Shown here: positions 1-64,000 of the stretch, one piece after another
Layout of the letters: the number at the start of each line of letters is the position of its first letter
How positions within the stretch are numbered: position 1 is the first letter of the stretch
DNA from: Candidatus Omnitrophota bacterium
Lineage (GTDB): Bacteria; Omnitrophota; Gorgyraeia; Gygaellales; Profunditerraquicolaceae
Direction: 5' to 3'
Assembly (NCBI GenBank): GCA_041650835.1
Contig: JBAZKL010000002.1
Coordinates: 538,435 to 602,434 of the forward strand
DNA: 64,000 nt
Position numbers and translations under genes: made by a program
The notes under the pieces: model-generated
The model's input: the letters and a program-made list of their open reading frames with translations, nothing else
Told to the model about the DNA's origin: nothing
Databases searched by the model: none

Positions 1-103
1 TACCCCTCTTCTCTGAGGGCAGCTCTTAAGCGCCGGTGATTTTGTTTTCTTTCTTTTTGAAATCCTACCGAATCTAATTAATTGTGTTATAGTTGGCATA
101 CGA

Positions 104-3100
104 TTAATCCTTCGACTTTTCCGTGGAAGTTGATTCTTTCTCCGGTGCTGCTTTTACTACGTCAATCTCTCTATGATGCGCGAAACCGGTGCCGGCCGGG
201 ATCAAATGACCGACGATGACGTTCTCTTTCAAACCGAGCAGGTCATCCCGTTTTCCCGCGGTCGCCGCCTCAGTAAGCATCCTCGTCGTTTCCTGGAAGC
301 TGGCAGCGGAAATAAAACTTTCCGTAGTCAAAGAAGCCTTTGTTATACCTAATAATAACGGAGTCGCTTGGGCAGGCTTGCCGCCTTTCTTGATCACACG
401 GTTATTCTCTTTCTGGAACTGCCATTTATCAACCTGTTGCATCGGCAAGAATTCCGTATCACCTGCTTCTTCAACCCTGACCTTCTTCAACATCTGTCTA
501 ATGATTACCTCTATATGTTTATCATTGATATGCACGCCCTGTAACCGGTAAACTTCCTGCACATCATTGACTAAATACTCCTGCAGCACTTTATCACCGC
601 AGACGCGTAAAATATCCTGCAAGACAACCGGTCCGTCAGTCAACTGCTGGCCGGCGATTACCTTATCACCTTTATAGACATTCGGATGCTTTCCGTGAGG
701 GATAATATATTCCCGCGCCATGCCTGTCGGTGATTTGACAATGATAAGCCGCTGGCCTTTCTTCGTCTGGCCGAACTCGACAAACCCGTCGATTTCACTG
801 ATGATCGCCGGATCCTTCGGACGGCGGGCTTCAAACAACTCCGCGACGCGCGGAAGACCGCCGGTAATATCCCTCGTCTTAACGCTCAAGCGCGGGATCT
901 TAGCGATCAGGTCGCCTGCTTCCACCGTCTGCCCGTCTTTGACCAGGATATGCGCTCCCACAGGAATAGGATAGATGCCCATAACATCCTTTTTCTCATC
1001 CAGGATAAGTATCTGCGGATGGAATTCCTGTTTATGCTCAACGACCACATGCTCCGTCAATTTCGTGACCGGATTCAATTCTTCGATTACGGTAACGCCG
1101 TGCTTTAAATCTTCATACTTAACCTGGCCGGTAACTTCGGTAAGGATCGGAGAAGTATACGGGTCCCAATGCACGAACGATACTCCTTTTTCCAATTCGT
1201 CGCCGTCTTTGAAACTGATAAAAGCGCCCTGAGGGATCAAATAGCGTTCAAATTCACGCCCTTCTTTATCATTGATGCTGATAGAAGCATTCCTGTTCAA
1301 GACAACATGCTCTTTGCGTTTCGGGACGACCCTCGCATTATGATATTTGATCAAACCTTTATTCTTAGCTTTGATAAAAGACTGCTCAACGATCCTGGAT
1401 GCCGTACCGCCGATATGAAAAGTACGCAGGGTCAACTGAGTGCCGGGCTCGCCGATGCTCTGCGCGGCGACAACACCTACTGCTTCACCCAATTCGATCA
1501 TTCTTCCGGTCGCTAAATTCCTGCCGTAGCATTTAACGCATACGCCTTTGTCGGATTCACAGGTCAAGACACTGCGGATACGGATCTTCTCAATACCTAA
1601 AGTCTCGATCATCTCGGCTTTTTCTTCAGTGATCTGCTGGCCCTGTTCGACAATCGCGTTATCGGTAATAATATCAACGATGTTATCGAGGGCAACCCTG
1701 CCGATGACCCGTTCGCGTAAGCTCACCACGACTTCATTGCCTTCGGTAATAGCCTGCACCGTGATACCATTGAGCGTGCCGCAATCCTCTTCGTTTATGA
1801 TGATCTCCTGGGCGACGTCGATAAGCCGGCGCGTTAAATAACCTGCGTCAGCGGTCTTTAAGGCCGTGTCAGCAAGACCTTTACGGGCGCCGTGCGTCGA
1901 AAGGAAGTACTCCAAAACCGTCAAACCTTCTTTAAAATTCGCCGTAATAGGGTTCTCGATGATCTCACCCGATGGCTTAGCCATCAAACCGCGCATACCT
2001 GATAACTGGCGCACCTGCAATTTTGAACCGCGCGCGCCCGAATCAGCCATCATAAAGATAGGGTTAAACGGTAACATTTCTTTGAACAGAAAATCCGACA
2101 CTCTATCGGTCGCGTGAGTCCAGATATCGATAACCTTGTTATAACGTTCGCGGTCGGTAATAACGCCTTTGCGGTACTGATCATCGACTTTAGCAACCTC
2201 TTCACGGGCTTCCTTCAAAACTTCCTGTTTGGCATGAGGAATAACCAAGTCGTCGATACCGATTGAAATACCTCCTAAAGTCGCCATTTCGAAGCCGAGT
2301 TTCTTTATATCATCCAATAACTGGATAGTACGCGTATGCCCAAAGCGCTTGTGGCTTTCAGCAACGATATCCCCGACATTGGACTTGTTAAGCTCTTTGC
2401 TCACGAAACCGAAACCTTCCGGCAGGACCTGGTTGAATATAACCCTGCCGACAGTCGTCGTGATCATCTGTTTAGCGGGATACAATTTCTTTTCTTCTAA
2501 ATTAAAGAAGCTCTCCACCCGCAGTTTGACCTTAGCATGGAGTTCAACCACCTTATCTTCATAGGCGCAGATGACCTCTTCAGCATTACTGAAAATCTTA
2601 TTCTCACCCTTGGACCCGGCTCTCTCTTTAGACATATATGAAAGCCCCAGGATGATATCCTGGGTCGAAGTAACAATGGGACGGCCATGAGCGGGCGAGA
2701 AAATATTATTGACGGAAAGCATCAAAACCTTTGATTCCATCTGGGCTTCCAGGGATAGCGGCACATGGACGGCCATCTGGTCCCCGTCGAAATCAGCGTT
2801 AAAACCCGTACAAACCAGGGGATGGATCTTGATCGCTTTACCTTCGGTCAAAACAGGCTGAAAAGCCTGGATACTTAAACGGTGCAGCGTAGGCGCGCGG
2901 TTTAACAATACAGGATGATCCTTGATAACTTCATCCAGGATATCCCAAACTTCGATCTTACCGTGGCCGACCATGCGGCGCGCGCCTTTAATAGTATGCA
3001 CGAACCCTTTTTCTTTCAGCTTCTTAATGATGAACGGCTCAAACAATTCCAGCGCCATCTGTTTCGGCAGGCCGCATTCATGAAGCTTCAGGTCAGGGCC

Positions 3101-4141
3101 GACAACAATGACCGAACGGCCTGAATAATCGACACGCTTACCTAACAAATTCTGTCTGAAACGCCCCTGCTTGCCTTTTAACATATCCGCAAGAGACTTT
3201 AAAGGACGGTTATTCGCTCCGACAACCGGCTTGCCGTGCCTGCCATTGTCCAATAACGCGTCAACGGACTCCTGCAGCATCCGCTTTTCATTTCGGATAA
3301 TGATCTCAGGCGCATTCAATTCTATTAATTTACGTAAACGGTTATTACGGTTAATGACCCTGCGGTATAGATCGTTCAGATCGGAAGTCGCGAATCTTCC
3401 GCCGTCAAGCGGGACGAGCGGCCTTAGATCGGGAGGAATGACCGGCAACACTTCAATGACCATCCACTCCGGCTTATTACCCGATTTCCTGAAATCTTCA
3501 ACGATCTTTAGATTTTTAAGCGTCTTACGGTTAAGCAGGACTTCTTTTGATTTCTCTAAATCCTTACGCAGCTTTCTGCAATATACGTCTAAATCTAATT
3601 CCTTCAGGAGTGTCTGGACCGCGGCGCCCCCAATCTCTGCCTTGAATTTTGAACCGTATTTCTCCAAAGCTTCCTGGTACTTTTCTTCATTTAATAGTTC
3701 TTTCTTCTTTAAGGGGGTCGTACCGGGATCGATAACAATATATTCTTCGTAATAAATGACCTTTTCCATATCCCTCAGGCTCATGTCCATAAGCGCTGCC
3801 AGCCGGCTCGGGACTACCTTGAAGAACCAGATATGCGTGACCGGAGCTGCCAATTCAATATGCCCCATGCGCTCTCTTCTGACAGAAGAACGATCGACCG
3901 TGACCCCGCAACGGTCGCAGGTGATACCTTTGAATTTAATGCCTTTATACTTTCCGCAGTTACACTCATAATCGCGGACCGGCCCGAATATCCTCTCGCA
4001 GAATAAACCGTCTTTTTCCGGCTTTAAAGTACGGTAATTAATGGTCTCCGCTTTCTTAACTTCACCCTTGGACCAGGAACGGATGATCTGCGTCGAGGCA
4101 AGCCTAATCGTTATATTATCAAACAGGATACTTTCTTCCAT
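104..4141 (-). CDS. rpoC: DNA-directed RNA polymerase subunit beta'
   Basis: 1345-aa ORF. It carries the conserved N-terminal zinc-finger region (CNCGKYKG...CDRCGV) and beta' catalytic motifs along its full length. Its start overlaps the rpoB stop at 4141. Confidence 0.97.
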
Positions 4142-7100
4142 TATTTTGCCTTCTCCATACGGATATCTAAACCTAATCCCTGTAACTCTTTGACTAAAAC
4201 GTTAAAAGATTCAGGAGCACCATGGCTTAAACGCTGTTCACCTTTGACAATAGCTTCGTAAATACGCGTCCTTCCTGAAACATCATCACTCTTAACGGTA
4301 AGCATTTCCTGCAGTGTAAACGCCGCCCCATACGCCTCGAGAGCCCAAACTTCCATCTCTCCTAAACGCTGTCCTCCGAACTGGGCCTTACCGCCTAAGG
4401 GCTGCTGAGTAACCAACGAATAGGGGCCGATAGAACGGGCATGGATCTTTTCGTCGGCAAGATGGATCAATTTCATCATGTAGATATATCCCACGGTTAT
4501 CTTCTGGTCAAACGGCTCACCGCTGTAGCCGTCATATAATTGAGTTTTTCCATCTTCGGGCAATCCCGCTTTCTTAAGCATATCTTTAATTTCGCTTTCA
4601 GCCGCGCCGTCGAAAACAGAGCTCATGACCGTAAGCCCTAACGCTTTTGCCGCCCAGCCTAAATGGGTCTCCAGGATCTGTCCGATGTTCATACGGGAAG
4701 GAACGCCCAACGGGTTCAAGACGATCTCAACGGGAGTGCCGTCAGCTAAATAAGGCATATCCTCTTCCGCCATGATACGGGCGACGACCCCTTTGTTCCC
4801 GTGCCGGCCGGATAACTTATCGCCCACGGAAAGCTTGCGCTTTGTGGCAATATAGACCACGACCCTTTTTAATACACCCGGAGGCAGTTCGTCCCCGCGC
4901 TTGACATTATCGATCTCATGCTGCTGTTCAGCCAATAATTCATTCATCTGCTCTTCAAAAGAAGCAGCCATGATCTTCGCTTCTTCATTATCATTGATAC
5001 GGGCACGATCAAGCTTAGATTTATCAATTCCTAAGATCTGGCTTAACCGCACGATACGCTCATTCTCCAGGAATTCGATCTCCTGCTTATAGTAAGCTTT
5101 CAATTCACGGATCTTTGCCAATTCCTTGGTCTTATCCTCTTTTGATTTCCTTCCGCGTTCTTTTCTCTGAAAAATATGAACATCCACCACAACGCCCTCG
5201 ACACCCGGAGGCACGCGTAATGAAGTATCACGGACATCAGAGGCTTTTTCGCCGAATATAGCGCGCAGCAGGCGCTCTTCCGGAGAAAGCTCTGATTCTG
5301 TCTTAGGAGTGACTTTACCCACTATTATATCGCCGGGATTGACTTCCGCGCCGATACGGATAACACCGATGGAATCCAAGTTCTTCAAAGACTCTTCGCT
5401 CACATTAGGGATATCGCGGGTAACTTCTTCATTTCCCAGCCGGGTTTCTGTTGCTTCGATCTCGAACTCTTTTATATGAATAGAGGTGAAAACATCCTCT
5501 TTAACGATCTTTTCGCTGATCAAAATAGCGTCTTCAAAGTTGTAGCCTCTCCACGTCATGAACGCTACCAGTAAATTTTTTCCTAACGCCAACTCCCCGT
5601 CTTTGGTCGCAATACCATCAGCGATGACCTGTCCTTTTTCAATATGTTCGCCTAATTTCACTATCGGCCGCTGATTTAAACACGTATCGGCGTTTGTACG
5701 AAGGAATTTCTTAAGCGGATAAACTCTTTTCCCGACAGTAATCGATAAACCGTCAACCGCGGTGACCTTACCGGAATCTTCAGAGACAACAACCGCGCCT
5801 GAATCATAAGCGACTTTTCGTTCCATCCCGGTACCCACAACCGGAGGATCAGTGATCATTAACGGCACTGCCTGACGCTGCATATTCGAACCCATCAACG
5901 CGCGGTTAGCGTCATCATGCTCCAAGAAAGGGATCAGGGACGCGGCAACCGAAACCAGCTGACGGGGAGAAACATCCATATATTCGACCTGCTTCGGATG
6001 CACTTTCGGAAAATCGCCTTTAAACCTGCAGGAAGCTTCTTTTTCGCTGAAATTACTATCAGCATCTATAGGCACATTTGCCTGCGCGATCATCTTTTCT
6101 TCTTCAATATCGGCGGTCAAATAATCTATCTTACGGGTAACATGGGAATTCTCAACTTTTCTATACGGAGTTTCCAGGAAACCCAACGCGTTTACCCGCG
6201 CATAGGTGCTCATGGAAGAGATCAGACCGATGTTCGGGCCTTCAGGGGTCTCGATGGGACATATCCTGCCATAATGAGACGGATGGATATCGCGGACTTC
6301 AAATCCAGCGCGTTCCCTCGATAAACCGCCGGGGCCGACAGCGCTTAAACGCCGCTTATGCGTCATTTCCGCCAGAGGATTAACCTGGTCCATGAACTGC
6401 GATAACTGGCTGCGGGCAAAAAAATCATGCAACTGTATGGAAAATAATTTTGAATTGATAAAGGAATGGACATTGAGGACCGCTAAATCACCCATCACGC
6501 TCAACCTCTCTCGAATGGAGCGTTCCACTCTGCTCATGCCGATACGGACCTGATTCTGGACCAATTCTCCGACAGTCTTAATACGGCGGTTGCCCAGATG
6601 GTCGATATCATCGATCTTGCCGATGCCTTCTTTAAGCCTGATCAAATATTCAATAACTTTAATGACGGTCGCAGAGTCAAGCACGGTCTTTTCTAATGAA
6701 ACATCCATGCCCAGCTTCCTATTAAGGATGAACCGCCCGGAATTCAATAAGTCGTAACGGTTCGGATCAAAGAATAATTTATAGAACAACCCTTCGGAAG
6801 CCTCCTTGGTAACCGGCTCGGTAGGGCGCATTTTACGGTAAAAATCAAGATATGCTTCTTCTTTATTCTTGGTAAAGTCTTTCTTTAAGGTATTTTGTAT
6901 TTCGGGATAATCCTTACCGAAGGCCTTGGAGATCTCTTCTTCGGTGGAGAAGCCCAGGATCCTCAGGATCTGGGTAGCGGGAAAATTCTTGCGCCTGTCG
7001 ACATACGCGATGATCGTCTCCGATAAATCGTATTTGAATTCCAGCCACGCGCCGCGGTACGGAATGATCCTCCCGTAGAAGATCTTTTTACCGGTCGGAT

Positions 7101-7545
7101 GCTCCTCTTCTTCGAAAGAAACACCCGGCGAACGCTGCAGCTGGCTGACCACAACGCGCTCGTCGCCATTAACAATAAAACTTCCCGTTTCAGTCATCAG
7201 CGGTATTTCGCCGAAATACGCATCCTGCTCTTTGGTTTCATGAGGAGTGGTAAGCCTGAATTTAACCTTCAGGGGAGCCGCGTAGGTCAATGAGCGTTTT
7301 TTGGAATCCCCAATATTATATTTCGATTTTCCGAGCGTGTAGCTGACAAATTCAAGACGGATCGAACGTTCAGGGCTTTCGATAGGAAATACATCTTCAA
7401 AGACTTCCTGCAATCCGATATGCTGCCTCTGATTAGGGGCAACATCCATCTGCAGGAATTCCTTGTAGGATACCGTCTGGATATCCAGCAAGTTCGGCAT
7501 TTCGACAACTTCTTTAAATTTTGCAAAGTTCTTTCGCTTAATCAT
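4141..7545 (-). CDS. rpoB: DNA-directed RNA polymerase subunit beta
   Basis: 1134-aa ORF with the typical beta N-terminus ([15 protein letters not shown]), the rifampicin-region block and C-terminal beta motifs. It lies in the canonical rplL-rpoB-rpoC order. Confidence 0.97.
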
Positions 7546-7628
7546 CGACTCTTTTTCTTTCTGGGAACTTCCCTGGTGGATTAAATCCGCTTCTTATCGG
7601 ATCTCTAACCTAAGCGGAAAAGCGGCTC

Positions 7629-8015
7629 TTATTTCAATTCAACCGTCGCGCCTGCTGCTTCAAGCTTCTTCTTCATCTCTTCAGCTTCTTCTTTCGCAAC
7701 ACCGTCTTTAACCGCTTTCGGGGCAGCATCTACTAGATCTTTTGCTTCCTTTAAACCAAGACTGGTGATCGCGCGGACTTCTTTGATAACGGCTATCCTG
7801 TTGGAACCGGCATTCGCTATTACAACGCTGAACACCGTTTTCTCTTCAACCGCAGGAGCAGCGCCCGCCGCTGCTACGCCGGCCATAGGAGCAGCCATCA
7901 TCGGCATATTTGCCGAAACACCGAACTTTTCTTCCAAAGCCTTCACCAGATCAGAAAGCTCAAGCACCGTCATTTCTTCAATCGATTTGATCATTTCTTC
8001 CATTTTCACGCTCAT
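7629..8015 (-). CDS. rplL: 50S ribosomal protein L7/L12
   Basis: 128 aa with the Ala/Gly-rich hinge ([19 protein letters not shown]) and a conserved C-terminal domain ending ...[13 protein letters not shown]. Confidence 0.93.
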
Positions 8016-8075
8016 TTTTTCCTCCTTTAAATTTTTAATTTAATAATTGTTCAATCTATATACGAAACGATGACG

Positions 8076-8603
8076 TTAACTGCCTTTTTTATTCTTTATT
8101 TGGTCCAAACAATACACGAACTTCTTTAAAGTCTGGCTTAAGACCATAACCACGCCGTTAATAGGAGATTTCAACGCTCCCACCACCTGCGCGCGCAATA
8201 CGTCTATCGAAGGCAATTTCGCAAGCGCCTCAATATCTTTTTTATCCAGGATCCTCTCCTGCAAGAAACCGCCTTCCAGCTTTAAAGGCTCATGATCCTT
8301 GGTAAAATCGCATAGAATCTTCGAAACACTCACCGGCTCTTCTTTTACAAAAACAAACCCGCACGGCCCGTCGATCGTCTTAACCAGGTCCTGCCGGTTA
8401 CATTCTTTTAAAGCGCGCCGGGCAATGGTATTCCTGACCACGAACAAAGAAGCGCCCGCCTTATGCAGCGTCTGCCTCAATGAACAGATATCAGGGCTGG
8501 ATAATCCGGAATATTTGATCACGAAAACACTTTCCGAATCTTTAATATTCTGCTTAATACTGCTTTCCGAGATTTCTTTTACTAAAAGGCCTAACTTTTT
8601 CAT
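8076..8603 (-). CDS. rplJ: 50S ribosomal protein L10
   Basis: L10-like sequence lying between rplA and rplL. The called ORF runs to 8657 and overlaps rplA. The internal ATG at about 8603 (MKKLGLLVKEI...) is the more plausible start, and a GAAGGA sequence sits upstream of it. Confidence 0.88.
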   Translation of the reverse strand: MKKLGLLVKEISESSIKQNIKDSESVFVIKYSGLSSPDICSLRQTLHKAGASLFVVRNTIARRALKECNRQDLVKTIDGPCGFVFVKEEPVSVSKILCDFTKDHEPLKLEGGFLQERILDKKDIEALAKLPSIDVLRAQVVGALKSPINGVVMVLSQTLKKFVYCLDQIKNKKGS

Positions 8604-8611
8604 ACCGTCAT

Positions 8612-9295
8612 TTATCCTTCGATCATAAGCCCGGGATTCATCGATGAAGAAAGGCAAACTCCTTTGACGAATTTGCCTTTTACTGACGCCGGCTTTGCTT
8701 CATTAATAGCATTGATAACACACGTGGCATTCTCCAGCAGCTTATCCTCACTAAAAGAAACCTTGCCCACGGAGAGGTGAATGCCACCCTGTTTATCCAC
8801 GCGAAATTCAACCTTACCTTTTTTCACATCTTCAATCGCTTTTTTAATATCATTGGTGACCGTCCCCGTTTTCGGGCTGGGCATAAGGCCGCGGGGCCCT
8901 AACACCTTGCCTAAACGGCTTAAATCCTTCATCATCTCAGGGGACGCAATAACGCAATCGAAATCTAAGAACCCTCCGAAGACCTTATCAATAAGGTCAT
9001 TAGAACCGATATACTCCGCCTTGGCTTCTTGAGCCTGCTTTTCATGTTCTCCCTTGCAGAAAACCGCCACACGCACGGTTCTTCCTGTACCAAAAGGAAG
9101 GACAACGGTACCGCGGACCATCTGGTCTGATTTTTTTGAATCGACATTCAAGCTAAAATGAAGGTCAACCGAAGCGTCGAACTTCGGGGCAGGAAGCTTT
9201 TTTAACATTGCGATAGCTTCTTGTAACGGATAAATCTTATCCTTATCTACTACCTGTTTTGCCGCTTCTGTATAACGTTTGCTATGTTTTTTCAT
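8612..9295 (-). CDS. rplA: 50S ribosomal protein L1
   Basis: 227-aa ORF with L1-family sequence throughout. It sits between rplK and rplJ. Confidence 0.93.
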   Translation of the reverse strand: MKKHSKRYTEAAKQVVDKDKIYPLQEAIAMLKKLPAPKFDASVDLHFSLNVDSKKSDQMVRGTVVLPFGTGRTVRVAVFCKGEHEKQAQEAKAEYIGSNDLIDKVFGGFLDFDCVIASPEMMKDLSRLGKVLGPRGLMPSPKTGTVTNDIKKAIEDVKKGKVEFRVDKQGGIHLSVGKVSFSEDKLLENATCVINAINEAKPASVKGKFVKGVCLSSSMNPGLMIEG

Positions 9296-9296
9296 T

Positions 9297-9722
9297 TTAA
9301 TCTTCTATTACAATCCCCATACTCCTGGCAGTGCCGTGGATCGTCTTCATTGCCTGCGATAGATCAGAAGTATTCAGATCGCTTGCTTTTAGTTTTGCGA
9401 TTTCTTCTACCTGTTTCCTGGTTACTTTACCGATAATTTCTTTCCCGCTGATACCTGATGCTTTTGCAAGATTTGCCGCGCGTTTGAGCAAGATCGATGA
9501 GGGCGGGCTCTTTATAATAAAGGTAAAAGACCTGTCCTCATACACACTGATAACCACTGGCAGGATCAAGCCGTCTCTTCCCTTGGTCTGTTCGTTAAAC
9601 TGCTTGCAAAATTGCATAATATTGACTCCATGCTGCCCCAACGCAGGGCCGACCGGAGGTGCCGGATTTGCCGCGCCGGCGGGAACATGAAGCTTGATCT
9701 GTGCGTTTACTTTCTTAGCCAT
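9297..9722 (-). CDS. rplK: 50S ribosomal protein L11
   Basis: 141 aa with the conserved L11 N-terminal block ([27 protein letters not shown]). It is adjacent to nusG. Confidence 0.93.
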
Positions 9723-9724
9723 AC

Positions 9725-10291
9725 CTACACCTTTTCAACTTGCCAATATTCCAACTCCACAGGAGTAGACCTGCCGAATATTGAAATATTGACCTTTAAT
9801 CTTCCTTTTTCAGGATGAATTTCTTCTATGCTTCCGTTAAAGTTCATGAACGGGCCTTCTTTAACCCTGACCTGCTCGCCTTTTTCGAAAATGATCCGGG
9901 GGCTCGGTTTTGTCCTGGTCTCTTCGGTACGCTTGAGTATCTCGACAACCTCTTTCTGCGGAAGCGGCATCGGCTTCTTGCCGGAACCGATAAATCCCGT
10001 CACTCCGGGAATTCCCTTTATAAAAGAGTATGTCTTTTCCTCCATCTCCATTTCAACAAGAAGATATCCGGGGAAAAACCTTCTTTGGGATATGCGTTTT
10101 TTCCCGCCGCGAACCTCAGAAACCTGTTCCGTAGGGATAATGATCTTGGTTATCTGGTCCTGAAGGCCATACGCAGGTATGCGTGTTTGCAATATTAATT
10201 TAACCTTATCTTCTGAACCTGTCTGCGTATGCACTACGTACCAATTCTTCACCAGCAAAGCCTCACGATCCATCGTATTACTTAAAAACAA
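9725..10291 (-). CDS. nusG: transcription termination/antitermination factor NusG
   Basis: An NGN domain ([16 protein letters not shown]) followed by a C-terminal KOW domain. The true start may be the ATG at about 10273 (MDREALL...), which would remove the overlap with secE. Confidence 0.9.
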
Positions 10292-10469
10292 TACTTAACA
10301 TTTTTGAAAGAAACAGATCTATCGACCCGATGAAAACAGCCATAAGAGAGGTTACTACAATGACAACAGAAGTAGCTCCGATCAATTCCTGGCGGGTGGA
10401 CCAAGAAACTTTCGTCAATTCCACTTTAACTTCATTTATGAAATTCCTGGTCTGTTTTATAATATTCAT
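10278..10469 (-). CDS. secE: preprotein translocase subunit SecE
   Basis: 63 aa with a single C-terminal TM helix. It lies immediately upstream of nusG, as in the conserved secE-nusG arrangement. Confidence 0.8.
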   Translation of the reverse strand: MNIIKQTRNFINEVKVELTKVSWSTRQELIGATSVVIVVTSLMAVFIGSIDLFLSKMLSIVFK

Positions 10470-10517
10470 AATGAGTCAGTTCCTTACCTTATATCCTTAT
10501 ACCCACACGCTTTTTTA

Positions 10518-10588
10518 CAGGAGCGGCAGGGCTCGAACCTGCAGTCACGGTTTTGGAGACCGTTGGTTTGCCATTAACCGACGCTCCT
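10518..10588 (-). tRNA. trnW: tRNA-Trp (anticodon CCA)
   Basis: The reverse complement folds as a cloverleaf with a 7-bp acceptor stem AGGAGCG/CGCUCCU, the anticodon loop CUCCAAA and T-arm GGTTCGAGCCC. It lies between rpmG and secE as in many bacteria. CCA is not encoded. Coordinates are accurate to about 2 nt. Confidence 0.8.
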
Positions 10589-10630
10589 ATTTCCATGAAC
10601 CAATCGCAAAAGAACGAATACCTCTTCCGC

Positions 10631-10780
10631 TTACTTAATTTCCTTATGCGGAGTATGCTTACGACAATGCTTGCAGAATTTCTTGATCTCCAGCTTATCC
10701 TGATGCTGTTTCTTATTCTTTGTTGTCGTATAATTCCTGTTTTTACAGACAGTACATTCTAACGTGATAATTTCGCGCAT
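10631..10780 (-). CDS. rpmG: 50S ribosomal protein L33
   Basis: 49-aa ORF missing from the ORF track because it is under 60 aa. Manual translation gives [49 protein letters not shown], a typical L33. Confidence 0.8.
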
Positions 10781-10816
10781 GATTTCTTCTTATATTTTCC
10801 GAGTCTTGGATTTTTA

Positions 10817-10889
10817 AGCTGGAGACGGGAATCGAACCCGTGACCCCGTCCTTACCAAGGACGTGCTCTGCCGACTGAGCTACTCCAGC
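10817..10889 (-). tRNA. trnT: tRNA-Thr (anticodon GGU)
   Basis: The reverse complement reads GCTGGAGTAGCTCAGTCGGCAGAGCACGTCCTTGGTAAGGACGGGGTCACGGGTTCGATTCCCGTCTCCAGC. It has a perfect 7-bp acceptor stem and the anticodon GGT. Coordinates are accurate to about 2 nt. Confidence 0.8.
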
Positions 10890-11130
10890 GTCATTTCGTC
10901 GGCACAGCATTTACGATTGAATTGATAGGATAAAAAATCCCCTATCAGAATTTTTCACGATTCCTTATTTGTTTTCCCTGCCTATGTGTAATTATAAAAT
11001 TACTGTAGAGAGGTTATTATAATTACATGGAAAAAAAAGTATACAACAAAATAAATGTTTTGTCAAATACTTTTTTAATTTTTTAATTTCATTAGGAAAG
11101 TATGAACCGAAGTAGATAGTATACTCAAAT

Positions 11131-11160
11131 AAATCATCTTGTCAATGATTTATTTTATTT
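11131..11160 (-). terminator. AT-rich hairpin downstream of gspM-like gene (possible terminator)
   Basis: AAATCAT-CTTGTCA-ATGATTT forms a 7-bp stem. It lies 20–45 nt beyond the 11177 stop and is followed by U-rich sequence on the minus strand. The signal is weak. Confidence 0.3.
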
Positions 11161-11176
11161 TCTACCAAGGGGGCTT

Positions 11177-11767
11177 TTATTGGATGACCGTTTTAAATAT
11201 GGTCATGGTGCATTTCGCAACGCTGGAATCCTGATTCTTCGGGCTGACCTGGTACTTCTGGATGGTCAAAAGTTTGCTTGAACTTTCAACGGCATACATA
11301 AAATCGATCAATTTATCCATTGCCGATTCAATATTTACCGTCACCATATACTTAACGCAGGAACCGATATTCTTGGCGCCGGCAGGCTTCATGTCAATAA
11401 GATATACCGAACTCTTGCTTGCCAGGACTTCGATCTCTTTTAAGAGCAGCGTAACTTGTTCTTCTTCCGATTGAGCGCCCCCTATATAGGAAGCATACTG
11501 CAGGATCTCAGCGGTTATCCGGTTCTTCAACCCCAGGACATGCAAAGAATTCTTAATTTCTTTTTCTTTTTTCTGTATATCTGAATCAAGCGATTTCATT
11601 TTTGAGAGGAACGGCGAAAAGATCCCCCGGTCCATAACGGTAATTGAAAGCACCGCGACAGCCGCGTATAAAGCCATCTTTTCCCGCTTTGATAAACGGG
11701 CGAGAATTTTACGGATTTCATCAAGCTTAGGGATCTTTATCATCTTTTCTACCGTTCTAATAAACAA
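11177..11767 (-). CDS. GspM/PilO-like inner-membrane assembly protein
   Basis: 196 aa with an N-terminal TM helix, a coiled coil and a C-terminal alpha/beta domain. It is the last gene of the pseudopilin and GspL-like run, where gspM would sit. Confidence 0.5.
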   Translation of the reverse strand: MFIRTVEKMIKIPKLDEIRKILARLSKREKMALYAAVAVLSITVMDRGIFSPFLSKMKSLDSDIQKKEKEIKNSLHVLGLKNRITAEILQYASYIGGAQSEEEQVTLLLKEIEVLASKSSVYLIDMKPAGAKNIGSCVKYMVTVNIESAMDKLIDFMYAVESSSKLLTIQKYQVSPKNQDSSVAKCTMTIFKTVIQ

Positions 11768-13227
11768 CCGATCTCAAAATCAGTCACGTCTTTCTTTCCT
11801 TCTTTTCGCTTAGTCGTATATTTAGTCTTGACTTCTTTGAAATATTTAGATTTCTCCATGCTATCAACGAACGAAAAAACCGCCGACATGGAATCAGCGG
11901 TCCCTTTTACCGTAAACTTCCCCTGGTCATCAAAGCGGATATCATTTAACGCCAGGTCCAAGGGGCTGATCGTATAAAGCTCCGTCAAAACTTCTAAAGA
12001 ATACCCCCTGCTGAATAAATAATTCTTGATCAGGCTGATCTTAGCTGAATCATTTTCTAATTTCACCGCCTGCTCATGGATAGCGGTGAACTCATGGCCG
12101 ATTTTCTTTAGATAAGCGTTTTTAAAATAAATCTGAGCGCCCATCGTAAAAAGCAGGACAATTAAAAACAACAGGGCCAAAATACCCGTTTTGACCATAT
12201 CCCGGCCGCGGGCTTCGAGAACTTTTTTTAACTTGATCTCTTCCGGGACCAGATCGACTTTGAGCTCATCGCAAAGCAGCGCCGCGGCAATCCCGCTCAG
12301 GAATGACAGCCGCTTGGCTTGCGTGGCGACAACAGAGGCGGCGACCTGGATCTGCAGACCTTTCAAATAAGGAGCTTCTTTTACCGGTATCTGCAAAGAA
12401 TCACCCAGCATTTTTTCTAACTCCGGCACTTCAGCCGTCGCGCCGGTAATGATGACCGATTGAGGCGGTTTCTCGATATTCTCAGCCTGATACGCCTCAA
12501 GTGATTTCTTAGCTTCCTCCAGGAACTTAACCTGATACTTCTCTTTTTCAGACGCCAACTGCTGCGCGCCTATTGCAAGAGCGCGGACAAAGATCACTTT
12601 ATGTTTGAACATAACGAAGAAATCACTTATTGTTTCATCGATATTGATAATGCTCGTCGGATATTCCGCGGTATCGCTTTTAGTGCTCTTGAGGATGAAC
12701 CTGCCCACTGCTTCAGGCGCAAAGTACACACGCTCAAAAGGAAATCCCGCCTTTGAGGCTATTTCAAAATGGCGCTTGACGACATTGCGGGCAACCATAA
12801 CAAGCAGCACTTTTGTGTAATTACGCTTATACGTGCCGATATCAATATAATCCACAATGATCTCTTCCCGGGAATACGGCGTGTGCCGGCCGGCCTGAAG
12901 GCTGATGATCTCTTTTATTTCCTGAGGGTTCGTTGAAGGGACTTCAATATTCTTTGTGATCAATAACTGTGAAGGCAACACATCGAACAAGCGCAACGGC
13001 TTAACATTCAAAGCGGTAAGAGCGGTATTGAGCAACTTGGCAATATCGGCGTCATTGGCCCCTGTCACCATATGGTTGGCCAGGGTCACGACTTCCTTCT
13101 TGTTCGGCGGCACAATTTTAATATAAGACAGTTTAAGATTATTGCCGCTGAGATCAAGCGTTACGATACCCGGCGAAACATTCAAACGGGTGAGAAAATT
13201 CAGTGATTGAAGACCTATTTTTTTCAT
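11749..13227 (-). CDS. GspL-like protein (cytoplasmic PilM-like actin-fold domain, TM helix, PilN-like periplasmic domain)
   Basis: 492 aa. The N-terminal roughly 330 aa resemble PilM/GspL cytoplasmic domains. A TM helix follows (GILALLFLIVLLFTMGAQIYF), then a periplasmic domain of about 130 aa. The gene is in the gspL slot between the gspK-like and gspM-like genes. Confidence 0.65.
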   Translation of the reverse strand: MKKIGLQSLNFLTRLNVSPGIVTLDLSGNNLKLSYIKIVPPNKKEVVTLANHMVTGANDADIAKLLNTALTALNVKPLRLFDVLPSQLLITKNIEVPSTNPQEIKEIISLQAGRHTPYSREEIIVDYIDIGTYKRNYTKVLLVMVARNVVKRHFEIASKAGFPFERVYFAPEAVGRFILKSTKSDTAEYPTSIINIDETISDFFVMFKHKVIFVRALAIGAQQLASEKEKYQVKFLEEAKKSLEAYQAENIEKPPQSVIITGATAEVPELEKMLGDSLQIPVKEAPYLKGLQIQVAASVVATQAKRLSFLSGIAAALLCDELKVDLVPEEIKLKKVLEARGRDMVKTGILALLFLIVLLFTMGAQIYFKNAYLKKIGHEFTAIHEQAVKLENDSAKISLIKNYLFSRGYSLEVLTELYTISPLDLALNDIRFDDQGKFTVKGTADSMSAVFSFVDSMEKSKYFKEVKTKYTTKRKEGKKDVTDFEIGCLLER

Positions 13228-13236
13228 TGTCGTGTT

Positions 13237-14241
13237 TTAAGAAACCTGGCGCCAATACAGGATTTCCCCTTTTTTATTGATCACACAGCGGACTTCCGCG
13301 GAATTCCTTCCTGAGTGAGATGCAGCAACCGAACGGACCATAAAATTGCCGGATTGCACTTGCAGGGAATTTTCAACTAAAGCGCTCAAAGAAGCCACCT
13401 CTGCCGGGCTTAAATTATATGCTTCACTTACCATAGGCACAATATCAGCGGCAGAAAGAAACACTTCATCATCTTCCGTGGCTTCCAAACCGTCTTTGCC
13501 GTTTCGTAACAAGAGTACCTTCTCGGCCAAATCTTCAGAAAAACCTATTGCCAAAAGGACCTCACGCGAAGCTGTATTAATATTGATCTTCCCGTTGCCG
13601 AAAACGGTCAGAAAAGGACTCACCCGGTTAAAGAGCGACTGTGTCACCTCTTTTACCAGGAGCAATTCATCTAAAACCTCAAAATCAGCGTTTTTTGCGT
13701 CATAGGGATACTTCAAATTCTTATAATACGAATCTTCCGCGCTGCCGGTCGATATTGAAAGCGCTGAATCCGCGTCGCGCCAGTCTATTATTGACGCTGC
13801 CAGTTCCTGCGACTGTTCTTCATCTAAAACGCCCGCGGCTATAAAGATACGGGATAAAATCGTGATATCGGCCTTATTGATATTGATCTTTCTTTCTTCA
13901 TCGATCAGGCCGTAACGCAATTCACCCGTCCCTCTATTATAACAAATATTAACCGTTGCGTCACCTATTTCTATCATTTTAAAATAATCCTGGTTATTGC
14001 TCCAAGGTTCTTTTAACGCGTGGCATTTTTTCTCGGTTTCGTTTAACATGAATGCTATCGCCTTCTTGACGCCGGCCTCAGCGCCGGAACATAATTGAGC
14101 GCGCCCTTCCAGGCGTTTAGCGAGCGTTAATTTCTGTCTGACCCCGAAACCCAGCTGCACCGCGAAAACCGTCAAAAGAAAAAGCGACCAGAGCGCTATG
14201 ATCAAAATGCTGGCTTTATTCGCGTTCACCGGATTTACCAT
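13237..14241 (-). CDS. GspK-like minor pseudopilin
   Basis: 334 aa with an N-terminal TM or prepilin-like helix and two HhH-like segments (ININKADITILSRI and ININTASREVLLAIGF) typical of T2SS protein K. It sits in the gspK slot. Confidence 0.6.
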   Translation of the reverse strand: MVNPVNANKASILIIALWSLFLLTVFAVQLGFGVRQKLTLAKRLEGRAQLCSGAEAGVKKAIAFMLNETEKKCHALKEPWSNNQDYFKMIEIGDATVNICYNRGTGELRYGLIDEERKININKADITILSRIFIAAGVLDEEQSQELAASIIDWRDADSALSISTGSAEDSYYKNLKYPYDAKNADFEVLDELLLVKEVTQSLFNRVSPFLTVFGNGKININTASREVLLAIGFSEDLAEKVLLLRNGKDGLEATEDDEVFLSAADIVPMVSEAYNLSPAEVASLSALVENSLQVQSGNFMVRSVAASHSGRNSAEVRCVINKKGEILYWRQVS

Positions 14242-14250
14242 TCCACCCTC

Positions 14251-14892
14251 TTACCCGCTTACCGGGATATTCACGGTCCTGGTTAAATAAAACACTTCCT
14301 CCCCCCGCAAAAACTCGATTTCCATCCGAACGGCTAACGGTACGGCATCCTGCAACCATTCTTCATGCCAGATATATTCCTTCTTCTCATCATCAAGATC
14401 ATAATACAGGAACCTAAGCGATCGTATATGCTCCAAGCCGCCTGCGTAAGCGTTCTTTTCTTCAGTAAAGACCGCGCTGTAATCAAATTGATCCCGGCGC
14501 AGGGTCCCCGCTGAACGGTCATAACGATAGGCTATTTTTCCCACGCTTGCCTGCTCCATGCGCGCGCTCAAAACGATACTGGCAAACTCCAGGGTATCGG
14601 CCTTTCCGATAAAACTGATGTTTTTAAGTTTAACGCAATTCCTCAAGTCAGAAGTAAATTTATCAAAGAAAATATTTATGTCTTCCTGGGGAAGCTGGCG
14701 GTTAAGCCGCTGCCATATTTTTATCCCGTTATTAAATGCCGAGAAAATCGCCAAAGAAACAACCGACATCATCATCGTCACAATAAGGATCTCGATCAGG
14801 GTAAACCCGCGCAGGATACGTCCTCTTACTTTATTCCGCTTGCCGCAGCGCATACACAGCCCTTTTGACTTGGAAATCATTTTTACTCTCAT
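14251..14892 (-). CDS. GspJ-like pseudopilin (prepilin-type N-terminal methylation domain)
   Basis: 213 aa with the motif RGFTLIEILIVTMMMSVV near the N-terminus. It sits between the gspI-like and gspK-like genes. Confidence 0.55.
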   Translation of the reverse strand: MRVKMISKSKGLCMRCGKRNKVRGRILRGFTLIEILIVTMMMSVVSLAIFSAFNNGIKIWQRLNRQLPQEDINIFFDKFTSDLRNCVKLKNISFIGKADTLEFASIVLSARMEQASVGKIAYRYDRSAGTLRRDQFDYSAVFTEEKNAYAGGLEHIRSLRFLYYDLDDEKKEYIWHEEWLQDAVPLAVRMEIEFLRGEEVFYLTRTVNIPVSG

Positions 14893-15226
14893 GCCGGGAG
14901 AGTGCCAGCTCTATCGCATACAAACTACTCCCGTCGCCCTCCGGCGCACCGGACACTTGCCACGTATAGGTCCGCCCCTCCACGATTATTTCGCCTTCCG
15001 CAGCCGTCGCATCATACGCTCCGGTACGGGTAAAAGAATCCTGGACCTCCCACAGCTTATCATCCATCCAGGGAGCTACGTTCAGATAGTTTTCGTAATA
15101 ATTATACGCGCGCAAAGAAACAAAGAACGCTTCATAAATAAAAACGATACCCAGCGAAAGTATTGTGGTAGTCACCAGGATCTCGATCAGGGTAAACCCG
15201 CGCTTCTTATTCAAGATCACTCCCAA
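14831..15226 (-). CDS. GspI-like minor pseudopilin
   Basis: 131 aa with the prepilin N-terminus KRGFTLIEILVTTTILSLGIV. The gene overlaps its neighbours on both sides, which suggests translational coupling. Confidence 0.55.
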   Translation of the reverse strand: MGVILNKKRGFTLIEILVTTTILSLGIVFIYEAFFVSLRAYNYYENYLNVAPWMDDKLWEVQDSFTRTGAYDATAAEGEIIVEGRTYTWQVSGAPEGDGSSLYAIELALSRHESKNDFQVKRAVYALRQAE

Positions 15227-15624
15227 TTCTTAATATCATCAGCGCTTTCAGCTCCGTCTTTACCTAACGAATAAAGATCGTAATCCGCCCTATGGTCTCC
15301 CGGTGATTTATACTTATATTCTCTTGCCCAGGGGTCAAGAGGCTTTTTTTCCACATAAGGGCCGTGCCAGTTAGGGGCTGATGATGGCTTCGCCATTAAA
15401 GCGTTCAAACCTTCTTCAGTAGTAGGAAAACTGCCGTTATCTAATTCATAGAGCTTTAAAGCGGTAGCGATATTGGCGGATATATCCGCTTGCGCGGCGG
15501 CAGCACGCGCCTGTTCGCCTCTTCCCGTAAGCCGGGGCATGACCATAGCGACCAGCGCCCCGATAATAATAACTACCAGCATCAATTCTATTAACGTAAA
15601 AGCCCTTGTTTTCTTATTATCCAT
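15217..15624 (-). CDS. gspG: type II secretion major pseudopilin GspG
   Basis: 135 aa with the class-III signal peptide and methylation motif (RAFTLIELMLVVIIIGALVAM). It also has the GspG-specific C-terminal calcium-site motif YSLGKDGAESADD. Confidence 0.8.
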   Translation of the reverse strand: MDNKKTRAFTLIELMLVVIIIGALVAMVMPRLTGRGEQARAAAAQADISANIATALKLYELDNGSFPTTEEGLNALMAKPSSAPNWHGPYVEKKPLDPWAREYKYKSPGDHRADYDLYSLGKDGAESADDIKNWE

Positions 15625-15693
15625 ACGCTCCTCCTTTAAGTAATACCCTTTTCACAGTAATACATAGCGGTGTTAAATTAATAAAACAAGTTA

Positions 15694-16156
15694 AGTCTAA
15701 AGGATAAAGGATAAATAACAAAGGAAGGTTTAAGGTTCAAGGTTTAATTTTAAAATTTAACCTTTATTCTTTGGATTTCCTTTGTTCTTTAGACTTTAAC
15801 CTTTATCATTAACGTTAAATCACCCAACTCCTTGACCTAACAACTAAACTAACATCTTAACCTTAACCACAACCTATAACTATGGACCATCGACTACCCG
15901 TGTCTTGTGACTTTATTATTGGTAGTTAGGTATATGACTAGTTAAGTCTAAAGGATAAATAACAAAGGAAGGTTTAAGGTTCAAGGTTTAATTTTAAAAT
16001 TTAACCTTTATTCTTTGGATTTCCTTTGTTCTTTAGACTTTAACCTTTATCATTAACGTTAAATTACCCAACTCCTTGACCTAACAACCAAACTAACATC
16101 TTAACCTTAACCACAACCTATAACTATGAACCATGGATCGAGGACCATCGACTACG
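15694..16156. repeat. two tandem copies (period about 251 bp) of an imperfect-palindrome intergenic element
   Basis: 15694–15896 and 15945–16156 are more than 90% identical. Each contains a roughly 100-bp inverted repeat (GTCTAAAGG...AACAAAGGAAGG...AAGGTTTAATTTTAAAATTTAACCTT...CCTTTGTT...CTTTAGAC). A tail follows, ending in CTATGGACCATCGACTA. Confidence 0.8.
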
Positions 16157-16173
16157 TATGACCTGTGTTGCTC

Positions 16174-17058
16174 CTAATTGTTAGACAAGTACTCCTTCCA
16201 ACGCAACTCAAATTCATCGAGGGTGCGCATCTGGGTCGGAAAGACTGAAGCTAACGCGTCCGCAAGGGACTTCCCGTCGCGCAACTGCCGGCACAACTGG
16301 GCAAAATCAAGAGCTCCGTATTTTTCAATAAGAAACCCTACTAAAGAGGCGGACTGAATATAATACGTATTTACCAAAGCTTCGCCGCTTAAAGCCAGAT
16401 TTGCCCTTTGGCCGCTTTTTGTCAAAACAGAACGGATAAAGATCTTATCCATCTGCTTAACTTTTCTGATATCCAGACGCATCATATCAGAGATAGATAA
16501 CAAGGTATCATTGGCAAATAACTTTTTAACAAGAGAACGTATCAAAGCCCGCTTCTGAACCTCTTCCCATTGCGCTACCCCTTCGTCAAGCCACAAAGGG
16601 ACTTCCCCCTTAAAACCGACAAAATCACGGAATATTAAGTGCGTTATTTCATGCGGCAGGATAGAATCAAGGAAATCCCTGCTGAAAGCGTAACTAAAGA
16701 CCGCTTTTTTCGCATAATCGGCTAAACCATGCGACCAGTCGGGATGGCCTCCCGATCTCACAAACGACTCATGGTCGGAGTAGATATAGATCTTGACGCG
16801 GTTATCCCAGGTCCAGAATTCAGAAGCCCGGGAATATCCCAGGTCAGAAGCGATCCGCCCGTAGTATCCTTCAGCTTTATCCAAAACCTTCTTGACGAAA
16901 TCATTGTCCGAGACGAAATAAACAATAAAATGCTCGCCCTTTGCTTCTTTCCAGCTTTCAGCGTAAGACCGCGTAGCTCCCCAAACACTCACCCCAAAAA
17001 AGAACAAACAGGAAAGAACGAATATCTTGTGATAAGAACGCTTTAATGACGGCATCAT
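16174..17058 (-). CDS. secreted putative zinc metallopeptidase-like protein (HEXXH motif)
   Basis: 294 aa with an N-terminal signal peptide and an HEITH motif. The sequence resembles peptidase_MA-like families. Its start abuts the stop of the histidine kinase gene. Confidence 0.45.
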   Translation of the reverse strand: MMPSLKRSYHKIFVLSCLFFFGVSVWGATRSYAESWKEAKGEHFIVYFVSDNDFVKKVLDKAEGYYGRIASDLGYSRASEFWTWDNRVKIYIYSDHESFVRSGGHPDWSHGLADYAKKAVFSYAFSRDFLDSILPHEITHLIFRDFVGFKGEVPLWLDEGVAQWEEVQKRALIRSLVKKLFANDTLLSISDMMRLDIRKVKQMDKIFIRSVLTKSGQRANLALSGEALVNTYYIQSASLVGFLIEKYGALDFAQLCRQLRDGKSLADALASVFPTQMRTLDEFELRWKEYLSNN

Positions 17059-20000
17059 TTATGTGCTTTTCGGCGCAGGCAAAGCGGGAAAAACTATCCT
17101 GAAGGTCGTCCCCTGCCCCTCTTTACTTTCAACGCTTATGGAAGCTTGATGGGCTTTAATGATATCCGCGACTATCGACAAGCCTAAACCAATGCCTTCT
17201 TCAATTTTCTTGGTCGTGAACATCGGCTCAAAGATACGCGGCAGATCGGTATCTTTTATGCCGATACCGGTATCTGAAATAGTCGCGATGACTTTATTCA
17301 TTGCCTGTTCATACTGCGTTCCCAGGCCGATGATCCCGCCGTCTCTTTGAGGTTTTTGTTCAATAGCCCATTTAGCGTTGGCGATAATATTAAAAATGAC
17401 CTGCTGCAATAAAAGGGCGTCCCCCATGATCGGCGGGACATCCTGCTGCAATTGCTTCTGAAAAGAAATATTCTTGAATTTAAATTCCTGGTTCTTGATC
17501 AGGTAAACCTTTTCAATGACCTCGTTAAGTTGCATATTCTGCAAGCTCACCCTGGTACCGGTGGAAGCGCAGCTGAACGAAGAAATGATATTCTTGCACA
17601 AAACCGCCGATTCCTCAATGAACGCTATCTGTTCTTTTAAATCGGCATAACTGAATTCTTTCTTTTGCGCGAATTTTATCTTCAAGACTTTTACGTTATT
17701 CAAAACAACGCTTAACGGATCAATGATCTGATGCGATATCCCGCTTGCTATCTGGACCAGAGACGCTCCGCCGGCAGAATTCACGCCCGGCTGAACGCCG
17801 GTATCTGCGGCAGGCGTATTTTTCAGCTGCTGCTCTTCTTTTAATTTGCGTTCTGCGGCTTCTAAAGCCGATTCCAACTGCTTTTTTTCCAGTTCTTTTT
17901 GCTCGATTATTTTTAAGGCATCCTGATGCTCCTTGACAGTAACCGTGTTTACATATCCCGCCGCTTTTTCCTGATTCAACAGGGTTAAAGCTGTTTCGAT
18001 CCTTTGCCGCTGAACTTCTTTCTGCTCGGCCATCTGGAGCGCTTCTTCCAGCTGTTTCTGCCGCTCACTCGATCGCATGACTTCCTGCTGATATTTATAT
18101 TCCAGCTCCTTAAACTTCACTTCAAATTGCTTACATTCCCCCGCTTGCTGCTCCCGCGCTTTAAACGACATCGCCTCATCCTGCGCTTTATGTTCTGAAT
18201 TTATTTTCTCCAATTCCGCGTTGTGTTTTTGCTCCATCTCCTTTAACGCCGCTTCCAGCTGCTTCCAGGCAGATTCTTTTTGTTCGATCGTTTTTAACGC
18301 CGCCTCCAGCTGCTCATGTTCCCTGCTGACTTTCAATAGTTCAGCCGCATGCTTAGCTTCTTCTTCCCGTAAAGCAGCTTCCAGCTGTTTACGGGCGGAT
18401 TCTTTTTGTTCAAGCAAGGAAAGCGTTTCTTCTAACTGCTTATGCTCAAGTTCGAGCTTCGAATACTCATCATCATAGCTGGTTTTAGCCCGCGACAACG
18501 ATTCTTCAAGCCTTCTCAACAACGCATCTTTTTCACCCAACTCCCGCGACAACGAATCCGATTTCTTATCGCTCTCTAAAGCCCTGCCTGATTCCTGAGA
18601 ACAACGTTGTTCTGCCGCTTTAAGCGCTTCAGCAAGCTGCCGTTTTTCCTGGTTAGACTTCTCTAAAACCTTTAAAGCTTCTTCAAGCTGGCTGCCGTGC
18701 GCTTGTGCTTTCGCGGATTCAAGCTTTAACGTATCCACTAATTGCTGGCGGTCGACCCTGCTTTCTTCAAGCGCCTTCAAATATTCCTGACTACGCTTAT
18801 TCTCCTCATCTGATCTTGCCGATGCTTCTATAAGCTTTTTTTCGGTCTCTTTTAAAATATGCCGAAGCTGCTCCTGCTGCCGGTCTCGATCCGCCCCATC
18901 CTTATGTTCAAAGGACGCTAAAGCTTCTTCGAGCCTTTTAAGGTCAATTTCTTTTTGCTGAATGATCTTTAAGGCACCATCATATTGTTTATTCGACCGG
19001 TCTCGCCTGGATTCCTCCTCAATCAGCTTTTGCTCAATACGTTCAAAGGCCCCCTGAAGCTCTTTACTTTCGGCGCTTTTCAGCTGCAAAGCGCGCAATG
19101 CCTCTTCGAGCTGTTTATGTCCCTCTGAAAGCTTTGCCAAAGCTTCAGCATATTTTTGCTCCGACGCATCTAACGCCTTTTCAAGAACGATACGCGCCTG
19201 TTCTTTTTCCTGAACGGCTTTTAAGGCTTCGGCACTTTGATTGGCAGCGCTTGCCGGCGCTTGAGATTCCAGGAGGCTTTTCCGGGCTAAGGTTAACGCG
19301 GCTTGAAACTCCTTTTTCTCCCGTTCTTTTTCATCAATCAGGCGCAATGCTCCATCGCGCTGCTTCCTAAGCTCAAGGGCGTGCTGGGACTCTTCGGTGT
19401 ACCTATTGCGCATTTCTTTTAAGGCATTTTCCAGGTCCCAGCACCGCTTCTTATTGTCCTCTAACTCCTGCGCTAATTCATTCAGGCGGCCCTGTTGCGT
19501 ATCAACTCCATCAGCGCAGTTGACATACGGCGAGACCGCTTTTTCCCCGAGGCGGGCGGAAATAGCAACCACGATACCGGGACTACCGTTGCCCTTGACC
19601 GATTCGATCAAAGCTTCACGTTGCCGAACGGGAATGAGCGAGTCATCTTTATTAACGCATACTGTTTCTAAGACGACCTCTTTCTTTTCCCGGAGGACTT
19701 CCTCAAATACCAGGGACATCTTCGTTAATTCTTCTTTCGGGTACAACTGCGTTAACTTCATGCGCGAGAACTGCTCTTTGAAATAACCGAAGAATTCTTC
19801 CGCTCTCTTATTAACATCGATAATATTGCCTTCTCCGTCAGTAACCACGAGCACATCGCTGGTTTCATTGAAGATCGTACTGCATTTTTTCTCGGACACA
19901 CGCAATCGTGTATCGGATTTCTTGAACTCCTTAAAAATATAAGCAAAAAAAACGGTGATAAAGATGAAAAAAAGGCGCGTTAAGAATTCCGGGGTTTTAG

Positions 20001-20145
20001 GAAGGAAAAGCTGTTGAAAGAAGCTTCCGCCCTGGAAAGCGTAATCCGCGATCGAATCGATGATCCAGAAAACAGGCCCGAGGCATAGGATTATCGCGGG
20101 GATAATATATTTAACAACCGGGAATGTTTTATTTTGATTATTCAT
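17059..20145 (-). CDS. sensor histidine kinase (2 TM helices, PAS domain, roughly 500-aa coiled coil, HisKA and HATPase_c)
   Basis: 1028 aa. Two N-terminal TM helices are followed by a PAS-like segment (VLVVTDGEGNIIDVNKRAEEFFGY). Long heptad-rich repeats of the form LEEALK..EQK come next. HisKA and HATPase_c motifs follow (...GIGLGLSIVADII...GQGTTFRIVFP). No receiver domain is present. Confidence 0.8.
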   Translation of the reverse strand: MNNQNKTFPVVKYIIPAIILCLGPVFWIIDSIADYAFQGGSFFQQLFLPKTPEFLTRLFFIFITVFFAYIFKEFKKSDTRLRVSEKKCSTIFNETSDVLVVTDGEGNIIDVNKRAEEFFGYFKEQFSRMKLTQLYPKEELTKMSLVFEEVLREKKEVVLETVCVNKDDSLIPVRQREALIESVKGNGSPGIVVAISARLGEKAVSPYVNCADGVDTQQGRLNELAQELEDNKKRCWDLENALKEMRNRYTEESQHALELRKQRDGALRLIDEKEREKKEFQAALTLARKSLLESQAPASAANQSAEALKAVQEKEQARIVLEKALDASEQKYAEALAKLSEGHKQLEEALRALQLKSAESKELQGAFERIEQKLIEEESRRDRSNKQYDGALKIIQQKEIDLKRLEEALASFEHKDGADRDRQQEQLRHILKETEKKLIEASARSDEENKRSQEYLKALEESRVDRQQLVDTLKLESAKAQAHGSQLEEALKVLEKSNQEKRQLAEALKAAEQRCSQESGRALESDKKSDSLSRELGEKDALLRRLEESLSRAKTSYDDEYSKLELEHKQLEETLSLLEQKESARKQLEAALREEEAKHAAELLKVSREHEQLEAALKTIEQKESAWKQLEAALKEMEQKHNAELEKINSEHKAQDEAMSFKAREQQAGECKQFEVKFKELEYKYQQEVMRSSERQKQLEEALQMAEQKEVQRQRIETALTLLNQEKAAGYVNTVTVKEHQDALKIIEQKELEKKQLESALEAAERKLKEEQQLKNTPAADTGVQPGVNSAGGASLVQIASGISHQIIDPLSVVLNNVKVLKIKFAQKKEFSYADLKEQIAFIEESAVLCKNIISSFSCASTGTRVSLQNMQLNEVIEKVYLIKNQEFKFKNISFQKQLQQDVPPIMGDALLLQQVIFNIIANAKWAIEQKPQRDGGIIGLGTQYEQAMNKVIATISDTGIGIKDTDLPRIFEPMFTTKKIEEGIGLGLSIVADIIKAHQASISVESKEGQGTTFRIVFPALPAPKST

Positions 20146-20230
20146 GCAGGATACACCTTGTATAATCTATGGGCTATGGACCATCGACTATAGACCATTA
20201 CCCCAGTTAATCTCTCAATTTCAGCCTTAC

Positions 20231-21448
20231 CTAATGAGCCATGACATTGATCTCAAATATCGGCAAAAGCATGGCGATAACAATAAAACCGACGATAAGG
20301 CCCATGCCCAGTATCATTAAAGGCTCCAAAAGACTGCTCATGACCTTGATCGCCTCATCGGTATCCCGCTCATATGAAGAGGCGACTTCCGATAATGCTT
20401 CATCTAATTTCCCTGATTCTTCCCCCACAATAAGCAAATTGGTCATGAAAAGCGGAAAAAGCGAGGCATTTTTCAAGCTCCTGCCAAAAGAACCTCCCTG
20501 CTCCAGGTCTTTGTAACTCGTACGCAATTTCCCTTTTATCACTTCATTCTCTAATATCGGGATACCGACCTCAAGCGCCTTTAAAATAGGGATCCCGCTC
20601 TTGATCAACAGTTCCAGCGTCCGGCAGAAACGCGAAAGTTCAGCCTTAAGGATGAATTTACCGAATACCGGGACATGAAGCTTAAAGACGCTTAAAAAAG
20701 ACCTGCCGGCGGTTGATTTTAATTGCTTAGCTGCGACGAAGATTACCGCGACCAGGACCAGGAGTATCCAAACGCCCCAGTGCCGCAAACCTTCACTGAC
20801 ACTTATAAGTATCCTCGTCGGAAGAGGCAATTTCTGGTCTATATTGTTATAAATATTAAGCAGCCGGGGCATGACAAACGTAAGCATAAAAATGATCGTG
20901 CCGACACCGACCATCGCCATAAGCATGGGATACGCCATCGCCATCCGGAAACGCGCGAACATCTCTTCTTGTTTGGAACGGTATTCGGAAATCCGCAGCA
21001 GCATCTCAGGCAAAGAACCGCTGTCTTCTCCGACACGGACCATCGCGATATAAATAGGAGGAAAAATCCGAGGATATTGCATCAAGGTCGCGGAAAAAGT
21101 TGAGCCTTCTTTAACCGCGTCATGGATATTCCTGACCATGGCTTTCAGGGAGGAATTCTCCGATTGTTCAGAAATGATATTAAGGGCGGCGAGAATTGGT
21201 ACCCCTGCTTTAAGGAGGCTGGCTAATTGGCGGCTTATAATAGTGATTTCCGCGGAACGGACATTACCGGTAAACCTGTTGAAAGAGGTTGTTTCACGGG
21301 CAGCAGAAACGCCGCATTCCTCTATATGGACGGGAATGTAGCCCAAAGCGCTGATCCTTTCAATAGCTTCTTTTTCAGAACGGCCCTCAATCCTGCCTTC
21401 AACAATATTCTGAGGGTCTTTTTTAGCGCGATACGAATATACAGGCAT
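20231..21448 (-). CDS. gspF: type II secretion / type IV pilus platform protein GspF/PilC
   Basis: 405 aa with two paralogous GspF-type cytoplasmic domains and three TM segments. It lies downstream of the gspE-like gene. Confidence 0.85.
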   Translation of the reverse strand: MPVYSYRAKKDPQNIVEGRIEGRSEKEAIERISALGYIPVHIEECGVSAARETTSFNRFTGNVRSAEITIISRQLASLLKAGVPILAALNIISEQSENSSLKAMVRNIHDAVKEGSTFSATLMQYPRIFPPIYIAMVRVGEDSGSLPEMLLRISEYRSKQEEMFARFRMAMAYPMLMAMVGVGTIIFMLTFVMPRLLNIYNNIDQKLPLPTRILISVSEGLRHWGVWILLVLVAVIFVAAKQLKSTAGRSFLSVFKLHVPVFGKFILKAELSRFCRTLELLIKSGIPILKALEVGIPILENEVIKGKLRTSYKDLEQGGSFGRSLKNASLFPLFMTNLLIVGEESGKLDEALSEVASSYERDTDEAIKVMSSLLEPLMILGMGLIVGFIVIAMLLPIFEINVMAH

Positions 21449-21498
21449 AAGCTCTACCTATTTTTAGGAATATCACCCCGAAAGGAACAGTCTATTGA

Positions 21499-23646
21499 TT
21501 ATTTACTTTCTTGTTCTATATACTTATCTAAGCGGACTCTCTGGGCGCCGGTCATATCAAGAAAGCAAATTGCGACATTATAAACTTTTTCAGTTTCAGT
21601 TTCCTGGCTGCGGACAACCTTAGCTAAGCATTCAATGGGGCTATCATTGTCCGGCAATTCTATCGTTAACTCTAAATACGCCCGGGGAGGTATCATTTCT
21701 ATCGAAGTAAACGTCAATCCCCCGGCAGAAATATTAGACGTAACGCTCAACTGTTCGACCGTATACCCCTGATTAATTAATTCTTCCTGTGATTTAAAGA
21801 TCTTATACCGCAGGTTAACCCGGCTGTTCAAACGGCTAAACACCCGTTTATCGGCATCGGAGGGTTTAGACATTTCTCTGCGCAAAGAATCCCCCCCATA
21901 AGCATCCTGCAACCCTTCCTGCGGCTGGAAATATTCCTCGGCAGAAGTGACATTCATAACTTCTTCGGGTGTCGTCAAACCCAGGATGGTCTTTTGCCAG
22001 CCATCCTGGCGTAACGTTCGCATGCCTCGCGAAACAGCGAATTTCTTGATCTGTCCCGCTGAAGACTTATTCAAGATAAGGTCTTTGACCGTATCATCGA
22101 TCAATAAGATCTCGTAAATGGCCGTCCTTCCCAGGAAACCGGTAAAATTACAGTTCGCGCATCCTCTGCCGCGGAATACCCGCACTTCATCCTTTGATTT
22201 TAATGCTAAATCCCGGATAATGGTTTCACTTAATTCTTCAGGAATATCCATTTGCTCATACTTACAATCAGGGCAGATCAGGCGTATTAAACGCTGCGCA
22301 ATAAAGGCTTCGACGCTTGAAGCGACCAGATAAGGCTCCAAGCCGATATCCACTAAACGGGTAATACCGCTGGCAGCGTCATTGGTATGCAGCGTCGAAA
22401 ATACCAGATGGCCGGTAAGCGCGACACGGATGGCGATCTCAGCTGTCTCCAGGTCCCTGACCTCTCCCACCATGATCACATCGGGATCGTGGCGTAAAAT
22501 ACTCCGCAAGCCCCGGGCAAAATCCAACCCTATCTCGGACATGACCTGTATCTGAGTGACTCCTGACATCTCATACTCGATCGGGTCTTCTATAGTAATG
22601 ATCTTGCGTTCCCGCGTATTGATCCTGCTTAAACTGGCATATAACGAAGTGGTCTTCCCGCTCCCTGTCGGGCCGGTCACAAAAATAATACCGTGCGGTT
22701 TACGGATCAAACCTTCAAATATATTCAGGTCGCGCTTTGACAGACCCAATTTCTCAAGGCTGAACAACATCTGAGTAGGCAAGATACGCACGACCACGCT
22801 CTCCCCGAAAGGCGTAGGTATCGTCGATATCCTCAAGTCTAAAACCTGTTCCTGGACTTTAACCACTGCCCTGCCGTCCTGGGGCATACGGCGTTCAACG
22901 ATATTAAGGTTCGACATGATCTTAATACGCGAGATGATCGCTGTGATAAAACCTTTTATTTCCGGGCCGACATTCGCGTCATAAAGCAAGCCGTCAATAC
23001 GGTAACGAAGCACCACCCCGTCCCGATATGGCTCAATATGGATATCGGTGGCCCGTTTACGCCATCCTTCAAGTATGATCTGATTGACTAATTTGATGAT
23101 CGAGGCGTCTTCGGCTAATTTCGCGATATCAACGACTTTTTCGTTGGAAGGTTCCTGAGGAGAGGATTCATCTTTGGAAATCTGAGAAACGATCCTGTCC
23201 AGGGTTTCCGCGGCCAGACCGTAATATTCTTTTAACGCGCTGACAATATCCGAGGACAACGCAAGGGCAGTCTCGATCTCGAAACCCAGCTGCATACTTA
23301 TCTCATCCTGGATCTTAATGTCGAGCGGCATTGAAACGGCTATGGTCAAACAACGGTCTTTCAAATCAAGCGGCATGAATTTATAATACGAGGCGATCTT
23401 CACCGGTACCGCGGCGATCACGGCCTTATCGATCAAACGGCCTTTAAAATCAATAAGGCGCAGCTGCAGGTTTTCCGAGAGGATCTGTAAAATCGTTTTC
23501 TCGGGGACCGCGGCATGCTTGAGCAGGACATTCCAGAGAGGAAGAGACATACCTTCGGCTTCTTTGATCAGAGGCTCTAAAGATTCTCTCGAGGCGATCT
23601 TACGGACGATCAACGCTTCAAAAAGTATCGTATCAAGTTTAGTCAT
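21499..23646 (-). CDS. gspE: GspE/PilB-family secretion ATPase with C-terminal PilZ domain
   Basis: 715 aa with a T2SSE_N-like N-terminus, Walker A GPTGSGKTT and the tetracysteine cluster CPDC...CANC. A C-terminal extension of about 150 aa carries the PilZ signatures RLNSR and NISAGG. Confidence 0.85.
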   Translation of the reverse strand: MTKLDTILFEALIVRKIASRESLEPLIKEAEGMSLPLWNVLLKHAAVPEKTILQILSENLQLRLIDFKGRLIDKAVIAAVPVKIASYYKFMPLDLKDRCLTIAVSMPLDIKIQDEISMQLGFEIETALALSSDIVSALKEYYGLAAETLDRIVSQISKDESSPQEPSNEKVVDIAKLAEDASIIKLVNQIILEGWRKRATDIHIEPYRDGVVLRYRIDGLLYDANVGPEIKGFITAIISRIKIMSNLNIVERRMPQDGRAVVKVQEQVLDLRISTIPTPFGESVVVRILPTQMLFSLEKLGLSKRDLNIFEGLIRKPHGIIFVTGPTGSGKTTSLYASLSRINTRERKIITIEDPIEYEMSGVTQIQVMSEIGLDFARGLRSILRHDPDVIMVGEVRDLETAEIAIRVALTGHLVFSTLHTNDAASGITRLVDIGLEPYLVASSVEAFIAQRLIRLICPDCKYEQMDIPEELSETIIRDLALKSKDEVRVFRGRGCANCNFTGFLGRTAIYEILLIDDTVKDLILNKSSAGQIKKFAVSRGMRTLRQDGWQKTILGLTTPEEVMNVTSAEEYFQPQEGLQDAYGGDSLRREMSKPSDADKRVFSRLNSRVNLRYKIFKSQEELINQGYTVEQLSVTSNISAGGLTFTSIEMIPPRAYLELTIELPDNDSPIECLAKVVRSQETETEKVYNVAICFLDMTGAQRVRLDKYIEQESK

Positions 23647-23688
23647 ACGTGCCTATTACAAAACGCAAACCCTGTTATTAATCACCCC

Positions 23689-24174
23689 TTACTGCTGCGG
23701 TTTATCTTTTCTCAAGAGGCGCTGAATACTCTGGCTGATGTGCTGCCGGTAATTCTTGATCACTTCCTGCAGGTCCTCTTCATTCGTCAACACTAAGTTC
23801 ACCTTGCGGGGGCGCGCTTCCTCTTCTACCTTACTGATAGCAACGGCATTAAGCGGATTAATGATCGCGACCGTAATTGAATCCTCATCCCCGTAGAGCG
23901 GAAAGCATTTATGGTCAAGGATCAGCGACGAGGAGAATTTACGCGCCAATTCCATATCAATATATTGCGTCTTTAAATTAGCGACCGGGATCTGGAATTG
24001 AACGGAGAGAGCCTCCATCAGGTTGTGGTCGTTGATCAACCCTTTATTGATCAAGATCGTGCCCAAAAATTTATCGCTGAGCTTCTGTTCAACTAACGCG
24101 TCATGCAACTGAGCTTCCGTGATCCACCCCTTTTCTACGAGTATTTCACCTATTCTTTTAGGCATTTTTTCCAT
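23689..24174 (-). CDS. standalone GspE N-terminal (T2SSE_N-like) domain protein
   Basis: 161 aa resembling the N1 domain of GspE and MshE ATPases (GWITEAQLHDALVEQK...). It lies 12 nt downstream of the atpD stop. Confidence 0.55.
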   Translation of the reverse strand: MEKMPKRIGEILVEKGWITEAQLHDALVEQKLSDKFLGTILINKGLINDHNLMEALSVQFQIPVANLKTQYIDMELARKFSSSLILDHKCFPLYGDEDSITVAIINPLNAVAISKVEEEARPRKVNLVLTNEEDLQEVIKNYRQHISQSIQRLLRKDKPQQ

Positions 24175-24186
24175 GGCAATCTCCTG

Positions 24187-25578
24187 TTATACTGTTCCAA
24201 TCATATATAAATCACCTTCCGGCTTGCGGTCGAGGTGCCCGGACAGAATTTTTTCACAGCCTTCAACCGTCTGCGCTATGGTGACAAACTCTCCCTTTTT
24301 ACCCGTATACGCTTCGGCGACAAAGAACGGTTGCGTGAGGAAATATTGCAGCTTACGCGCCCGTTCATAGATGATACGGTCGCCGGCAGAAAGCTCGTCA
24401 ATACCGATGACCATGACGATACGCCTGAGCTCTTCGTAACGCTGCAGCATACGGATGACGTCCTGAGAGACCTGGTAATGGCGCTTACCGACGATATCAG
24501 GGTCAAGATTCGCGCAGCTAGACATAAGCGGATCGATCGCCGGATACAAACCTAACTGGATCCTTTGCCGGGAAAGGACCATGATAGAATCCAGGAAGCT
24601 GAAGATCGTCACAACCGCCGGGTCGGTCAAATCGTCGGCGGGGATATAAACCGCTTCTACCGAAGTAATAGAACTTCCCGTTTCATGGGAAGACTTGATC
24701 CTCTCGTGGAACTCACTCGCCTCGGAGATCAGGGTAGGCTGATACCCTGTTTCAGAAGGAAGCCTGCCCAGCAAACTTGAAATTTCCGCCCCTGCCTGGA
24801 GGAAACGAAAGATATTATCCACGAACAACAAAACATCCTGGTGCTTACGCTGGATCGATTCTGCCAGGGTAGCCCCGCTAAAAGCCACGCCAAAACGGGC
24901 CCCCGGGGGCTCATTCATCTGGCCGAATATCAAGACGGTCTTCGATAAAATATTCCTGCGCTCCAATTCATAATACAGCTCATTTCCCTCACGCATACGC
25001 TCACCTGCGCCCACGAAAACGCAGGCACCGCTGTGTTTGCGGACAATATTATGGATGATCTCAAGGGTCAGGATACTTTTTCCCAACGCCGCACCTCCCA
25101 GGATCCCGTTCTTAGAACCTTTCACGAGCGGAAAAAGCAGGTCTATGATCTTAATACCTGTCTCTAAAACTTCGAATTTCTCGGCTTTTTCTTTGCTCGA
25201 AAAAGACTGTGCTGCCCGTTGAGGCCTGATCGGCAGCCGCTCACCGGGAGCGATTTCACCTTTCTGGTCGATCGGGTCACCCCAAATATTAATGATCCTG
25301 CCGTAAATGCTATCTCCCGCGGGGATCTGTATCGGGGTTCCGGTAGGGATAACGACACTATTACGTTGCAGGTTAAAGGTGGAATTAATAGCAATACACC
25401 GGGCAATGTTACCGGCGACATGTTCAGCGACCTCTAAGACTACCCTTTTACCGTCAACCGTCTGCGTGTTGATATTATCAAATATCGCGGGGATATCCTC
25501 TTCCCGCTCAAATTTGACATCAACGACCGGCCCCTGTACTGAGATTACACGACCTGGTTTGAGATGAGTATTGTCCAT
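24187..25578 (-). CDS. atpD: F-type ATPase beta subunit
   Basis: 463 aa with the beta-barrel N-domain and the blocks GERMREGNELY, MNEPPGAR and DELS. The P-loop reads GGAALGKS instead of the usual GGAGVGKT. Confidence 0.9.
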   Translation of the reverse strand: MDNTHLKPGRVISVQGPVVDVKFEREEDIPAIFDNINTQTVDGKRVVLEVAEHVAGNIARCIAINSTFNLQRNSVVIPTGTPIQIPAGDSIYGRIINIWGDPIDQKGEIAPGERLPIRPQRAAQSFSSKEKAEKFEVLETGIKIIDLLFPLVKGSKNGILGGAALGKSILTLEIIHNIVRKHSGACVFVGAGERMREGNELYYELERRNILSKTVLIFGQMNEPPGARFGVAFSGATLAESIQRKHQDVLLFVDNIFRFLQAGAEISSLLGRLPSETGYQPTLISEASEFHERIKSSHETGSSITSVEAVYIPADDLTDPAVVTIFSFLDSIMVLSRQRIQLGLYPAIDPLMSSCANLDPDIVGKRHYQVSQDVIRMLQRYEELRRIVMVIGIDELSAGDRIIYERARKLQYFLTQPFFVAEAYTGKKGEFVTIAQTVEGCEKILSGHLDRKPEGDLYMIGTV

Positions 25579-25693
25579 AGTCTTAATTAACCGTTATGTT
25601 ACACCCCGCCTTTTTGGAGTGGCGGAGTACGCCGCTTTCTGCCCAGAAAGGGCGCACCCAGCATACCTATAAGCTGGGGTGCTTGCGGCACCT

Positions 25694-26542
25694 CTATTTA
25701 AATGCCAACCGCGCCGCGAATAACTCCCGCATATTCTTATCGATCAATTCATGGCGCTGACGGAAATATTGTATTTTTAATTCCTTATTCAACTGCTCGA
25801 TCTTTGTCTTACTGGTCTCTAAATGGCTATAGCGCGCTGAAAGTTCAGCTAAACGCGATATGCCGAAGATCTGGAAGAATTTCTGGCCCAGGAATAAATA
25901 CATCCAATATTCCAGCAAGCCGTCAAGCGGAGATTCAACAATTAAATCCTTCACTCCCCCTGAAGCCGTTTTTCTCTGGAACTGATCGGCTTTAGAAAAA
26001 GGGAAAAGCTGCAAAACCTTGACCTGCTGGGCAACGATCGAAAGGGAATAGGGATACACGACCTTCAGTTCTCCCAATTTACCGCTTTGCTCCTCATTTA
26101 AAACATAATCCCTCAACTCGAGGGCCTGTTCCAGCCTGGTCTCGTCTTTTACTCCCTTAAAAACAACATAGGGAAGGTCCGTTTCAGAGGCGTAAATCTT
26201 CCCCTTTTCTCCGACGATAAGAAGCTTGGAATTGTTTTTCTCCGCTTCTTTGATCGCCTGGGTCATCACATTCATATTCAAACCGCCCAAGAGGCCCGCG
26301 TCAGAAGTAAGCGCGATCACTCCCGGCTGGCGGCTGCTCGATTCCAGCAAGTGGTGTTTAATGCCGCCTGCCTGCAGCAGCTCAAAGATACTTCCCAGAT
26401 GGCTGAACACTGAATCAAAGGTCTTGAGTTTACGTTCAAGCACCCGGTATTGAGCTATGGCGATCTCTTTTAAAACCTCAACGAGGCTATAGAGGTTGAG
26501 GTTAAAATCCATATCTTTCTTGATCTGAGAAAGTAATTTCAT
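25694..26542 (-). CDS. atpG: F-type ATPase gamma subunit
   Basis: 282 aa with gamma-like N- and C-terminal helices (...ELIDKNMRELFAARLAFK). It sits between the alpha and beta genes. Confidence 0.75.
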   Translation of the reverse strand: MKLLSQIKKDMDFNLNLYSLVEVLKEIAIAQYRVLERKLKTFDSVFSHLGSIFELLQAGGIKHHLLESSSRQPGVIALTSDAGLLGGLNMNVMTQAIKEAEKNNSKLLIVGEKGKIYASETDLPYVVFKGVKDETRLEQALELRDYVLNEEQSGKLGELKVVYPYSLSIVAQQVKVLQLFPFSKADQFQRKTASGGVKDLIVESPLDGLLEYWMYLFLGQKFFQIFGISRLAELSARYSHLETSKTKIEQLNKELKIQYFRQRHELIDKNMRELFAARLAFK

Positions 26543-26545
26543 ACG

Positions 26546-28027
26546 TTACACAACCGCGAAATAATGGTTCATTGCTTCGTATAACATTTCTATACTGGCA
26601 TCATTGATGATCATCGTCGTACGGATCTCTTTAAAAAGATTCGGGAACTCTTTTTCCACCAGTCCGACAAATTCGTTCTTAAACTTCTGGATATCGGCAG
26701 GGGATAAAGTATCCAGCACCCCCATGCTTAAAGCGAATAAGAACATGACTTCCGACTCCATCTCGATCGGCTTATTCTTATCCTGGATCAAAAGCTGGGT
26801 GATCGCCTGGCCCCGCTTCATACGGTCTTCGGCTTCCTTGGAAAGGCCGGTCGTGCGCAGCTGCGTCATCTGCAGCAATTCCTGATACTGGATATATTCA
26901 AGTCTCAACTGGCCGCTCAACGCTTTCATTGCCGGCCACTGCGCTTTATTGCCGATACGGGAAACCGAAAGGCCGAAATCGATCGCCGGACGAACGCCTT
27001 TGTTAAAAAGCTGAGTGCTGAAGTAGATCTGCCCGTCAGTCATAGAGATCAAATTACTGGAAATATATCCCGTAACATCACCCTGCAATATCTCAACGAT
27101 CGGCAAAAACGTCATTGAACCGCCGCCGAGCTCCGGCTTTAAGTATCCGGCGCGTTCCATCATCTGGGAATGGATATAAAAAATGTCTCCCGGGTACGCT
27201 TCTCTTCCCGGGGCGCGCTCCAGTAAAAGCGAGATCTGACGGTATACCCAGGCATGCTTCGTCAGGTCATCGTGGATCAAAAGGACGTCTTTACCTTTTT
27301 TCATGAAATATTCGCCTAACATGCACGCGGTATAGGGAGCTAAATACTGCTCGCCCATAGAAACAGAAGCGACAGCGCTCACCACAATAGTATACGGCAT
27401 TACTTCTTTTTCATTAAAAAGGTTTAAAAGCTTAAGAAGGCTGGAATTAGTCTTTCCGATACAACAATAAATACAAATAACATCCTGTTTCTTCTGATTG
27501 ATGATCGCGTCAATAGCGACAGTCGTCTTACCCGTAAGACGGTCTCCGATCAAAAGCTGCCGCTGGCCTTTGGCGATCGGGATAACCGCGTCCAAGAGCA
27601 ATGTCCCGGTTTCCAGTGTTTCTTTAACGGGGGCGCGGTCCATAACACCGGGAGCATCGGTAAAAAGAGGATAGTACGCCGACGGTTCAATAGGGCCTTC
27701 ATTATCAACAGGCTCGCACAAGCTATTGACGATCCTGCCGATAAATTTATCCCCTACCGGCAAATGCAAGAACTCCCCCTTACTTAATACTTTCCCGCCG
27801 ATATGCAAAGACCCCTTAACATCAATTACTAATACCTGGACCTCTGCTTCATTAAAACCCAAAACCATGCCCCGCCCGCCCTGTTCAAACTCCACGATCT
27901 GCCCGTTAATGCAGGAAGGAAGGCCTTTTACCCGCACCACGCATTCACGCACCGATACGATCACACCTATTTCGCGCGCTTCAAAATTCGCCTCAGCATG
28001 ATTTTCATGCATACCATCCACCTTCAA
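26546..28027 (-). CDS. atpA: F-type ATPase alpha subunit
   Basis: 493 aa with the alpha P-loop GDRLTGKTTVAIDAIINQK and conserved alpha C-terminal blocks. Confidence 0.92.
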   Translation of the reverse strand: MKVDGMHENHAEANFEAREIGVIVSVRECVVRVKGLPSCINGQIVEFEQGGRGMVLGFNEAEVQVLVIDVKGSLHIGGKVLSKGEFLHLPVGDKFIGRIVNSLCEPVDNEGPIEPSAYYPLFTDAPGVMDRAPVKETLETGTLLLDAVIPIAKGQRQLLIGDRLTGKTTVAIDAIINQKKQDVICIYCCIGKTNSSLLKLLNLFNEKEVMPYTIVVSAVASVSMGEQYLAPYTACMLGEYFMKKGKDVLLIHDDLTKHAWVYRQISLLLERAPGREAYPGDIFYIHSQMMERAGYLKPELGGGSMTFLPIVEILQGDVTGYISSNLISMTDGQIYFSTQLFNKGVRPAIDFGLSVSRIGNKAQWPAMKALSGQLRLEYIQYQELLQMTQLRTTGLSKEAEDRMKRGQAITQLLIQDKNKPIEMESEVMFLFALSMGVLDTLSPADIQKFKNEFVGLVEKEFPNLFKEIRTTMIINDASIEMLYEAMNHYFAVV

Positions 28028-28030
28028 TTC

Positions 28031-28768
28031 CTATTGCGCTTTTGATAATTGATGCGCTTTTACCGCTTCCTGGATCTTAAAGCGCAGGCTCCCGTCAAGC
28101 ACCAAGCTGCCGATACTGACTACCCAGCCGGCAATAATATTAGGGTCTGTAGATTCTTTTAACGTGATCGGGAAACCGACTTTTTCATTGATCTTACCCG
28201 ACAAAGCCGTTCGCTGCGCGTCGGTAAGGAGGAACGCCGTTACCACCCCTGCTTCCTGTATGCCCTCAGGAATATGCAACCGGTCCAATTGCGCGAAGTT
28301 ACCCGCGATCAATTCATCGATCCAGCGTTCATGGATCATGGTGCGGATATTTTCAGGGATTACTTCCTGCAACAATTGCGCTGCCCGATGAATCCCCTTA
28401 TCTTCTATACGCTGTTCGATCTCAGCGATCAAAGCATTACGGGCACGATCAGCCTGAAGCATCATTTCATCAGCTTTTACCTGGGCCTCTTTAATGATCT
28501 TTTCTTTCTCCTCCTGCATTTCCTTTAATAAACGCTGCTTCTGCTGTTCGGCGTCTTTCATTGCAAGTTCTTTAATTTCCTGGGCTTCACGCTTAATATC
28601 GTCATATTGCTTTTTTATATCCTGTTCTTTCTTGGCATATTCAGCGGCCATCTGGTCCAGATGAGCGGTTGCCGCGCCGACGTCACGGTTAAAGATCTTG
28701 TTCAAGGAAACCACTAAAACAATGAAAACAATAATAATGAGGACTATGAAAGGGATCAGTATAAGCAT
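28031..28768 (-). CDS. atpFH: F-type ATPase b–delta fusion subunit
   Basis: An N-terminal TM helix and charged coiled coil (AEYAKKEQDIKKQYDDIKREAQEIKE...) resemble subunit b. The C-terminus is OSCP/delta-like (...IIAGWVVSIGSLVLDGSLRFKIQE). The called ORF extends to 28891 from a TTG codon and overlaps atpE. The internal ATG at about 28768 (MLILIPFIV...) is the more plausible start. Confidence 0.65.
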   Translation of the reverse strand: MLILIPFIVLIIIVFIVLVVSLNKIFNRDVGAATAHLDQMAAEYAKKEQDIKKQYDDIKREAQEIKELAMKDAEQQKQRLLKEMQEEKEKIIKEAQVKADEMMLQADRARNALIAEIEQRIEDKGIHRAAQLLQEVIPENIRTMIHERWIDELIAGNFAQLDRLHIPEGIQEAGVVTAFLLTDAQRTALSGKINEKVGFPITLKESTDPNIIAGWVVSIGSLVLDGSLRFKIQEAVKAHQLSKAQ

Positions 28769-28835
28769 TTCTTTAAACTCCTTTATTACCGGAGGACACT
28801 GGCGGTATGAATAATACCGGCAAACTCCGTAACAC

Positions 28836-29048
28836 TTAACTGAATAACTGGAAAGCGACAAACAGGGCGATGATCGCCGCCCCTTCGGCAAATGCGGTCA
28901 GCATGATCATGACGATAAAGATCTTCGGCGCGGCCGACGGGTTCCTTCCTAACGCGGCGATACTGGCTTTTCCGCAGGAGGCAAAGACCCAACAGGGGCC
29001 CGCGATACAAAACGTAAAGATCAAAAGCAACGCTAAATTTCTATCCAT
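28836..29048 (-). CDS. atpE: F-type ATPase c subunit
   Basis: 70 aa forming a two-helix hairpin. It has a GK...GRNP loop and a helix-2 carboxylate in the context LTAFAEGAAI. Confidence 0.7.
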   Translation of the reverse strand: MDRNLALLLIFTFCIAGPCWVFASCGKASIAALGRNPSAAPKIFIVMIMLTAFAEGAAIIALFVAFQLFS

Positions 29049-29049
29049 G

Positions 29050-29277
29050 TTATTCTTCCATGATGATCGTGGTCTTATTCGATTGAACGCCTACCATGCC
29101 CCGACGGATAGCGAATACATTCTGGTCCACGATAACGTTTCCTTTAACCAAACGGCTCACCAAAGGCTTGTGATAATCTAAAACTTCAAAAACCCCCTGT
29201 TCTCCGGGAAGCATAACACTATGAGCCTTACCTTCGAAGACTATTTTATCGAGCGTAACAACGATAACATCCTGCAT
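29050..29277 (-). CDS. atpC: F-type ATPase epsilon subunit, N-terminal beta-sandwich only
   Basis: 75 aa (MQDVIVVTLDKIVFEGKAHSVMLPGEQGVFEVLDYHKPLV...). The sequence matches the epsilon N-domain. The C-terminal helical hairpin is absent. Confidence 0.7.
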   Translation of the reverse strand: MQDVIVVTLDKIVFEGKAHSVMLPGEQGVFEVLDYHKPLVSRLVKGNVIVDQNVFAIRRGMVGVQSNKTTIIMEE

Positions 29278-29345
29278 GCGTTTATATTATAGCATTAAAG
29301 AGGTTACACACTAATAATTATACAATCGCTTAATAATTATACCAT
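29278..29345 (-). promoter_or_regulatory. candidate promoter of the ATPase–T2SS operon (extended −10 TGcTATAAT 7–15 nt upstream of the atpC ATG; possible leaderless mRNA)
   Basis: The minus-sense sequence reads ...GTGTGTAACCTCTTTAATGCTATAATATAAACGC-ATG. No Shine-Dalgarno sequence is present. Two further TATAAT hexamers lie upstream. Confidence 0.3.
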
Positions 29346-30132
29346 TGTTTTAGGTTATTGAAAATGTTATTTTGTCGCAGGCACAAGACACAAGTCGCAG
29401 GTCTCAGGTCGCTTGCTATCCGGTGAACGGGTCCTGTCTTGGACTATTTTCTCGCGGGGACGTTTGCCCCGCCCCGGCGTGGCGGGGCTGCACTCAGGTC
29501 GGCTGCGTCGCTCTGCCCGACTTCGTTTATCGAGGGGCATCCGTGCCCGCTCCTTGCCTTTATGCCCCGCTCGAAAACAGTCCAAGCCACCCGTTCACTA
29601 ATAAAAACCCTGGTCAGACACAAGTCATAAAATAATCTATAGTCGATGGTCAATAGAGAAGGAAAATCAGAGTAACCGGGAATCGGGTCGCAGGTCTCAG
29701 GTCGCAAGACACAAGTACACAAGACACAGGTAATCCGGAACTATATGATCAGGTAATCAGGAAATTGAAAAAGAAAGATAATCGAGTAAGAATGCCCCTG
29801 TTGAGATTGTGAGCGAATGGAGCTTTTAGCCGGAGGAGCTTGAGCATTTGAGGGAATGCCAGTGGAGCGCGTAAGCGCGACAACACTGGCAAGGCGAGGT
29901 TGTCTGAGCAGTATTTGCCAGAGCAAATACTGCGAGTTCCGCAGCCTCCGAAAATGCGAAAGATCTCCGGCGTTACCCGGATTAGCCTTTTCTAAAACAA
30001 AAGGCTAATCCGGGTAAAAAAGCGACTTGAGCGAACAATCCAACAGGGGCATTCTTGGTAAGCTCAAAATAACAGGTCGCATGGCACAATTACACAAGAC
30101 GCAAGTCACAACGAAGATAACAGCCAACAGTT

Positions 30133-30182
30133 AAATAAAAAACGCGGGACCACTCCGGGAAATTACCGGAACGGCCCCGCGC
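30133..30182 (-). terminator. intrinsic terminator of the giant gene
   Basis: On the minus strand a GC hairpin (GCGCGGGGCCGTTCCGGTAATTTCCCGGAGTGGTCCCGCG) is followed by UUUUUUAUUU. It begins about 15 nt after the stop codon at 30197. Confidence 0.65.
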
Positions 30183-30196
30183 TTATTACTTTAGAT

Positions 30197-33100
30197 CTAT
30201 TTCTTCACACCCGCGTCCGGTTTTGATTCCGGCTTTTTACCGGGAAACGCATCATTCTTGGCACTATCGATCACGCTCTGTCCTGAGCGGATCTGCCCCT
30301 GCCATACGAAGAAAAAGATACCTGCCAACAATCCCAGAAAAACGATCACCACCATGATAATAAGCCAGGTCGTGGTCTTGGTAGGCATATTAAGCTTCAA
30401 TTTACTTTTTTCCAAAAGCTCAGGGGTATTCGGCCCCAATTCCGGCGCAAGCAGCTTTTCCAGATCATCCAGCTTCTTCTGGATCAGCTTCATCATCTCC
30501 AGATTCTGGCGATAATAACCGATATGCCGCTCTCTGCTGACCGTCTCATCTATTTGCGTCTTAGAGATCTCATCGAGCACCGGATAAATCGTATCGGTTA
30601 CCTCTTTTACCTGCGCGTAACTATCGCTCTTTTCAAACTTGGCAAGGAGCGAATCGGTATGCTTCTTAATGTCCGCCAGTGCCGCATCTGGAACAAGCCA
30701 GATATCTTCGACTTCGACCTCAAAGACACGGGCTTCTCCAGGCTTTAATTCCACATCCTCCTTGCTATAGACGAAATAAATGGATTTCTCGGCGTCAAAT
30801 TCAAGTTCCAATCCGCCCAGGTCCATCACATCTTTAGGTTTGACCTCCTCCGGCAGGTATTTCTTTACCTGTACCTTCTGCATCCTTGTCTTTGAAGGGT
30901 TAACGATCATGATCCGGAACTTAACGCTGCCTGACTGCATGGACGAGGAAATGATCGGTGAATCAACACCGCCCAGCTTCGATTCAAGGATCTGTAAGAG
31001 CATATCCACGATCGAATTGATGGTATCGGTCTTATTCCTCATATCTTTGATGGTCGAGGTATCTCCCAGCTTTTCATCCAACAACGCTCCGAGGTCAATA
31101 CCCTGATCACCCATTAACAGCTTAAGTTTTTCGGATATATCGTTAACTGCCTTGGCGAGAGTACTTTCCGATCCGCCGCCCTCTTTTATCATCTGCGGAA
31201 GTTCATCCATTGATTCCTTGAGGTTCTGCAAGGTCATGGAAATATTGATATTATCATTGGAACCAAGGACGGCTTGCACAGCCTGAATGGCATCCAAAGC
31301 CTTCTTCGCGGCGCGTTCGGCTTCAGGGGCCGCGGCTGCAAGGCCGGCAACGGTGGTAATACCCATACTTTCTACCATGCCCGAACCTGAAACAAGGCCG
31401 CCGGTCACCTGTTCGCTGACAATATATGTATACGCCTTACCAACATCAAATCGCGAATCGGCCGTAATATTATAGGTATAAAATCCCAACCGGGATTCTA
31501 CCAAAATCGCGTTTTCGACTATCGCTTCATTATCCCAGGTATAAATACTCAACATCGGCACTAAACTCGGCTGGCCCTGGACCTGGATATTAATAATATC
31601 TCCGGTCAAAGCAGGGTTCGGAGAAGCACTTGCCTTCCAGGAGTATCTCTTGGCTGTTGTCTGTAATTCCTGGCCGGCTTCGACTGCCGTGTCGGCGCCT
31701 GACTGCAACTTGGTGATCGCTTCATTGGTCTGCGTCTCAAAGCTGGTCAAAGAAGTTTCAAGCATACCCACCATACCGCCTGCGGCAATAACTTCTTCTT
31801 TCGTCCTCGTCGGGCCGACGATAATGCCGGTCTGTTCATCCATCTTGGTATCAATGGATGCCTTCTGTTCATCCATCTTGGTAGTGATCAAATTCGAAAC
31901 AGAAGTCTGGAATGAAGGCAGCGTCGTATCCTTCATCTCATTGACCGCCGCTTCCGTACTTTCCAAACGCATGGATTCCGTGACACTAAAGGATGTCGGT
32001 GTCCTAAAATGAGCGCCGGACGCGTTACGCAGGTCAACAAGGGCGGCATACACAACACCTGCCTGTAAATTGGTAGGCGCGTTCCAGATCAGGTTAAAGT
32101 ACCCGCCGGCACCCGCACCTTCCTCATTCAACGTCTGGATCAACACCTGATCCTGGTCATAGATATAAATATCGACGCCCTGCACACCGGTAACGATGCT
32201 GCCGTCTCTTTCCAACCAGGAAGTCGCGCGTAAGATATCATTTGTAGCGTCATAGGTGAATTCAGCCTCAGCGCGCCAGATATGCACCGCGGTAGTTTCC
32301 AGGTACATCGTGAAAGCCTGATCGCTGTCGGCGGTATAATTCAAACCCTTGTCGCCATAGCCTGAGGCAGACCAGGTTGTCGTCCAGAAGCCATACGGTG
32401 TCGCATGGGTCACCGCAGACGTCATCCCGACAGCCTGCCAGCCTACAGTCTCGGTCCCGGTAAGCTTTTCCACAACCGAGAGATTGGTCAACTGCTCATT
32501 CGTCAAGAGGTCGCGGATCGTCCAGGTAATGGTATAGTAATCGATCCTAAAAACAGCCGCTGATGAATGATAAATAGTCTCATCATTGACATCCATGACC
32601 CGGACTTTGACTGTTGATGAACGGTCATCAGGCACAACCCAATTGTAAGAATTAAGATTCGGTGTCGAGGCAGTGATCACCGTCTGGGTCGCGAAATCAT
32701 CTTTTGAGTAGACTAATTTCACATTCGGGATACTTCCGCGATTGGTCCAGGTGATCGCATGAGTCTCATTGGTGATCCAGCGTTCCCCACCCACAGGGGC
32801 AGTCAGGTTAAATTCACCCCGGATCTTAAAATCAGCATTCGAGCTGTCGGCAACCGTATCATCGCCGGGATCCTCAACTCTCACCCGCACTGTCTGTGAA
32901 AGCGTATCAGGCACTGTCCAGCTGTATGAATATGGCCCGCCCGCGCCGGCTCCGTTAGATGCCGCGGCATTGATCAAATTAGGATACGTTACCCCTGAAT
33001 CAAGCGAGTAGCTCAACTTGACCGCGGGCATTGTTCCGCCCCAGGTCCAGGTAATATTATGCGCATCCCCCGCTATCCAAGCCTCACCGCCATTAGGCGC

Positions 33101-36100
33101 GGTTAAGGTCAAGAAACCCTGAATACGGAAATTAGCGTTCGAATCATCGGTAACCGTCACATCCGCGGGATTAACGATCCTGATGCGCGCGGTTGCCGTA
33201 CGGTTATCGGGAACGGTCCAGGAATAACTATTCACATTGGCCACAGAATTGGTGATCGTATTCGGGAAGGTAGCTCCGCCGTCAATAGAATAGAGCAACC
33301 GGACATTGGCGATAGTACCGATGGTATTCCAGGTGATATTATTTACCTGATTGATCGGCCATAACTCACCGCCGTTCGGAGAAGTCATGTTAAAAGCGCC
33401 CCTGATCTTAAAATTAGCGTCTGAAGCATCATACGCGTCGGAATCAGTCGCGCTCATGACCCTGACCCGTATAAATGTTGAGATAGCGTCAGGAATGGTC
33501 CAGCTGTACGTATGCGTGTTGGCTGTCGAAAGAATGATCGTATTCGGGAATGTGCTTCCTGCGTCGGTAGAATAATCCAAACGCACATTGGCAACGGTCC
33601 CGATATTGGTCCAGGTAATAGTTTGCGTATCTGCGACGGTCCAGACCTCACCGCCATTGGGTAAAGTCAACGTATATTTTGCCATGACTTTAAAATTGGC
33701 GTCAGAAATATCATACGCCGTCGGGTCAGCCAGATCGGATATTTTTATCCTGCAGGACGGACTGATCTGGTCAGGGAGCGTCCAGGCAAAAGAGCCGTTA
33801 TTATCTACCGCTCCTATAATATCCGGATAGGAACCGCCGCCGTTGGTTGAGAACTCCAATTTAACCGTGGTAATTCCGCTTCCCGCAGATGTCCAGGTGA
33901 TATTATGGATCGACTCGACTTCCCAGAGTTCTCCTCCATTGGGAGCAGTGATCGCGAAATCACCGGTGACCCTGAAATCAGCGTTCGAATCATCATAAGC
34001 GCCGATATCGTTCGGATCGGATACCCGCACCCTCATATTCTCCCAAATTGCGTCAGGGACGGTCCAGGCATAGGTGCCGGTATTAGGCGCAGCCGCCGTG
34101 ATAGTATAGGTTTCCGTCAAGAAATTATTCTTGGAATACTCTAATTTAACGTTAGCGACCGTTCCCACCCTTGTCCAGGTAATATTATGCACCCTGGCGA
34201 CCCTTAACTGCTCACCGCCGTTGGGGCTGGTAAGGGTGAATTGACAACGGATACGGAAATCATTATTTGAAGTATCAAATGCTTCCGCGTCATTGGCATC
34301 AGCGATCTGTATCCTCATTGTCCCATAAACCTGGTCAGGCACAAACCAGCCGTACGTGCCGTTATTAATAACGTTGGTAGCAATGGATGTCCAGGTAGAA
34401 CCGCTATTAGTAGAGTACGATATATTGACAAATGAAACACTCCCGCTATAGCCCCAGGTAATATCATGATTTGAGCCGACATACCATGACTCGCCGCCGT
34501 TCGGTGAGGTAACGGTAAAATTCCCCTGGATCTTAAAGGCCGCGTCTGAAGTATCGGACACCGTCAGGTCATCGGCATTATAGATCCTCACCAAGGCTTG
34601 AGTCGTAATGGCATCAGGGATTGTCCAGAGATACGACCCCGCGTTCGGTGTTGAAGCAATAATAGGAACATAGATCGAACCGCCGTTATCGGAATACTCT
34701 AAGCGGACATTCGCGATTGAGCCGACGCGGTCCCAGGTAATAAGCCTGCCGGAGCCGACGGTCCATTTTTCCCCGCCGTTGGGCGCGGTGATCGTCAAGC
34801 TTCCCCTGATCTTGAAGTTATTATCGGAAATATCATTGGCGACCGCATCGCTTGCGTCAGAGACCCTGATCCTGCAATTCGCTGAAATAGCGTCAGGGAC
34901 GGTCCAGGGATAATTGTTCGTATTCGCGATAGATGCGACTATCTGCGTCCAGTTGCCTCCGCCGTTTATCGAATAATCCAGTTTAACATTAGTTATAGTG
35001 CCGAACGTGCTCCAGGTGATATTATTGACCGAGTTGACTACCCAGGATTCACCGCCGTTAGGGCTTGAGACCAGGAATGACCCCTGGATCTTAAAGACAC
35101 CGTTAGAAACGTCAGTGACGCTCGCATCGCTTGAGTCGGTTATCCTGACCTTGACGCTGTTTGAAATAGCGTCAGGGACGGTCCAGGAGTAAGAAAGCGT
35201 CACCGCGGGAGCTGAATTAGCTATGACCACGGTCTGGCTTTCATCGGCAAAAGCGTTTGTGGAATATTCAAGTTTAGCGTTGGTAATAGAACCGACCCTC
35301 GTCCAGGTGATATTATGCGAAGAAGCTACCCCCCACTGCTCTCCTCCATCAGGGCTGGTGATAACCAGAAGGCCGTGGATCGTAAAGGCCGCGTCCGACT
35401 CATCGGTCGCGTTACTATCAACCAGGTCGGAGATCTTCACTTTACAATTCGTCGATATTGAATCCGGAATGGTCCACGGATAGACGCCTGAATTCGGAGT
35501 ATTACCCGTGATCAAATTCGGATAGGTCACGCCGCCGTCGGTAGAATACCATATCTTAACGTTGGCATAAGATCCATAGGTGATCCAGGTGATATTACGG
35601 CTTTCGTTTACCGCCCAGCTTTCAGCGCCGTTAGGCGAACCGATGACAAAACCGCCGCGGATGATAAAATTACTATTCGACATATCTGAAACCGTCGCGT
35701 CAGCTGCGTCTGATATTTTAACGCGCGCCTGAATATTCGGATTGTCGGGAATGGTCCAGGCATAGGTCTGCAGCGCCGCATTCACCGAACCGACGATGGT
35801 GAACGGGAACGTCAACCCGCCGTCAACCGAATAATCCAATTTCGCGTTCGTGATCGATCCGTAGCGGATCCAGGTGATATTATGGTTTGAGCTGATGAGC
35901 CAGACTTCAGCGCCATCAGGGCTGGTTAAATTCAGGTTGCCGCGGATCTTAAAGACAACATCCGACACATCCGTAACCTGCGCTGCCAGGACATCGGTGA
36001 CTTTTACTTTCCCTGTAGTCGTAATATTATCCGGGATAAGCCAGTTATAGGAACCCGCGACAGCCGCCGTTGAAGCGATGATCATATTCGGATAGGTCGC

Positions 36101-39100
36101 CCCGCCGTCAACCGAAAATTCCAGTTTTACGTCAGCGATAGAGCCGATCCTCGACCAGCTTATCGATTGCGAAGAACCCACCGACCAGACTTCACCGCCG
36201 TTAGGGCCGATAACAACCAACTGCCCGATGATATTAAAATCACCGTCGGAAGTATCATAAACGGTCAGATCGGACAAATTAGTCACTTTGACCCTGATCT
36301 GCGCCGAAATACTATCTGGTATGGTCCAGGCATACGTGCCGGCGACTGCTCCTGTCGAAGCTACGATCACGTTGGGATAGGTCAGCCCGCCGTCATTCGA
36401 ATAATCGATCTTCACATTCGCGATAGTTCCCGCTATAGTCCAGGTGATATTATGCACGGTAGCGACCGCCCAGGATTCCCCTCCATTAGGAGCGGTCACG
36501 GAAATCGCGCCGCGGATCTTAAAGTTAGCGTTAGAATTATCGAACACGCTTACATCCGAGGCATCGGAAACCCTGACCCGCAGCTGGGTGCTGATAACAT
36601 CGGGGATAACCCATGGATAAACCCCTAAAGAAGCATCAACGGAAGCAACAATGGTAAAGGGGAATGTGGAACCGGCATCCATGGAATAATCCAATTTCGC
36701 GTTTATGATATTGCCGTTACGCGTCCAGGAGATATTCTGGACACTTCCCACATCCCAGATCTCACCGCCGTCGGGAGAGGTCAAGGTAAAGCTTCCCCGT
36801 ATCTTGAAATTGGCATTAGAGGTATCAAAGACCGAAGAGTCGGCAGTATCGGTGATCCTGACCATCACCGTCTGAGAAAGCGTATCGGGAATGGTCCAGG
36901 CCCTGGTCCCGTCGGAAGCAAGCACGTTCGCGGCGATGACATTCGGATACGTTGTACCGCCGTCAGTGGAATACTCGATATTCACATTAGCCACTGAACC
37001 GACAATACCCCAGGTGATATTATAACTATTTCCGACTATCCAGGCCTCTCCTCCATTAGGAGCGGTAACCGTGATATTTCCCCGGATCTTAAAATTATTA
37101 TCTGAAACATCGAATGTCAAAGCATCGTTATAATCGCTGATCCTGACTTTTACCAGCGAGGAGAGCGTATCGGGAATGGTCCAGGCAAATGAACCGGAGT
37201 TACTGGTTGAGCCGGTAATGGCAAACGGATAGGTCGTCCCGCCGTCAGTCGAATAGTCTAATTTTACGGTAGAGACCGAACCGACATAATTCCAGGTGAT
37301 CGGATGAGATGAATTAACAACCCATACTTCTCCTCCGTTAGGAGCAGTAATGGTAAAGTTGGCCTGAATAGTGAAATTAGCATCAGAAACATCGTTCACG
37401 GTCGAATCTGAAACATCGGAGATCCTTACCTTTACCGTCTGTGAAACAGCATCGGGGATATTCCAGGTAAAGCTCAGCGCCCCCGCGGGGGTAGAGCCGA
37501 CAATAGAGTTGTAGCTGCCGCCGCCGTTAGTTGAATACTCCAATTTAACATTAGAGATATTACCAACTTTTGTCCAGATAATATTATTGTTGACTCCCAC
37601 GGTCCAGCGTTCCCCGCCGTTAGGCGAGCTCAAGCCTAATATACCCACGATCTTAAAGTTCACGTCAGAATCATCAAAGACGGAAGCATCCAGGGTATTG
37701 GTGATCTTAACCCTGACCTGGCTGGAAATATTATCCGGGATACTCCATGCGTAGCTGCCGGCAGAAGCATCGACATTATTCTGGACCAGATTAGGATAGG
37801 TCGCCCCTCCGTCGCTGGAATAATCGATGCGGACATTCGCGATAGAGCCGGTCCGTGTCCAGGTGATATTTTGAGCAGTTGCTACCCCCCATGATTCACC
37901 GCCATTGGGCGCGATCACATGTAAAATACCTTTTACGGTAAAAGTCGCATTAGAGGCATCATTAACGCTCGCATCCAAGACATCAGTGACCTTCACCTTT
38001 AAATTGGTGCCGATAGCATCCGGAATAGTCCAGGTATAGGCGCCGACAGGGCCTGCGGTCGATGCTATGATCACATTAGGATACGTATTACCGTCAGTAG
38101 AATATTCAAGTTTAACGTTCTGGATACTTCCGGTAGGAGTCCAGGTGATATTATGGTTCTCCCCCACAAACCAGGTCTCTGAGCCGTTCGGAGAAGTCAA
38201 CAACAGGATACCTTTGACCGTAAAATCAGCGTCTGAAGTATCGGTGACCGAAGCATTACCCGTATCGGTAACCTTAACCCTGAGTTGTCCGCCGATAGCA
38301 TCAGGGACACTCCAGGCATAGGTCTGCGCGGCAGCATCGGTTGATGCAATGATCAAATTATCATACGAAGTCCCGCCATTAATCGAATATTCCAGTTTTA
38401 CCGCCGGAATACTTCCGCTTCTGGTCCAGGTAATGGCCCGCGCTTCCCCGACATACCAGATCTGGCCGCCGTTCGGAGAATTGACCTCCAAAGAGCCGCC
38501 GATAGAGAAATCAGCATCGGATGAATCAAAAACCGAACTATCAGAGGCATCCATTACGCGCACACGCACTAAAATAGACAAATCATCAGGAATGGTCCAG
38601 GCAAAACTACCTGTTGAAGCATCGGTAGAAGCAGCAATAGGCAACGGGAAACTGACACCGGAATTCTTTGAATAATCGATCTTGACATTAGCGATTGTCC
38701 CGGTCCTCGTCCAGGTAACATTATGAGCGGTCGAGACGATCCAGTTCTCTCCTCCATTAGGAGAAGTCACCGCCAAAGCGCCTTTGATGCTGAAATTTGC
38801 CGCGCTTGCGCTATAAACCGTCGAATCTGAAGTATCGGTGATCTTAACCCGTAATTGAGTGCCAATGGCATCAGGGATTGTCCAGCTATACGTCAACAAA
38901 GAAGCATCGACTGAATTGGCAATTGTATTCAAATAGTTTGCCCCGCCGTTAACTGAATATTCCAACTTCACCAAAGCCACACTTCCTGTCCTCAGCCAGG
39001 TAATATTATGAGAAGAAGCTACTACCCAATTCTCTGCGCCAACCGGGGAAAGAAGCGTCAAAGCGCCTTTGATCTTAAAATTACCGTCTGATGTATCAAA

Positions 39101-42100
39101 CGCGTCGTAATCGTTAACGTCGGAGATCCGCACGCGCATCTGTGATGAGATCACATCAGGCACGGTCCAGGAATAGGTCATGCTGTTGGCTATTGAGGCA
39201 GCGATCGTAGCCGGATAATTAGCGCCGCCGTCGCTTGAATACTCTAAGCGCACATTGGTGACGGAACCGACATAGGTCCAGGTAATGTCCTGAGAATTAT
39301 CGACAACCCAGACTTCCGAACCGTTGGGCGAAGAAATAGTGAACCTCCCCTGGATCTTAAAGTCAGCGTCGGATTCATCGGCGACTGTTACATCTGAAGC
39401 GTCAGATATCTTGACCCGGGCATGAGTCGAGGGCGTATCTGAAACGTTCCAGGTGTATTCCCGGCCGCCGGCAGGAGTAGACGCCACGATAAGATAATCG
39501 TAACTTACGCCGCTGTTAGTCGAATACTGCAATTTCACGTTGGCGATAGAACCCGTCATGTTCCAACGGATCGTTTTATCCACTGCAATGCCCCACATTT
39601 CAGCTCCGTTAGGGGTCGTAATGGTCAAAGAACCGATGATCTTGAAATTAGCATTGGAAATATCAAAAACCGTCGCGTCGGAAGTATCGGTGATCCTCAC
39701 CTTGACTGTCGCGCAGGGGTTATCGGGAATGAGCCAACCGTATGTCCCGGATGCCCCGTCGGTTGAAGCAACGATAACCGTAGGATAGGTCGAACCGCCG
39801 TCAAGAGAATATTCCAATTTCACGGAAGTGATCGACCCCTGGCGGGTCCAGGTAACATTCTGCGTAGTTCCGATCTGCCAGGCCTCTGCCCCGTTCGGAG
39901 CGGTAATGGTAAGGGCGCCCTTGACCGTAAAGGTATTATCCGAAACGTCCTCGACCGTCACATCCGTTGAATCCAATATCTTGACTCGCAGGTTAGAGCC
40001 GATAGCGTCGGGAATAGTCCAGGCATAGGTACCTGCCGCGCCATCAACACCGGTAGAGATCGTATTCGGATATGTTGAACCGTTGTCGGTTGAATATACC
40101 AGGTCAATATTAGCGATGGTTCCGGTACGCTGCCAGGTAATATTCTGAACAGTAGCCACCACCCAGGTTTCCGAGCCGTTAGGCTGCATCACGCGCAATT
40201 TACCCTTAATGGTAAATGGATTATTGGATACATCCACAACCGTTTCGTTATTGGCGTCGGTCGTGCGCACTTTAAGGCTGGTACCGATAGCATTGGGCAC
40301 CGACCAGGAATACGCCTGAGTTACACCGCTTACCCCTGCAGGGACTGTCGCGATAAAGACAGTCTGGCCTTCATTGGCAAACGCGTTGGTTGAATATTCA
40401 AGCTTAACCTGTGAAGTAAAGGTACCGGTAGGTATCCATTGAATATTATTCGAATCTCCGACAAACCAGACTTCGCCGCCGTTAGGCGTAACAACCTGCA
40501 GGTTACCTTTGATCTCGAACGCATTATCAGACTCATCCCAGACATTAACGTTATCATCCTGCCTGACACGGATCCTTAAATTCGTACCGATCCGGTCGGG
40601 AATGTCCCAGACAAAGAGCTGATCCGCGGCAGCGACGACCGCGATAAGATTTCCGGGATCAGGATAAGTCCCGCCTCCGACAATACCGCCGTTGGTTGAA
40701 TAATGGATCTGCACATTAGGGATGTTGCCGAATTTCGTCCAGGTAATGTTATAGCTGTTACCGACCTGAATGGATACGCCGGCAGCGTTCGGCGTTTCAA
40801 CGCGCAGGCCTCCTTTAACCACGAAATTATTATTGCTCAGATCGGTTACCGTCGGATCGGAGGTATCGGTGATCTGGATCCGCGCCTGAGTTGAAAGCTC
40901 GGTATCTCCCGGCAAAGCCCATGACCATGTGCCCAGAGAAGCGTCAACTGCCGCGCCATTGATCTTGATCCAATCAACCCCCGCGTTAGCGGAATAATAA
41001 ATATTGATGTTCTGCACCGCCCCTGTCCTGGTCCATTCAACAGAATAAGAATAACCGACACTCCATTGTTCGGTCCCGTCATTAGGGCTATCAACATGCA
41101 AAGCACCTTTGATCTTAAAATTACCGTTAGAAATATCAAAGGAATTCGCGTTTAAGGCATCCGATACGCGCACCTTGACCGCGATAGAGATCGCGTCAGG
41201 AATGGTCCAGGCATAAATATTATTATTCGGCGTACTGGCAATGACCAGGTTCGGATACGTGGCACCGCCGTCGGTAGAATATTCAAGTTTCACATTATTA
41301 ACCGTACCGTTGGTTGTCCAGGCAATGTTCTGAGAATCATTGACGACCCACACTTCGCCGCCGTTTGGCGCTGAAATGGTAAAACCGCCCATGATCGCGA
41401 AATTAGCGTCAGAAGCATCGTTGACCCCGGCATCAGATACATCGGATATCCTCACGCGGACCAAAGTCGTAATGCTATCGGGAATGGTCCAGGCATAGTT
41501 CAAGCCTCCGGCAGGAGTCGAATTAACGACTATGTTCGGATACGTCGTTCCTCCATCAGTCGAATATTCCAGTTTCACGTCAGAGATATTTCCTGTACGC
41601 TGCCAGGTAACACTCTGCGAAGACCCTACCACCCAGTTCTGGCCGCCGTTAGGCGCGGTTAAAAGCAAGGCGCCCGTGATCCTGAACGTCCCATTAGAGA
41701 CATCCTGGACCAGGCTGTCAGCGGTATTGCTTATCCTCACCTTAACGGTATTGCCGATAGCGTCAGGCACTGCCCAGCTGTATTTATATGATCCGGCAGG
41801 CGTACCGGTAGCATCAGTAGAGTTATTAATTACGGTCGTCTGCAATTCATCGGCAAAGGCGTTCGTTGAATATTCAAGTTTAACATTCGCGATACTCCCC
41901 GTTCGCGTCCAGGTAATATCATAACTCGTGTCAACTACCCAAGACTCCCCGCCATTGGGGACAGTCAGGGCCAAAGCGCCTTTAACGGTAAATGAGGCAT
42001 TTGACGCGTCATTAACGGTGGCATCCAAAACGTCGGAAATCCTGACTCTCAGATCGCCTCCGATGGCATCAGCTACCGTCCAACCATAACTTAAAGCGCC

Positions 42101-45100
42101 CGCGGAAGTAGAAGCAATGATGACCGTCGGATAGGTGGCACCCCCGTCAGTCGAATATTCAAGCTTGACATTAGCGACACTTCCGGTCCTGGTCCAGATA
42201 ATATTCCTTGATTCACCGACGATCCAGGTTTCTCCGCCGTTAGGAATGCTTAAAAGCACAGCGCCTTTAATGGTAAAGGCGGCATTGGAAACATCATTAA
42301 CGGAAGCATTCGCCGCGTCAGAAACCCTGACCTTAAGGTCTGTCCCGATAGCGTCGGCAACTGTCCAGGAATATGTTCCTGCGGCCGCAGGGGTAGACGC
42401 CGTGATCACCGTAACGAGTAATTCATCGCTGAAAGCATTGGTGGAATACTCAAGTTTGACATTCGAGAAGGAACCGGTCTTTGTCCAGGTGATATCCCTG
42501 TTCTCCCCGACTATCCAGTTTTCACCGCCGTTGGGTGAAGTAAGCGAAAGCGAACCTTTAATGATAAAATTGGCATCCGATTGGTCGGTTACCGACTCAT
42601 CCCCCACGTCAAAGATCTTTACGCGGGCCTGATTGGTAATAGAATCGGGAATTGTCCAGGAATAACTGAAAGCACCCGCGGGGGTTGTCGCAATGATCGT
42701 ATTTCCTATCGGGTATGTTGCTCCCGCGTCGGTAGAATACATTAATTTAACGTTTGAAATAGCTCCAAACTTAGTCCAGGTGATATTATTGGTAGCGTCA
42801 ACCACCCATTGTTCAGTACCGTTGGGGCTGGTGACCGTCAAGCTTCCGACGACACGGAATACCGCGTTAGAAACATCATAAACGGTAGCATCGGAAACAT
42901 CCGTAATACGCACCTTGACGTTAGAGCTGGGGGTATCAGGGATCAACCAGTCATAGGTAAGCGTAGCGCCGCTGGTTGACGCGATAATGGTATAAGTTTC
43001 CAACTCATTGGCAAAGGCATTCGTCGAGTAATCAAGCTTAACATTAGCAACCGCTCCGACGCGCGACCAGGTTATATTATTATGCGTATTGATCGACCAG
43101 ACTTCCGAACCGTTAGGCGCGCTCAGCGTTAAAGACCCTTTGATCTTAAAATTCGCGTTTGAAGTATCCGAAGCATCAGCGTTAGAGGCATCCGACACCT
43201 GTATTCTAACGGTATTGGATATACTATCGGGAATGGGCCAGCTGTAGAGATTATTATTGGTAGTACTGCCGACAATAACATTCGGGTAGGTCAGTCCGCC
43301 GTCAGTGGAATACTCAAGCTTCACATTGGCAACCGTACCGGTCGTAACCCAGGTAATATCATGGTTCTCATTAACGACCCAGACTTCTCCCCCGTTAGGC
43401 GCGGTAACATTAAAAGCGCCCATGATGATAAAGTTGGCGTTTGAGGCATCTTCAACCGTAGCGTCATTAACATCGGATATCTTAACCTTACAGGTCGTGG
43501 ATATGGCATCGGGAACGGTCCAGGCATAGGTCAGGCCGCCCGCGGGAGTCGATGCGATAACGATACCCGGATACGCCAGCCCTCCGTTGATTGAATATTC
43601 TATCTTTGCGTTCAAGATACTCCCTGTCCGCGTCCAGGTAACATTATTCTGGATGCCCACTCCCCACTTCTCGCCGCCATTCGGGGCAGTTAACACAAAC
43701 CCTCCGCGGATCTTGAAGAAATTATTGGAAACATCCTGCACCGTAGCATCTAACGTATTACTGATCCGCACCTTGAGGGTAGTCGAGATAGCATCGGGGA
43801 TTGTCCAGCTGTATTTATAACTTGCCGGAGGCACACCGGTAGCGTCGATTGAATTATTAATGACCGTGGTCTCAGATTCATTTGAGAAACCATTCGTCGA
43901 ATACTCTAATTTTACATTTACGATACTGCCCATCTTGGTCCAGGTAATATCCTGCACATCATCAACTCCCCATACCTCTCCGCCGTTAGGCGAAGTCAAG
44001 GTCAATGAACCTTTTATAGTAAAGTCAGCGGAGCTGCTGTTGACATTAGCATCCCGGGTATCGCTGACGCGTACTTTTGTCGTCGCGCCTATCGCATCCG
44101 CTACCGTCCAGGAATAACTCCCTGAACCGGTACCTCCGGGAGTCGAGGCGATAATATCATTGTAAACCAAACCGTCTTTTGTATATTCCAGCTTAACGGT
44201 AGGAATAGTCCCGGTAAGGTTCCAGGTAATGCTCCTGCTTTCCCCGACGATCCACGTCAAACCGCCGGTAGGGGCAGTCAGCGCCAAAGACCCTTTGATC
44301 GTAAAGGTACTGCCGCAAACCGCAACAACAGCGGCGTTGGAGGCGTCGGTTACCCTGACTTTAAGGTCATTGCCGATCTTGTCGGGTATCGTCCAATCAT
44401 AGGACTGCAGGACACCGCTCGCACCCGCAGATACGGTAGCGATACTGAACGTTTCTAATTCATCGGCAAAAGCGTCCGTTGAATATTCCAGTTTAACCTG
44501 AGAGTACGTACCTGTCGGGGTCCACTGGACCTGCCGCGTATCGCCCACAAACCAGGTCTCTCCACCCAAAGGCGCATTTAAAGCTACTTTACCGATAATG
44601 CTGAACGCATTACCCGACTCATCCCAAACCGTGCTATTTCCGGCATCGCGGATCCTGACACGTACATTCGTGCCTATGGCATCAGCAACCGACCAGTTAT
44701 AGCTCAGGTCAGTCGCCGGGACTGTCGCTATCAAATTGCCCGGAAGATAGCTTCCTCCGCCTGCAATACCGCCATTTATGGAATAATGCAGTTCGACATT
44801 AGCTACCGCTCCGAATTTCGCCCAGGTAATATTATAGATATCGCCGACCTTAAGCGTAATACCCGCGGCAGTAGGAGTATTGAGGGTAACCGCGCCCTTG
44901 ACCTCGAACTTGGCATTCGAAAGATCATAAACAGTCGCGTCAGAGGCATCTTCGACCCTGATATATCCTGAGAAACCTGTTGTCAAAAGTATGGCGTCTG
45001 AAATGGTCCAGTCCCACGTCCCTAAGGCCGCGTCAACCGCGACGGGATTGATCTTGGTCCAATCTGTGCCGTTATTATGTGAATAATAAATATTGATCAA

Positions 45101-48100
45101 CGCGATAGAGCCGTGCTTTGTCCAGGTTACGGGGTAGGTACTGCCCACATCCCAGGATTCCGTCCCATTATTCGGGCTGGCAACGGTGAGTGACCCGTGG
45201 ATCTTAAAGAACCCGCCGGAAACCGCCATCGCGTTGGCATTGGCCGGATCGGATATCCTAACCTTACCGCTTGTCGTGATCGCGTCAGGCACAGCCCAGG
45301 GGTATGTCCCGGAGTTAGTAGCGTTATTGGTAATAACAGAATAATCGGTGCCGCCGTTAGAAGAATATTCTATTTTTACTTCCGTTACCGCGGAACCATA
45401 ACGGTCCCAGGTAATATCATAAGAAGAATCGACCGTCAAAGAACTGCCGTTGGCGGGTGTATTGATGATAAAGCTGGCGATAATATTAAAGGTGGCATCA
45501 GACTCATCATTCGTCACCGCTTCATTATCAGCGTCGGCGATCTTGATCTTGACCGCATTCGAAACATGGTCGGGGATCGGATTCCAGTTCCATGAAGAGA
45601 CCGCGCCGGTATCAACCGTAGCGATCGGCGTTACTTCATACCCTGAACCGTAATCAACGTAAATATTGGCATTGCCGATGGTCCCGGTCTTTGTCCAGGT
45701 TATATTCTTATCGGTAGTATTGACCGGCCAGTTATTTCCGCCGTTCGGGATCTGGATCGTCAGGGTCCCTGCGATATTAAATACATTGGAAAGGCCGAAG
45801 GTATTGTTATTCAAAGAATCCATAACTTTGACCACAACGTTATTACTGATATTATCCGTAACCACGTTCCAATCGCACTGTCCGAGTGTCGCGTCCCTGC
45901 CGGTAGTTATCGTCTTATCGAAGGGGCCGTTACTGCCGTTAGTGCTATAGAGGACATCGACAGAACTTACTTTAGTTGAACCATTCAGGCTCCACTTTAC
46001 TCCGTTAGGATAGCTGGAACCTACCCGGATATTTGCTCCCGTAAGCGGCTCTGAAACCGTGATCACCGGCCGCATGGCGAATACTTCGGATACACCGTAT
46101 GAATCATCGTAGTTGTTGGCGTCGGAAACACGGATATAAGCGGTCTCTGAATTCTCATCGGCAACCCCCGCCGACCAGGTATAGGTATTCGGGCCGATTG
46201 TATGCCCTGCGTCATCAGCGGCGATAACCGTATAGGCGCCGCCCGCTGAAGTTTTATATTCGATCTTGACGTTCGTGATACTTGCGGTAGCATCCCAGGT
46301 GATATCTTTAGTAGTCTGTCCTTTATACCAAACCTGGCCTGTCTTAGGATTAGTCGTCGTAATAGCGCCGAAGATCTTGAATATCGCGTCGGAGGTATCG
46401 GTAACCAGCTCCGGATGATGGTCAGGGTCGCTGACACGGATCTTGACCGTATTACTCACATTATTCGGGATGACCCAATCATAACTCTGCTGCACGCCAC
46501 TTGCCCCCGCAGGCTGGGTAATATCTAAAAATGTGCTGGTAAAATCATCGATAGAAGCTTCTAATCGAACACTCGTAAAAGTCCCTGCCGGTGTCCAACG
46601 GATCTGACGGGTCGAACCTACGGTCCATTTCTCTCCTCCGTTAGGCGCGTTCAACGCGACTGACCCGATAATGGTAAAACTATTCGCGGATTCCATATAA
46701 CAATCATCGTTATCTTTATCGACTATCTTGACCTTAAGGTGCTTGCCGATGATCTGATTAGGGACATCCCAGGCATAGGTAGGCGGAGCAACAGGCACGC
46801 CCGCGACGGTCGTGATCTCATTGGGATAGGTAACGCCGTCATTGATAGAATAATATATACGCACATTCAGTATCGGCCCGGTCTTTGACCAGGTAATGCT
46901 GTAGGGAACGCCTCCATAAGTCATAATGATATTGTCAAGTGTAGGCGTTAAAAGAGTAAGAGTGCCTTTGATCATAAAATTATCTGAAGTACCATACACC
47001 GTAGCGTATGCCGCGTCCGCTACTTTTATCTTGGCGAGATCTTTCGAAAGGATATCCTGATTCGTTGGGATCGTCCATTGATAGGTATTAGCGCCTTGGG
47101 CGACCGCTAAATTAGAAACTATTGTGTAGGTATAATTACTTCCCCCGTCTTTGGAATAAGTGATATTAACATTATCGATCTTTCCGATAACGTTGAATAC
47201 AATATCCTTGAGCTCACCGACGATCCATGTATCGGTTGAAACCGGTTCAGTCACGGTTACATTACCATGGACCCAGAAGCTCACCGACTCTTTTTGTGTC
47301 GCCGGCTGATCCGGGGTCGCGGCGGTGATACGTATCTTACAGTTCGGCGAAGAAGTCGTAATGGGAACGGTCCATAAATAACTCCCCGAATTCGGGGCAG
47401 AAGCTGCGATCGTCGACCAGTCTGAACCGTCGAAGAATTCTATTTTAACATTATTTACCGCGGCACCCAGCGTCGTCCAGGTTATCTCATAGGGATCGCC
47501 TGAAATCAATGGAGCTCCGTCCGGATTCGAGATCGTGAACGTGCCGATAATATGGAATACCGCGTCACTCTCGTCATAGGTGACCGCTTCATTATCCGAA
47601 TCGGTGATCTTGATCTTGACGGCGTTGGAAACATGGTCGGGGACCGGATTCCAGTTCCAGGAAGAAACAGTACCGGTATCGACGGTAGCAAGCGGTGTCG
47701 GATCATAGCCTGCGCCATAATCGACATAAATATAGGCATTGCCGATCGTCCCCTGTTTTGTCCAGGTAATATTCTTATCAATCGCCCCTACCGCCCAGTC
47801 ATTGGCGCCGTTGGGCTGCTGCACAGTGATCCTACCGACGATCTGAAAAGCATTCGAGAGCCCATAGGTATTTGCGTTCAAAGTATCGATGATCTGCACC
47901 ACGACATTATTGCTCATGGTATCGCTGACCACATTCCAGTTGCAGGTCCCCAGCGTTGCGTCAACGCCGCTGGCGATAGTCTGGTTAAACGGCCCGCCGC
48001 TTCCAACAGTGCTGTATTTGACATCGACAAGGCTTACCTTCGTCGAACCGTTCAGGCTCCATTTGACCCCGCTCGCATAGGTAGAGCCGACCCTGATATT

Positions 48101-51100
48101 GAATCCGGCTACCGGCTCACTTACCGTGACCACCGGACGGATCGCGAAGACCTGAGAAACGCCATACGAATCATCATAGTTATTGACGTCGGAAACCCTG
48201 ATATAACAGGTCTCTGAATTCTCATCGGCAACGCCCGCGGTCCAGGTATACGAGTTTGCCCCTATCGTATGCCCCGCGCTATCGGCTACTATAGTGGAAT
48301 ATCCGCCGCCGGCAGTCGTCTTATATTCGATCTTGACATTGGTAATACTCGCGGTAGCATCCCAGGTAACATCTTTAGTAGTCTGCCCTTTAAACCAAAC
48401 CTGGCCTGTAGCGGGATTAGATACCGAAATACCGCCGAAGATCCGGAACGCCGCATCCGACTCGTCTTTTGCCAATTCAGGATGATGATCCGGGTCGCTG
48501 ACACGGATCAAAACATTATTACTGACATTATTGGTAACTACCCAATCATAACTTTGTTGTACTCCGCTTGCGCCCGCCGGCTGGGTAATATCTAAAAAGG
48601 AAGAAACGAAATTATTGATCGATGCCTGTATACGGGCATTGGTAAAGGTCCCGGTCGGGGTCCATTGGATCTGCCTGGTTGACCCGACGGTCCATTTTTC
48701 GCTGCCGTTAGGCGCGACTACCGCTATCTGGCCGATGATCTCAAAAGTATTAGTGGAAACACCGAACGCATCGGTCAAATTGTCCTTGTCGGCGACTTTT
48801 ACTTTCAGGTGTTTACCGATTATATGGTTAGGAATATCCATAGGATAACTTGCCGGGACTGACGGTACACCGGCGGCATCGGTAAGTTCAAAGGGATAGG
48901 TAACTCCGTCATTAATGGAATAATAGATCCTGACATTCTGTATCGGCCCGGTTTTCGACCAGGTAATAGTATACGGGACTCCTCCATAGGTTAAGATAAT
49001 ATCATTTGCGTCAGGCGTAAGCACCGCGATAGTCCCTTTGATCATAAAATTCGCGGATGTGCCGTAAACCGTAGCGTACGCGGCATCTTCTATCTTAAGC
49101 TTAGCGAGGGTGGCGGAAAGTATATCCTGATCGGTCGGAAGCGTCCATTGATAGGTATTAGCGCCGCTGACGACCGGAACATTAGCAGCTACACTGTATG
49201 AATAGGGCTCCCCACCGGTATTAGAGCAGGAGATATTGACATTATCGATGTCGCCGGTAATGGTAAAGGTAACATCCTGCAGCGTCCCCACGGTCCATTT
49301 ACTGGTTATCGTCGGGGAAGTAACGGTGACTCTCCCGTGGATCCAGAAGACCGAAGATTCCTTTTCTGAAGAAGGCTGCTCGGGAGTTTGCGCGGTGATC
49401 CTGGTTTTACAATTCGGTGAAGACGTAGTTGAAGGAACGGTCCAGGGATAATTCCCGCTATTATCATAAGCGGCATTCAACGTCGACCAGGCAGTCCCGT
49501 CATAAAACTCAATTTTGACTTTTGTTACCGCCGTACCATTGGTTGTCCAGGTAATAGGGTTGGAATCCCCGGAAGTAAGCGGTGCCCCGTTAGGGCTGGT
49601 AAAGCTAAAGCTTCCCACAATGTGGAACACTGCGGCTGATTCATCAAAAGTATAAGCCTCATTATCGGCATCCGTGATCTTTATCTTAACATTATTGGAA
49701 ACCTCATCAGGGATGGACGGCCAGGTCCAGGAAGAAACAGATTCGGCATCCGCGGTCCCGATGGGCGCGACCTCATAGCCGGAGCCATAATCAACGTAAA
49801 ATTTCACTGTTCCGATTGTTCCCAGTTTTGTCCAAATTATATCCCGGTTAGTTTCGCCCACGGTCCAGTCTTCATTACCGTCAGGCTGCGTTAAAGTAAC
49901 CGAACCGATGATGCGGATAACACCCGACAAACCATAAACATTCGTATTCCCCGAATCAACAACTTGCACGACGACATTGCCGCTTAAGGTATCGTTGACA
50001 TTATCCCAGTTGCACCCACCGAGTGTGGCGTCAACGCCGGAAGCAATTGTTTGATTGAAAGGGCCGCCGCTACCGGTAGTGCTGTAAAGGACATTGACCG
50101 TGCTTACTTTTGTGGAACCGTTCAAGCTCCAGGCAACGGCATTGGGATAACTTGACTGCACGGTAAAATTAGCTCCCGCGACAGGCGCGGAAAGAGTGAT
50201 CTTCGGCCGTAAAGAAAACATTTCCGATATCCCCTCTACTTCGGTATTATTCACATCGGATACCCTGATATAGCAGGTATCGGATTTTTCATCAGGGACC
50301 CCTGCAGACCACATATAGGAATTACTGCCTTCAGTGTGGCTGGGATCATTAGAGATAATAGTGGTATACGAACCACCTAAGCTCGTTTTATATTCTATTT
50401 TAACATTGGTGACCGTTCCCACCGCGGTCCAGGCAATACTCCTGTTAGTATCTCCTTTATACCAGACATCACCGCTCCCCGGAGCAGTTACCTGCAGAGA
50501 ACCTTTAATGGTAAAATTATCCGACTCAGTCGACGCAGGGATAGGATCGGAATCGATGGTGCTGACCTTGATCTTGGTGTTCGGGCCGAGCGCGTCAGGG
50601 ACAGTCCAGTTAAATCCAAAGCCATTGGTAAGTTCCGTGGCAAACTGGGTATAGACTCCGCCATTGGTATTCCAATAAAGATTGACCTGAGCAATAGTCC
50701 CTTTGGTTACCCAATCGATGGAATGAGACGTCCCCTTGACCCATTTATCGGTCGCAAGTGGGCTGGTAAAAGTAAATCCGCCTTTGATGGTAAACGCGGT
50801 AGGAGAAACATTTTCCACGGGAATAGGATCGGAAGAAACCAGGATCGCCTTTACTAATAAATTATTCCCGATAGCATCCGGGATAGGATTCCAGGTATAC
50901 GATAAGCTGTTGATCGCCACGTTATTGGTAATAGAATTAATATAATTATCCACGCCGCCATTAACGGAATATTTCAATTGAAGGTCTCCGGCGAATTTCT
51001 GATAGGTCCAGGTTACCGCGCGGGTTGTATCGCCAACAGTCCAAATGTCACCGTTAACCGGATGGGTCACGTCCAAGGTCCCTATGGTAAAACTAACCGG

Positions 51101-54100
51101 AGAAGTCTTATTGATGGAAGTATCATTAATAAGTTCGATATAGATCTTTCCGGTATTGGAAATATTGCCTACCGGGATGCTCGGCCAGGTCCAGGTACCG
51201 TCACTGGCGGGAACGCCCAAGACAGGCAGCTCCGCGATAGTGCTGAAGGTCACTCCATCGGGTGCGTATTTGATCCTCACATTGCCGATAGCTGTCCCTT
51301 GAGCGGACCAGGTAATATCGTGAGATGTTGCGGCGAGCCAGTTCTCCCCTCCCACCGGGCTGGTTAAAGTCAATTTGGGCCTGACGATAAAAGCGGGTGA
51401 ATCGCTGTCGGGGGTGATCGGATTGACATCATCACCGAGATACTGAGCGACTTTGATCTTGGCACTTGAACCGACCATCCCTTCATCAACCGCCGCCCAG
51501 TTATATGCTGACGGCGCACTCGGAACATGCGCGATCAAATGCCAGGGCGCGTTGCCGTCTTTGGACCACCATAACGCGACATTAGCCATGGCGCCATTGA
51601 CCTGCCAGGTAATATCAGCGGGGTCGGTCACCGTCCAAGTCGCGCCTGTCGTAGGGGTCAATAATTCCACTGAAGACAAAATTTTAAAATCAGCGTCTGA
51701 AGCATCTTCAACCTGCAAGTCTGCCGCCTGGTCGCTGATAACTTTCACGCGGATAGTAGTGCTGATCGCGGTAACAGGAATATCCCAATCATAGGTGCCT
51801 GTCGTTGTTCCCGCCGGCTGATTTGCCGCGATAGTATCAAAATAATCGGCGCCGCTGTTCTTGGAATATTTCAAGGTTACCGTAGCAAAGGTGCCTTTTT
51901 TATTCCAGGTAATATTTTCATGGGTCTGAGCAAGCCATTCTTCCGGGCCGTTGGGCGCGGTTATCTCTAAGACGCCTTTTATGTAGAAATTCGCGTCAGA
52001 TTCATCATGGACATTGGCTTCGTCATTATTAAGGTATACTTTTATCCTGCGGTCATTACCTATTGAATCAGGAATACCGACAATACCGGCATCAGGATCT
52101 TCCCAGGTCCATTGACAGGAATTGCCGGAACAAACATCTGCCTGTAATAAGCCGGTTACTACTTGATAGGTATAACTTGAACCGCCGGTCTCAGAAAGCT
52201 TCATGGAAAAGCTATAGCCCGCGTCATGCGCGGGGTCAAAATTACCGGCCTTATCCCACTGTATATTTCTATTGGTATCTCCCACATACCACACTTCCGT
52301 CCCATTATTAGGAGAGGTCACCGCAACAGTACCTTTGATCTCGAAGTTCGCGTTTGAATCGTCATATTGCCGGTCAGCCGTAACAGTCCCTGTAACAATA
52401 AGCCTTACGCGCAGATCATTCTGCATAAGATTAGTCCCACCCAAGGTATCTAGAATATTCCAGGCATAATAATCCTGTGTCGCGGTAACAGCAGTGGTAA
52501 TAGTAAGAGGATACGTACTGCCTCCGTCGGACGACAACAAAATATCCACGGTTTGCCCCTCTAACACATCAGCGTGTTTCCAGGTTATTCTCCCTGTGCC
52601 GGTGGTCGCTCCTGTGTCACCCACATGCCAGACTTCCCCGCCGTTAGGAGTTTTGATTGTCAAAGGCGTCAATTCCGCCACGAACCATTCAATATCAATA
52701 TTTGCGGCTGTAGTGGTATTACGGCGGCTAAAAGCAATTTTATTAGCGGCAGAAGGGATTGCATAGGTCCCGGTTATTGAACCGTCTAAGCCAAATTTTT
52801 GTAACGTAAGGTCATACGCATTAGAAACCCAGAGTGAACCTCCGCCATATTCAATATCAAATGGATTGGTATTTGTGGTATACCGGGCTATAACACCATC
52901 ATCTCCACTTGGTGCTGTGGGAAGAACTTTACAAAGAATGTTAGAGCCGTAATGCACGGTCCAGATATTGGTACCGTCATATGTAACCGCTTGAGGTTGA
53001 AGATCAGGATAATAGGTAGCTCTTGTGGCTATCGCTGAACAACGTATTCTGATAAGCGCGTTATCGCGCAGGTTACACAGCCACATTGTAGGATATCCGA
53101 CCGTAGCGGTAGTATCGGCATAACGGATCCTGGAATAGTTACGATTGACAGCCCCTATATCGGTATGGGTGGAAGCGCCTGTTGTACAAACATAATAACT
53201 CACCCTGTCGCTTGAGGTCCCGACCCAATAAGCAACCCACATCCTGTTCTGGCTGGGGTCATAGGCAATGGTAGAAGGTTTCGCAGTCGCGCTAACAGCG
53301 GCGTAAGTTCCAACCAAGCCACCGGTAGCGGCAGTCCGTTTAGTAACATTAAATGAACCGAAATTGGCGGTCCACACGGAATTAGAAGTAGCGTCAAAAG
53401 CAATATCCATCGGCTGTGTGCCGACGGCATAGGTACCGATTAATGCGCCGGTATCGGCGTTTAATTTGGTAACATTATCCGAATCGAAGTTAGCCACCCA
53501 TACTGCGGTATTCTGTGAATCATAACAAACCGCCACAGGCCTGCTTCCGGTAGTGTATGAACCTGTTAAAGCACCGGTTGCGGCATCGAACTTATACACT
53601 TTATTTTCCAAGGCTTTCGTGACCCACACTGCAGGGGTTGCGGTCGGCGCATAACAAAGCCCCTGGATATAATTAAGATCGATTGATTCCCTGATTTCAT
53701 CTTCATAGCTATTAGTCGTACTATTTGGACCGGAGACGGAAGCAATAGGGAAAGACCGGGAAGAATCAAAAGCCGGATTCAACGCCGCAGTAGTGTAGTC
53801 CGTTCCGCTTGCGACAGAAAGGCCTCCCTTTTGCACCTTTGTGCTTGGGTCAGAAAAATAAATAACATAGTATTTTATATAATTCTTTCGCAGAGTAGTT
53901 GCGCCTTCGGAATATGAATGAGTGAATGTTACCCCTACATTACCGGAGCCGTCGTCACCCAGCGTGCCCCTGACCGCGTAACGGCCTTCGACGCCGGCGA
54001 TATTCTGCTCGGCCCTTGTATTAAATATCAAAAGGCATTTATCGACATTAGCAATAGGGATCGCAGCGCCCGGAAGTGTTTCAGCCACACTTGCTGAAGT

Positions 54101-54775
54101 TTCAGGAAGTGTAAGCTCATTGGTCCTGATATCGGCGTCTGTCTGAAACTCCACTACTTGCCAGACGATATTAAGTATCCTGTTATAATCATAGCTTGAC
54201 GCGCGCTCAAGCTTTAAGGTGTTATCGTCAACAAGCGTTCCGGTTACGAGCGTTGATTCGTCGTCATCAGATTGGGCGTTATACCATCTAGTCTGGACCA
54301 CGGCAAAAGACATGGAAGAATCGATCGTTGTAGGTAAAGTGACATTCTTCGTGGTACAGGAAGGGTTGGAAGTCGGGCCGTATGCCAAAGAGCTCACGCC
54401 CCTCTGCACAAATACGCCGTCGGCGAATTCAACAATGTAGTACCGCACGTTAGCGGAAGCATTACCGTAGTCACGGTTGATAATAAGGCTGGTGTCAGTC
54501 TCAAAAACTCCCGTGAAAAGCGAATTCATGATATCCTCATTGGTATTGGTATCGACATTCGCGTATATCAAGATAATAGACTTAGACTGATTGACTTGTT
54601 TTATAGGCACGCTTACCGTCATATCATCGAGATCAAAATACACGTCTCCTATCTGCACGCGTTTTATCTGTACTGCCGAGGCATCAGGAGGAGAAAAAAA
54701 GATACCGAAGCAGGCGGCTGCCAATAAAAAAACAATGCCGAAGAAAACTTTAGAACGGGTAATTTTGGTAATCAT
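30197..54775 (-). CDS. giant (8192-aa) cell-surface repeat protein: signal peptide, beta-propeller-like region, roughly 75 tandem Ig-like 85–95-aa domains, C-terminal coiled-coil region and TM anchor
   Basis: A single uninterrupted 24,579-nt ORF. A strong Shine-Dalgarno sequence (GAGGTG) lies 8 nt upstream. The protein starts with a signal peptide, MITKITRSKVFFGIVFLLAAACFGIFFSPPDASA. Residues about 380–680 carry YVTN/NHL-like propeller repeats. Residues about 690–7530 carry repeats with the recurrent motif TSPNGGE.W.VG....ITW...G.I.NVK.EYS.DGG.TY....A.T.....Y.WT.PD.I....RVRI.D..D....D.SD.NF.I. The C-terminal TM helix is WLIIMVVIVFLGLLAGIFFFVW, followed by a Lys-rich tail. Confidence 0.9.
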   Translation of the reverse strand: MITKITRSKVFFGIVFLLAAACFGIFFSPPDASAVQIKRVQIGDVYFDLDDMTVSVPIKQVNQSKSIILIYANVDTNTNEDIMNSLFTGVFETDTSLIINRDYGNASANVRYYIVEFADGVFVQRGVSSLAYGPTSNPSCTTKNVTLPTTIDSSMSFAVVQTRWYNAQSDDDESTLVTGTLVDDNTLKLERASSYDYNRILNIVWQVVEFQTDADIRTNELTLPETSASVAETLPGAAIPIANVDKCLLIFNTRAEQNIAGVEGRYAVRGTLGDDGSGNVGVTFTHSYSEGATTLRKNYIKYYVIYFSDPSTKVQKGGLSVASGTDYTTAALNPAFDSSRSFPIASVSGPNSTTNSYEDEIRESIDLNYIQGLCYAPTATPAVWVTKALENKVYKFDAATGALTGSYTTGSRPVAVCYDSQNTAVWVANFDSDNVTKLNADTGALIGTYAVGTQPMDIAFDATSNSVWTANFGSFNVTKRTAATGGLVGTYAAVSATAKPSTIAYDPSQNRMWVAYWVGTSSDRVSYYVCTTGASTHTDIGAVNRNYSRIRYADTTATVGYPTMWLCNLRDNALIRIRCSAIATRATYYPDLQPQAVTYDGTNIWTVHYGSNILCKVLPTAPSGDDGVIARYTTNTNPFDIEYGGGSLWVSNAYDLTLQKFGLDGSITGTYAIPSAANKIAFSRRNTTTAANIDIEWFVAELTPLTIKTPNGGEVWHVGDTGATTGTGRITWKHADVLEGQTVDILLSSDGGSTYPLTITTAVTATQDYYAWNILDTLGGTNLMQNDLRVRLIVTGTVTADRQYDDSNANFEIKGTVAVTSPNNGTEVWYVGDTNRNIQWDKAGNFDPAHDAGYSFSMKLSETGGSSYTYQVVTGLLQADVCSGNSCQWTWEDPDAGIVGIPDSIGNDRRIKVYLNNDEANVHDESDANFYIKGVLEITAPNGPEEWLAQTHENITWNKKGTFATVTLKYSKNSGADYFDTIAANQPAGTTTGTYDWDIPVTAISTTIRVKVISDQAADLQVEDASDADFKILSSVELLTPTTGATWTVTDPADITWQVNGAMANVALWWSKDGNAPWHLIAHVPSAPSAYNWAAVDEGMVGSSAKIKVAQYLGDDVNPITPDSDSPAFIVRPKLTLTSPVGGENWLAATSHDITWSAQGTAIGNVRIKYAPDGVTFSTIAELPVLGVPASDGTWTWPSIPVGNISNTGKIYIELINDTSINKTSPVSFTIGTLDVTHPVNGDIWTVGDTTRAVTWTYQKFAGDLQLKYSVNGGVDNYINSITNNVAINSLSYTWNPIPDAIGNNLLVKAILVSSDPIPVENVSPTAFTIKGGFTFTSPLATDKWVKGTSHSIDWVTKGTIAQVNLYWNTNGGVYTQFATELTNGFGFNWTVPDALGPNTKIKVSTIDSDPIPASTESDNFTIKGSLQVTAPGSGDVWYKGDTNRSIAWTAVGTVTNVKIEYKTSLGGSYTTIISNDPSHTEGSNSYMWSAGVPDEKSDTCYIRVSDVNNTEVEGISEMFSLRPKITLSAPVAGANFTVQSSYPNAVAWSLNGSTKVSTVNVLYSTTGSGGPFNQTIASGVDATLGGCNWDNVNDTLSGNVVVQVVDSGNTNVYGLSGVIRIIGSVTLTQPDGNEDWTVGETNRDIIWTKLGTIGTVKFYVDYGSGYEVAPIGTADAESVSSWTWPSIPDEVSNNVKIKITDADNEAYTFDESAAVFHIVGSFSFTSPNGAPLTSGDSNPITWTTNGTAVTKVKIEFYDGTAWSTLNAAYDNSGNYPWTVPSTTSSPNCKTRITAQTPEQPSSEKESSVFWIHGRVTVTSPTITSKWTVGTLQDVTFTITGDIDNVNISCSNTGGEPYSYSVAANVPVVSGANTYQWTLPTDQDILSATLAKLKIEDAAYATVYGTSANFMIKGTIAVLTPDANDIILTYGGVPYTITWSKTGPIQNVRIYYSINDGVTYPFELTDAAGVPSVPASYPMDIPNHIIGKHLKVKVADKDNLTDAFGVSTNTFEIIGQIAVVAPNGSEKWTVGSTRQIQWTPTGTFTNARIQASINNFVSSFLDITQPAGASGVQQSYDWVVTNNVSNNVLIRVSDPDHHPELAKDESDAAFRIFGGISVSNPATGQVWFKGQTTKDVTWDATASITNVKIEYKTTAGGGYSTIVADSAGHTIGANSYTWTAGVADENSETCYIRVSDVNNYDDSYGVSQVFAIRPVVTVSEPVAGFNIRVGSTYASGVKWSLNGSTKVSLVDVKYSTVGSGGPFNQTIASGVDATLGTCNWNVVSDTMSNNVVVQIIDTLNANTYGLSNAFQIVGRITVQQPNGANDWAVGAIDKNITWTKQGTIGNAYIYVDYGAGYDPTPLATVDTGTVSSWNWNPVPDHVSNAVKIKITDSDNEAVTYDESDAVFHIIGTFTISNPDGAPLISGDPYEITWTTLGAAVNNVKIEFFDGSDWSTIAASAPNSGSYLWTVPITTSSPNCKIRITAATPDQPATQKESVSFWVHGNVTVTEPVSTDTWIVGELKDIVFNVIGKIDNVNITYSKDGGSNYTYTIVSNLAVAQGANTYQWTIPTNQDILSKDLAKIKVADAAYATVYGTSDNFMIKGTLTLLTPTLDNIIMTYGGVPYSITWSKTGPILNVRIYYSINDGVTYPNEITTVAGVPVAPPTYAWDVPNQIIGKHLKVKIVDKDNDDCYMESANSFTIIGSVALNAPNGGEKWTVGSTRQIRWTPAGTFTSVRLEASIDDFTSTFLDITQPAGASGVQQSYDWVIPNNVSNTVKIRVSDPDHHPELVTDTSDAIFKIFGAITTTNPKTGQVWYKGQTTKDITWDATASITNVKIEYKTSAGGAYTVIAADDAGHTIGPNTYTWSAGVADENSETAYIRVSDANNYDDSYGVSEVFAMRPVITVSEPLTGANIRVGSSYPNGVKWSLNGSTKVSSVDVLYSTNGSNGPFDKTITTGRDATLGQCDWNVVTDNISNNVVVKVMDSLNNNTFGLSNVFNIAGTLTIQIPNGGNNWPVNTTDKNITWTKTGTIGNANIYVDYGSGYEVTPIATVDTGAVSSWNWNPIPDHVSNAVKIKIADADNEAVTNDESDATFNIIASFIINTPANGSSLTVDSSYDITWDRYGSAVTEVKIEYSSNGGTDYSVITNNATNSGTYPWAVPDAITTSGKVRISDPANANAMAVSGGFFKIHGSLTVASPNNGTESWDVGSTYPVTWTKHGSIALINIYYSHNNGTDWTKINPVAVDAALGTWDWTISDAILLTTGFSGYIRVEDASDATVYDLSNAKFEVKGAVTLNTPTAAGITLKVGDIYNITWAKFGAVANVELHYSINGGIAGGGSYLPGNLIATVPATDLSYNWSVADAIGTNVRVRIRDAGNSTVWDESGNAFSIIGKVALNAPLGGETWFVGDTRQVQWTPTGTYSQVKLEYSTDAFADELETFSIATVSAGASGVLQSYDWTIPDKIGNDLKVRVTDASNAAVVAVCGSTFTIKGSLALTAPTGGLTWIVGESRSITWNLTGTIPTVKLEYTKDGLVYNDIIASTPGGTGSGSYSWTVADAIGATTKVRVSDTRDANVNSSSADFTIKGSLTLTSPNGGEVWGVDDVQDITWTKMGSIVNVKLEYSTNGFSNESETTVINNSIDATGVPPASYKYSWTIPDAISTTLKVRISNTLDATVQDVSNNFFKIRGGFVLTAPNGGEKWGVGIQNNVTWTRTGSILNAKIEYSINGGLAYPGIVIASTPAGGLTYAWTVPDAISTTCKVKISDVNDATVEDASNANFIIMGAFNVTAPNGGEVWVVNENHDITWVTTGTVANVKLEYSTDGGLTYPNVIVGSTTNNNLYSWPIPDSISNTVRIQVSDASNADASDTSNANFKIKGSLTLSAPNGSEVWSINTHNNITWSRVGAVANVKLDYSTNAFANELETYTIIASTSGATLTYDWLIPDTPSSNVKVRITDVSDATVYDVSNAVFRVVGSLTVTSPNGTEQWVVDATNNITWTKFGAISNVKLMYSTDAGATYPIGNTIIATTPAGAFSYSWTIPDSITNQARVKIFDVGDESVTDQSDANFIIKGSLSLTSPNGGENWIVGENRDITWTKTGSFSNVKLEYSTNAFSDELLVTVITASTPAAAGTYSWTVADAIGTDLKVRVSDAANASVNDVSNAAFTIKGAVLLSIPNGGETWIVGESRNIIWTRTGSVANVKLEYSTDGGATYPTVIIASTSAGALSYGWTVADAIGGDLRVRISDVLDATVNDASNASFTVKGALALTVPNGGESWVVDTSYDITWTRTGSIANVKLEYSTNAFADELQTTVINNSTDATGTPAGSYKYSWAVPDAIGNTVKVRISNTADSLVQDVSNGTFRITGALLLTAPNGGQNWVVGSSQSVTWQRTGNISDVKLEYSTDGGTTYPNIVVNSTPAGGLNYAWTIPDSITTLVRVRISDVSDAGVNDASDANFAIMGGFTISAPNGGEVWVVNDSQNIAWTTNGTVNNVKLEYSTDGGATYPNLVIASTPNNNIYAWTIPDAISIAVKVRVSDALNANSFDISNGNFKIKGALHVDSPNDGTEQWSVGYSYSVEWTRTGAVQNINIYYSANAGVDWIKINGAAVDASLGTWSWALPGDTELSTQARIQITDTSDPTVTDLSNNNFVVKGGLRVETPNAAGVSIQVGNSYNITWTKFGNIPNVQIHYSTNGGIVGGGTYPDPGNLIAVVAAADQLFVWDIPDRIGTNLRIRVRQDDNVNVWDESDNAFEIKGNLQVVTPNGGEVWFVGDSNNIQWIPTGTFTSQVKLEYSTNAFANEGQTVFIATVPAGVSGVTQAYSWSVPNAIGTSLKVRTTDANNETVVDVSNNPFTIKGKLRVMQPNGSETWVVATVQNITWQRTGTIANIDLVYSTDNGSTYPNTISTGVDGAAGTYAWTIPDAIGSNLRVKILDSTDVTVEDVSDNTFTVKGALTITAPNGAEAWQIGTTQNVTWTRQGSITSVKLEYSLDGGSTYPTVIVASTDGASGTYGWLIPDNPCATVKVRITDTSDATVFDISNANFKIIGSLTITTPNGAEMWGIAVDKTIRWNMTGSIANVKLQYSTNSGVSYDYLIVASTPAGGREYTWNVSDTPSTHARVKISDASDVTVADESDADFKIQGRFTISSPNGSEVWVVDNSQDITWTYVGSVTNVRLEYSSDGGANYPATIAASIANSMTYSWTVPDVISSQMRVRISDVNDYDAFDTSDGNFKIKGALTLLSPVGAENWVVASSHNITWLRTGSVALVKLEYSVNGGANYLNTIANSVDASLLTYSWTIPDAIGTQLRVKITDTSDSTVYSASAANFSIKGALAVTSPNGGENWIVSTAHNVTWTRTGTIANVKIDYSKNSGVSFPLPIAASTDASTGSFAWTIPDDLSILVRVRVMDASDSSVFDSSDADFSIGGSLEVNSPNGGQIWYVGEARAITWTRSGSIPAVKLEYSINGGTSYDNLIIASTDAAAQTYAWSVPDAIGGQLRVKVTDTGNASVTDTSDADFTVKGILLLTSPNGSETWFVGENHNITWTPTGSIQNVKLEYSTDGNTYPNVIIASTAGPVGAYTWTIPDAIGTNLKVKVTDVLDASVNDASNATFTVKGILHVIAPNGGESWGVATAQNITWTRTGSIANVRIDYSSDGGATYPNLVQNNVDASAGSYAWSIPDNISSQVRVKITNTLDASVFDDSDVNFKIVGILGLSSPNGGERWTVGVNNNIIWTKVGNISNVKLEYSTNGGGSYNSIVGSTPAGALSFTWNIPDAVSQTVKVRISDVSDSTVNDVSDANFTIQANFTITAPNGGEVWVVNSSHPITWNYVGSVSTVKLDYSTDGGTTYPFAITGSTSNSGSFAWTIPDTLSSLVKVRISDYNDALTFDVSDNNFKIRGNITVTAPNGGEAWIVGNSYNITWGIVGSVANVNIEYSTDGGTTYPNVIAANVLASDGTRAWTIPDTLSQTVMVRITDTADSSVFDTSNANFKIRGSFTLTSPDGGEIWDVGSVQNISWTRNGNIINAKLDYSMDAGSTFPFTIVASVDASLGVYPWVIPDVISTQLRVRVSDASDVSVFDNSNANFKIRGAISVTAPNGGESWAVATVHNITWTIAGTIANVKIDYSNDGGLTYPNVIVASTGAVAGTYAWTIPDSISAQIRVKVTNLSDLTVYDTSDGDFNIIGQLVVIGPNGGEVWSVGSSQSISWSRIGSIADVKLEFSVDGGATYPNMIIASTAAVAGSYNWLIPDNITTTGKVKVTDVLAAQVTDVSDVVFKIRGNLNLTSPDGAEVWLISSNHNITWIRYGSITNAKLDYSVDGGLTFPFTIVGSVNAALQTYAWTIPDNPNIQARVKISDAADATVSDMSNSNFIIRGGFVIGSPNGAESWAVNESRNITWITYGSYANVKIWYSTDGGVTYPNLITGNTPNSGVYPWTIPDSISTNCKVKISDLVDSNATDESDAAFTIHGLLVITSPDGGEQWGVASSHNITWTRVGSITNAKLEYSTNAFADESQTVVIANSAPAVTLSYSWTVPDAISNSVKVRITDSSDASVTDVSNGVFKIQGSFLVSSPNGGESWVVNSVNNITWSTFGTITNVKLDYSINGGGNWTQIVASIANTNNYPWTVPDAISANCRIRVSDASDAVANDISDNNFKIRGSLTITAPNGGEKWTVGSGRLITWDRVGSIANVRLEYSDNGGSIYVPIIASTPNAGSYLWTIPDAITTQALVRIYNADDLTVSDTSDAAFKIQGNFTVTSPNGGESWYVGSNHDITWGYSGSVSFVNISYSTNSGSTWTSIATNVINNGTYGWFVPDQVYGTMRIQIADANDAEAFDTSNNDFRIRCQFTLTSPNGGEQLRVARVHNITWTRVGTVANVKLEYSKNNFLTETYTITAAAPNTGTYAWTVPDAIWENMRVRVSDPNDIGAYDDSNADFRVTGDFAITAPNGGELWEVESIHNITWTSAGSGITTVKLEFSTNGGGSYPDIIGAVDNNGSFAWTLPDQISPSCRIKISDLADPTAYDISDANFKVMAKYTLTLPNGGEVWTVADTQTITWTNIGTVANVRLDYSTDAGSTFPNTIILSTANTHTYSWTIPDAISTFIRVRVMSATDSDAYDASDANFKIRGAFNMTSPNGGELWPINQVNNITWNTIGTIANVRLLYSIDGGATFPNTITNSVANVNSYSWTVPDNRTATARIRIVNPADVTVTDDSNANFRIQGFLTLTAPNGGEAWIAGDAHNITWTWGGTMPAVKLSYSLDSGVTYPNLINAAASNGAGAGGPYSYSWTVPDTLSQTVRVRVEDPGDDTVADSSNADFKIRGEFNLTAPVGGERWITNETHAITWTNRGSIPNVKLVYSKDDFATQTVITASTPNLNSYNWVVPDDRSSTVKVRVMDVNDETIYHSSAAVFRIDYYTITWTIRDLLTNEQLTNLSVVEKLTGTETVGWQAVGMTSAVTHATPYGFWTTTWSASGYGDKGLNYTADSDQAFTMYLETTAVHIWRAEAEFTYDATNDILRATSWLERDGSIVTGVQGVDIYIYDQDQVLIQTLNEEGAGAGGYFNLIWNAPTNLQAGVVYAALVDLRNASGAHFRTPTSFSVTESMRLESTEAAVNEMKDTTLPSFQTSVSNLITTKMDEQKASIDTKMDEQTGIIVGPTRTKEEVIAAGGMVGMLETSLTSFETQTNEAITKLQSGADTAVEAGQELQTTAKRYSWKASASPNPALTGDIINIQVQGQPSLVPMLSIYTWDNEAIVENAILVESRLGFYTYNITADSRFDVGKAYTYIVSEQVTGGLVSGSGMVESMGITTVAGLAAAAPEAERAAKKALDAIQAVQAVLGSNDNINISMTLQNLKESMDELPQMIKEGGGSESTLAKAVNDISEKLKLLMGDQGIDLGALLDEKLGDTSTIKDMRNKTDTINSIVDMLLQILESKLGGVDSPIISSSMQSGSVKFRIMIVNPSKTRMQKVQVKKYLPEEVKPKDVMDLGGLELEFDAEKSIYFVYSKEDVELKPGEARVFEVEVEDIWLVPDAALADIKKHTDSLLAKFEKSDSYAQVKEVTDTIYPVLDEISKTQIDETVSRERHIGYYRQNLEMMKLIQKKLDDLEKLLAPELGPNTPELLEKSKLKLNMPTKTTTWLIIMVVIVFLGLLAGIFFFVWQGQIRSGQSVIDSAKNDAFPGKKPESKPDAGVKK
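32190..52700 (-). repeat. coding tandem-domain array inside the giant gene (about 88-aa / 265-nt units)
   Basis: Protein-level periodicity is visible along residues about 690–7530. The DNA copies are diverged, and antisense pseudo-ORFs differ between units. The exact unit count needs an HMM or dot-plot. Confidence 0.8.
45100..51700 (-). repeat. about 2.1-kb (roughly 690-aa, 7–8-domain) cassette triplicated within the giant gene
   Basis: Three DNA segments near 45.2–47.5, 47.5–49.6 and 49.6–51.6 kb align at about 80–90% identity. For example, ...GGTGACCGCTTCATTATC[AG/CG]..GATCTTGATCTTGAC... recurs. On the protein, the blocks LRPKITLSAPVAGANF..., IRPVVTVSEPVAGFNI... and MRPVITVSEPLTGANI... are colinear over roughly 690 aa. 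Confidence 0.75.
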
Positions 54776-54779
54776 TTTT

Positions 54780-55247
54780 TCACCTCTCTTTTACTCCCTT
54801 TAACGGGAGAGAGTCATTAGTAGCTGCGCCGGCAGCAGGCATGATCGCTTCTTCCTGGGACGTCAAGTCCCGAGGAGCAGCTTTTAAGAACATAACGGCC
54901 TGCGCGACAAAAGTCCTTTTTTTCCTGCCATTATCCAGAATTTCGGTTATTTCATCATATTTAACGGTGACCGTATCACCGAATTTTATATCGCTCAATT
55001 TATTTTTATGCTCTACCTTGATCTTTTTATCTATCGTAAAAGCCATTTCATAAGCTCCTTTAGACGGATCATCCGCGCCATAGGTAACTGCCATAAAATT
55101 AGAGGATAAGCCGCTGATAACTCCCGTGACCTCTTTACGGACGGTTTCTTTACTACCCGTCTTCTCTTGGGCCGACGCCGGAACAGCTATACACACACTT
55201 AACAACAAAAATAAGGCGGTTACTATCCTGGTCATTTTTGTAAACAT
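54780..55247 (-). CDS. small secreted protein of unknown function (signal peptide)
   Basis: 155 aa beginning with a signal peptide, MFTKMTRIVTALFLLLSVCIAVPASA. Its TGA stop lies inside the Shine-Dalgarno sequence of the giant gene, 5 nt before that gene's ATG. Confidence 0.6.
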   Translation of the reverse strand: MFTKMTRIVTALFLLLSVCIAVPASAQEKTGSKETVRKEVTGVISGLSSNFMAVTYGADDPSKGAYEMAFTIDKKIKVEHKNKLSDIKFGDTVTVKYDEITEILDNGRKKRTFVAQAVMFLKAAPRDLTSQEEAIMPAAGAATNDSLPLKGVKER

Positions 55248-55248
55248 G

Positions 55249-56442
55249 TTATTCTCTCCTCCTGTACCCGGTACTTATAAATGAAAAATCCTGCGGCGCA
55301 AGACCTTTCTGCCGCAGGCTCAATATGCCGCTCATACGGTTCTCCTGCAATTCGCCGTGCCAGGAGGCAGTCGACTCGCCTGAAGACTGCATCGTCTCCC
55401 AGATCAGCTTGCCATTACTCTCGACCGTGACCGAATAATTAGAACTGACGAAACCCGACGAATTAAGCTTCGCCGAGACAAATTTACCGTTCTTAAAATT
55501 AAGCGTGTCCACCGCTTCGTTGCCTCCGGAAAGCGGGATCAGTTTCACATCCCATTCCTGCTTGTTCCATTCGATCGCCTGGACCGCGGGGATAGGCGCG
55601 TTCTGGATAGCAGGCGGCGTGCCGTCTTTATTGTTCACGACATAAAAATAAACCACTCCCGCCCCTACCATAAGCACTACCGCCAAGCCGCCGGCGGTAA
55701 CTAAAAATTTATATTTTTTGTTGCCGGTTTCTTTCTTTTCCTGAACTGATTTCTTCTGAAAGTTCTGGATCTGCGCTTTGACCTGCTTAATGAAATCATC
55801 TGTTCCCAGGATCCCGCCGCGGTGCAAATTCTTATGGATAAGATCACCGACTTCCTGCGTCATACCGCTGACAAACTCCGCGTAATCTTTATTGTCTATC
55901 AAACCCATAACTTCAGCGATCTCGTCTTTCAAGTTCATTCCCTTTGCCTGCCGGTCAGGGTCATTGTGGCACAGATACATTGGATAACTGCTATGAAGGG
56001 AGTCCTGCAGCTCAACCACCAGGTTCAATTTTTTAGGGTTCAAATGGATATAAGCGGTCATGCGCGCCAAATTATTTTCTTTCTCCACGATCGCGGCCTT
56101 AAACCGTTCGCGGAATAAATGCCCTTTTCGGTTATATCTGCCGTTAAAATATTTCGTATACGAATTATTCACGTTATGCATGAACTCGGATATCTGCGGG
56201 GTATTGGAAGGGTCATTTTCAAGGGATTCATCCTGCTGCAGCATTTCGACTAAAAGGTGAAGATGGTTCGGCATAAGTGAATACGCGAATATTTTGATAT
56301 TATATTGATCTTTATATTTTTTCAGTAAGTCCAGAAACATAGCGTAATCCCCTTCATCCTGAAAAATATTTTGACTGCTTTCAGCGCGGCATGTCACATA
56401 GTATAACGCGCCTTTAATGAATATTCTGGGTAATCTGGGCAT
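55249..56442 (-). CDS. membrane-anchored HUH (IS200/RayT-like Y1-transposase fold) domain protein with periplasmic C-terminal domain
   Basis: 397 aa. The N-terminal roughly 150 aa match the Transposase_17 / REP-associated Y1 pattern (YYVTCRAES...IFAYSLMPNHLHLLVE ... AYIHLNPKKLNLV). A single TM helix follows (KYKFLVTAGGLAVVLMVGAGVVYFYVV), then a beta-rich domain of about 130 aa. The gene is separated by 1 nt from the downstream gene. Confidence 0.6.
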   Translation of the reverse strand: MPRLPRIFIKGALYYVTCRAESSQNIFQDEGDYAMFLDLLKKYKDQYNIKIFAYSLMPNHLHLLVEMLQQDESLENDPSNTPQISEFMHNVNNSYTKYFNGRYNRKGHLFRERFKAAIVEKENNLARMTAYIHLNPKKLNLVVELQDSLHSSYPMYLCHNDPDRQAKGMNLKDEIAEVMGLIDNKDYAEFVSGMTQEVGDLIHKNLHRGGILGTDDFIKQVKAQIQNFQKKSVQEKKETGNKKYKFLVTAGGLAVVLMVGAGVVYFYVVNNKDGTPPAIQNAPIPAVQAIEWNKQEWDVKLIPLSGGNEAVDTLNFKNGKFVSAKLNSSGFVSSNYSVTVESNGKLIWETMQSSGESTASWHGELQENRMSGILSLRQKGLAPQDFSFISTGYRRRE

Positions 56443-56450
56443 ATTTTCCG

Positions 56451-56502
56451 GCTTGTGCCTGGCACTTTCGTGCTTTTTTTACGCTTGTGCCTGGCACTTT
56501 CG
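56451..56502. promoter_or_regulatory. two 20-bp direct repeats, each with an 11-bp palindrome GTGCCnGGCAC, immediately upstream of the HUH-gene start
   Basis: GCTTGTGCCTGGCACTTTCG occurs at 56451–56470 and 56483–56502, a 32-bp spacing. The repeats lie 9–60 nt upstream of the ATG at 56442. The arrangement is operator-like. Confidence 0.45.
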
Positions 56503-56509
56503 CTTATGG

Positions 56510-56550
56510 CAAAAAAAAATCTCAGGCAACTCCTAACTTCTCCTGAGATT
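56510..56550 (-). terminator. terminator-like hairpin with U9 tract on the minus strand (possible leader attenuator)
   Basis: On the minus strand AUCUCAGGAGAAGUUAGGAGUUGCCUGAGAU forms an 8-bp stem and is followed by UUUUUUUUU. It lies about 70 nt upstream of the HUH-gene start. Confidence 0.45.
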
Positions 56551-56959
56551 TTACCAGGAACTTCGGCAGTTTGCCTTTCCGCAAAGAATCATTTGCGGAT
56601 GCATAACTTTGCGCCCCCAGGTTACCCTGTCCGTTAAAAAAAACAACGGATCTACCAAAACATCGGTAGAAGTTTGCCTTTTCGTTTCCTCTTCCAACTT
56701 GTCTATCATAAGTATAGCATATAGCAAGTAACTTGTCAAAAAAAGTACTACTCCAAAATACAATAGACTTATGCACTCATTATTCAATTGCTATTATTAT
56801 GGATCTTATGTCGATAAAAGTCAAGAGAAATCGTTACAACCTGTGATTTAAGAGCAGGTTCCCACAATTCCTTGATCCGGTTGATCTTGAAATAATTCCT
56901 GATTTAGGCCATATACTCATCCGGAACAATATCACTAACCGTCAAAAAATTATTTTTTT

Positions 56960-56989
56960 CTTTTAAAGCCCGACAATTATGTTATAATA
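56960..56989 (+). promoter_or_regulatory. candidate sigma70 promoter with extended −10 (TGtTATAAT) for the 57091 gene
   Basis: ...TTTTAAAGCCCGACAATTATGTTATAATAC... The −10 hexamer is at 56983–56988 with TG at −15/−14. The −35 match is weak. Confidence 0.3.
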
Positions 56990-57090
56990 CTTCTGAAAAT
57001 AACCGGTATTAATTATCCGGGGGCAAGTAAAGGACTAACAACATAACCTATTATACAACAACATCTTTTGGTTCTCACAAATAAACACAA

Positions 57091-57996
57091 ATGACAAAAC
57101 CATCAACTCAGAGCAAAGAATTGGAAGGCCTCAAGAAAAAAATCCGATTCCTGACCACTTTACTGATTATTTTTATTACAGGAATAGCTATCTATACTAC
57201 CGGGTCTTTCATAAAACAATTTGCGCCAACTTCCCAAATTAATGCCCTAGCCCCCCATGCCGGCGAAATCAACAAGATCATCAAACCATTACGATATTCC
57301 GGCATTAATAACCTTTTAAATAACGACGTTACTATAACGATCGACTTTAACGCGGGCACCTGGAAATTCCATAATATCCACCGATTCGACAAAGAAGGAA
57401 GAATACTCCTGACTAACGGCAGAGATGGTTTATGCGGAGACCTGGCAGCCTACGCCTACAGCAAAATACGCCCCCTTATGGATAATAAATTCGAAATTGA
57501 ATTCCTCCATGTCGCTGAATCGGGATTTTTTCTTGACCCCAGGGCTTCACATATCGCCCTCATAATCCGTGAATCGGCGCTATTCTCCGACAAAGAATAT
57601 ATCCTTGACCCCTCCTTCCAAAGATATGAGCCTATCGATGATTTTGATGATTATCAATTCTTTGAAAGGACAAAGATGCTCCCCTTTCTTACCGAAAAGA
57701 ACACAGACGAAACCTTTCCCATTGGGACCAGCACGCCCCTATTAATCACCAAAGATTTTCTTATCGGGCTCATGATCGATCATCAAAACGGAAAAATAGA
57801 CAAAGACAACTACATTTTGTCGCTGACAGCAACACGCCGGTATAAATTTGCCGGGAGGTATATCTTAGCATTCAGGAAAAAGAGAGGAGAAGGCGAGGTC
57901 CTGGAAAATAAGAATCTCGCCTTCTCCCTTTTAGGGCAGGAGACCTACGAAAAGATCAAAGAAAAGCTGCAAACCATACGCTCTCAATTACCGTAA
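57091..57996 (+). CDS. hypothetical membrane-anchored protein
   Basis: 301 aa with an N-terminal TM helix (LTTLLIIFITGIAIYTTG). No family was recognised. It is the only convincing plus-strand gene in the window. Confidence 0.55.
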   Translation: MTKPSTQSKELEGLKKKIRFLTTLLIIFITGIAIYTTGSFIKQFAPTSQINALAPHAGEINKIIKPLRYSGINNLLNNDVTITIDFNAGTWKFHNIHRFDKEGRILLTNGRDGLCGDLAAYAYSKIRPLMDNKFEIEFLHVAESGFFLDPRASHIALIIRESALFSDKEYILDPSFQRYEPIDDFDDYQFFERTKMLPFLTEKNTDETFPIGTSTPLLITKDFLIGLMIDHQNGKIDKDNYILSLTATRRYKFAGRYILAFRKKRGEGEVLENKNLAFSLLGQETYEKIKEKLQTIRSQLP

Positions 57997-58022
57997 GGAT
58001 TTCACGCCATAAAACAATATTT

Positions 58023-59051
58023 TTAATTCCATCCGCTTCTTCTGCGCTTTCCCACCACTATCAGAGTAGCAATAACCCCGAAAATTATCGAAGCCTGGGA
58101 AAGCGTTAACAAGCCTTCAACCGCGGAATCATTACTCACCATGATCGCGCTGATACCCAAGGATAAAGTTATAAAATAAATAAAGGTAACCGCCCCTTCC
58201 GTGTTCAAACCCAGGTCAACCAGGCAATGATGAAAGTGGTCCTTGCCCGCGTACTTCAGCCATTCCACGACTGTCTTTATCTTCTTATCCTTGATACGCA
58301 TGATAGTCGTAAAGATCATATCGAAGATCGGCACCCCGAGGATAAGTATCGGGATGGATATTTTTACCATATTATCTTCAGCCCAATTGCCGATCAAGCT
58401 GATACTGGCCAAGATAAAACCTAACAGCGTACTGCCGGCATCTCCCAGGAACATCTTTGCTTTCTTAAAATTATACGGCAGAAAGCCCACGCAAGAAGCC
58501 GATACGATCACCGCTAAAAGGCCTTGCGAGAATTGTCCGGTACTGTATAAGATAAGCGCGAAACAAAACGAGTTGATCGCCGCCGACCCCACTGCCAAGC
58601 CATCCATCCCATCCAGATAATTATAGGCGTTGGTGACTCCCAGTATCCAGAGTATGGTTACGGCGATCTCAGCGGTGTTTCCCCAAATCGTATCAGGCAG
58701 AAAGCTGACGCGTATCCCGAAAACCATGATGATGGCCGCGACCGAAAGTTGGGCGATGATCCTCGATTGCGCCGAGAGCCCCCAGATATCATCGATCAAA
58801 CCGACGATCAAGATTATCGTCGCGCCAAGTAAAATAGGAAAAAAGAATTGAAGTTCTTTGAGATGCAACAAAAGCCCGGCTATAATGCCGAAATATATAG
58901 CGACACCGCCTAAAAGCGGCATGGCGCGTTTATGGATACTGCGGCGGTTCGGAAGGTCGACAATATCGAGTTTAACCGCCAGCACCCGGAAAACAGGCGT
59001 AGATAAGAATACAGCCAGAAAAGAAAAGATCCCCGCCCAGATCACCTGCAT
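58023..59051 (-). CDS. wecA: glycosyltransferase family 4 polyprenyl-phosphate sugar-1-phosphate transferase (WecA/MraY family)
   Basis: 342 aa, polytopic, with the family motifs DD.WG...(IDDIWGL) and NAYNYLDGMDGLA. Confidence 0.8.
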   Translation of the reverse strand: MQVIWAGIFSFLAVFLSTPVFRVLAVKLDIVDLPNRRSIHKRAMPLLGGVAIYFGIIAGLLLHLKELQFFFPILLGATIILIVGLIDDIWGLSAQSRIIAQLSVAAIIMVFGIRVSFLPDTIWGNTAEIAVTILWILGVTNAYNYLDGMDGLAVGSAAINSFCFALILYSTGQFSQGLLAVIVSASCVGFLPYNFKKAKMFLGDAGSTLLGFILASISLIGNWAEDNMVKISIPILILGVPIFDMIFTTIMRIKDKKIKTVVEWLKYAGKDHFHHCLVDLGLNTEGAVTFIYFITLSLGISAIMVSNDSAVEGLLTLSQASIIFGVIATLIVVGKRRRSGWN

Positions 59052-59100
59052 AGAGCTATCCCCTGCTTGATAATACCTGCCCCTAAAAACATCTTTTTAG

Positions 59101-59718
59101 CTATTTTATATCTTTTAAAACGCGCAACGCCTTAAAGCCTTCCGCGTAACGGACCCTGCCCTGATACCCGCGGAAATTAGCGCAGGATTGCGCGCTCTCC
59201 ACAATACTCAGATTTTCAACCCGGGTGCGGTCCATCTGGGAATTATGGATCTTAAGCACCTTTAGCTTCTTGTCCAAAACATCCTGAATATCGACGAATA
59301 TATCCGGTTCAAAATGCTGTGTTGTCGGCACCTCAAAAAAAAGCGCCTCTTTTATATAGCGCGTCGCTGAAACCGCTGCTTGCGCCGCGGCGCGGTGGTC
59401 CTGGTGAACATCAGCCCAGAAATTAAAGAACACCACGTCAGGAGAAGCTTTTCGCAGGATCTCTTCTACCTTTAAGATCAGCTCGCGGCTGCAGACTAAT
59501 TCAGTGTCGCGGTAATTTCCCCAAAAAAGCTCTTTTACCCCTATGAATTTCGCGCTCTCGAGCTGCTCATTCCTGCGGACTTCGGTATCGCCGCCAAAGC
59601 TGCCGTCAGTTAAAACAAACATATGGACATTGTGCCCACCTTGCGCGTATTTGATCAAAGTCCCGCCGCAGCCAAACTCGATATCGTCCGGATGAGCGCC
59701 TATCGCCAGTACGTTCAT
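59101..59718 (-). CDS. PIG-L/LmbE family N-acetylglucosaminyl deacetylase
   Basis: 205 aa beginning with the family signature AHPDDIEFGCGGT, with HQDH further along. Confidence 0.8.
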   Translation of the reverse strand: MNVLAIGAHPDDIEFGCGGTLIKYAQGGHNVHMFVLTDGSFGGDTEVRRNEQLESAKFIGVKELFWGNYRDTELVCSRELILKVEEILRKASPDVVFFNFWADVHQDHRAAAQAAVSATRYIKEALFFEVPTTQHFEPDIFVDIQDVLDKKLKVLKIHNSQMDRTRVENLSIVESAQSCANFRGYQGRVRYAEGFKALRVLKDIK

Positions 59719-59839
59719 ATAAAATTCTCCTTGTTCGTTAATATCGTTATTGTCGTTTAAATCGTTTAACAGGATAGCTTACTTACTTTGCCAACGAAAC
59801 TAACGAAATTAACGATTATTACGATTCCCGGTTATTTAT

Positions 59840-60532
59840 CTATAACCCCAATATCTTCCTGCTCTCGGGGCCTTCATTCAATAATAGGTCAAAAATCGAC
59901 AGATGCGAAATGAAATCTTTTCCTGACAAGCTGAATTGCTGCCTGTACTCGGGGTGAATAAAATCCTGGTACCGCAACTCTATCCCCGCTTCCCTGAATT
60001 TATCCGCCTCAATATAATCCCGGCCTCCTGCCCCCGAAAGATACACATCCGCTTTCAGCTTTCGGCAGATCTCAATAATACGTTCAGTTTTTGTTGTGGT
60101 AGTCTGCAAAACCGACTCAAAAAAGACCGGTTTCTCGACCCCCAGCATCTTAAGGACATATTGAATGATATAAATATTCAGTTGAGCAAGCTTATCCCAC
60201 TCAGAAGTGTATATTTTCTCAAAGAACGCGAAATTCTCCTTAAAAAAAGGTGAGCGGGCATACCAGACTTCCCAACTCTTTAAATGTTGTTTTCTCCAGG
60301 CGAATCCATTATCGATAGCGACATCGGCAATTTTCTGCCTGCCCAGCCCCTTAGAAACAACAGGAACGGTCAACCAAACCCATCCGTCCTTTGTACGGAT
60401 CTTATTGCGGTTCTGAAATTCCCTTTCTTTATATTGCACGTTATCCAGGAACACAAAACAATCGCTCCTGGCTATTTTATCAAAATACCCCAGCCATGGG
60501 ATATACTGCGGCTGGTGCACGGATACTATCAT
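59840..60532 (-). CDS. WbqC-like family protein
   Basis: 230 aa. The N-terminus (MIVSVHQPQYIPWLGYFDKIARSD) and overall length match WbqC-like proteins of O-antigen and glycan clusters. Confidence 0.65.
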   Translation of the reverse strand: MIVSVHQPQYIPWLGYFDKIARSDCFVFLDNVQYKEREFQNRNKIRTKDGWVWLTVPVVSKGLGRQKIADVAIDNGFAWRKQHLKSWEVWYARSPFFKENFAFFEKIYTSEWDKLAQLNIYIIQYVLKMLGVEKPVFFESVLQTTTTKTERIIEICRKLKADVYLSGAGGRDYIEADKFREAGIELRYQDFIHPEYRQQFSLSGKDFISHLSIFDLLLNEGPESRKILGL

Positions 60533-60699
60533 TTACAATTATATGATTACCTGGCTATGTTATTTGGTTACGGTTAAGATGTTAGTTTGGTTATTGCCTG
60601 CCTGCCGGCAGGCAGGGATATGATTGTTAGATTTAAAACCCAACTGCTTTACCGAACTATTACACTAACCGCCTTACCCTTATCCAACACCTGTTATTT

Positions 60700-62139
60700 T
60701 CATCTGCCCGGAATAGGCGATACAAAAATCGGATTCGTTAAACAGACAAGTCCCGGAGATTCAACTTCCGCGCGAAAATAACTCCTGCTTTTATTATCGG
60801 CAATAGCCTTAAAAAGTACATTAAATACCGGCCCGCGCGCTTCAAATGATTGTATCACTTTGCCATTCGAGATTAATTTTATCTTAAAAGGCGCTGCCTG
60901 TCCATTCAAAAAATGCCCCTTAAGGACAATACCTATTTCACCGCTTGAAAAAAGCGTCTCTCCCATCAAACGCTTATTGCCTGTCTGAGCATCTTCTATC
61001 ATAAAAGCGTCTAAAGAGAACTGCGCGGAGAGCCTTCCCCGCGACACATACATACTCCCTGTTTTGAGCGCCTCTAACACCGCTGCTTTTCCCAAGGAAG
61101 GAAGCAAAAAGACCGTACGCAAATCTTTCATAGCAACGCCCAGATCGCCGCCTGTATCAAAGCTTAAGCCAGCGATCGCCCAAACAGGCGACAGTCGCAC
61201 CCCGCGGCAATATTCCTGTAACACCTCATCCCAGAGGCCGCCCGGGCGCCCGATCAACTCATACCCCTCATAAAACACCGCGAATCCGGTATAGTCCTTT
61301 GCCATAAGCAGATCATACGCATGTGCAGGTGTTTCTACGTTGACCCTGCCTATTCTCTGGCTGTTCTTGGCTTCTGGATGCGACCAAAACGTTACCCCGC
61401 CGCGGGCTTTGACATAGTCAATGAAGTTTTGATATGGCAGGATCCCGCGCTCACCCTGATACTGATCAAATTTAAGCTCTCGGAAAGGATAATTATTCAA
61501 CAATAATAAAGATCCGATCGCCCAAAACGCGATCCCGAACGTTTTGGCTCCGCGAGTGAAAAACAACCAAGCCCCAACCGCGCAAAAAGCGGCAGGCACT
61601 AAGATATACCATAGATGAGGCAGCCTCCTCCACGGCAGAAGTAACCCGCGGGGATTTCCCACAACAGGAAGCTCCAAATAATCCGCTTCCCGGGTGAGCC
61701 CCACAGCCAGCAAATGCTTATGCCAATCATGTAAGCTTAAATTCCCCTTCCATAAACTACCCTGCCAATAATAGAACGGAGCGGATTCCACTCCTGCCAT
61801 AATAACTATATCGGGATTTTTACGCTCTAACTCACGCAGTTCCCGCAAATACTTCCCGACGCCATATTTGAGAAGCGATCTTTCTTCTACCGTCTTTTTA
61901 ACGAGCCCCTCGAGAGGCCAAACCCCGTATTGCCAGCGCATTAAATCCCGTTCAGCAATAATGACTATCGGGAAATTATTTTCTTTGGCTGTCTCGACGA
62001 TCTCGGAAAGGCTGTATTTTCCGTCGCTGATCGTGGAAGATATTTGTACCGCCGCGGGGAACTGATGGAGCCCTTCGGCGCTCAAGGGTATCTGCGCGCC
62101 TAATACCAGGCACAATAACACAATAATTCGTCTTATCAT
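60700..62139 (-). CDS. hypothetical membrane protein
   Basis: 479 aa with an N-terminal signal or TM segment and an internal TM pair (LWYILVPAAFCAVGAWLFF and FGIAFWAIGSLLLL). It overlaps the start of the GT4 gene by 4 nt. Confidence 0.5.
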   Translation of the reverse strand: MIRRIIVLLCLVLGAQIPLSAEGLHQFPAAVQISSTISDGKYSLSEIVETAKENNFPIVIIAERDLMRWQYGVWPLEGLVKKTVEERSLLKYGVGKYLRELRELERKNPDIVIMAGVESAPFYYWQGSLWKGNLSLHDWHKHLLAVGLTREADYLELPVVGNPRGLLLPWRRLPHLWYILVPAAFCAVGAWLFFTRGAKTFGIAFWAIGSLLLLNNYPFRELKFDQYQGERGILPYQNFIDYVKARGGVTFWSHPEAKNSQRIGRVNVETPAHAYDLLMAKDYTGFAVFYEGYELIGRPGGLWDEVLQEYCRGVRLSPVWAIAGLSFDTGGDLGVAMKDLRTVFLLPSLGKAAVLEALKTGSMYVSRGRLSAQFSLDAFMIEDAQTGNKRLMGETLFSSGEIGIVLKGHFLNGQAAPFKIKLISNGKVIQSFEARGPVFNVLFKAIADNKSRSYFRAEVESPGLVCLTNPIFVSPIPGR

Positions 62140-63320
62140 ACAACGGCTTTCTTTTTTAAGAGCTCCTGATACAAAGCGGATAAATTTCCGATCATATCTT
62201 CGGCTTTAAACTTTCCCTGCACCCACGCCAATGCCGCTTTTCCCATTTCCACGCGTTTTTCGGGCTTCGATAACAATTCATTCACTGCTTCGGCGATACC
62301 GGCAGCGCTGCCCGCGGGGACTAATAAACCCGTCTGTTTATCGCGCACGATCTCCGGTACCCCTCCGACCTTTGACGCCACCACTGCCACTCCTGCTGCC
62401 CCTGCCTCAAGAAGCACCATCCCCACTGCTTCGTTAAGCGACGGCAGGACTAACACATCAAACAACGCAAGTATTTCCGGGATATCTTCACGCCAGCCCG
62501 CAAAAATAACCTTATCATGGATCCCCAGCGCTCTGGCGCTCGCCTGGAGTTTTTGCTTCAGGCTTCCCTCTCCCGCGATGATAAATCTGACCCTTTTGTT
62601 CTTCGCGGCAATTTCAACAGCTGCTTCAAGAAAATATCCCGGGCCCTTAACCGGTTCAAGGCGGCAGATCATTCCAACCACGGCTTCGTCCGCCCGGATA
62701 CCGAAAGCATCCCGCAAAGCACCCGTATTACTCCCTGGCTGAACATACCTGCCTAATTCCAACCCCTGATAGATCACCGATATTTTCCGGGCGCAAGCCG
62801 CCCGGAATTTAATAAAATCCATCTTCTCTAATTCGGTAAGCGCTATGATCCGGCCGGTAAAAGAGGCAAGGAATTTCTCGATCAAAACAATACAAAAGCC
62901 GGCAATTTTCGGGAAATAGCCGTAAAAATTATGCCCGTGCGGCGTGTGGATAATAACCGGCCGCCCCGATAAGAAAGCCGCGAACCTCCCTAATGCCCCG
63001 GCTTTAGCGGTATGAGTATGGACAATATCAAACTTTTCCCTGCGGAACAGTAAATAAAGTTTAATAAACGCCAGAAAATCGTTCAAAAGATCGAGCTCCC
63101 TCTTTAATTGCGGAATGACCAAAACTTTTCCGCTAAAGCCCGTTAAAAAAGACCGCGTCCGGGAGCTGGGATGAAGTGTCTCACCGGTTACCAAGCGGAC
63201 ATCATAGACGGCAGGGTCCAAATGAGTGCAGATGATACGCACGATATCAGGGGCACCTCCCCAATCAAGGCGGGTGATCACCTGTGCTACTTTGATGCGA
63301 TTATTCTTAGGATGAGACAT
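62136..63320 (-). CDS. glycosyltransferase family 4 (GT-B fold, group 1)
   Basis: 394 aa with the C-terminal nucleotide-sugar binding block EAGAAGVAVVASKVGGVPEIV and a GT4-like N-domain. Confidence 0.85.
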   Translation of the reverse strand: MSHPKNNRIKVAQVITRLDWGGAPDIVRIICTHLDPAVYDVRLVTGETLHPSSRTRSFLTGFSGKVLVIPQLKRELDLLNDFLAFIKLYLLFRREKFDIVHTHTAKAGALGRFAAFLSGRPVIIHTPHGHNFYGYFPKIAGFCIVLIEKFLASFTGRIIALTELEKMDFIKFRAACARKISVIYQGLELGRYVQPGSNTGALRDAFGIRADEAVVGMICRLEPVKGPGYFLEAAVEIAAKNKRVRFIIAGEGSLKQKLQASARALGIHDKVIFAGWREDIPEILALFDVLVLPSLNEAVGMVLLEAGAAGVAVVASKVGGVPEIVRDKQTGLLVPAGSAAGIAEAVNELLSKPEKRVEMGKAALAWVQGKFKAEDMIGNLSALYQELLKKKAVV

Positions 63321-63369
63321 ATGTTTCTCTTCACCTAACTATCATTCACCAATATTTATATACCGATAA

Positions 63370-63540
63370 TGATAAAGACTAAAGGTTAAATAACAAAGGA
63401 AGGTAAAAGGATAAAGGTCTAATTTTAAAATTTAACCTTAACTCCGTCTATCTGCTTTTAACCAAACAACCTTACCCAAATACCAAACTAATATCTTAAC
63501 CCTATCCCTAACCTAATTACTAAACGCTACACGCTAAACG
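63370..63540. repeat. diverged copy of the 15.7/15.95-kb palindromic intergenic element
   Basis: ACTAAAGG..AACAAAGGAAGG..TAATTTTAAAATTTAACCTTA...AACTAATATCTTAACC shares words in the same order with the tandem elements at 15694–16156. Confidence 0.55.
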
Positions 63541-63552
63541 CTCTACGCTCTC

Positions 63553-64000
63553 TTAATACCTGTATAACTCCGTGCAACGCACGCATACAGGAAAGATCTT
63601 ATTTTGTTTAAGCTGTTTACGGAAACGCAAAGCTTCCGGACTAATCCAGATTTGAGAAAATTTCTGCTTTTTCACATTACCGAAAGCGTAGTTAAAATTT
63701 AAACAAGGCCTGACATTGCCGTCAGGGAAAATATACGCCACCATCCAGGGGCTGATACATGCCCCTGACGATCCAGAAGGACGGTATTGCGGATTACGGT
63801 AATATTCAAACAAAGCCTTTTTCGAGAAATTAGGGTAAAAATCGACATTAAACGCGTATTTCCCGGAAGAGATCTTTCGCATTTTTTCATACAAAACTTC
63901 GGGGTCTATCCCCGGTTGAGCGATGAAACCTTCCCAGTCAAGGGATGAACAACCAAGTGACTCATCAATTGCCTTTTGCTGTTGGAGCACCAGGGGTGAC
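63553..64000 (-). CDS. radical SAM / SPASM-domain protein, C-terminal fragment (5' end outside window)
   Basis: The reading frame is open to the window edge. The C-terminus carries a Cys-rich SPASM-like pattern (GACISPW...RPCLNF...PVCVRCTELY). Confidence 0.45.
   Translation of the reverse strand, partial: SPLVLQQQKAIDESLGCSSLDWEGFIAQPGIDPEVLYEKMRKISSGKYAFNVDFYPNFSKKALFEYYRNPQYRPSGSSGACISPWMVAYIFPDGNVRPCLNFNYAFGNVKKQKFSQIWISPEALRFRKQLKQNKIFPVCVRCTELYRY

Follow-up and report, generated by a model that had tools for sequence, protein, structure and literature searches.

The cellulose synthase BcsA carries a canonical C-terminal PilZ domain that acts in cis, and its autoinhibitory contact is documented. 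In the ATPases MshE of Vibrio cholerae and PA14_29490 of Pseudomonas aeruginosa, the assembly motor is itself the target of c-di-GMP (PMC5013675, PMC4624772), and the 24-residue MshEN motif has been defined (PMC5013675). The GSPII-B domain of Thermus thermophilus PilF binds c-di-GMP with a Leu at the start of motif II (PMC11731258, PDB 8pdk). In Xanthomonas, PilZ binds the ND0/ND1 region of PilB at nanomolar affinity (PMC8389850; PDB 7LKO), and this complex shows that a PilZ and an MshEN-type N-domain are able to pair tightly (PMC8389850). The control of GspE/PilB motors by MshEN-bound c-di-GMP is still poorly understood (review PMC11656802).

The gene order of the window, which is the whole 64-kb stretch of DNA analysed here, is that of a published locus type: a giant ORF, the F-type ATPase genes and then a type IV-filament operon, which lies downstream of the giant adhesin gene (Table 1). 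In the available passages of Seymour et al. 2023 (PMC10066038), this locus type is named the "symbiotic F-type ATPase/T4aP locus" and related loci are classed as T4aP with TXSScan; the giant-gene neighbourhoods of Omnitrophota are treated in the available passages of West-Roberts et al. 2023 (bioRxiv 10.1101/2023.11.21.568195). The linkage of the F-type ATPase to the filament operon is conserved in most related loci. GspG scored above the equivalog cut-off of its NCBIfam model (143.7 vs 88.85), whereas GspF, I, J, K, and M were recognisable but below theirs. Neither a secretin nor PilT was found in the 64-kb window, and no diguanylate cyclase, phosphodiesterase, or FimX-like gene is encoded in it.

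Table 1. Positions of the features discussed, numbered from the first letter of the window.
Feature	Position	Strand	Remarks
Pseudopilins GspG, GspI-like, GspJ, GspK; PilM-PilN fusion (GspL-like, 11749-13227); GspM-like	11177-15624	-	
GspF/PilC-type platform protein	20231-21448	-	Pfam T2SSF 1.9e-60; TIGR02120 370.6, below cut-off 424
GspE/PilB-family ATPase with C-terminal PilZ, 715 aa	21499-23646 (stop codon included)	-	Pfam T2SSE, MshEN, and PilZ
PilZ domain, residues 598-715	21502-21855	-	PF07238 39.8 bits vs 22.5
PilZ (D/N)xSxxG motif NISAGG	21718-21735	-	
PilZ RxxxR motif RVFSR	21832-21846	-	
ATPase core-PilZ linker, ~33 residues	21856-21954	-	Variable
T2SSE ATPase core, residues 178-564	21955-23115	-	Pfam
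Tetracysteine of ATPase	22264-22275, 22150-22161	-	
Walker A of ATPase	22648-22674	-	
N-terminal MshEN-fold domain of ATPase, residues 1-146	23209-23646	-	Degenerate c-di-GMP motif
Stand-alone MshEN protein, 161 aa	23689-24174	-	Pfam MshEN 1e-11; NF053729 66.1 bits
53-residue c-di-GMP motif of 161-aa protein, residues 7-59	23998-24156	-	
F-type ATPase genes epsilon, c, b/delta, alpha, gamma, beta	24187-29277	-	Directly upstream, same orientation
c-di-GMP-I riboswitch RF01051	56562-56688		Upstream of giant adhesin gene; 36.0 bits vs gathering score 35, marginal

The ORFs of the 715-aa ATPase and the 161-aa protein were confirmed to be real and conserved across Candidatus Omnitrophota, and both lie where the original prediction had placed them. 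Pfam detected T2SSE (PF00437; 1.5e-126, residues 178-564) and MshEN (PF05157; 3.2e-13, residues 61-146) in the ATPase. The Walker A sequence (G325-PTGSGKT-T333) and the tetracysteine (C458/C461/C496/C499) were invariant in 70 homologs, as were the stretches GPTGSGKT, TGHLVFSTLHTND, CPDC, and CANC that represent Walker A, the His-box region, and the tetracysteine; the GspE hallmarks first noticed in the sequence (N-domain, Walker A, and tetracysteine) are genuine. The three-domain architecture of MshEN, T2SSE, and PilZ is far beyond chance, because it is common to all of the 120 best database homologs. The best NCBIfam model was GspE (TIGR02533), whose cut-off was not reached (575.4 vs 630.25), and the same was true of PilB (TIGR02538; 534.5 vs 675.65). 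The ATPase is nearer to GspE than to PilB, yet a member of neither equivalog. The linker between the core and the PilZ domain was gap-rich and unconserved in the homolog alignments, with an AF2 pLDDT below 50. The full-length AF2 model, built on the 70-sequence alignment, had a mean pLDDT of 57.8 and a pTM of 0.29, and is usable for the N-domain and the PilZ region only.

The additional C-terminal domain was matched by PF07238 at 6.1e-10 (39.8 bits vs a gathering cut-off of 22.5; residues 604-712, profile positions 6-102 of 102), which confirmed the PilZ assignment. One of the two signatures first proposed for it, NISAGG (residues 638-643), was upheld. The other, RLNSR, had been read four residues too far downstream: its letters exist at 605-609, but position 609 is K rather than R in 45 of the 69 database homologs, as it is in 18 of the 42 PilZ sequences derived from related loci, so that it is not a conserved motif. 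The family's RxxxR motif is R601-VFS-R605 and lies within D-K/R-R-x-Y/F-x-R-L. R601 was kept in 69/69 database homologs and 41/42 loci-derived sequences, R605 in 68/69 and 41/42, and N/D638, S640, and G643 each in at least 68/69 and at least 41/42. The two motifs remained near-invariant in 111 homologs, down to orthologs of ~45% identity, and the expected conservation of the c-di-GMP-contacting residues was therefore observed at these positions. The AF2 model of the region, within a poor whole model, comprised six strands and a C-terminal helix (pLDDT 65-83). A single-sequence search of the PDB with the PilZ region returned no matches, and a profile search returned one weak match, the c-di-GMP-related PilZ protein YpfA/MotI (5vx6; E 0.0036), with NISAGG aligned. 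On the profile and residue evidence, the domain is identified as a canonical PilZ domain. Since its ligand-contacting residues are strongly conserved, the best reading is that c-di-GMP would act directly on the motor through a covalently attached predicted receptor.

When the PilZ region was run by phmmer, exhaustively, against 1.84 billion representatives, 423 matches came up; among the ones inspected, C-terminal pieces of this fusion family and small PilZ proteins made up the majority. All three divergent full-length matches examined had the MshEN+T2SSE+PilZ architecture, and the one with an organism name was from Omnitrophota. A PilZ-motor fusion outside this phylum may still exist, although there was no evidence of one among the matches examined out of the 423. 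No described GspE/PilB-PilZ fusion was found in the literature searched, which lay mostly outside subscription journals.

The intactness of the MshEN motif was judged by an alignment-based census and by the curated model NF053729 (53 residues, cut-off 38 bits). The N-domain of the window ATPase was modelled by AF2 as a four-helix bundle plus N1 (pLDDT 85-91), and NF053729 gave no match to this ATPase at E<=0.01. In VcMshE numbering, the substitutions are R9 to I, G11 to F, Q32 to A, G40 to W, and Q61 to N. The same decay was found across the PilZ-type ATPases, where G11 was retained in 5/37, Q32 in 0/37, G40 in 3/37, and Q61 in 0/37; the best E value for NF053729 among 24 PilZ-type homologs was 4.9e-7, which presumably corresponds to a score below the cut-off. 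The Omnitrophota orthologs that are linked to the F-type ATPase (atp) genes and lack PilZ all passed NF053729 (10/10, 53-64 bits). By model and alignment, the ATPase N-domain has kept the MshEN fold and lost the c-di-GMP motif. The gain of PilZ tracks the decay of MshEN, because the motif is lost in PilZ-type ATPases and intact in orthologs without PilZ, although these are not phylogenetically independent events.

The 161-aa protein had been described as consisting only of a GspE-N1-like domain. This description had to be replaced, as AF2 and Foldseek revealed a complete two-subdomain MshEN domain, laid out as a four-helix bundle at the N-terminus, followed by an N1-like subdomain (Pfam MshEN, 1e-11, residues 60-145) and a C-terminal helix. 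The AF2 model (pLDDT 85.8) found as its top Foldseek match 5htl, V. cholerae MshE with c-di-GMP (TM 0.87-0.90, rmsd 1.9-2.0 A); the N-terminal PilB chain of 7lko ranked third. NF053729 matched over its whole length (66.1 bits vs the cut-off of 38; profile positions 1-53 of 53), and it also matched 36/36 homologs of the protein at E<=0.001. The tandem 24-residue motif occupies residues 7-30 and 36-59, separated by the spacer KLSDK. In an alignment to 5htl, the VcMshE contacts R9, L10, G11, G18, L25, L29, Q32, L39, G40, G47, L54, L58, and Q61 were matched, and the sole mismatch was R38 to F at position 1 of motif II. Because its c-di-GMP-binding motif is intact, the 161-aa protein is predicted to be a c-di-GMP receptor in its own right. 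The stand-alone proteins resemble motif-intact N-domains more than they resemble the N-domains of the adjoining PilZ-type ATPases, with which they share 20-29% identity. Gene fission, in which the small gene would be the detached N-terminus of the ATPase, was ruled out because the ATPase retains a complete N-domain.

Across the Omnitrophota loci, the stand-alone MshEN gene accompanied 19/34 PilZ-type ATPases vs 1/38 of those without PilZ, a correlation that does not come from phylogenetically independent events. Its distance from the ATPase start was ~5 nt (median), often with an overlap. The small gene is absent from 15/34 PilZ-type loci, and is thus not obligatory for function. In a NJ tree of the ATPase cores, most PilZ-type ATPases clustered on the atp-linked side, and the small gene was found only in a crown subclade.

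The c-di-GMP-I riboswitch upstream of the giant adhesin gene is accompanied by a promoter-like site and by a hairpin followed by T9 (read by eye). Riboswitches of the same clan occur at the same position in 3/5 related loci (E 1e-8 to 2e-10), where the GGC variant was the best model, below its gathering score of 59; to our knowledge, the ligand of this variant is not established. With a c-di-GMP-I-clan riboswitch in front of the giant adhesin operon, a common second messenger is suggested for the attachment proteins and the filament machine.

Taken together, the evidence points to the ATPase as the probable (at roughly 0.6) motor of a type IV-filament (T2SS/T4aP-like) operon that is conserved in Omnitrophota, and to a derived state of this motor whose c-di-GMP input has been re-wired. 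The ancestral state, which would still exist in orthologous operons of other Omnitrophota, may have been a GspE/PilB-type ATPase that sensed c-di-GMP through its own MshEN domain, in the manner of V. cholerae MshE. The C-terminus would then, in one clade, have received a canonical PilZ domain on a flexible tether of ~30-45 residues, and the MshEN fold of the ATPase would have been kept while its ligand-contacting Gly and Gln were lost. In a crown subclade, which includes the window, a separate MshEN protein of ~160 aa with an intact motif would have come to be encoded immediately upstream. Binding of c-di-GMP to the tethered PilZ domain may alter how this domain touches the hexameric motor or the N-domain of the motor, within one subunit or between subunits, and thereby gate the assembly of the pseudopilus or pilus, for which the in-cis PilZ of BcsA is the closest analogy. 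The stand-alone MshEN protein could supply a further c-di-GMP receptor in trans, which in its ligand-loaded form would dock via its N1-like subdomain onto the GspL/PilM-like platform or onto the PilZ or N-domain of the ATPase. Two sites, possibly of different affinity, would then report c-di-GMP to the motor. By analogy with MshE, activation of the motor rather than its inhibition would be favoured.

The assignment of a ligand to the fused PilZ domain has to be weighed against a role as a mere protein-protein adaptor that does not bind c-di-GMP, like the non-canonical Xanthomonas PilZ that bridges PilB and FimX. PilZ domains that solely mediate PilB contacts are known (PMC8389850; 10.1101/814665), and the PilZ region of the ATPase is distant in sequence from the solved PilZ structures. 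However, the RxxxR and DxSxxG motifs that are missing from the Xanthomonas-type PilZ (10.1101/814665) are near-invariant here in more than 100 homologs, and the Pfam score exceeds the gathering cut-off, which makes an adaptor-only role highly unlikely. Even less can be said for the small ORF being an artefact, either a split or frameshifted fragment of the ATPase or a decaying duplicate. The ATPase retains a complete N-domain, the small gene has its own start codon and its own Shine-Dalgarno sequence (AGGAG, 12 nt past the stop of atpD), and its family is stable over 178 database homologs (158-175 aa, mean column identity 67%) with invariant functional residues; this explanation can hardly be correct.

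The remaining alternatives accept the small gene as real and differ in what it does. The original prediction was that it could compete for or scaffold the GspL-like partner; on this model the protein would be a decoy or scaffold that works independently of ligand, its N1-like subdomain vying with the ATPase for the GspL-like platform. The protein does contain such a subdomain, GspE N1 domains do bind GspL, and 2bh1 is among the weak structural matches of its model. A pure decoy would need no c-di-GMP contacts, however, and G9, Q30, G38, and Q59 do not vary among 36 homologs, all of which match NF053729; the low identity to the N-domain of the adjoining ATPase gives no sign of a common binding surface either. 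The decoy or scaffold is therefore distinctly unlikely, and weaker than a c-di-GMP-dependent adaptor. Alternatively, the small protein may have its action elsewhere, as a general c-di-GMP effector or buffer, on a second MshEN-type gsp/pil operon, for instance, or on the F-type ATPase, its position reflecting inherited gene order. MshEN domains are found in many contexts (PMC5013675), some MAGs have two gsp-like operons (locus L010 with L067, and L076 with L057), and the gene order in question is very conserved in the phylum. This role is nevertheless unlikely, as the gene immediately precedes that of the ATPase, in many loci running into its start, and is almost confined to ATPases of the PilZ type that have lost the motif.

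The proposed re-wired motor, with its fused PilZ and its putatively trans-acting MshEN protein, is accordingly the reading that we retain. A more far-reaching version, which we put forward only tentatively and regard as doubtful, is a hand-over of the sensor from the N-terminal MshEN to the tethered PilZ, after which MshEN would have been re-acquired as a detachable subunit docking on the PilZ or N-domain. With two receptors, the resulting gate might have two thresholds or follow AND logic, and might couple the pilus or secretion machine to the riboswitch-controlled giant adhesin during attachment to host cells.

The locus also points to c-di-GMP as a possible master signal of the attachment apparatus, which comprises the giant adhesin and the pilus/secretion machine, in ultra-small, host-dependent Omnitrophota. 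We know of no cultures or genetics for such organisms. As comparative material on how c-di-GMP controls such motors through MshEN, one lineage offers the same motor in three states: with MshEN in cis, with PilZ in cis and a dead MshEN, and with PilZ in cis and MshEN in trans. What is new, judged from sequence, is a complete stand-alone MshEN protein, the loss of the motif in the N-domain of the ATPase itself, and the arrangement of known parts. PilZ, MshEN, and GspE are each well known, and the arrangement thus extends c-di-GMP biology without a new principle. The PilZ fusion, the decay of the MshEN motif, and the stand-alone MshEN gene are not described in the available passages of PMC10066038 or of West-Roberts et al. 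2023.

In comparison with described systems, the ATPase belongs to the same family as V. cholerae MshE and P. aeruginosa PA14_29490 and has the same N-terminal MshEN fold (PMC5013675, PMC4624772). As in MshE, a tandem 24-residue motif and a predicted 5htl-type structure are present in the 161-aa protein; unlike in MshE, the motif-bearing MshEN is a separate polypeptide and the ATPase, whose own degenerate MshEN resembles that of X. campestris XpsE, ends in an added PilZ domain. The Xanthomonas PilB-PilZ-FimX complex (PMC8389850) likewise associates a PilZ fold with a motor of the PilB/GspE type that does not itself bind c-di-GMP at its N-domain, as is predicted here, but its PilZ is a separate protein in which the c-di-GMP motifs are absent, and FimX, an EAL protein, reads the ligand, whereas here the PilZ is fused and canonical. 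In both BcsA and the window ATPase, a canonical PilZ is fused C-terminally to the enzyme that it regulates, or here is predicted to regulate; BcsA is a glycosyltransferase, whereas the present enzyme is a hexameric secretion ATPase in which an autoinhibitory contact is only assumed. T. thermophilus PilF, with three GSPII/MshEN domains (PMC11731258, 8pdk), holds all of its MshEN copies in one polypeptide and has no PilZ, in contrast to the separate polypeptide and PilZ found here. Nevertheless, its GSPII-B domain shares the non-Arg start of motif II with the 161-aa protein, and PilF gathers ligand-binding and non-binding MshEN copies around one motor, as is proposed for the Omnitrophota locus.

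The Pfam analysis of the 715-aa protein revealed an MshEN domain (residues 61-146), a T2SSE domain (178-564, 1.5e-126) and a C-terminal PilZ domain (604-712, 39.8 bits; cut-off 22.5), and these three domains were common to all 120 best database homologs. The Walker A motif, the His-box region and the tetracysteine were all present and invariant in the homolog alignment. The NCBIfam score was higher for GspE (575 bits) than for PilB (534 bits), both being under the equivalog cut-offs. For the PilZ motif count, 24- and 70-homolog alignments were used, together with 42 PilZ sequences taken from the loci of GTDB species representatives. The conserved motif was R601xxxR605 (consensus D-K/R-R-x-Y-x-R-L) followed by N/D638-x-S640-x-x-G643, and R601, R605, N/D638, S640 and G643 were each retained in at least 41 of 42 and at least 68 of 69 sequences. 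The original prediction had taken RLNSR as a PilZ signature; its R605 belongs to the conserved motif, whereas R609 is not conserved. In the AF2 model, which was poor as a whole (pLDDT 57.8), the N-domain was confident (pLDDT 85-91), the PilZ region formed six strands and a terminal helix (pLDDT 65-83), and the linker joining both to the ATPase core was unconserved and of low confidence.

MshEN was also assigned by Pfam to the 161-aa protein encoded just upstream. Its N-terminus, RIGEILVEKGWITEAQLHDALVEQ-KLSDK-FLGTILINKGLINDHNLMEALSVQ, comprises two 24-residue motifs in tandem around a 5-residue spacer, as defined by Wang et al. from the MshEN-c-di-GMP crystal structure (PMC5013675), and all contact residues of V. 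cholerae MshE (5htl) except R38 (Phe here) were matched by phmmer. NF053729, the curated NCBIfam model of the 53-residue motif, scored 66.1 bits (cut-off 38) and matched 36 of the 36 tested family members at E<=0.001; G9, Q30, F36, G38, G45, L56 and Q59 were invariant in the family. Among the PDB matches of the AF2 model (pLDDT 85.8), MshE with c-di-GMP ranked first (TM 0.87-0.90, rmsd about 2 A); next came the X. citri PilB N-domain of the PilB-PilZ complex and c-di-GMP-bound PilF GSPII-B. Since the motif, the family model, the invariant residues and the PDB matches agree, the 161-aa protein is a complete stand-alone MshEN domain and is predicted to be a c-di-GMP receptor. It had been described as GspE-N1-like only, but it extends beyond such a domain. 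Among related Omnitrophota loci (L numbers), a second MshEN-containing ORF (366 aa; L007, 2984-3990) separates the small gene from the ATPase gene, and extra PilZ-only ORFs (162, 300 and 192 aa, canonical motifs) directly follow the ATPase gene in some (L023, L024).

The N-domain of the 715-aa ATPase gave no NF053729 match at E<=0.01. The best match among the N-domains of 24 PilZ-type homologs (ATPases fused to PilZ) reached only E 4.9e-7, which should lie under the 38-bit cut-off by bits-to-E scaling from other NF053729 runs. The model was passed by 10 of 10 ATPases without PilZ (53-64 bits), nine of them from the orthologous atp-linked operon, i.e., the filament operon adjoining F-type ATPase genes. 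The key residues were counted in the N-termini encoded at 80 GTDB species loci after alignment to V. cholerae MshE.

Retention of key MshEN residues (V. cholerae MshE numbering)
Group	n	G11	Q32	G40	Q61
Stand-alone small proteins	21	21/21	21/21	21/21	17/21
PilZ-fused ATPases	37	5/37	0/37	3/37	0/37
Omnitrophota ATPases without PilZ	42	37/42	33/42	27/42 (+12 Cys)	30/42

The hydrophobic core positions were retained in all three groups, so that the MshEN domain of the PilZ-fused ATPases keeps its fold but has lost its ligand contacts, as is also documented for XpsE of X. campestris. In the 715-aa ATPase, too, this domain is degenerate.

In the NJ tree of ATPase cores, most PilZ-type ATPases formed one group on the atp-linked side. 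In its deeper part, this group also included a few atp-linked ATPases that lack PilZ (L036, L038, L059, L071; also L037), so that the PilZ-type set is not cleanly separate there. The small gene was missing from the deeper PilZ-type branches and present in a crown subclade. Among loci with upstream sequence, it was found in 19 of 34 PilZ-type but 1 of 38 non-PilZ loci; such counts of PilZ, small gene and motif across loci are not independent evolutionary events. Its median gap to the ATPase start was about 5 nt, with overlap in some loci. Against motif-intact N-domains the small proteins scored a median of 58-89 bits, compared with 36-62 bits against PilZ-type N-domains, and they shared only 20-29% identity with the N-domain of the neighbouring ATPase. 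Simple gene fission as the origin of the small gene was ruled out by this similarity pattern and low identity; the sequences would be consistent with either a duplicated ligand-competent domain or an ATPase N-domain that diverged faster. Two gsp/pil-like operons were present in one MAG for L010 with L067 and for L076 with L057, one atp-linked with a PilZ-type ATPase and the other with a motif-intact MshEN ATPase without PilZ.

Features of the operon and its upstream neighbourhood
Feature	Position	Strand	Remark
Giant ORF, 8192 aa	54775-30197	-	5' of F-type ATPase genes
Sole strong terminator	30184-30140		after giant gene; consensus match only
Intergenic region, ~920 nt	29278-30196		no convincing ORF; no Rfam match at gathering thresholds
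Top promoter-like site of region	29364-29336		just 5' of epsilon gene; consensus match only
F-type ATPase epsilon (75 aa), c (70 aa), b/delta fusion, alpha, gamma, beta	29277-24187	-	
Small ORF, 161 aa	24174-23689	-	preceded by AGGAG ribosome-binding site
ATPase ORF, 715 aa	23646-21499	-	
GspF		-	next after 715-aa ORF
PAS histidine kinase, 1028 aa	17059-20145	-	between GspF and peptidase genes
Peptidase-MA protein	16174-17058	-	signal peptide, HEITH motif
GspG, GspI-like pseudopilin, GspJ, GspK		-	after peptidase-MA gene
PilM-PilN fusion (GspL-like), GspM-like protein		-	after pseudopilin genes
nusG, rplKAJL, rpoBC		-	end of series, past GspM-like gene
c-di-GMP-I aptamer (RF01051)	56562-56688	-	36.0 bits, gathering score 35; flanks ~56505-56740
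orf397, 397 aa	55249-56442	-	labelled 'transposase' in databases; Y1_Tnp-like N-domain, TM helix, extracytoplasmic C-domain
orf155, 155 aa	54780-55247	-	signal peptide; next after orf397

The source organism is Candidatus Omnitrophota, and the gene order was conserved phylum-wide: giant ORF, atpH-A-G-D, the small gene where present, and GspE through GspM. Its published counterpart is the 'symbiotic F-type ATPase/T4aP locus' (PMC10066038). The spacings around the 161-aa and 715-aa ORFs were 12, 42 and 50 nt. The F-type ATPase cluster was unusual in content and order, with an epsilon subunit of the beta-sandwich only and no a subunit in the 64-kb window; the alpha subunit scored above the canonical atpA equivalog cut-offs. 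The histidine kinase occupied its position between the GspF and pseudopilin genes in few related loci only (L002, L015, L076), in L020 and L024 a homolog separated GspE from GspF, and the neighbourhood showed no cognate response regulator. Most PilZ-type loci retained the peptidase-MA gene inside the operon, with GspF and GspG on either side, and its product may be a substrate or accessory of the machine.

The aptamer, which contains a 53-nt insertion, lies 120 nt 5' of orf397, with a TTGACA-17-TATACT promoter-like site on its 5' side and an 8-bp hairpin (ATCTCAGG/CCTGAGAT) followed by T9 on its 3' side. The orf397-orf155-giant ORF trio was syntenic in five related contigs. A same-clan riboswitch occupied the same position in three of the five (L082, L084, L085; E 1e-8 to 2e-10), the GGC variant being the best model, under its gathering score; none was found there in L081 and L083. 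Both orf397 and orf155 were conserved directly 5' of giant ORFs in Omnitrophota (>2000 homologs), and the order WbqC, PIG-L, GT4, orf397, orf155, giant gene was found in 5 of 5 loci. The pair appears to be a fixed accessory to the giant gene, not a mobile element. The giant protein consists of ~90-aa Ig-like repeats (Kre9_KNH and Reelin subrepeat matches) with an N-terminal signal-like and a C-terminal hydrophobic (TM-like) segment visible in its translation, and contained no GGDEF or SecA domain.

No description of a covalent GspE/PilB-PilZ fusion, or of its pairing with a stand-alone MshEN protein, was found in the searchable literature. The fusion architecture can already be read from the precomputed Pfam annotations that accompany public proteins; it is thus not the proteins that are new but the interpretation, in which the sensor was relocated from MshEN to PilZ and MshEN was supplied again in trans. 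Because the ligand residues are conserved, the most economical reading is that PilZ and the small protein would both bind c-di-GMP. Regulation by in-cis PilZ domains and the Xanthomonas PilZ-PilB(N) complex offer analogies for a proposed mechanism in two steps, in which the tethered PilZ would gate the motor in a c-di-GMP-dependent manner, and the small protein may act in trans as a second receptor on the platform or motor. On this interpretation, the arrangement would be a further variation on the way in which c-di-GMP is known to control type IV-filament motors.

Follow-up and report, generated by a model that had tools for sequence, protein, structure and literature searches.

What does a rotary ATPase do when its gene cluster contains no subunit a and runs directly into the genes of a type II secretion system (T2SS)? 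This question is raised by a locus in a 64,000-nucleotide stretch of DNA from a Candidatus Omnitrophota bacterium (hereafter, the window). A sequence-only reading of the window had left two alternatives: either subunit a is encoded elsewhere, or an F1-c-ring assembly now serves a different, co-opted role. We favour co-option, on the basis of the dispensable carboxylate of subunit c, the invariant catalytic residues and the adjacency of ATPase and T2SS genes in 45 of 46 informative loci. In our best explanation, which we consider probable, the six atp-like genes specify a non-chemiosmotic rotary ATPase that would give mechanical output to the surrounding T2SS and giant-protein machinery.

Subunits of the ATPase cluster

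ORF and Pfam analyses gave the minus-strand order epsilon, c, b-delta fusion, alpha, gamma and beta, as had been read from the sequence, followed by an MshEN protein, GspE-PilZ, GspF and the remaining T2SS set. All features described below lie on this strand.

The beta gene (24187-25578; Pfam) encodes 463 aa. Its P-loop, GGAALGKS, and the intact motifs GERMREGN and DELS are as described earlier, and the Walker B Asp, the catalytic Glu and Arg and the adenine-stacking Tyr are also present. In an alignment, the catalytic motifs, including the P-loop Lys, are invariant in 21 homologues. The alpha gene (26546-28027; Pfam) encodes 493 aa when translated from a TTG codon, and an alternative start is the ATG at 28012. 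Its P-loop, GDRLTGKT, and its arginine finger are invariant in the family alignment, while the N-terminus is short and not conserved among homologues. Alpha scores 538 against NCBIfam atpA (cut-off 484) and beta scores 566 bits against atpD (cut-off 463); that the two still exceed the NCBI F0F1 equivalog cut-offs counts against the non-chemiosmotic reading. They are 42-49% identical to their E. coli counterparts, and on an alpha+beta tree the family occupies a long branch relative to E. coli.

Gamma (25694-26542, 282 aa) is divergent: it matches Pfam PF00231 with an E-value of 1.9e-32, is 22% identical to E. coli gamma and scores 81 against an NCBIfam cut-off of 194. Epsilon (29050-29277, 75 aa) matches only the N-terminal domain family PF02823 (ATP-synt_DE_N, 1.4e-13) and is below the NCBIfam epsilon cut-off (47 versus 67). 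It consists of the beta-sandwich domain only; the C-terminal inhibitory helices are absent, as the sequence-only reading had recognized, and the length is about 75-77 aa in all family members.

The ORF of the b-delta fusion extends to 28891, but translation probably begins at the ATG at 28768, which yields a protein of 245 aa (28031-28768). The ORF family is matched by E. coli b (E 1.6e-7) as well as by E. coli delta (E 1e-10), and all NCBIfam b and delta models remain below their cut-offs. The Pfam match covers only the C-terminal half of OSCP (positions 95-167 of 172). An AF2 model of the protein (pLDDT 87.5) has an N-terminal transmembrane (TM) helix that runs without a break into a long b-like helix; a short helix and the delta/OSCP C-terminal domain follow. 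In a Foldseek search with this model, the delta C-domain was matched with an rmsd of 1.1-1.2 A, and the whole chain resembled V-ATPase subunit E. The fusion proposed earlier is upheld, except that by the alignment, AF2 and Foldseek results the delta portion comprises the C-terminal domain only. All 65 b-delta homologues are about 240 aa long.

Secretion genes and transcription signals

Twelve nucleotides after beta begins a standalone MshEN gene (23689-24174; Pfam MshEN), resembling the N-domain of GspE. The protein has both c-di-GMP-binding motifs and scores 66 against the NCBIfam c-di-GMP_motif model (cut-off 38); depending on the locus, zero to two MshEN copies lie between beta and GspE. 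It is followed by a GspE/PilB-type secretion ATPase with a C-terminal PilZ domain (21499-23646; Pfam T2SSE 1.5e-126, MshEN, PilZ) and by the GspF/PilC platform protein (20231-21448; Pfam T2SSF 1.9e-60), so that the 12-nt gap and the gspE-PilZ-gspF succession noted previously both agree with the coordinates and the Pfam assignments. Next is a sensor kinase-like gene (17059-20145) with PAS, long coiled-coil and HATPase_c regions (Pfam). This gene is found in the window and in loci L006, L010, L014, L015 and L053, is absent from most other loci, and is an insertion in the block confined to this lineage. A Peptidase_MA_2 protein (16174-17058; Pfam) is a conserved member of the block by synteny. 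The remaining T2SS set (11177-15624) runs from GspG (15217-15624; Pfam T2SSG) through an N-methyl pseudopilin (14831-15226; Pfam N_methyl), a GspJ-like protein (14251-14892; Pfam T2SSJ), GspK (13237-14241; Pfam T2SSK) and a PilM-PilN fusion equivalent to GspL (11749-13227; Pfam) to a GspM/PilO-like protein (11177-11767; weak Pfam T2SSM match). By Pfam, counterparts of GspE, GspF, GspG, the minor pseudopilins, GspL and GspM are thus all in the window. GspC and the secretin GspD were not found, with no Secretin match among the window ORFs scanned by Pfam; they may be encoded elsewhere.

On the other side of the ATPase cluster lies a giant surface-protein gene (30197-54775; 8192 aa; ORF and Pfam). 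The protein starts with a signal-like segment at its N-terminus and contains Ig-like (Kre9_KNH) repeats, and its last approximately 270 aa (about 30197-31010) form a conserved module with one TM helix and a cytoplasmic tail of about 35 aa containing the pattern AK.[SA]AFP. Directly 3' of this gene is a strong hairpin resembling an intrinsic terminator (30140-30184; 19 pairs, 12 of them G-C, with a T run). The 919-nt spacer between the giant gene and epsilon (29278-30196) has neither a reasonably sized ORF nor an Rfam match; it carries repeats and a hairpin and, compared with close relatives, resembles an insertion.

The spacer also contains a promoter-like site (29336-29364), which reads TTTTCA-17 nt-TATAAT, has an extended -10 TG and was identified by consensus match only (10/12); it lies some 60 nt ahead of the ATG of epsilon. 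No terminators beyond chance expectation were detected inside the atp-gsp run. The earlier suggestion of a single transcription unit is consistent with this site, the tight gene spacing and the lack of terminators; judged from such sequence patterns only, the atp and gsp genes fit one transcription unit starting near 29.35 kb.

Search for subunit a

In agreement with the earlier reading, no atpB gene was detected in the window, either by Pfam (no ATP-synt_A match in any ORF of at least 120 aa) or with E. coli AtpB, which gave no match in the six-frame ORFs of the window and 24 related loci. An E. coli AtpI probe gave no credible match either. Both probes are weak, as E. coli c barely detects the c subunit of the window (E 0.29). 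There is no a-like gene, and apart from GspF no polytopic membrane gene, within about 6-10 kb in any of 94 related loci, and no credible ORF in any gap inside the atp cluster. In a hydropathy scan near the 24 loci, the only polytopic ORFs besides GspF were three in L014 and L023 that are unrelated or antisense; the two in L023 were checked by Pfam.

Two candidate sites were rejected. A 277-aa ORF between the giant gene and epsilon in one locus (L003:5472-6305) was considered as a possible subunit a, but it proved to duplicate, as a separate gene, the C-terminal TM module of the giant protein. The 1-kb gap between c and b-delta in L101, considered as the site of a missing gene, contains only junk ORFs.

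The absence of subunit a is shown only within the window and over about 6-10 kb around the 94 loci; from this we infer that the entire genome lacks it. Published data are in line with the non-chemiosmotic reading. In the source data of Seymour et al. (PMC10066038), the KO list of one genome contains alpha and beta but none of a, b, c, delta, gamma and epsilon; KofamScan-type absences are weak evidence, since the divergent c, gamma and epsilon are likewise missed at strict thresholds. In a published survey of complete Omnitrophota genomes, alpha/beta were present in 125 of 176 and gamma in only 30 of 176, and V/A-type ATPases were common in the phylum.

The ion-carrier site of subunit c

Subunit c (28836-29048) is a 70-aa hairpin matching Pfam PF00137 (ATP-synt_C, 4.4e-8). 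TM1 lacks the GxGxGxG motif. The loop reads R35-N-P37, and E55 occupies the position of E. coli D61: the spacing from P37 to E55 is 18 residues, the same as from P43 to D61 in E. coli. Across 52 aligned, distinct homologues R35 and P37 never vary, and conservation is 90% or more in the R-N-P loop and over much of the hairpin. At the E55 column, however, Q occurs in 28 sequences, E in 22, L in one and F in one. On the alpha+beta tree, at least seven changes are required at this site, with recurrent switches between E and Q. The carboxylate is thus dispensable within the family. In a c-ring, this carboxylate matters only when an a subunit is present. A non-carboxylate residue (Q, L or F) in 30 of the 52 distinct sequences, combined with conserved catalytic residues, points to an active ATPase whose c-ring would not need to carry ions. 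The window's own c retains E55, which counts against the non-chemiosmotic reading, and its subclade is uniformly E on the tree.

Conservation of the block in related genomes

The comparison set comprised 94 distinct related Omnitrophota loci, those from a genome collection being on Omnitrophota MAGs, and each count below uses only the loci informative for the feature in question. Subunit c precedes b-delta in 47 of 47 loci, epsilon is present in 46 of 47, and GspE lies downstream of beta in 45 of 46, so that the ATPase-T2SS linkage, proposed earlier for checking in related genomes, recurs in them. In 38 of 39 distinct loci a giant ORF on the same strand terminates shortly ahead of epsilon, with a gap of 20 nt or less in many lineages, and its C-terminal TM helix and tail are kept in 42 of 43. 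The median gap between beta and MshEN is 12 nt. The kept block consists of the giant ORF, epsilon-c-b-delta-alpha-gamma-beta and (MshEN)-GspE(PilZ)-GspF-PeptidaseMA-pseudopilins-GspK-PilMN. Its flanks vary between loci while the block itself holds together, and all six atp-like genes are intact in nearly every locus.

The complete chromosome CP070807.1 (L023) carries c-b-delta-alpha-gamma-beta without epsilon and without an adjacent T2SS. This counts against the proposed connection, and shows that physical linkage of ATPase and T2SS is not obligatory.

Among the matches listed for beta (71-90% identity), the source is Omnitrophota wherever it is named, except for one mislabelled MAG. Beta keeps this identity even where that of b-delta is just 36-46%.

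Comparison with known systems

Seymour et al. (2023; PMC10066038) described a non-respiratory 'symbiotic' F-type ATPase with divergent alpha/beta in Omnitrophota, labelled it 'type 2/3', found it within 10 kb of T4aP/T2SS genes in 57 of 66 contigs from all classes, including V. archaeovorus LiM, and proposed a role in attachment to, or motility on, hosts. With an Omnitrophota host and alpha/beta within 10 kb of T2SS genes, our locus appears to be the same entity as their sF-ATPase/T4aP arrangement. The ATPase-pilus/T2SS linkage has been known in outline since that publication. The main-text and supplement passages of that paper on the ATPase cover alpha/beta phylogeny and co-location only; they say nothing of the lack of a, the persistence of the c-ring, the alternation of E, Q, L and F at the carrier site, the fusion of b with the delta C-domain, the small size of epsilon or a giant ORF immediately upstream. 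As far as these passages and the other literature examined extend, the subunit anatomy and the giant-gene-ATPase-T2SS block as a unit are apparently new. West-Roberts et al. (2023) described a different giant-gene neighbourhood, with the ATPase not mentioned.

The Mycoplasma type 2 (G1, gliding) and type 3 (F1-like X0, MIB-MIP) ATPases are likewise F1-derived motors with alpha/beta/gamma/epsilon-like subunits and no subunit a (PMC12994834). They hydrolyse ATP to drive surface machinery, which in M. mobile includes very large membrane-anchored surface proteins (PMC12994834), and are thus a precedent for a non-chemiosmotic reading. Their seven-gene clusters encode 12-TM, small cytoplasmic and 2-TM proteins and no b, c or delta homologues (PMC12994834), whereas the Omnitrophota set has a canonical c and b-delta and no 12-TM protein. 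Specific kinship was considered and is unsupported by HMM and PDB scores: alpha/beta are below the NCBIfam cut-offs of the MMOB1660/1670 and MSC_0619/0618 families (415/600, 402/850, 304/520 and 388/570), and beta scores 330 bits with M. mobile G1-beta versus 413-487 with the ordinary F1 betas listed.

With canonical F1Fo the set shares recognizable alpha, beta, gamma, epsilon N-domain, c hairpin with R-(N/Q)-P loop, b-like helix and delta C-domain, and intact catalytic residues. It differs in having no a in the operon or neighbourhood, a carboxylate in c that is not family-conserved, no delta N-domain (which binds the alpha N-termini), a single b-like helix fused to the delta C-domain in place of a b dimer, no C-terminal epsilon helices, and the order epsilon-c-b-delta-alpha-gamma-beta embedded in a T2SS operon. 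The N-ATPase (Dibrova et al. 2010, PMC2881411) is similarly a second, atypical F-type set with a non-standard gene order, but it keeps subunit a, adds AtpQ and AtpR, lacks delta and pumps Na+ (PMC2881411). Its operon, atpD-C-Q-R-B-E-F-A-G, differs from the order in the window, where genes for a, AtpQ and AtpR are absent, and the alt_F1F0 alpha, beta, gamma and B models are far below cut-off (489/750, 499/752, 38/282 and 42/225). FliH-FliI-FliJ also joins an F1-related ATPase to a secretion machine via a b/delta-like tether; it is, however, a homo-hexamer with no c-ring, and the FliI/SctN models give 140-181 bits against cut-offs of about 600.

Possible functions of the complex

In the model that we prefer, an alpha3beta3 F1 head with an intact rotor (gamma, short epsilon and c-ring) would be tethered to the inner membrane by the single-pass b-delta(C-domain) stalk. 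Lacking subunit a, the complex would have no ion path, and ATP hydrolysis would turn or torque the membrane c-ring relative to the stalk-anchored head. The output would be used by the c-di-GMP-controlled T2SS/type-IV-pilus-like pseudopilus apparatus encoded downstream and by the giant C-tail-anchored surface protein encoded upstream, and the ensemble probably serves to attach to host or prey cells or to attack them. We infer that the complex hydrolyses rather than synthesizes ATP; the proposed targets of its mechanical work are conjectural. A more specific version, which we regard as rather unlikely, is that the ring of this ATP-driven motor mechanically drives the pseudopilus platform (GspF/GspL) or the C-terminal anchor of the giant protein.

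Alternatively, the ATPase might work like FliH-FliI-FliJ, as a secretion or unfolding ATPase moving the giant protein or the pseudopilins through the membrane, with c-ring rotation not being the output. The architecture proposed for FliH likewise joins a b-like helix to a delta-like C-domain, the atp genes lie inside a secretion-system operon, and a conserved C-terminal TM helix and cytoplasmic tail are encoded immediately upstream. But a FliI-like unfoldase needs neither an alpha/beta hetero-hexamer nor the strongly conserved gamma, epsilon and c-ring, and with FliI/SctN scores so far below cut-offs we judge this unlikely. Fairly improbable is a divergent, ion-coupled F1Fo synthase or pump with a, and perhaps a second b, encoded elsewhere and with the T2SS adjacency as functionless inherited synteny. 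The alpha/beta scores, the intact catalytic residues and the correctly spaced carboxylate in the window's c are all in its favour; split atp operons are common in bacteria, and the gene searches reach only the window and the flanks of 94 loci. However, repeated E/Q switches and non-carboxylates in most c sequences would be intolerable for an ion-coupled ring, the delta N-domain and epsilon C-domain are missing, the block is cohesive though its flanks change, and Omnitrophota commonly have V/A-type ATPases for chemiosmosis.

It is also conceivable, at a very low probability, that GspF or the TM helix of the giant protein replaces a as stator, the ring being ion-driven or ion-driving in a new way. 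GspF is the sole polytopic protein conserved in the block, and PulF has been reported as an ion channel (PMC10790770); yet Q, L or F rings carry no titratable group at the carrier site, and by inspection the c-site residue does not covary with the giant-protein TM/tail sequence. As for a functionless, decaying remnant of an atp operon, suggested by the loss of subunit a, the delta N-domain and the epsilon C-domain, its probability is almost nil. Six intact genes in nearly every locus, invariant catalytic residues and the 71-90% beta identity among the matches listed, even where b-delta is only 36-46% identical, already contradict it.

Implications

If the preferred model is correct, Omnitrophota made a mechanical motor from an ATP synthase by a route unlike that of mycoplasmas: the c-ring and membrane stalk were kept, the ion channel was discarded and the ion-binding residue was left to drift, and the motor genes were wired into a c-di-GMP-regulated secretion/pilus operon beside a giant adhesin gene. 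If the ring drives the platform or the anchor, a diderm bacterium would possess a novel type of envelope machine powered by rotation and derived from ATP synthase by loss of the ion channel with the ring retained. On the preferred model, the family would be a natural test, for bioenergetics, of the role of a c-ring without subunit a, and annotations of 'F0F1 ATP synthase' in Omnitrophota should not be counted as evidence for chemiosmotic ATP synthesis. For predatory or parasitic nanobacteria, it would provide a specific candidate machine, made of three conserved parts whose candidate contacts are defined, to which the V. archaeovorus enrichment is relevant.

Gene content of the ATPase cluster

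The six ATPase genes lie on the minus strand in an order that had been proposed in a sequence-only reading and that Pfam bears out: epsilon (29050-29277), c (28836-29048, 70 aa), b-delta (28031-28768), alpha (26546-28027), gamma (25694-26542) and beta (24187-25578). As that reading had held, epsilon (75 aa) has no C-terminal helices, and Pfam finds only its N-terminal beta-sandwich domain; a length of about 75 aa is uniform across the family. In the product of 28031-28768, whose start we set at an ATG 41 codons inside the ORF, Pfam identifies the C-terminal half of OSCP/delta, preceded by a transmembrane and coiled-coil segment. Since both E. coli b (E 1.6e-7) and E. coli delta (E 1e-10) match its protein family, this protein is indeed the b-delta fusion that had been suggested, and its delta part is the C-terminal half only. 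Locus L060 (metagenome contig C687J26845_10005266) has b-delta divided between two neighbouring ORFs 12 nt apart, the result of a frameshift or sequencing error.

Window alpha and beta show 42% and 49% identity to their E. coli counterparts and pass the NCBI atpA and atpD equivalog cut-offs. The scores of the window proteins against the gamma, epsilon, c and b/delta models all fall under the NCBI cut-offs, and this accounts for KO-based surveys of Omnitrophota picking up only alpha and beta. Window beta carries the motifs GGAALGKS, GERMREGN, LLFVDNIFRF and DELS, so that the unusual P-loop and the otherwise intact catalytic motifs were correctly read. In all loci, the beta P-loop (GGA[AG]LGKS), the catalytic Glu and Arg, the Walker B Asp, the adenine-stacking Tyr and DELS are invariant, as are the alpha P-loop and arginine finger. 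Judged by these residues, the set is predicted to remain an ATPase.

Related loci and conservation of the block

Related loci were collected from contigs encoding two of the 120 best-matching betas, from species-representative genomes scanned with a gamma alignment (20 loci) and from a scan of metagenome contigs (80 loci), and were annotated by comparing six-frame ORFs with the window proteins, giving 94 distinct loci. The best 120 beta homologues are 71-90% identical to window beta, and those with an organism name are all from Omnitrophota except one mislabelled MAG. Four public MAGs with an Omnitrophota-type locus (L005, L011, L021 and L022) are labelled Planctomycetales, Planctomycetia or Deltaproteobacteria, probably through mis-binning or mis-classification.

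Across the 94 loci, the order epsilon-c-b-delta-alpha-gamma-beta, followed by zero to two MshEN genes, GspE, GspF and further genes, is essentially invariant. Where enough upstream sequence is available, c is present in 47 of 47 loci and epsilon in 46 of 47. The ATPase-T2SS linkage, which the earlier reading had proposed to look for in relatives, recurs: GspE is found in 45 of the 46 loci with at least 3 kb past beta. A long same-strand ORF lies upstream of epsilon in 38 of the 39 loci with at least 1.5 kb before that gene; it runs off the fetched sequence and ends 0-930 nt before epsilon (only 3-20 nt in many lineages). Outside the block, the genes vary by locus (S15/PNPase, a histidine kinase, or nusG/rpoBC), and thus the block travels as a unit. 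The sole exception is L023 (complete chromosome CP070807.1, 7483-12255), which has c-b-delta-alpha-gamma-beta with neither epsilon nor a neighbouring T2SS. Its ATPase set is flanked by an AhpC/thioredoxin-like gene and by a MoxR-type AAA gene on the opposite strand, and part of its c is masked by N.

Subunit a and the carrier site of subunit c

The claim that the window lacks subunit a holds: neither Pfam ATP-synt_A, searched against the window ORFs, nor E. coli AtpB, used as a probe, gives a match. Gaps between genes inside the cluster are small, and the one large gap, of 1 kb in the related locus L101, contains no real ORF. A hydropathy scan of the first 24 loci for polytopic membrane ORFs yielded only GspF and three unrelated or antisense ORFs. 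No locus examined has room for, or sign of, an a gene.

Subunit a cannot work without the carboxylate that is conserved in subunit c. In the window, this residue is E55, the equivalent of E. coli D61, which lies 18 residues past the loop proline, the same spacing as from P43 to D61 in E. coli. Among 52 distinct family members, Q occupies the site in 28, E in 22, L in one and F in one; all share an unvarying R-N-P loop, and roughly one-third of the hairpin shows conservation of 90% or more. A neighbour-joining tree of alpha plus beta, with E. coli as its root, has the states scattered among its branches and requires at least seven changes; the window is placed in an all-E subclade nested among Q lineages. 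A ring made from a sole c gene with Q, L or F has no group to protonate; the c-ring is kept, but apparently not as an ion carrier.

Subunit c has other peculiarities in the window and its homologues. In TM1, which is some 5 residues shorter than its E. coli counterpart, the usual GxGxGxG packing motif is missing; P..VF is conserved there, and two or three cysteines occur in many lineages. The termini are also conserved (N-terminal M[DS][RK]N, C-terminal FQLF) and, by analogy with other F-type c subunits, would face the periplasm.

Stalk

An AlphaFold model of the b-delta fusion, built from 49 sequences (mean pLDDT 87.5), predicts that residues 4-136, which cover the TM segment and the b-like part, form one unbroken helix, followed by a short helix and, at 172-244, by an alpha/beta domain. 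According to Foldseek searches with the model, the latter resembles the delta/OSCP C-terminal domain (rmsd 1.1-1.2 Å), and the best match of the whole chain is the V-ATPase stalk subunit E (TM-score 0.44-0.52). The fusion has no delta N-domain, the part that grips the alpha N-termini in ordinary enzymes; alpha itself begins with a non-conserved N-terminus that is some 8 residues shorter than that of E. coli.

T2SS genes, giant protein and transcription signals

Pfam also confirms the reported junction with the T2SS genes: 12 nt past beta, on the same minus strand, begins a gene for a 161-aa MshEN-only protein, followed by GspE with a C-terminal PilZ domain, GspF, a PAS/coiled-coil kinase-like protein, a Peptidase_MA protein, GspG, more pseudopilins, GspJ, GspK, a PilM-PilN (GspL-like) fusion and a GspM-like protein. 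Beyond these lie tRNA-Thr, tRNA-Trp, nusG, rplKAJL and rpoBC. Since the MshEN protein scores 66 bits in a curated c-di-GMP-motif model (cut-off 38) and GspE has a PilZ domain, the apparatus is probably under c-di-GMP control. L007 (12269-13280), L009, L029 and L030 have two standalone MshEN genes in tandem, and L016, L017, L020, L072, L078 and L086 have none. The kinase-like gene (17059-20145) encodes 1028 aa with PAS, very long coiled-coil and HATPase_c regions and no HisKA match; it is restricted to some lineages (the window, L006, L010, L014, L015 and L053).

Upstream of epsilon, on the same strand, is a giant ORF of 8192 aa (30197-54775). In 42 of 43 distinct loci, the protein encoded just before epsilon ends with a conserved single TM helix (…TW[LIV][IV]I…F.GLLAG…FF.W..Q) and a tail, some 30-45 residues long, that carries the motif AK.[SA]AFP. 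We infer that the tail is cytoplasmic, and the helix and tail are a plausible docking site for cytoplasmic machinery. This C-terminal module of the giant proteins, in which the tail measures some 35 aa, occupies 30197-31010 in the window. In L003, the module has a gene of its own (5472-6305, 277 aa), placed between the giant gene and epsilon; this ORF was considered as a candidate subunit a and rejected, being a separate copy of the module. Directly upstream of the giant gene, 54780-56442 holds two ORFs, one of 155 aa that belongs to no family and one of 397 aa whose product has an IS200-like Y1 transposase domain.

A strong terminator (30184-30140) lies just past the giant gene and a promoter-like site (29364-29336) ahead of epsilon, and a scan of the atp-gsp run found terminator-like matches only at chance level. 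These signals agree with the earlier view that the atp and gsp genes look like one transcription unit. Two near-consensus promoter-like sites (TTGACA…TATACT, 11/12 matches) at 11038-11145, immediately past the last T2SS gene and ahead of tRNA-Thr (10817-10889), tRNA-Trp (10517-10589) and nusG, probably indicate where the T2SS unit ends. Between the giant gene and epsilon, the window has a spacer of 919 nt; in L006, a close relative, this spacer measures 293 nt. Within the window spacer are a perfect hairpin of 19 nt (29973-30017), two perfectly matching 16-nt inverted copies separated by 237 nt (29788-29803 and 30041-30056) and short direct repeats (two identical copies of GTCGCAGGTCTCAGGTCGC); 29365-30139 has no Rfam match and looks like a small inserted, MITE-like element.

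Interpretation

The anatomy described here and its conservation are matters of observation. From them we infer an enzyme that runs in the hydrolysis direction, lacks a genome-wide and has a mechanical target. The feature is real, and the suggestion that an F1-c-ring assembly has been co-opted is supported, the c carboxylate being replaced by Q, L or F in 30 of the 52 members. We consider it fairly probable that the complex is an ATP-hydrolysing rotary motor without ion flow. An alpha3beta3 head held by the single-pass b-delta stalk would hydrolyse ATP and turn gamma-epsilon and the c-ring in the membrane; under c-di-GMP control, the work would be passed on to either the pseudopilus platform or the tail-anchored giant protein, or to the two together.

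We regard as quite unlikely a conventional synthase whose a is encoded elsewhere; the variation at the c site is the strongest argument that the family does without a. A FliI-like export or unfolding engine, beside secretion genes and with a c gene retained, is an unlikely reading. That another protein serves as a replacement stator seems very improbable, and a decaying relic, in a family with invariant catalytic residues, is scarcely credible.

Mycoplasma ATPase clusters encode a 12-TM protein and lack b, c and delta (PMC12994834), whereas the window has c and b-delta. Window alpha and beta score under the HMM cut-offs for Mycoplasma type 2/3, while passing those for F0F1, and also under those for N-ATPases; the match of M. 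mobile G1-beta to window beta scores under every canonical F1 beta listed. On these scores, the likeness to Mycoplasma is functional, not familial.

Seymour et al. (2023; PMC10066038) reported the ATPase in 56 of 111 Velamenicoccia species and in every Omnitrophota class, with co-location within 10 kb in 57 of 66 contigs. The headline ATPase-pilus/T2SS locus is therefore already published, and the window locus, as a member of that family, is not new as a discovery. The main text and parts of the supplement of that paper contain nothing on subunit composition, the missing a, c-site variation or giant-ORF adjacency. West-Roberts et al. (2023) make no mention of the ATPase, and the surroundings of their giant genes are organised differently. 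What is added to the reported family is the subunit-level picture: no a, a c-ring that is kept and whose carrier residue is dispensable, truncation of both stalk and epsilon, and a fixed block whose three parts are the giant protein, the ATPase and the T2SS. Together these make the system directly testable.

Follow-up and report, generated by a model that had tools for sequence, protein, structure and literature searches.

The window, by which we mean the whole 64,000-nucleotide stretch of DNA analyzed here, carries a giant gene on its minus strand (Table 1). The product has a signal peptide, an N-terminal head domain, a beta-propeller, a long array of Ig-like repeats, a membrane-proximal base, and a C-terminal transmembrane (TM) helix with a basic cytoplasmic tail. 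An earlier, sequence-only reading of this DNA had treated the giant gene as a stand-alone unit, but it is instead the third gene of a riboswitch-controlled operon, lying behind genes for a Y1_Tnp-like membrane protein and a 155-aa secreted protein. Downstream, in the same orientation, are an F-type ATPase cluster and a set of type II secretion system (T2SS)/type IV pilus (T4P)-like genes. The Shine-Dalgarno sequence and the intrinsic terminator described in that reading are both present; the former, GAGAGGTG, lies 6 to 7 nt 5' of the ATG, within the 3' end of the upstream 155-aa gene.

Table 1. Features of the giant-gene locus, with positions in the window
Feature	Positions	Strand	Residues	Description and basis
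T2SS/T4P-like cluster	11177..24174	-		MshEN protein; GspE/PilB ATPase with MshEN and PilZ; GspF; PAS histidine kinase; Peptidase_MA; GspG/I/J/K-like pseudopilins; PilM-PilN fusion; GspM-like
F-type ATPase cluster	24187..29274	-		Order epsilon (N-domain only), c, b/delta fusion, alpha, gamma, beta
Intrinsic terminator 3' of giant gene	30140..30184	-		19-bp G+C-rich hairpin, then T-run
Giant ORF	30197..54775	-	1-8192	ATG start; 8192 aa, 877 kDa, pI 4.5
TM helix and 33-aa basic cytoplasmic tail	30200..30367	-	TM 8137-8158	Predicted; tail has conserved AFP motif
Membrane-proximal base (~720 aa)	30389..32545	-	7411-8129	AF2: two beta-sandwiches, helical hairpin, beta-sandwich, helices, beta-sandwich, helices
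Near-invariant motif GSGMVESMxITTxAGLAAAAPEAERAAKKALDAI	31286..31387	-	7797-7830	Highest conservation in the family
69 tandem Kre9/KNH-like Ig-like units	32546..52675	-	~701-7410	Self-trained HMM, identity matrix
Seven-bladed YVTN-type beta-propeller	52676..53680	-	366-700	AF2 pLDDT ~90; Foldseek
Head domain (330 aa)	53681..54673	-	35-365	All-beta in AF2 model, internal ~95-aa subrepeats; uncharacterized
Signal peptide	54674..54775	-	1-34	Sec-type; hydrophobicity profile; predicted cleavage between ASA and VQ, after A34
Second operon gene, 155-aa secreted protein	54780..55247	-		Stop codon 4 nt before giant-gene ATG
First operon gene, 397 aa	55249..56442	-		Cytoplasmic Y1_Tnp/RAYT-like HUH domain, TM helix, extracytoplasmic beta-rich domain
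Two copies of AAGTGCCAGGCA	56456..56499	-		Palindromic core GTGCC-A-GGCAC, 32 nt apart, just 5' of first operon gene
Riboswitch expression-platform terminator	56511..56552	-		AAAATCTCAGG, 15-nt loop, CCTGAGATTTT, T-run; thermodynamic fold
c-di-GMP-I (GEMM-I) riboswitch aptamer	56562..56688	-		RF01051 (clan CL00126), 36.0 bits against a gathering score of 35; 5' leader of operon
Sigma-70-like promoter TTGACA-17-TATACT	56711..56739	-		Consensus match only: 11/12 plus extended -10 TG; upstream of operon leader

The open frame had been described as uninterrupted, and in agreement with this the ORF listing and translation of its 24.6 kb showed a single stop codon, the terminal one, with none internal; the same 8192-aa gene call is found on ENA contig k141_1717945. 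The source contig is a short-read MEGAHIT assembly, and most homologs are broken within their repeats at contig ends, as might be expected if the frame were an artifact, whether a chimera, a repeat array collapsed or expanded in assembly, or a pseudogene misread as a single frame. Several observations make such an artifact exceedingly improbable. The longest exact nucleotide repeat in the gene is 26 nt (none is of 31 nt or more), well under the assembly k of 141, and the units of the array are old and diverged, with a mean identity of just 36%, so that collapse or expansion, a worry raised in the sequence-only reading, is no concern. The repeats are orthologous unit by unit between species. 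An ortholog from an independent SPAdes assembly (L005) is collinear with the giant protein at 90.9% identity over 4130 aa with 2 gaps, and two others (L006 at 70% and L013 at 65% identity) are likewise collinear. The dN/dS against L005 is 0.065, which together with the length of the open frame makes a chance origin impossible, and another family member, P0083, also carries head and base on one protein. Overall, these data confirm the giant ORF as a true Omnitrophota gene and not an assembly artifact.

The hydrophobicity profile of the giant protein contains two hydrophobic segments only, at residues ~5 to 32 and 8137 to 8158, which correspond to the cleavable signal peptide and to the C-terminal TM helix with Lys-rich tail that had been proposed at the outset. 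The signal-peptide motif D-A-x-A-V-Q is kept in 6 homologs, and the TM helix and cytoplasmic tail are conserved in homologs as well. A lipoprotein signal (LAAAC, residues 18 to 22) was considered and rejected, as its Cys falls midway through the hydrophobic core and lacks conservation, unlike the ASA-VQ site, which homologs keep. NCBIfam searches of the C-terminal 792 aa found no sortase, exosortase, or rhombosortase signal (LPXTG, PEP-CTERM, or GlyGly-CTERM); in such signals the motif directly precedes the TM helix and the basic tail is a few residues long, whereas the giant protein has a 33-aa tail with an AFP motif of its own. A Sec-type signal peptide combined with a single C-terminal TM helix and a short basic tail predicts a topology in which ~8100 residues lie outside the cytoplasmic membrane, and these sequence features suggest that the protein is exposed at the cell surface. 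Omnitrophota are taken to be diderm. With the host presumed diderm and the anchor in the inner membrane, the giant protein has no established passage through the outer membrane; the genes in the 64-kb window encode neither a secretin nor any other component of that membrane.

The N-terminal region, previously noted as nonrepetitive, corresponds to the head domain, which precedes the propeller. Profile searches of the head domain gave no Pfam match and no PDB sequence match (nothing credible at E <= 10), and nothing informative came from scanning ten distant head-domain proteins against Pfam. A head-domain profile nevertheless matches 1509 representative proteins, mostly large ones in which the domain lies right behind the signal peptide. 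Foldseek searches with the head domain against PDB and BFVD returned propeller matches only, because the query model also includes the propeller. The YVTN-type propeller had itself been proposed from the sequence, and structural modeling supports it: the strand pattern of the AF2 model spans residues 364 to 700, and Foldseek matches it to YncE, 1L0Q, and Vgb lyase at E = 1e-13 to 1e-16. YncE is the best match (TMt 0.76, E = 7.5e-16), and 1L0Q, an archaeal S-layer YVTN+PKD structure, matches at E = 1.7e-15. Database homologs of the propeller are named YVTN family; its sequence scores fall below every curated HMM cutoff (Vgb_lyase, 29 bits against 50; PQQ_ABC_repeats, 32.9 against 287; YncE, 18.6 against 400).

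The rod-forming array had been recognized as a tandem series of about 75 Kre9/KNH-like repeats. The family assignment holds, in that PF10342 (Kre9_KNH) scored 30.9, 50.9, 68.8, 68.2, and 54.2 bits on five array segments against a gathering score of 24.6, with individual domain matches weak and sequence scores above the cutoff on every segment. The count is revised by a self-trained HMM to 69 units of 93 to 119 aa each; together with about 4 nonrepeat C-terminal beta-sandwiches, these make ~73 beta-sandwich domains. A 7-unit super-repeat is visible within the array (units u8-14, u15-21, and u22-24). AlphaFold modeling, suggested earlier as a check on individual units, gave all-beta beta-sandwiches with a pLDDT of ~90 for u68 and u69. 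Foldseek searches with the C-terminal model, which includes these two units, found Ig, FN3, and macroglobulin (MG) arrays, and the base itself gave only such generic arrays and had no match in Pfam, NCBIfam, or PDB sequences. A C-terminal region rich in coiled coil had also been proposed. The region is conserved and does contain helical hairpins, but it is not a plain coiled coil, since the AF2 model of these ~780 aa shows the hairpins alternating with beta-sandwiches. The near-invariant GSGMVESM... motif of the base has a low pLDDT in the model.

Homologs of the base number 45, at 31 to 61% identity, and loci with the C-terminal module were found in 52 GTDB species, all named Omnitrophota save a few mislabeled bins. 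This bears out the link to Omnitrophota that the sequence-only reading had called speculative. Nearly all family copies are truncated by contig ends. One independent member, P0083, is nearly full length, having 56 repeats besides a signal peptide and a head domain. None of the members found is both short and complete; two candidates that seemed closed at the 5' end were rejected, one (L011) because a run of N interrupts it and the other (L015) because of an in-frame stop inside a repeat.

The riboswitch in the operon leader scores only 1 bit above the gathering score, and its credibility rests on conserved position and covariation in relatives. Same-clan matches (31.7 to 66.1 bits) occur in the operon leader of nine other loci, lying ~0.1 to 0.2 kb 5' of the Y1_Tnp-like gene in seven and ~0.1 to 0.4 kb 5' of the 155-aa gene in L065 and L067. 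In an alignment of the 10 loci, compensatory changes are seen at 10 of 17 predicted pairs, and the cores GGCAAAC and CGCAAAG are invariant. The same hairpin and U-run also follow the aptamer in the 9 other loci. Thermodynamic folds show that the 3' strand of P1, UUCCUGG, can alternatively pair with the 5' arm of the terminator, providing a possible antiterminator. The AAGTGCCAGGCA pair between terminator and first gene is the sole such site in the window and is also present in L056, L058, L059, L071, and L073. The first operon gene matches PF01797 at 45.6 bits and NCBIfam REP_Tyr_transpos at 71.6 bits, and a Y1_Tnp-like gene lies upstream of the giant gene in most N-terminal loci. The 155-aa protein matches no family; L002 and 25 of 26 metagenome loci have its gene directly 5' of the giant gene. 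c-di-GMP-I riboswitches precede adhesin, pilus, and flagellar genes, examples being Vc1/gbpA in Vibrio cholerae and Cd1/flgB in Clostridioides difficile. Those, like the leader described here, combine a GEMM-I aptamer and a terminator platform before a cell-surface operon; what sets the present one apart is its phylum, Omnitrophota, a 53-nt insertion in P1, and the predicted control of a 24.6-kb gene. A search of the accessible literature found no c-di-GMP-I riboswitch before a comparable giant gene in Omnitrophota.

In all 52 species, the ATPase cluster lies directly 3' of the giant gene and is followed by the T2SS/T4P-like genes. In about half of the 52 loci, just 9 to 35 nt lie between the giant stop codon and atpC, which suggests cotranscription; in the window's own clade, the two genes are set apart by a strong terminator and 160 to 920 nt. 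The ATPase cluster includes no a subunit, and its epsilon subunit lacks the C-terminal hairpin that inhibits hydrolysis in canonical bacterial enzymes. Alpha and beta score 474 to 487 bits against canonical F1 subunits; for beta the figures are 487 bits against canonical F1 and 330 bits against the Mycoplasma mobile G1-ATPase beta (9io5), and the best 60 matches of alpha comprise canonical entries only. A Mycoplasma-type (F1-like "type 2") ATPase was rejected on sequence, canonical F1 subunits being the nearest relatives of alpha and beta, and because of this resemblance the linkage could represent conserved gene order without shared function. Previous work described a "symbiotic" F-type ATPase colocated with T4aP genes in Omnitrophota and proposed a role in motility or attachment (Seymour et al. 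2023, PMC10066038). The loci in that study have, phylum-wide, the same gene set as found downstream here, with F-type ATPase subunits beside PilB/PilC-type genes; giant ORFs are handled separately there, and none is placed directly upstream of the ATPase.

Taken together, these data lead us to interpret the giant protein as a c-di-GMP-regulated, adhesin-like fiber of the cell envelope, encoded behind a riboswitch and upstream of ATPase and T2SS/T4P-like genes, a reading to which we give a probability of roughly 0.6. Outward from the membrane, such a fiber would consist of the ~720-aa base, a rod of the 69 Ig-like domains, and a tip formed by the propeller and the 330-aa head. Assuming 3.3 to 4.4 nm per Ig-like domain, as in SiiE and titin, the rod would be ~230 to 300 nm long. 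The tip may be a ligand-binding head through which the cell attaches to surfaces or to host or prey cells. We infer that c-di-GMP would decide transcriptional read-through into the operon, and the alternative pairing in the folding models suggests an ON/OFF polarity in which the ligand would favor termination. Candidate factors that would move or process the fiber are the conserved Peptidase_MA and the neighboring T2SS-like system. The combination of a riboswitch with ATPase, secretion, and pilus genes suggests a regulated attachment organelle of ultrasmall, host-dependent bacteria.

Much of the same architecture would also suit a coat or S-layer-like scaffold, lying along or around the cell or in the periplasm as a structural tether or spacer, with the conserved repeat number setting an envelope dimension. 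The signal peptide, YVTN propeller, Ig-like repeats, and C-terminal TM anchor match archaeal surface-layer proteins (1L0Q), no route through the outer membrane is evident, and repeat number and unit identity are kept, ruler-like, across species at 65 to 91% identity; a giant protein of V. archaeovorus has likewise been proposed to form a "coat" (PMC10066038). Attenuation by a riboswitch would, however, be unusual for a constitutive, abundant coat protein, and a single 877-kDa chain with a specialized tip is not a lattice-forming layout. The head domain, moreover, is found at the N terminus of numerous large secreted proteins besides this one, a distribution expected of a binding module. We therefore regard a coat as unlikely, and a regulated adhesin-like fiber remains our preferred interpretation.

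A more ambitious proposal, which we consider a little less likely still than a coat, is that the fiber, the a-subunit-less ATPase, and the T2SS/T4P-like system form a composite machine in which ATP hydrolysis or pseudopilus assembly moves, extends, or retracts the fiber. Such a machine might be an attachment or gliding organelle comparable in logic to the Gli349/Gli521 legs and F1-like motor of Mycoplasma mobile. The invariant gene order in 52 of 52 species would fit this idea, as would the cluster without an a subunit and with a hairpin-less epsilon, the conserved TM helix and cytoplasmic tail of the giant protein, c-di-GMP inputs at three levels (riboswitch, MshEN, and PilZ), and the motility or attachment role proposed for the ATPase/T4aP locus by Seymour et al. 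(PMC10066038). Several points weigh against it: alpha and beta resemble canonical F1 subunits more than the G1-ATPase, c, b/delta, and gamma are all present as in an ordinary ATP synthase, the a subunit could be encoded elsewhere in the genome, the window's own clade has the strong terminator and long spacer before atpC, and gene order alone is no proof of physical coupling. The giant protein may be coupled to the ATPase. In the most far-reaching version, which strikes us as comparably doubtful, a phylum-conserved single apparatus would use a rotary or pseudopilus motor to deploy, tension, or move a 0.25-um fiber attached to the membrane through one conserved TM helix and its tail, constituting a new attachment/motility organelle of ultrasmall epibionts, and Peptidase_MA might release the fiber at the invariant AGLAAAAPEAERAAKK motif.

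Giant proteins of Omnitrophota have been grouped into "Archaeovorins" and "Dockerin-type" proteins (West-Roberts et al. 2023, bioRxiv 10.1101/2023.11.21.568195), and a "tandem-repeat scaffold" class with signal peptide-plus-TM topology has been defined as well (Nielsen & Lui 2026, bioRxiv 10.64898/2026.06.07.730766). Such ORFs lie near T2SS-like loci, and both papers propose that they encode adhesins. The protein described here has in common with them its phylum, a very long ORF, an extracytoplasmic bulk with a membrane anchor, repetition of one domain type, nearby T2SS/T4P-like genes, c-di-GMP-related neighbors (PilZ), and a proposed role in attachment. It is not an Archaeovorin. Proteins of that type run to at least 30,000 aa and combine many enzymatic domains and a divergent SecA-DEAD domain with numerous TM regions, whereas this 8192-aa protein has two hydrophobic segments, no array of TM helices, and neither SecA-DEAD nor enzymatic domains. 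With the Dockerin-type giants it shares a C-terminal TM helix and an extracytoplasmic bulk, a likeness of topology only, and a full-length Pfam scan gave just Kre9_KNH-type matches and a weak propeller match, with no Dockerin/EF-hand or TSP3 repeats. The protein does fit the tandem-repeat scaffold class, as one Pfam family dominates by copy number and the protein has both a signal peptide and a TM helix, although at 8192 aa it lies under the size cutoffs of 10 kAA (Nielsen & Lui) and 30 kAA used in these papers. Neither paper (10.1101/2023.11.21.568195; 10.64898/2026.06.07.730766) mentions the Kre9/KNH-like repeat or reports the riboswitch and the invariant place upstream of the ATPase cluster. 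The giant protein is best read as a variant among the known Omnitrophota giant proteins.

Outside the phylum, the RTX adhesins exported by type I secretion systems (T1SS), such as LapA, SiiE, and MpIBP, are likewise acidic, and in them tens of Ig-like domains form a rod that places the ligand-binding modules at a great distance from the cell. LapA is controlled by c-di-GMP through LapD/LapG. T1SS adhesins are exported C terminus first and have RTX repeats and an N-terminal outer-membrane retention module, whereas the giant protein has a Sec signal peptide, a C-terminal inner-membrane TM anchor, and a c-di-GMP input that would act on transcription via the riboswitch. RTX repeats were not found (the C-terminal 792 aa have no Pfam or NCBIfam match), and the neighboring genes are of T2SS type, with no T1SS genes nearby. 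Archaeal S-layer proteins of the 1L0Q type and the Gram-positive giant anchored protein Ebh also bring together a signal peptide with a propeller or head, tandem repeats, and, at the C terminus, a membrane anchor that has a basic tail. The present protein differs in its diderm host, its far longer array, and its Kre9/KNH-like repeats in place of PKD domains, and the repeats of Ebh are helical; no sequence homology was detected.

Giant ORFs are a hallmark of Omnitrophota, yet they are mostly unannotated, poorly conserved, and broken in assemblies, and their function has been guesswork. The window holds a complete member of a family present in at least 52 species, with a simple layout of tip, rod, base, and anchor, a c-di-GMP signal via a riboswitch, and fixed neighbors. 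The vague idea of a role in attachment thereby becomes testable, through the predicted binding of c-di-GMP by the leader RNA and the predicted transcription switch. If the adhesin-like reading is right, the head domain would bind a host surface component, the length of the fiber would fit the 69 conserved units, and the ATPase and secretion genes would be coexpressed with the fiber or required for its display. Since the head domain occurs in ~1500 protein clusters, assigning it a function would in addition annotate many large secreted proteins.

The giant gene occupies a single uninterrupted frame of 8192 codons, with an ATG start and no internal stop codon. A Shine-Dalgarno sequence (GAGAGGTG) precedes the ATG, and the stop codon is followed by a 19-bp hairpin and a T-run. 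The encoded protein (877 kDa, pI 4.5) is rich in Thr, Ser, Val, Ala, Gly, Asn, and Asp, and its only two hydrophobic segments are the N-terminal signal peptide and a C-terminal helix at residues 8137 to 8158. The sequence-only reading had the coordinates right and described the frame, its flanking signals, and the two hydrophobic segments correctly. The giant ORF is not an artefact. Its longest exact nucleotide repeat is 26 nt, with none of 31 nt or more, and the contig is a MEGAHIT assembly with a k of 141. The related locus L005, from a separate MAG and a 646-kb SPAdes contig, is collinear with residues 4065 to 8192 (90.9% identity, two gaps), and two further loci, L006 (70%) and L013 (65%), are collinear with the protein with few gaps, whereas out-of-register alignments to relatives reach 34 to 49% identity at most. 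Each repeat unit therefore has its own orthologue, and unit number is conserved, at least across the C-terminal 35 units. Compared with either L005 or L004, the giant gene has a dN/dS of 0.065. An independent near-full-length member of the family, P0083 (6457 aa), runs from a signal peptide through the head domain and 56 repeats into the beginning of the base.

The C-terminal 797 residues have 45 homologues (31 to 61% identity), nearly all of them "partial" proteins from Omnitrophota MAGs, and when one genome was scanned for each GTDB species, 52 giant loci were recovered, all from Omnitrophota except for a handful of bins carrying Planctomycetia or Deltaproteobacteria labels. The ORF extends, still open, to the 5′ edge of the locus or contig in 47 of these 52 loci, and of the other five, the two that were checked owe their apparent 5′ ends to a run of N (L011) and an in-frame stop (L015). 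The window thus holds a rare complete copy. The stop in L015 (JAPLLU010000089.1, at about 2350) is a TGA within a repeat unit of the orthologous giant gene, which means that the sequence contains an error or that this copy has become a pseudogene.

A self-trained HMM resolved the array into 69 tandem units of 93 to 119 aa each, spanning residues ~700 to 7410, with the consensus IkGxLtvTsPNGGExWxVGxxxnITWTxtGsIaNVKLeYStnGGxtYp...YxWtIPDaIS..vkVRIsDaxDatVxDxSdAnF. The Kre9/KNH-like tandem array proposed from sequence alone was borne out by Pfam Kre9_KNH, which exceeds its gathering score on all stretches of the array and is the sole consistent family there. Identity between units averages 36% and peaks at 81%, and a seven-unit super-repeat (u8-14, u15-21, u22-24) shows 61 to 74% identity at the DNA level.

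The N-terminal 702 residues, for which five full-length homologues were found, form the tip. Their AF2 model (mean pLDDT, 81.7) consists of a signal helix, an all-beta region (residues 36 to 350), and a seven-bladed propeller (residues 364 to 700), the closest structures to which are YncE, 1L0Q (an archaeal S-layer YVTN+PKD protein), and virginiamycin B lyase; propeller-family HMMs matched the giant protein only below their cut-offs. Used as a lone query, the 330-aa head domain retrieved 1509 representative proteins at an E value of ≤0.001 (95 at ≤1e-30), in most of which the domain lies directly behind the signal peptide of a large protein. No relative of the head was found in Pfam or the PDB; it defines a large uncharacterised family and contains sub-repeats of ~95 aa, each ending in YYxVEF-like strands. 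At the other end of the protein, residues 7218 to 8192 were modelled by AF2 with a pLDDT of 78.7. The most conserved stretch of the entire family, GSGMVESMxITTxAGLAAAAPEAERAAKKALDAI (residues 7797 to 7830), sits in a low-confidence portion of this model, and because it is so conserved yet modelled with low confidence, a pattern typical of such sites, we infer that it is a candidate site of partner binding or processing.

Directly 3′ of the giant gene, the same gene series is present in 52 of 52 species loci. It begins with atpC (epsilon), atpE (c), a b/delta fusion, alpha, gamma, and beta and continues with a MshEN protein (161 aa in the window), a GspE/PilB-type ATPase (MshEN and PilZ), GspF, and usually Peptidase_MA. 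In about half of the loci, only 9 to 35 nt separate the giant stop codon from atpC, suggesting that the two genes may be co-transcribed where the gap is short; in the window's clade, the gap is 160 to 920 nt and has a terminator inside. The window's own spacer is 920 nt long, compared with 9 to 300 nt in most relatives, and its similarity to the closest relatives, L004 and L005, is confined to the two ends. The middle portion of ~680 nt, which is window specific and contains direct and inverted repeats and a perfect hairpin, may be a small inserted element.

No gene for the ATPase a subunit was found in the 64-kb window or in the related locus L003. The epsilon subunit is 75 aa long and has an N-domain only and therefore lacks the C-terminal hairpin that serves as an inhibitor in canonical bacterial enzymes. 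Alpha and beta are nearest to canonical F1 subunits and distant from the Mycoplasma mobile G1-ATPase. The window also encodes GspG/I/J/K-like pseudopilins, a PilM-PilN fusion, and a GspM-like gene; a secretin was not found in it. Peptidase_MA, whose place behind GspF is kept in most of the 52 loci, is, speculatively, a candidate processing protease for the invariant AGLAAAAPEAERAAKK motif of the giant protein. The PAS histidine kinase carries a ~650-aa repetitive coiled coil, rich in Glu, Lys, Leu, and Ala, between its sensor and HATPase domains, and the only tblastn matches to it, in L005 (49%) and L046 (31%), were weak and partial.

The giant gene is the third in an operon. The preceding gene encodes a secreted protein of 155 aa and has its stop codon 4 nt ahead of the giant ATG; the gene ahead of that one encodes a protein of 397 aa that combines a Y1_Tnp/RAYT-like domain with a TM helix and an extracytoplasmic domain. 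The position of the 155-aa gene is kept in 25 of 26 metagenome loci and in L002, and that of the 397-aa gene is kept in most loci. In some relatives, the C-terminal domain of the 397-aa protein alone is detectable, and the protein looks like a domesticated transposase domain within a membrane protein. Upstream of the operon, Rfam identifies a c-di-GMP-I riboswitch. The match in the window is marginal (36.0 bits; gathering score, 35), and same-clan matches of 31.7 to 66.1 bits occur in the operon leaders of L002, L058, L059, L063, L064, L065, L067, L068, and L073; the aptamers of L065 and L067 are closer to the 155-aa gene, and the match in L062 is weak. Compensatory changes were seen across loci at 10 of the 17 predicted base pairs. 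The aptamer is followed by a terminator in the window and nine relatives, and folding showed that the P1 3′ strand (UUCCUGG) can pair instead with the terminator 5′ arm, from which we infer that binding of c-di-GMP would favor termination. A report of such a riboswitch from Omnitrophota was not found in the literature open to search. A pair of AAGTGCCAGGCA motifs, absent elsewhere in the window, follows the leader terminator and precedes the first operon gene, and the pair also occurs in L056, L058, L059, L071, and L073. By analogy with ToxR-like arrangements, the adjacent membrane-anchored Y1_Tnp-like protein may use it as an operator.

Features of the giant gene, its protein, and the flanking loci (window positions unless marked aa)
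Feature	Position	Strand	Description
Peptidase_MA	16174-17058	-	secreted, HEITH motif
PAS histidine kinase	17059-20145	-	1028 aa; inserted between GspF and Peptidase_MA
GspE/PilB-type ATPase	21499-24174	-	N-terminal MshEN and C-terminal PilZ, two c-di-GMP receptor domains
F-type ATPase cluster	24187-29274	-	unusual order: epsilon, c, b/delta fusion, alpha, gamma, beta
Giant gene-atpC spacer	29275-30196		
Exact 19-nt direct repeat	29394, 29687		spacer middle
16-nt inverted repeat	29788, 30041		spacer middle
Perfect 19-nt hairpin	29973-30017		spacer middle
Giant ORF	30197-54775	-	
Head domain	53681-54673 (aa 35-365)		
C-terminal model, start			last two repeats, beta-sandwiches
C-terminal model, next	aa 7411-7597		two more beta-sandwiches, then helical hairpin
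C-terminal model, next	aa 7714-7802		beta-sandwich, then helices
C-terminal model, next	aa 7941-8022		beta-sandwich, then helices
C-terminal model, end			TM helix and 33-aa tail
397-aa protein gene	55249-56442	-	RAYT/IS200-like HUH, HLH and Y-I-H-x-N-P motifs, TM helix, extracytoplasmic beta domain
Paired motif AAGTGCCAGGCA	56456-56467 and 56488-56499	-	palindromic core GTGCC-A-GGCAC; 32 nt apart
Leader terminator	56511-56552	-	strong; AAAATCTCAGG, loop, CCUGAGAUUUU, U-run
c-di-GMP-I riboswitch	56562-56688	-	Rfam; ~120 nt upstream of operon
Promoter-like site	56739-56711		

The predicted topology places ~8100 residues of the giant protein outside the cytoplasmic membrane, and its parts are arranged as tip, rod, base, and anchor. 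Assuming 3.3 to 4.4 nm per Ig-like domain, as in SiiE and titin, the rod would measure ~230 to 300 nm, comparable to cell size, and the propeller and head would form a binding tip for attachment to a host, prey, or surface. Transcription of the giant gene would be gated by c-di-GMP, which could also act on the adjacent PilB-like ATPase via MshEN and PilZ. The T2SS-like system could take the fiber across the outer membrane, and processing at the invariant motif could fall to the conserved periplasmic Peptidase_MA. Some T2SS substrates are known to carry a C-terminal TM helix, among them GlyGly-CTERM proteins such as VesB; a GlyGly-CTERM-type sorting signal is absent from the giant protein, and outer-membrane crossing is the weakest link in the proposed mechanism.

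The giant protein is a case of the known giant, membrane-targeted, repeat-rich proteins of Omnitrophota. It falls outside both the Archaeovorin and the Dockerin types, is distinct from the T1SS RTX adhesins, and contains no sortase-type signal. Seymour et al. (PMC10066038) described the linkage of the ATPase, which they called "symbiotic," to T4aP genes and discussed giant ORFs separately. T2SS/T4P genes near giant genes were described by West-Roberts et al. (10.1101/2023.11.21.568195) and by Nielsen and Lui (10.64898/2026.06.07.730766), neither of whom mentions the ATPase link or a riboswitch. The giant family is conserved, with Kre9/KNH-type Ig repeats, a defined head and base, and a fixed place before the ATPase/T2SS locus, and comparison of its loci points to riboswitch control. 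A giant ORF as such is unsurprising in Omnitrophota; the conserved wiring of its regulation and genomic context is, within the reach of our literature search, new and is directly testable.

Follow-up and report, generated by a model that had tools for sequence, protein, structure and literature searches.

Results

Gene order and conservation of the locus

In this analysis, which was based on a window of DNA (the whole stretch of 64,000 nucleotides that was analysed), three minus-strand open reading frames were confirmed at 55249-56442 (397 aa), 54780-55247 (155 aa) and 30197-54775 (8192 aa). Together with the leader that precedes them, they make up the following features, given in their order on the minus strand.

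56711..56739, minus strand: putative sigma-70-like promoter, TTGACA-17-TATACT with a TG extension, 11 of 12 consensus matches
56562..56688, minus strand: c-di-GMP-I (GEMM-I) riboswitch aptamer, Rfam RF01051
56507..56552, minus strand: intrinsic terminator (putative riboswitch expression platform), stem AAAATCTCAGG / CCTGAGATTTT, T9
56487..56500, minus strand: distal REP-like hairpin AAAGTGCCAGGCAC, 5' AAA, stem GTGC/GCAC, loop CAG
56455..56468, minus strand: proximal copy of AAAGTGCCAGGCAC, ending 12 nt before the ATG
55249..56442, minus strand: gene of the 397-aa HUH-TM-barrel protein (ORF, domain searches, models)
55963-56442, minus strand: RayT-like HUH/Y1 domain, aa 1-160
Between the HUH domain and the TM helix of the 397-aa protein: conserved helical linker
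55636-55707, minus strand: TM helix of the 397-aa protein, aa 246-269
55252-55578, minus strand: predicted periplasmic eight-stranded beta-barrel, aa 289-397 (structure model)
54780..55247, minus strand: gene of the 155-aa secreted protein, Sec-type signal peptide
30197..54775, minus strand: giant gene, 8192 aa (ORF)

A preliminary description of the locus had given gaps of 1 nt and 5 nt between the three genes; as read from the sequence, the first held (position 55248), but the second is actually 4 nt (54776-54779). It had also placed the stop codon of the 155-aa gene inside the Shine-Dalgarno sequence of the giant gene, which held in that the TGA is within GAGAGGTGAAAAAATG, in or beside that element. 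Co-transcription of the three genes, which it had called apparent, remains an inference for which the spacing is the only basis.

The order of promoter, c-di-GMP-I riboswitch, terminator, one or two hairpins, HUH-TM-barrel gene, gene of a secreted OB-fold protein and giant gene is kept across the phylum Omnitrophota. The synteny sample comprised 80 species-level loci, each from its own genome, with a protein identity of 27-91%, and the neighbours of the HUH gene were fixed on both sides across these genomes. A member of the small-protein family lies directly downstream of the HUH gene in 33 loci according to tblastn and in 49/80 according to the HMM, and a homologue of the N-terminal domain of the giant protein follows the cassette in 46/80. 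The adjacency to a giant gene that had been described in the window recurs in related genomes: of the 57 loci for which at least 4 kb of downstream DNA was available, 54 continue with an ORF of at least 1000 aa, and 51 of these ORFs run off the 10-kb flank. The gene junctions range from -26 to +25 nt among the loci, with 4-nt overlaps being common. No tnpB-like ORF adjoins the HUH gene among the ORFs of the window. Genes for T2SS/T4P are present in the same 64 kb, and PilZ-domain proteins are encoded near the locus.

The c-di-GMP riboswitch leader

The promoter is supported only by its consensus match and by its placement just upstream of the start of the aptamer (56688). The aptamer, which the preliminary description had overlooked, scored 36.0 bits (E 3.2e-5) against RF01051, for which the gathering score is 35, and its first hairpin bears a 41-nt insertion. 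Of 20 short loci from relatives, 14 have an aptamer at this position that scored 53-66 bits against RF01051. With a purpose-built covariance model, the riboswitch was detected ahead of the HUH gene in about 70 of the 80 loci. The HUH gene lies downstream on the same strand. The terminator, with a perfect stem of 11 bp, directly follows the aptamer, and a hairpin with a run of at least six T was present after the aptamer in 50 of the 53 loci scanned. GUUUGCC, which is complementary to GGCAAAC of the aptamer, was located inside the terminator in 21/50 loci. That the riboswitch is an OFF switch is no more than hinted at; its direction is undecided, and both c-di-GMP binding and switching are inferred.

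The leader hairpins and their relation to REP elements

Across the loci, one or two copies of AAAGTGCCAGGCAC per leader are present between the terminator and the start codon. The 11-mer core of the hairpin occurred 82 times in 1.23 Mb of related loci compared to about 0.6 expected occurrences, almost always on the gene strand and 20-200 nt before the ATG of the HUH gene; dispersed copies were not seen in this 1.23 Mb, which does not represent whole genomes. The window has only two copies, both upstream and in direct orientation, and no hairpin was found downstream of the HUH gene or at the far end of the operon within the 64 kb. Moreover, the window, its identical database contig and the loci L001 and L002 all have two copies that are 32 nt apart, without copy-number variants.

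The hairpin is conserved in sequence, including the loop and the 5' AAA, and not merely in structure, and a loop variant, CAC, accompanies a short subfamily of the protein. Its substitutions mostly preserve wobble pairing on the sense strand, and covariation was uninformative (89.4% of the cells paired vs 89.0% in shuffles); the C-to-T bias could possibly stem from deamination of the non-template strand and not from structure. The two copies may also fold together into one stem-loop (-20.6 kcal/mol, z -5.6), and such a long, protein-independent structure could in itself influence the stability or the translation of the RNA.

When metagenomes were scanned for the motif pair, REP-like arrays were found in genomes of 34-73% GC, and the tandem copy number of the motif varies from 2 to 6 in other genomes. 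In the same scan, genes of soluble RayT-like proteins (L143, L198 and L169, the last of which has a DnaA_C-like tail) were flanked by the motif on both sides in the fashion of REPtrons. Because the motif occurs in REP-like arrays and flanks soluble RayT genes, we consider AAAGTGCCAGGCAC to be the cognate REP of this RayT lineage. The RayT/REP idea of the preliminary description was right in kind but misplaced. The palindromic repeats that it had noted elsewhere in the window are present (15690-15813, 15944-16047 and 63414-63439) and are unrelated to the hairpins directly upstream of the HUH gene; the cognate hairpins are the two copies in the gene's own leader. A literature search for the motif sequence returned unrelated eukaryotic matches only. 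In E. coli, TnpA_REP binds the REP hairpin together with a 5' tetranucleotide that is read base-specifically, and the single-stranded DNA next to REPs is cleaved and rejoined by the protein (PMC3479197); by analogy, the 5' AAA of the motif may correspond to this tetranucleotide.

In the long-form loci, i.e., those that encode the barrel, two hairpins were found in 32/33 with an intact triad and at least two in 10/24 with a lost triad, a correlation that is confounded by phylogeny.

Two other readings of the motif were rejected. The spacings of the leader copies cluster at 20-23, 30-32, 42-44, 53 and 63-64 nt, but these clusters track clades, and the motif is elsewhere spaced at 19, 24, 29, 36 and 39 nt, which speaks against a duplex operator with helical phasing. 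A sigma-54 promoter (TGGCAC on the opposite strand) was excluded because the GG-to-GC distance is one base short, there is no conserved -12 TTGC and such a promoter would fire away from the operon.

The RayT-like HUH domain

The 397-aa protein had been described as having a Y1-transposase-fold domain with an HLH motif and a YIHLNP block, which held in the Pfam and NCBIfam searches and in the alignment. The match to Pfam Y1_Tnp (PF01797; residues 14-133, 45.6 bits, E 9e-12, gathering score 23) was significant and was the sole Pfam domain above the gathering score; an OmpR/PhoB-type winged-helix DNA-binding domain was absent in the Pfam search. The top NCBIfam match, REP_Tyr_transpos (NF047646; residues 5-147, 71.6 bits, E 6e-20), falls short of the equivalog cutoff of 80. 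The HLH motif (H60, H62) and the AYIHLNP block (Y131, N135) show no variation among 25 close homologues. The full-length homologues that were found number more than 100, almost all from Omnitrophota, and they bear the database names 'transposase' or 'REP element-mobilizing transposase RayT'. A PDB search with the full-length family profile gave no match at E <= 0.01, and the N-terminal domain alone retrieved only 4ER8, weakly (E 0.12).

In the syntenic orthologues, the HUH histidines and/or the catalytic Tyr are substituted in 34/80 and intact in the window's clade. Although the catalytic residues are lost in these 34 loci, the motifs MPRLPRI and YTKYFNGRY.RKGHLF.RF are kept, and no gene decay accompanies the loss. 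Conservation of the protein is strongest in the HUH domain (N-terminal HMM E 1e-46 to 1e-74 in all 80 loci), the non-catalytic motifs of which are almost invariant among the orthologues. The catalytic residues are dispensable in many orthologues; it is the non-catalytic HUH motifs and the hairpins that persist.

The membrane anchor and the periplasmic barrel

The 397-aa protein has a single hydrophobic segment (residues 246-269) with a K-rich N-terminal flank, owing to which its N-terminus is predicted to be inside. Residues 289-397 were modelled as an eight-stranded beta-barrel with a pLDDT of 93.9. The TM helix and the beta-rich periplasmic domain of the preliminary description thus held, except that the size of the latter is about 110 aa and not about 130 aa. 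Foldseek against the PDB gave no significant match for the barrel, and its top rows were lipocalin-like DUF4251/BVU_3222 and NHBA/HpuA barrels with a TM of about 0.5. The barrel domain also occurs in standalone signal-peptide proteins, and such barrel-only paralogues are common; one is encoded beside a secretin and a 6457-aa giant, and another directly upstream of a cassette. A short subfamily of about 330 aa has kept the HUH domain and has no barrel, yet it precedes giant genes, and several of its loci are without a recognisable hairpin, which indicates that neither the barrel nor the hairpin is strictly required.

The 155-aa protein and the giant protein

The small protein, for which secretion had been proposed, has a Sec-type signal peptide, and that claim held. 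It is predicted to form an OB-like five-strand beta-barrel (aa 33-122, core pLDDT >90), and its disordered tail ends in SLPLKGVK. Foldseek against the PDB returned only marginal SSB-type OB-fold matches (E 3e-3), on the strength of which periplasmic DNA binding was not accepted. The giant protein begins with a signal/anchor that is followed by a conserved N-terminal domain of about 350 aa, and it ends in a C-terminal TM anchor; its interior consists of beta-propeller-like repeats, tens of Ig-like repeats of about 85 aa and a coiled coil. Pfam searches of both ends of the giant protein yielded nothing useful.

Discussion

An exapted REPtron as the main reading

The fixed synteny and the fusion architecture show that the 397-aa protein is no mobile transposase. 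The earlier view of a domesticated protein that is incompatible with a free transposase is supported by its fixed position, the TM/barrel fusion and the loss of the catalytic residues in 34/80 loci; the DNA or RNA binding and regulation that had been suggested along with it remain an inference. Our main reading is that the cassette is an exapted REPtron, in which a membrane-tethered hairpin-binding protein acts on the leader of its own operon. We give this reading a probability of roughly 0.5, and its mechanism is inferred.

In this view, an ancestral RayT/TnpA_REP-like HUH protein and its cognate hairpins (AAA-GTGC-CAG-GCAC) would have been captured at the head of a giant surface-protein operon. 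The cytoplasmic HUH domain would bind the single-stranded hairpins sequence-specifically, whether these form in the leader of the mRNA or in the non-template strand of the DNA, and the protein would act in cis on its own operon. The TM helix would hold the HUH domain at the membrane, and the barrel, the OB-fold protein and the N-terminal domain of the giant protein may couple hairpin binding to the export or assembly state of the giant protein. The protein would then serve as a feedback regulator or tether of bitopic, ToxR/ToxS-like design, on top of c-di-GMP riboswitch control. What connects the HUH domain to the hairpins is their adjacency and the homology to REPtrons, without support from data on binding, cleavage or regulation. 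In the window's clade, hairpin-specific nicking and rejoining may persist because all of the catalytic residues and two hairpins have been kept, and this full catalytic retention argues against binding alone as the whole story there.

Alternative explanations

The alternative that survives best, and which remains possible, is that the HUH domain is vestigial and that the real job of the protein is periplasmic. The barrel and the OB-fold protein would chaperone, pilot or anchor the N-terminal domain of the giant protein near T2SS/T4P-like machinery, the HUH domain would be a structural leftover and the hairpins would belong to the riboswitch leader as an RNA element in their own right, with an effect on stability or translation. 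In its favour are the common barrel-only signal-peptide paralogues beside secretin and giant genes or cassettes, the co-occurrence of the giant N-terminal domain with the cassette, the many lineages without catalytic residues, the ability of the hairpin pair to fold alone (-20.6 kcal/mol) and the T2SS/T4P genes in the window. However, within the protein, conservation is highest in the HUH domain (E 1e-46 to 1e-74 in all 80 loci), which has near-invariant non-catalytic motifs and is retained without a barrel in the short subfamily. Moreover, the very sequence of the hairpin is kept, its loop and 5' AAA included, and the hairpin is the REP of related soluble RayTs.

It seems unlikely that the protein is still an enzyme, i.e., a membrane-bound, site-specific single-stranded DNA nickase or strand-transferase that acts on the two hairpins in the clades with an intact HUH motif and Tyr, the window's among them. 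Gain or loss of the 32-nt repeat unit through such an enzyme might provide a heritable switch in the leader; alternatively, the enzyme might nick and reseal the non-template strand behind RNA polymerase, thereby tethering the locus or relieving supercoiling during transcription of a 25-kb membrane-directed gene. This is supported by the invariance of H60, H62, Y131 and N135 in the window's clade and the 25 aligned homologues, by the hairpin numbers in the long-form loci (two in 32/33 with an intact triad vs at least two in 10/24 with a lost one), by the 2-6 tandem motif copies in other genomes and by the cleavage and rejoining of single-stranded DNA beside REPs by TnpA_REP (PMC3479197). Against it, 34/80 syntenic orthologues without catalytic residues occupy the same position, often with the hairpin, and the correlation between triad and hairpin number is confounded by phylogeny. 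Additionally, no copy-number variants were seen among the window, its identical database contig and L001/L002, and the 64 kb contain no second set of hairpins towards the far end of the operon.

An ordinary selfish REPtron or IS200-like transposase that was inserted upstream of the giant gene by chance, as the Pfam Y1_Tnp match, the database names ('transposase', 'REP element-mobilizing transposase RayT') and a 2026 preprint that counts transposases among giant-gene flanks might suggest, is all but excluded by synteny (the same neighbours on both sides in 80 species-level genomes at 27-91% protein identity), as well as by the TM helix and periplasmic domain, the catalytic loss in 34/80 loci with the gene undecayed, the lack of dispersal of the motif in 1.23 Mb of related DNA, the absence of tnpB and of terminal hairpins beyond the far end of the gene, and the position of the gene between the riboswitch and the genes under its putative control.

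A bolder form of the exapted REPtron is doubtful, even though it is not excluded: the HUH-TM protein would be a new kind of factor that serves extremely long genes and is specific to its operon. By capturing the leader hairpins, whether on nascent RNA or on the non-template strand within the transcription bubble, it would fix the transcribing locus or the mRNA to the inner membrane beside the export machinery. In clades with an intact active site, the protein might even be used as a site-specific swivel or a covalent tether. If this were true, transcription, translation and secretion of a protein of 8,000 aa (elsewhere far longer) would be processive and spatially coupled by an RfaH/ops-like or 'transertion' device made from a tamed transposase and its REP.

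Significance

No description of the HUH-TM cassette was found in the searchable literature. The published surveys that were searched mention secretion genes, PilZ genes and 'transposase' flanks, but neither the cassette nor a c-di-GMP riboswitch. Although domesticated RayT/HUH proteins are already known, what they do in the cell has yet to be settled. In Omnitrophota, a RayT lineage and its REP hold a fixed, phylum-wide genomic job with a membrane anchor, a periplasmic domain and an inferred cis target in a riboswitch leader, which makes the cassette a concrete, testable case for the uses of a tamed HUH protein and REP. The control and expression of giant genes in Omnitrophota had not been worked out before, and the cassette offers an entry point into their regulation (c-di-GMP), together with three partner components that are conserved. 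It also corrects a systematic mis-annotation as 'transposase', which makes giant-gene loci seem rich in mobile elements.

Comparison with known systems

The 397-aa protein shares with TnpA_REP/RayT of E. coli (PDB 4ER8) the HUH/Y1 fold family, the HUH motif, the Y-x3-N and the Y(P)xSSY serine motif. As in the REPtrons of E. coli, the gene adjoins small palindromes, with a 5' flank of AAA instead of GTAG, and both proteins are single-copy and 'domesticated'. In contrast to the soluble, 165-aa TnpA_REP, the 397-aa protein carries both a TM helix and a periplasmic barrel, and many of its orthologues are without catalytic residues. The hairpins also differ from the REPs of E. coli, as they are tiny (4-bp stem), confined to the leader, upstream, in direct orientation and not dispersed. 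Unlike in mobile IS200/IS605 elements, hairpins are found on one side only, the neighbours are fixed and no tnpB-like ORF adjoins the gene. There is also a likeness in general layout to TnpA_Y1 class 2 (e.g., subclass 2.1 with Bac_DnaA_C/HTH), which likewise combines a RayT-like core, a GxILGSEEF linker and an added C-terminal module (PMC6006769), although the module here is a TM helix with a periplasmic beta-barrel. In the TnpA_Y1 classification of Quentin et al. (2018), the median lengths of the subclasses were 148-325 aa and transmembrane members were not mentioned (PMC6006769); a protein of 397 aa with a TM helix does not fit the norm of soluble RayT/TnpA_REP proteins of about 150-325 aa.

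RfaH/ops is a system in which a short leader element of very long operons forms a small hairpin in the non-template strand that is read by a dedicated protein. By analogy, a short hairpin element would be present in the leader of a very long operon in both cases; however, there is no NusG/RfaH homology, the factor here is membrane-anchored and encoded by its own operon, and no evidence of antitermination by the HUH-TM system was obtained.

The analogy with ToxR/ToxS lies in a cytoplasmic domain that binds nucleic acid (inferred here), a single TM helix, a periplasmic domain and a small periplasmic partner encoded immediately downstream, a placement that may link the status of the envelope to expression. 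The two are not homologous, as an HUH fold takes the place of the OmpR-type winged helix of ToxR, and the presumed target is a single-stranded hairpin in a transcribed leader as opposed to a duplex operator upstream of the promoter.

As in LapA/LapD/LapG and with the riboswitches that precede adhesin or pilus genes, a very large surface protein would be under c-di-GMP control, which is inferred here. No protease domain was found. In both this system and LapA/LapD/LapG, accompanying genes encode a small periplasmic partner and an inner-membrane protein that has a periplasmic domain, but the putative c-di-GMP sensor here is an RNA aptamer rather than a degenerate GGDEF-EAL receptor.

Organisation of the operon and architecture of its products

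The HUH-TM gene, in which a RayT-like HUH/Y1 domain is joined to a TM helix and a periplasmic beta-barrel, was found to form, together with a small gene and a giant gene, a densely packed cassette that is preceded by a structured leader.

Features of the cassette and its leader in the window
56739-56711, gene strand (minus): near-consensus sigma-70 promoter, directly 5' of the riboswitch
56562-56688, gene strand (minus): c-di-GMP-I riboswitch (Rfam, 36.0 bits; gathering threshold 35)
56487-56500 and 56455-56468, minus: hairpin copies, gene-strand reading AAAGTGCCAGGCAC (exact motif match)
55249-56442, minus: HUH-TM gene, 397 aa (ORF call)
54780-55247, minus: small secreted-protein gene, 155 aa (ORF call)
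30197-54775, minus: giant gene, 8192 aa (ORF call)

As read from the sequence, 1 nt separates the 397-aa and 155-aa genes and 4 nt separate the 155-aa and giant genes, and the TGA of the 155-aa gene falls within GAGAGGTGAAAAAATG, where the giant gene has its ribosome-binding region. The preliminary description of a membrane-anchored HUH protein encoded upstream of the giant gene and, judging from the spacing alone, probably co-transcribed with it was confirmed with minor corrections only: the packing of the three genes, the 1-nt gap and the stop codon inside the Shine-Dalgarno sequence held, the second gap was corrected from 5 to 4 nt, and the riboswitch had been missed. The Y1/IS200 affinity that it proposed was supported by a significant Pfam Y1_Tnp match (45.6 bits; gathering threshold 23), while the NCBIfam REP-associated tyrosine transposase model scored 71.6 bits, slightly below its cutoff of 80. 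A protein search showed that an identical 397-aa product is recorded on a 676-kb Candidatus Omnitrophota contig. The giant gene is followed by ATP synthase genes, next by a T2SS/type IV pilus-like cluster in which a PilB-type ATPase carries a PilZ domain, and then by nusG, ribosomal protein genes and rpoB; the region was assigned to the core chromosome and not to an island.

Further features of these surroundings were recorded. The F-type ATP synthase genes (24187-28891) share the strand of the giant gene and follow it immediately, and the delta (OSCP) subunit, which has 286 aa and is extended considerably at its N-terminus, may be a b-delta fusion; the unannotated stretch between these genes and the giant gene (28892-30196) has no listed ORF of 120 aa or more. 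The PilB/GspE-type ATPase (21499-23646) carries an N-terminal MshEN and a C-terminal PilZ domain, both c-di-GMP-binding modules, and adjoins a separate small MshEN protein (23689-24174). Judging from these domains, the two proteins may form a second c-di-GMP-sensing layer near the riboswitch-controlled operon.

The topology and folds of the encoded proteins were established from models. The 397-aa protein has a single hydrophobic helix (residues 246-269), which is flanked on its N-terminal side by a K-rich stretch that predicts an N-terminus in the cytoplasm, and its final 109 residues form an 8-stranded antiparallel beta-barrel (AlphaFold2, pLDDT 93.9) for which no significant relative was found among solved structures. 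A profile of the barrel, searched against 1.84 billion representatives, detected 1267 proteins with this domain; the majority have 150-260 aa, with a signal peptide in front of the barrel and a charged tail behind it. One standalone barrel gene adjoins a secretin gene near a 6457-aa Kre9_KNH-repeat giant, another is directly 5' of an HUH-TM cassette, and such paralogues precede the cassette in many of 80 syntenic loci. These settings link the barrel to the part of giant-protein biology that takes place in the envelope. In the 155-aa protein, a Sec-type signal peptide precedes a five-strand OB-like barrel, modelled with high confidence, and a disordered tail; the best structural matches of this protein were SSB-type OB folds of marginal significance, and because it is exported, we read it merely as an OB-fold partner.

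At locus L200 (385-11986), the gene for the 249-aa standalone barrel protein P0179 lies between a secretin gene and genes for Big/CarboxypepD_reg-domain proteins, 5 kb from the 6457-aa giant gene. Homologues of the small protein (window 54780-54810 region) share a conserved C-terminal (S/P)LKG(V/L)K after a disordered acidic linker, possibly a docking or processing signal.

Conservation across Omnitrophota

The protein search returned more than 100 homologues with the full-length architecture and 40-60% identity, nearly all of them from Omnitrophota. Gene order and its conservation were shown in 80 loci that were obtained by scanning one genome per species. The small protein directly follows the HUH-TM gene in 33 (tblastn) or 49 (HMM) of the 80, and a homologue of the first ~350 residues of the giant protein follows the cassette in 46. 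Of the 57 loci with 4 kb or more of DNA downstream, 54 have an ORF of 1000 aa or longer that begins within 3.5 kb, and 51 of these ORFs extend beyond the fetched DNA. The preliminary description would have been refuted had the gene never adjoined giant genes in relatives, and this refuting condition decisively failed. Gene junctions are mostly 4-nt overlaps or a few bases, and some MAGs carry two cassettes (L007 with L010; L048 with L054). The short subfamily of ~330 aa lacks the barrel, yet is followed by 0-3 small genes and then a giant ORF.

Within the clade of the window, H60, H62, Y131 and N135 are invariant. Across the syntenic orthologues, the histidines and/or the tyrosine are substituted in 34 of 80 (HUH to RLE, RIH or QLD, for example, and Y to F or H); this replacement shows that the catalytic residues are dispensable and that catalysis is not the conserved function of the family.

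At locus L064 (9100-13300), two HUH paralogues lie in tandem (9983-10915 and 12263-13204), and each is served by a separate c-di-GMP-I riboswitch (at 9789 and 12055); four hairpin-core copies on the opposite strand flank the first gene, and the first HUH histidine is substituted.

The riboswitch leader

The presence of the riboswitch was shown well beyond the window. The first hairpin of the window aptamer carries a 41-nt insertion, which accounts for the low score, forms two extra small hairpins and recurs in L001 and L002 (9756-9882); for relatives without it, Rfam gave 53-66 bits at the matching position in 14 of 20 short loci. Using a covariance model built from the relatives' Rfam matches, the aptamer was found on the gene strand in about 70 of the 80 loci, mostly 100-250 nt before the HUH start, including the short subfamily and catalytically dead lineages. 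The window aptamer is followed by a terminator with a perfect 11-bp stem and T9, which has an equivalent in 50 of 53 loci. Taken together with the promoter, this suggests that the operon is under c-di-GMP control, although ligand binding and switching, like the control itself, are inferred from sequence. In 21 of 50 loci, the terminator contains GUUUGCC, the complement of the aptamer's GGCAAAC, which hints at a possible OFF switch; whether the ligand turns expression on or off is not settled.

Leader hairpins and their relation to REPs

In the window, the stretch between the terminator and the start codon contains GCTTGTGCCTGGCACTTTCG (plus strand) twice, without mismatch. Related loci, 1.23 Mb in all, have 82 occurrences of the 11-mer core where ~0.6 would be expected, nearly always on the gene strand 20-200 nt ahead of the HUH ATG and usually as two copies 20-32 nt apart. 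Conservation is strongest in the loop (CAG, replaced by CAC in the short subfamily) and in the 5' AAA. The great majority of substitutions preserve G-U/G-T pairs in the sense strand, and one variant (GTAC/GTAC) is compensatory, but a formal shuffle test of pairing gave no signal, so the pattern is only suggestive of structure. Since each copy is a palindrome, the copies can pair with each other, and those in the window may form one stem-loop (-20.6 kcal/mol).

When metagenomes were scanned for the motif pair, at least 119 contigs with a GC of 34% to 73% were found. An HUH-TM gene follows in only 24 of 133 sites with room, and the remaining sites are tandem or dispersed intergenic arrays that are typical of REPs. 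On three contigs (L143, L198 and L169), the motif flanks both sides of a soluble RayT-like gene with HUH and Tyr intact, as pairs in L143 and with inverted downstream copies, i.e., a REPtron arrangement, in the other two. The HMM for the N-terminal part of the Omnitrophota family gave these soluble proteins 121-148 bits, whereas E. coli RayT is barely detectable. The arrays and the motif-flanked relatives identify the GTGCCAGGCAC-type motif as the cognate REP of this RayT lineage, on grounds of adjacency and homology. E. coli TnpA_REP binds the REP hairpin and reads a 5' tetranucleotide base-specifically (PMC3479197), with which, by analogy, the conserved 5' AAA would be consistent.

Other repeats were also seen. 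Tandem arrays of GAAAGTGCCAGGCAC (2-6 copies, 19-nt period) occur in the metagenome contigs L117 (5564-5670), L101, L163, L096 and L193 (GC 64-67%), joined with an inverted hairpin pair, GGTGCGTCGCACTTTC, into a composite REP/BIME-like element of unrelated high-GC genomes. Contig L140 (9.9 kb, GC 46%) has 24 copies of the GTGCCAGGCAC core, each the tip of a longer palindrome, GTCGCCATTGGTGCCAGGCACCAATGGCGAC, scattered around and apparently also inside a large autotransporter-like gene region. HUH-TM cassettes share contigs with soluble RayT-like genes in L133 (2648-3349, directly 5' of the riboswitch leader) and L149 (841-1743, with a DnaA_C/HTH-like tail). Long imperfect palindromes (~100-120 nt) at window 15690-15813, 15944-16047 and 63414-63439 consist of short AAGGTT/AAGGTC-type repeats around a TTTTAAAA centre; such repeats also lie between the two hairpins of L038 (9890-9945). 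The elements first described as REP/MITE-like are probably these palindromes, which are unrelated to the GTGCCAGGCAC hairpin.

Discussion

We propose that the HUH domain was exapted: anchored in the membrane, it would still recognise its own hairpins and act in cis on the operon leader, and the barrel, the OB-fold protein and the N-terminal domain of the giant would tie this action to export status. Recognition and regulation are both inferred, and we give this reading a probability of about 0.5.

Among the rivals, it is considered unlikely that the protein acts in the periplasm alone and that its HUH domain is vestigial; MPRLPRI and YTKYFNGRY.RKGHLF.RF are near-invariant even where catalytic residues are substituted, and the hairpin is kept at many such loci. 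It is also improbable that nickase or strand-transferase activity is retained in the clades with an intact triad (the HUH histidines and Tyr). In favour of such activity, two hairpins accompany 32 of 33 intact triads vs 10 of 24 lost ones in barrel-containing proteins, an interesting comparison that is confounded by phylogeny. A plain selfish element is all but excluded by the conserved gene order.

In a 2023 giant-gene preprint, secretion-system and PilZ genes are described as conserved neighbours, and the words 'transposase', 'IS200' and 'RayT' do not occur; a 2026 preprint counted transposases in giant-gene flanks as mobile DNA. The TnpA_Y1 classification has no transmembrane members, and neither a RayT-membrane link nor a c-di-GMP riboswitch-Omnitrophota link was found in the literature searched. 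Within these limits, the cassette is likely to be undescribed. Under the exaptation reading, the HUH-TM cassette is a domesticated RayT, itself of a known kind, that has been given an unusually well-defined genomic role, and its operon may, by analogy, work in the manner of ToxR/ToxS, with a tamed transposase and the REP of that transposase as components.
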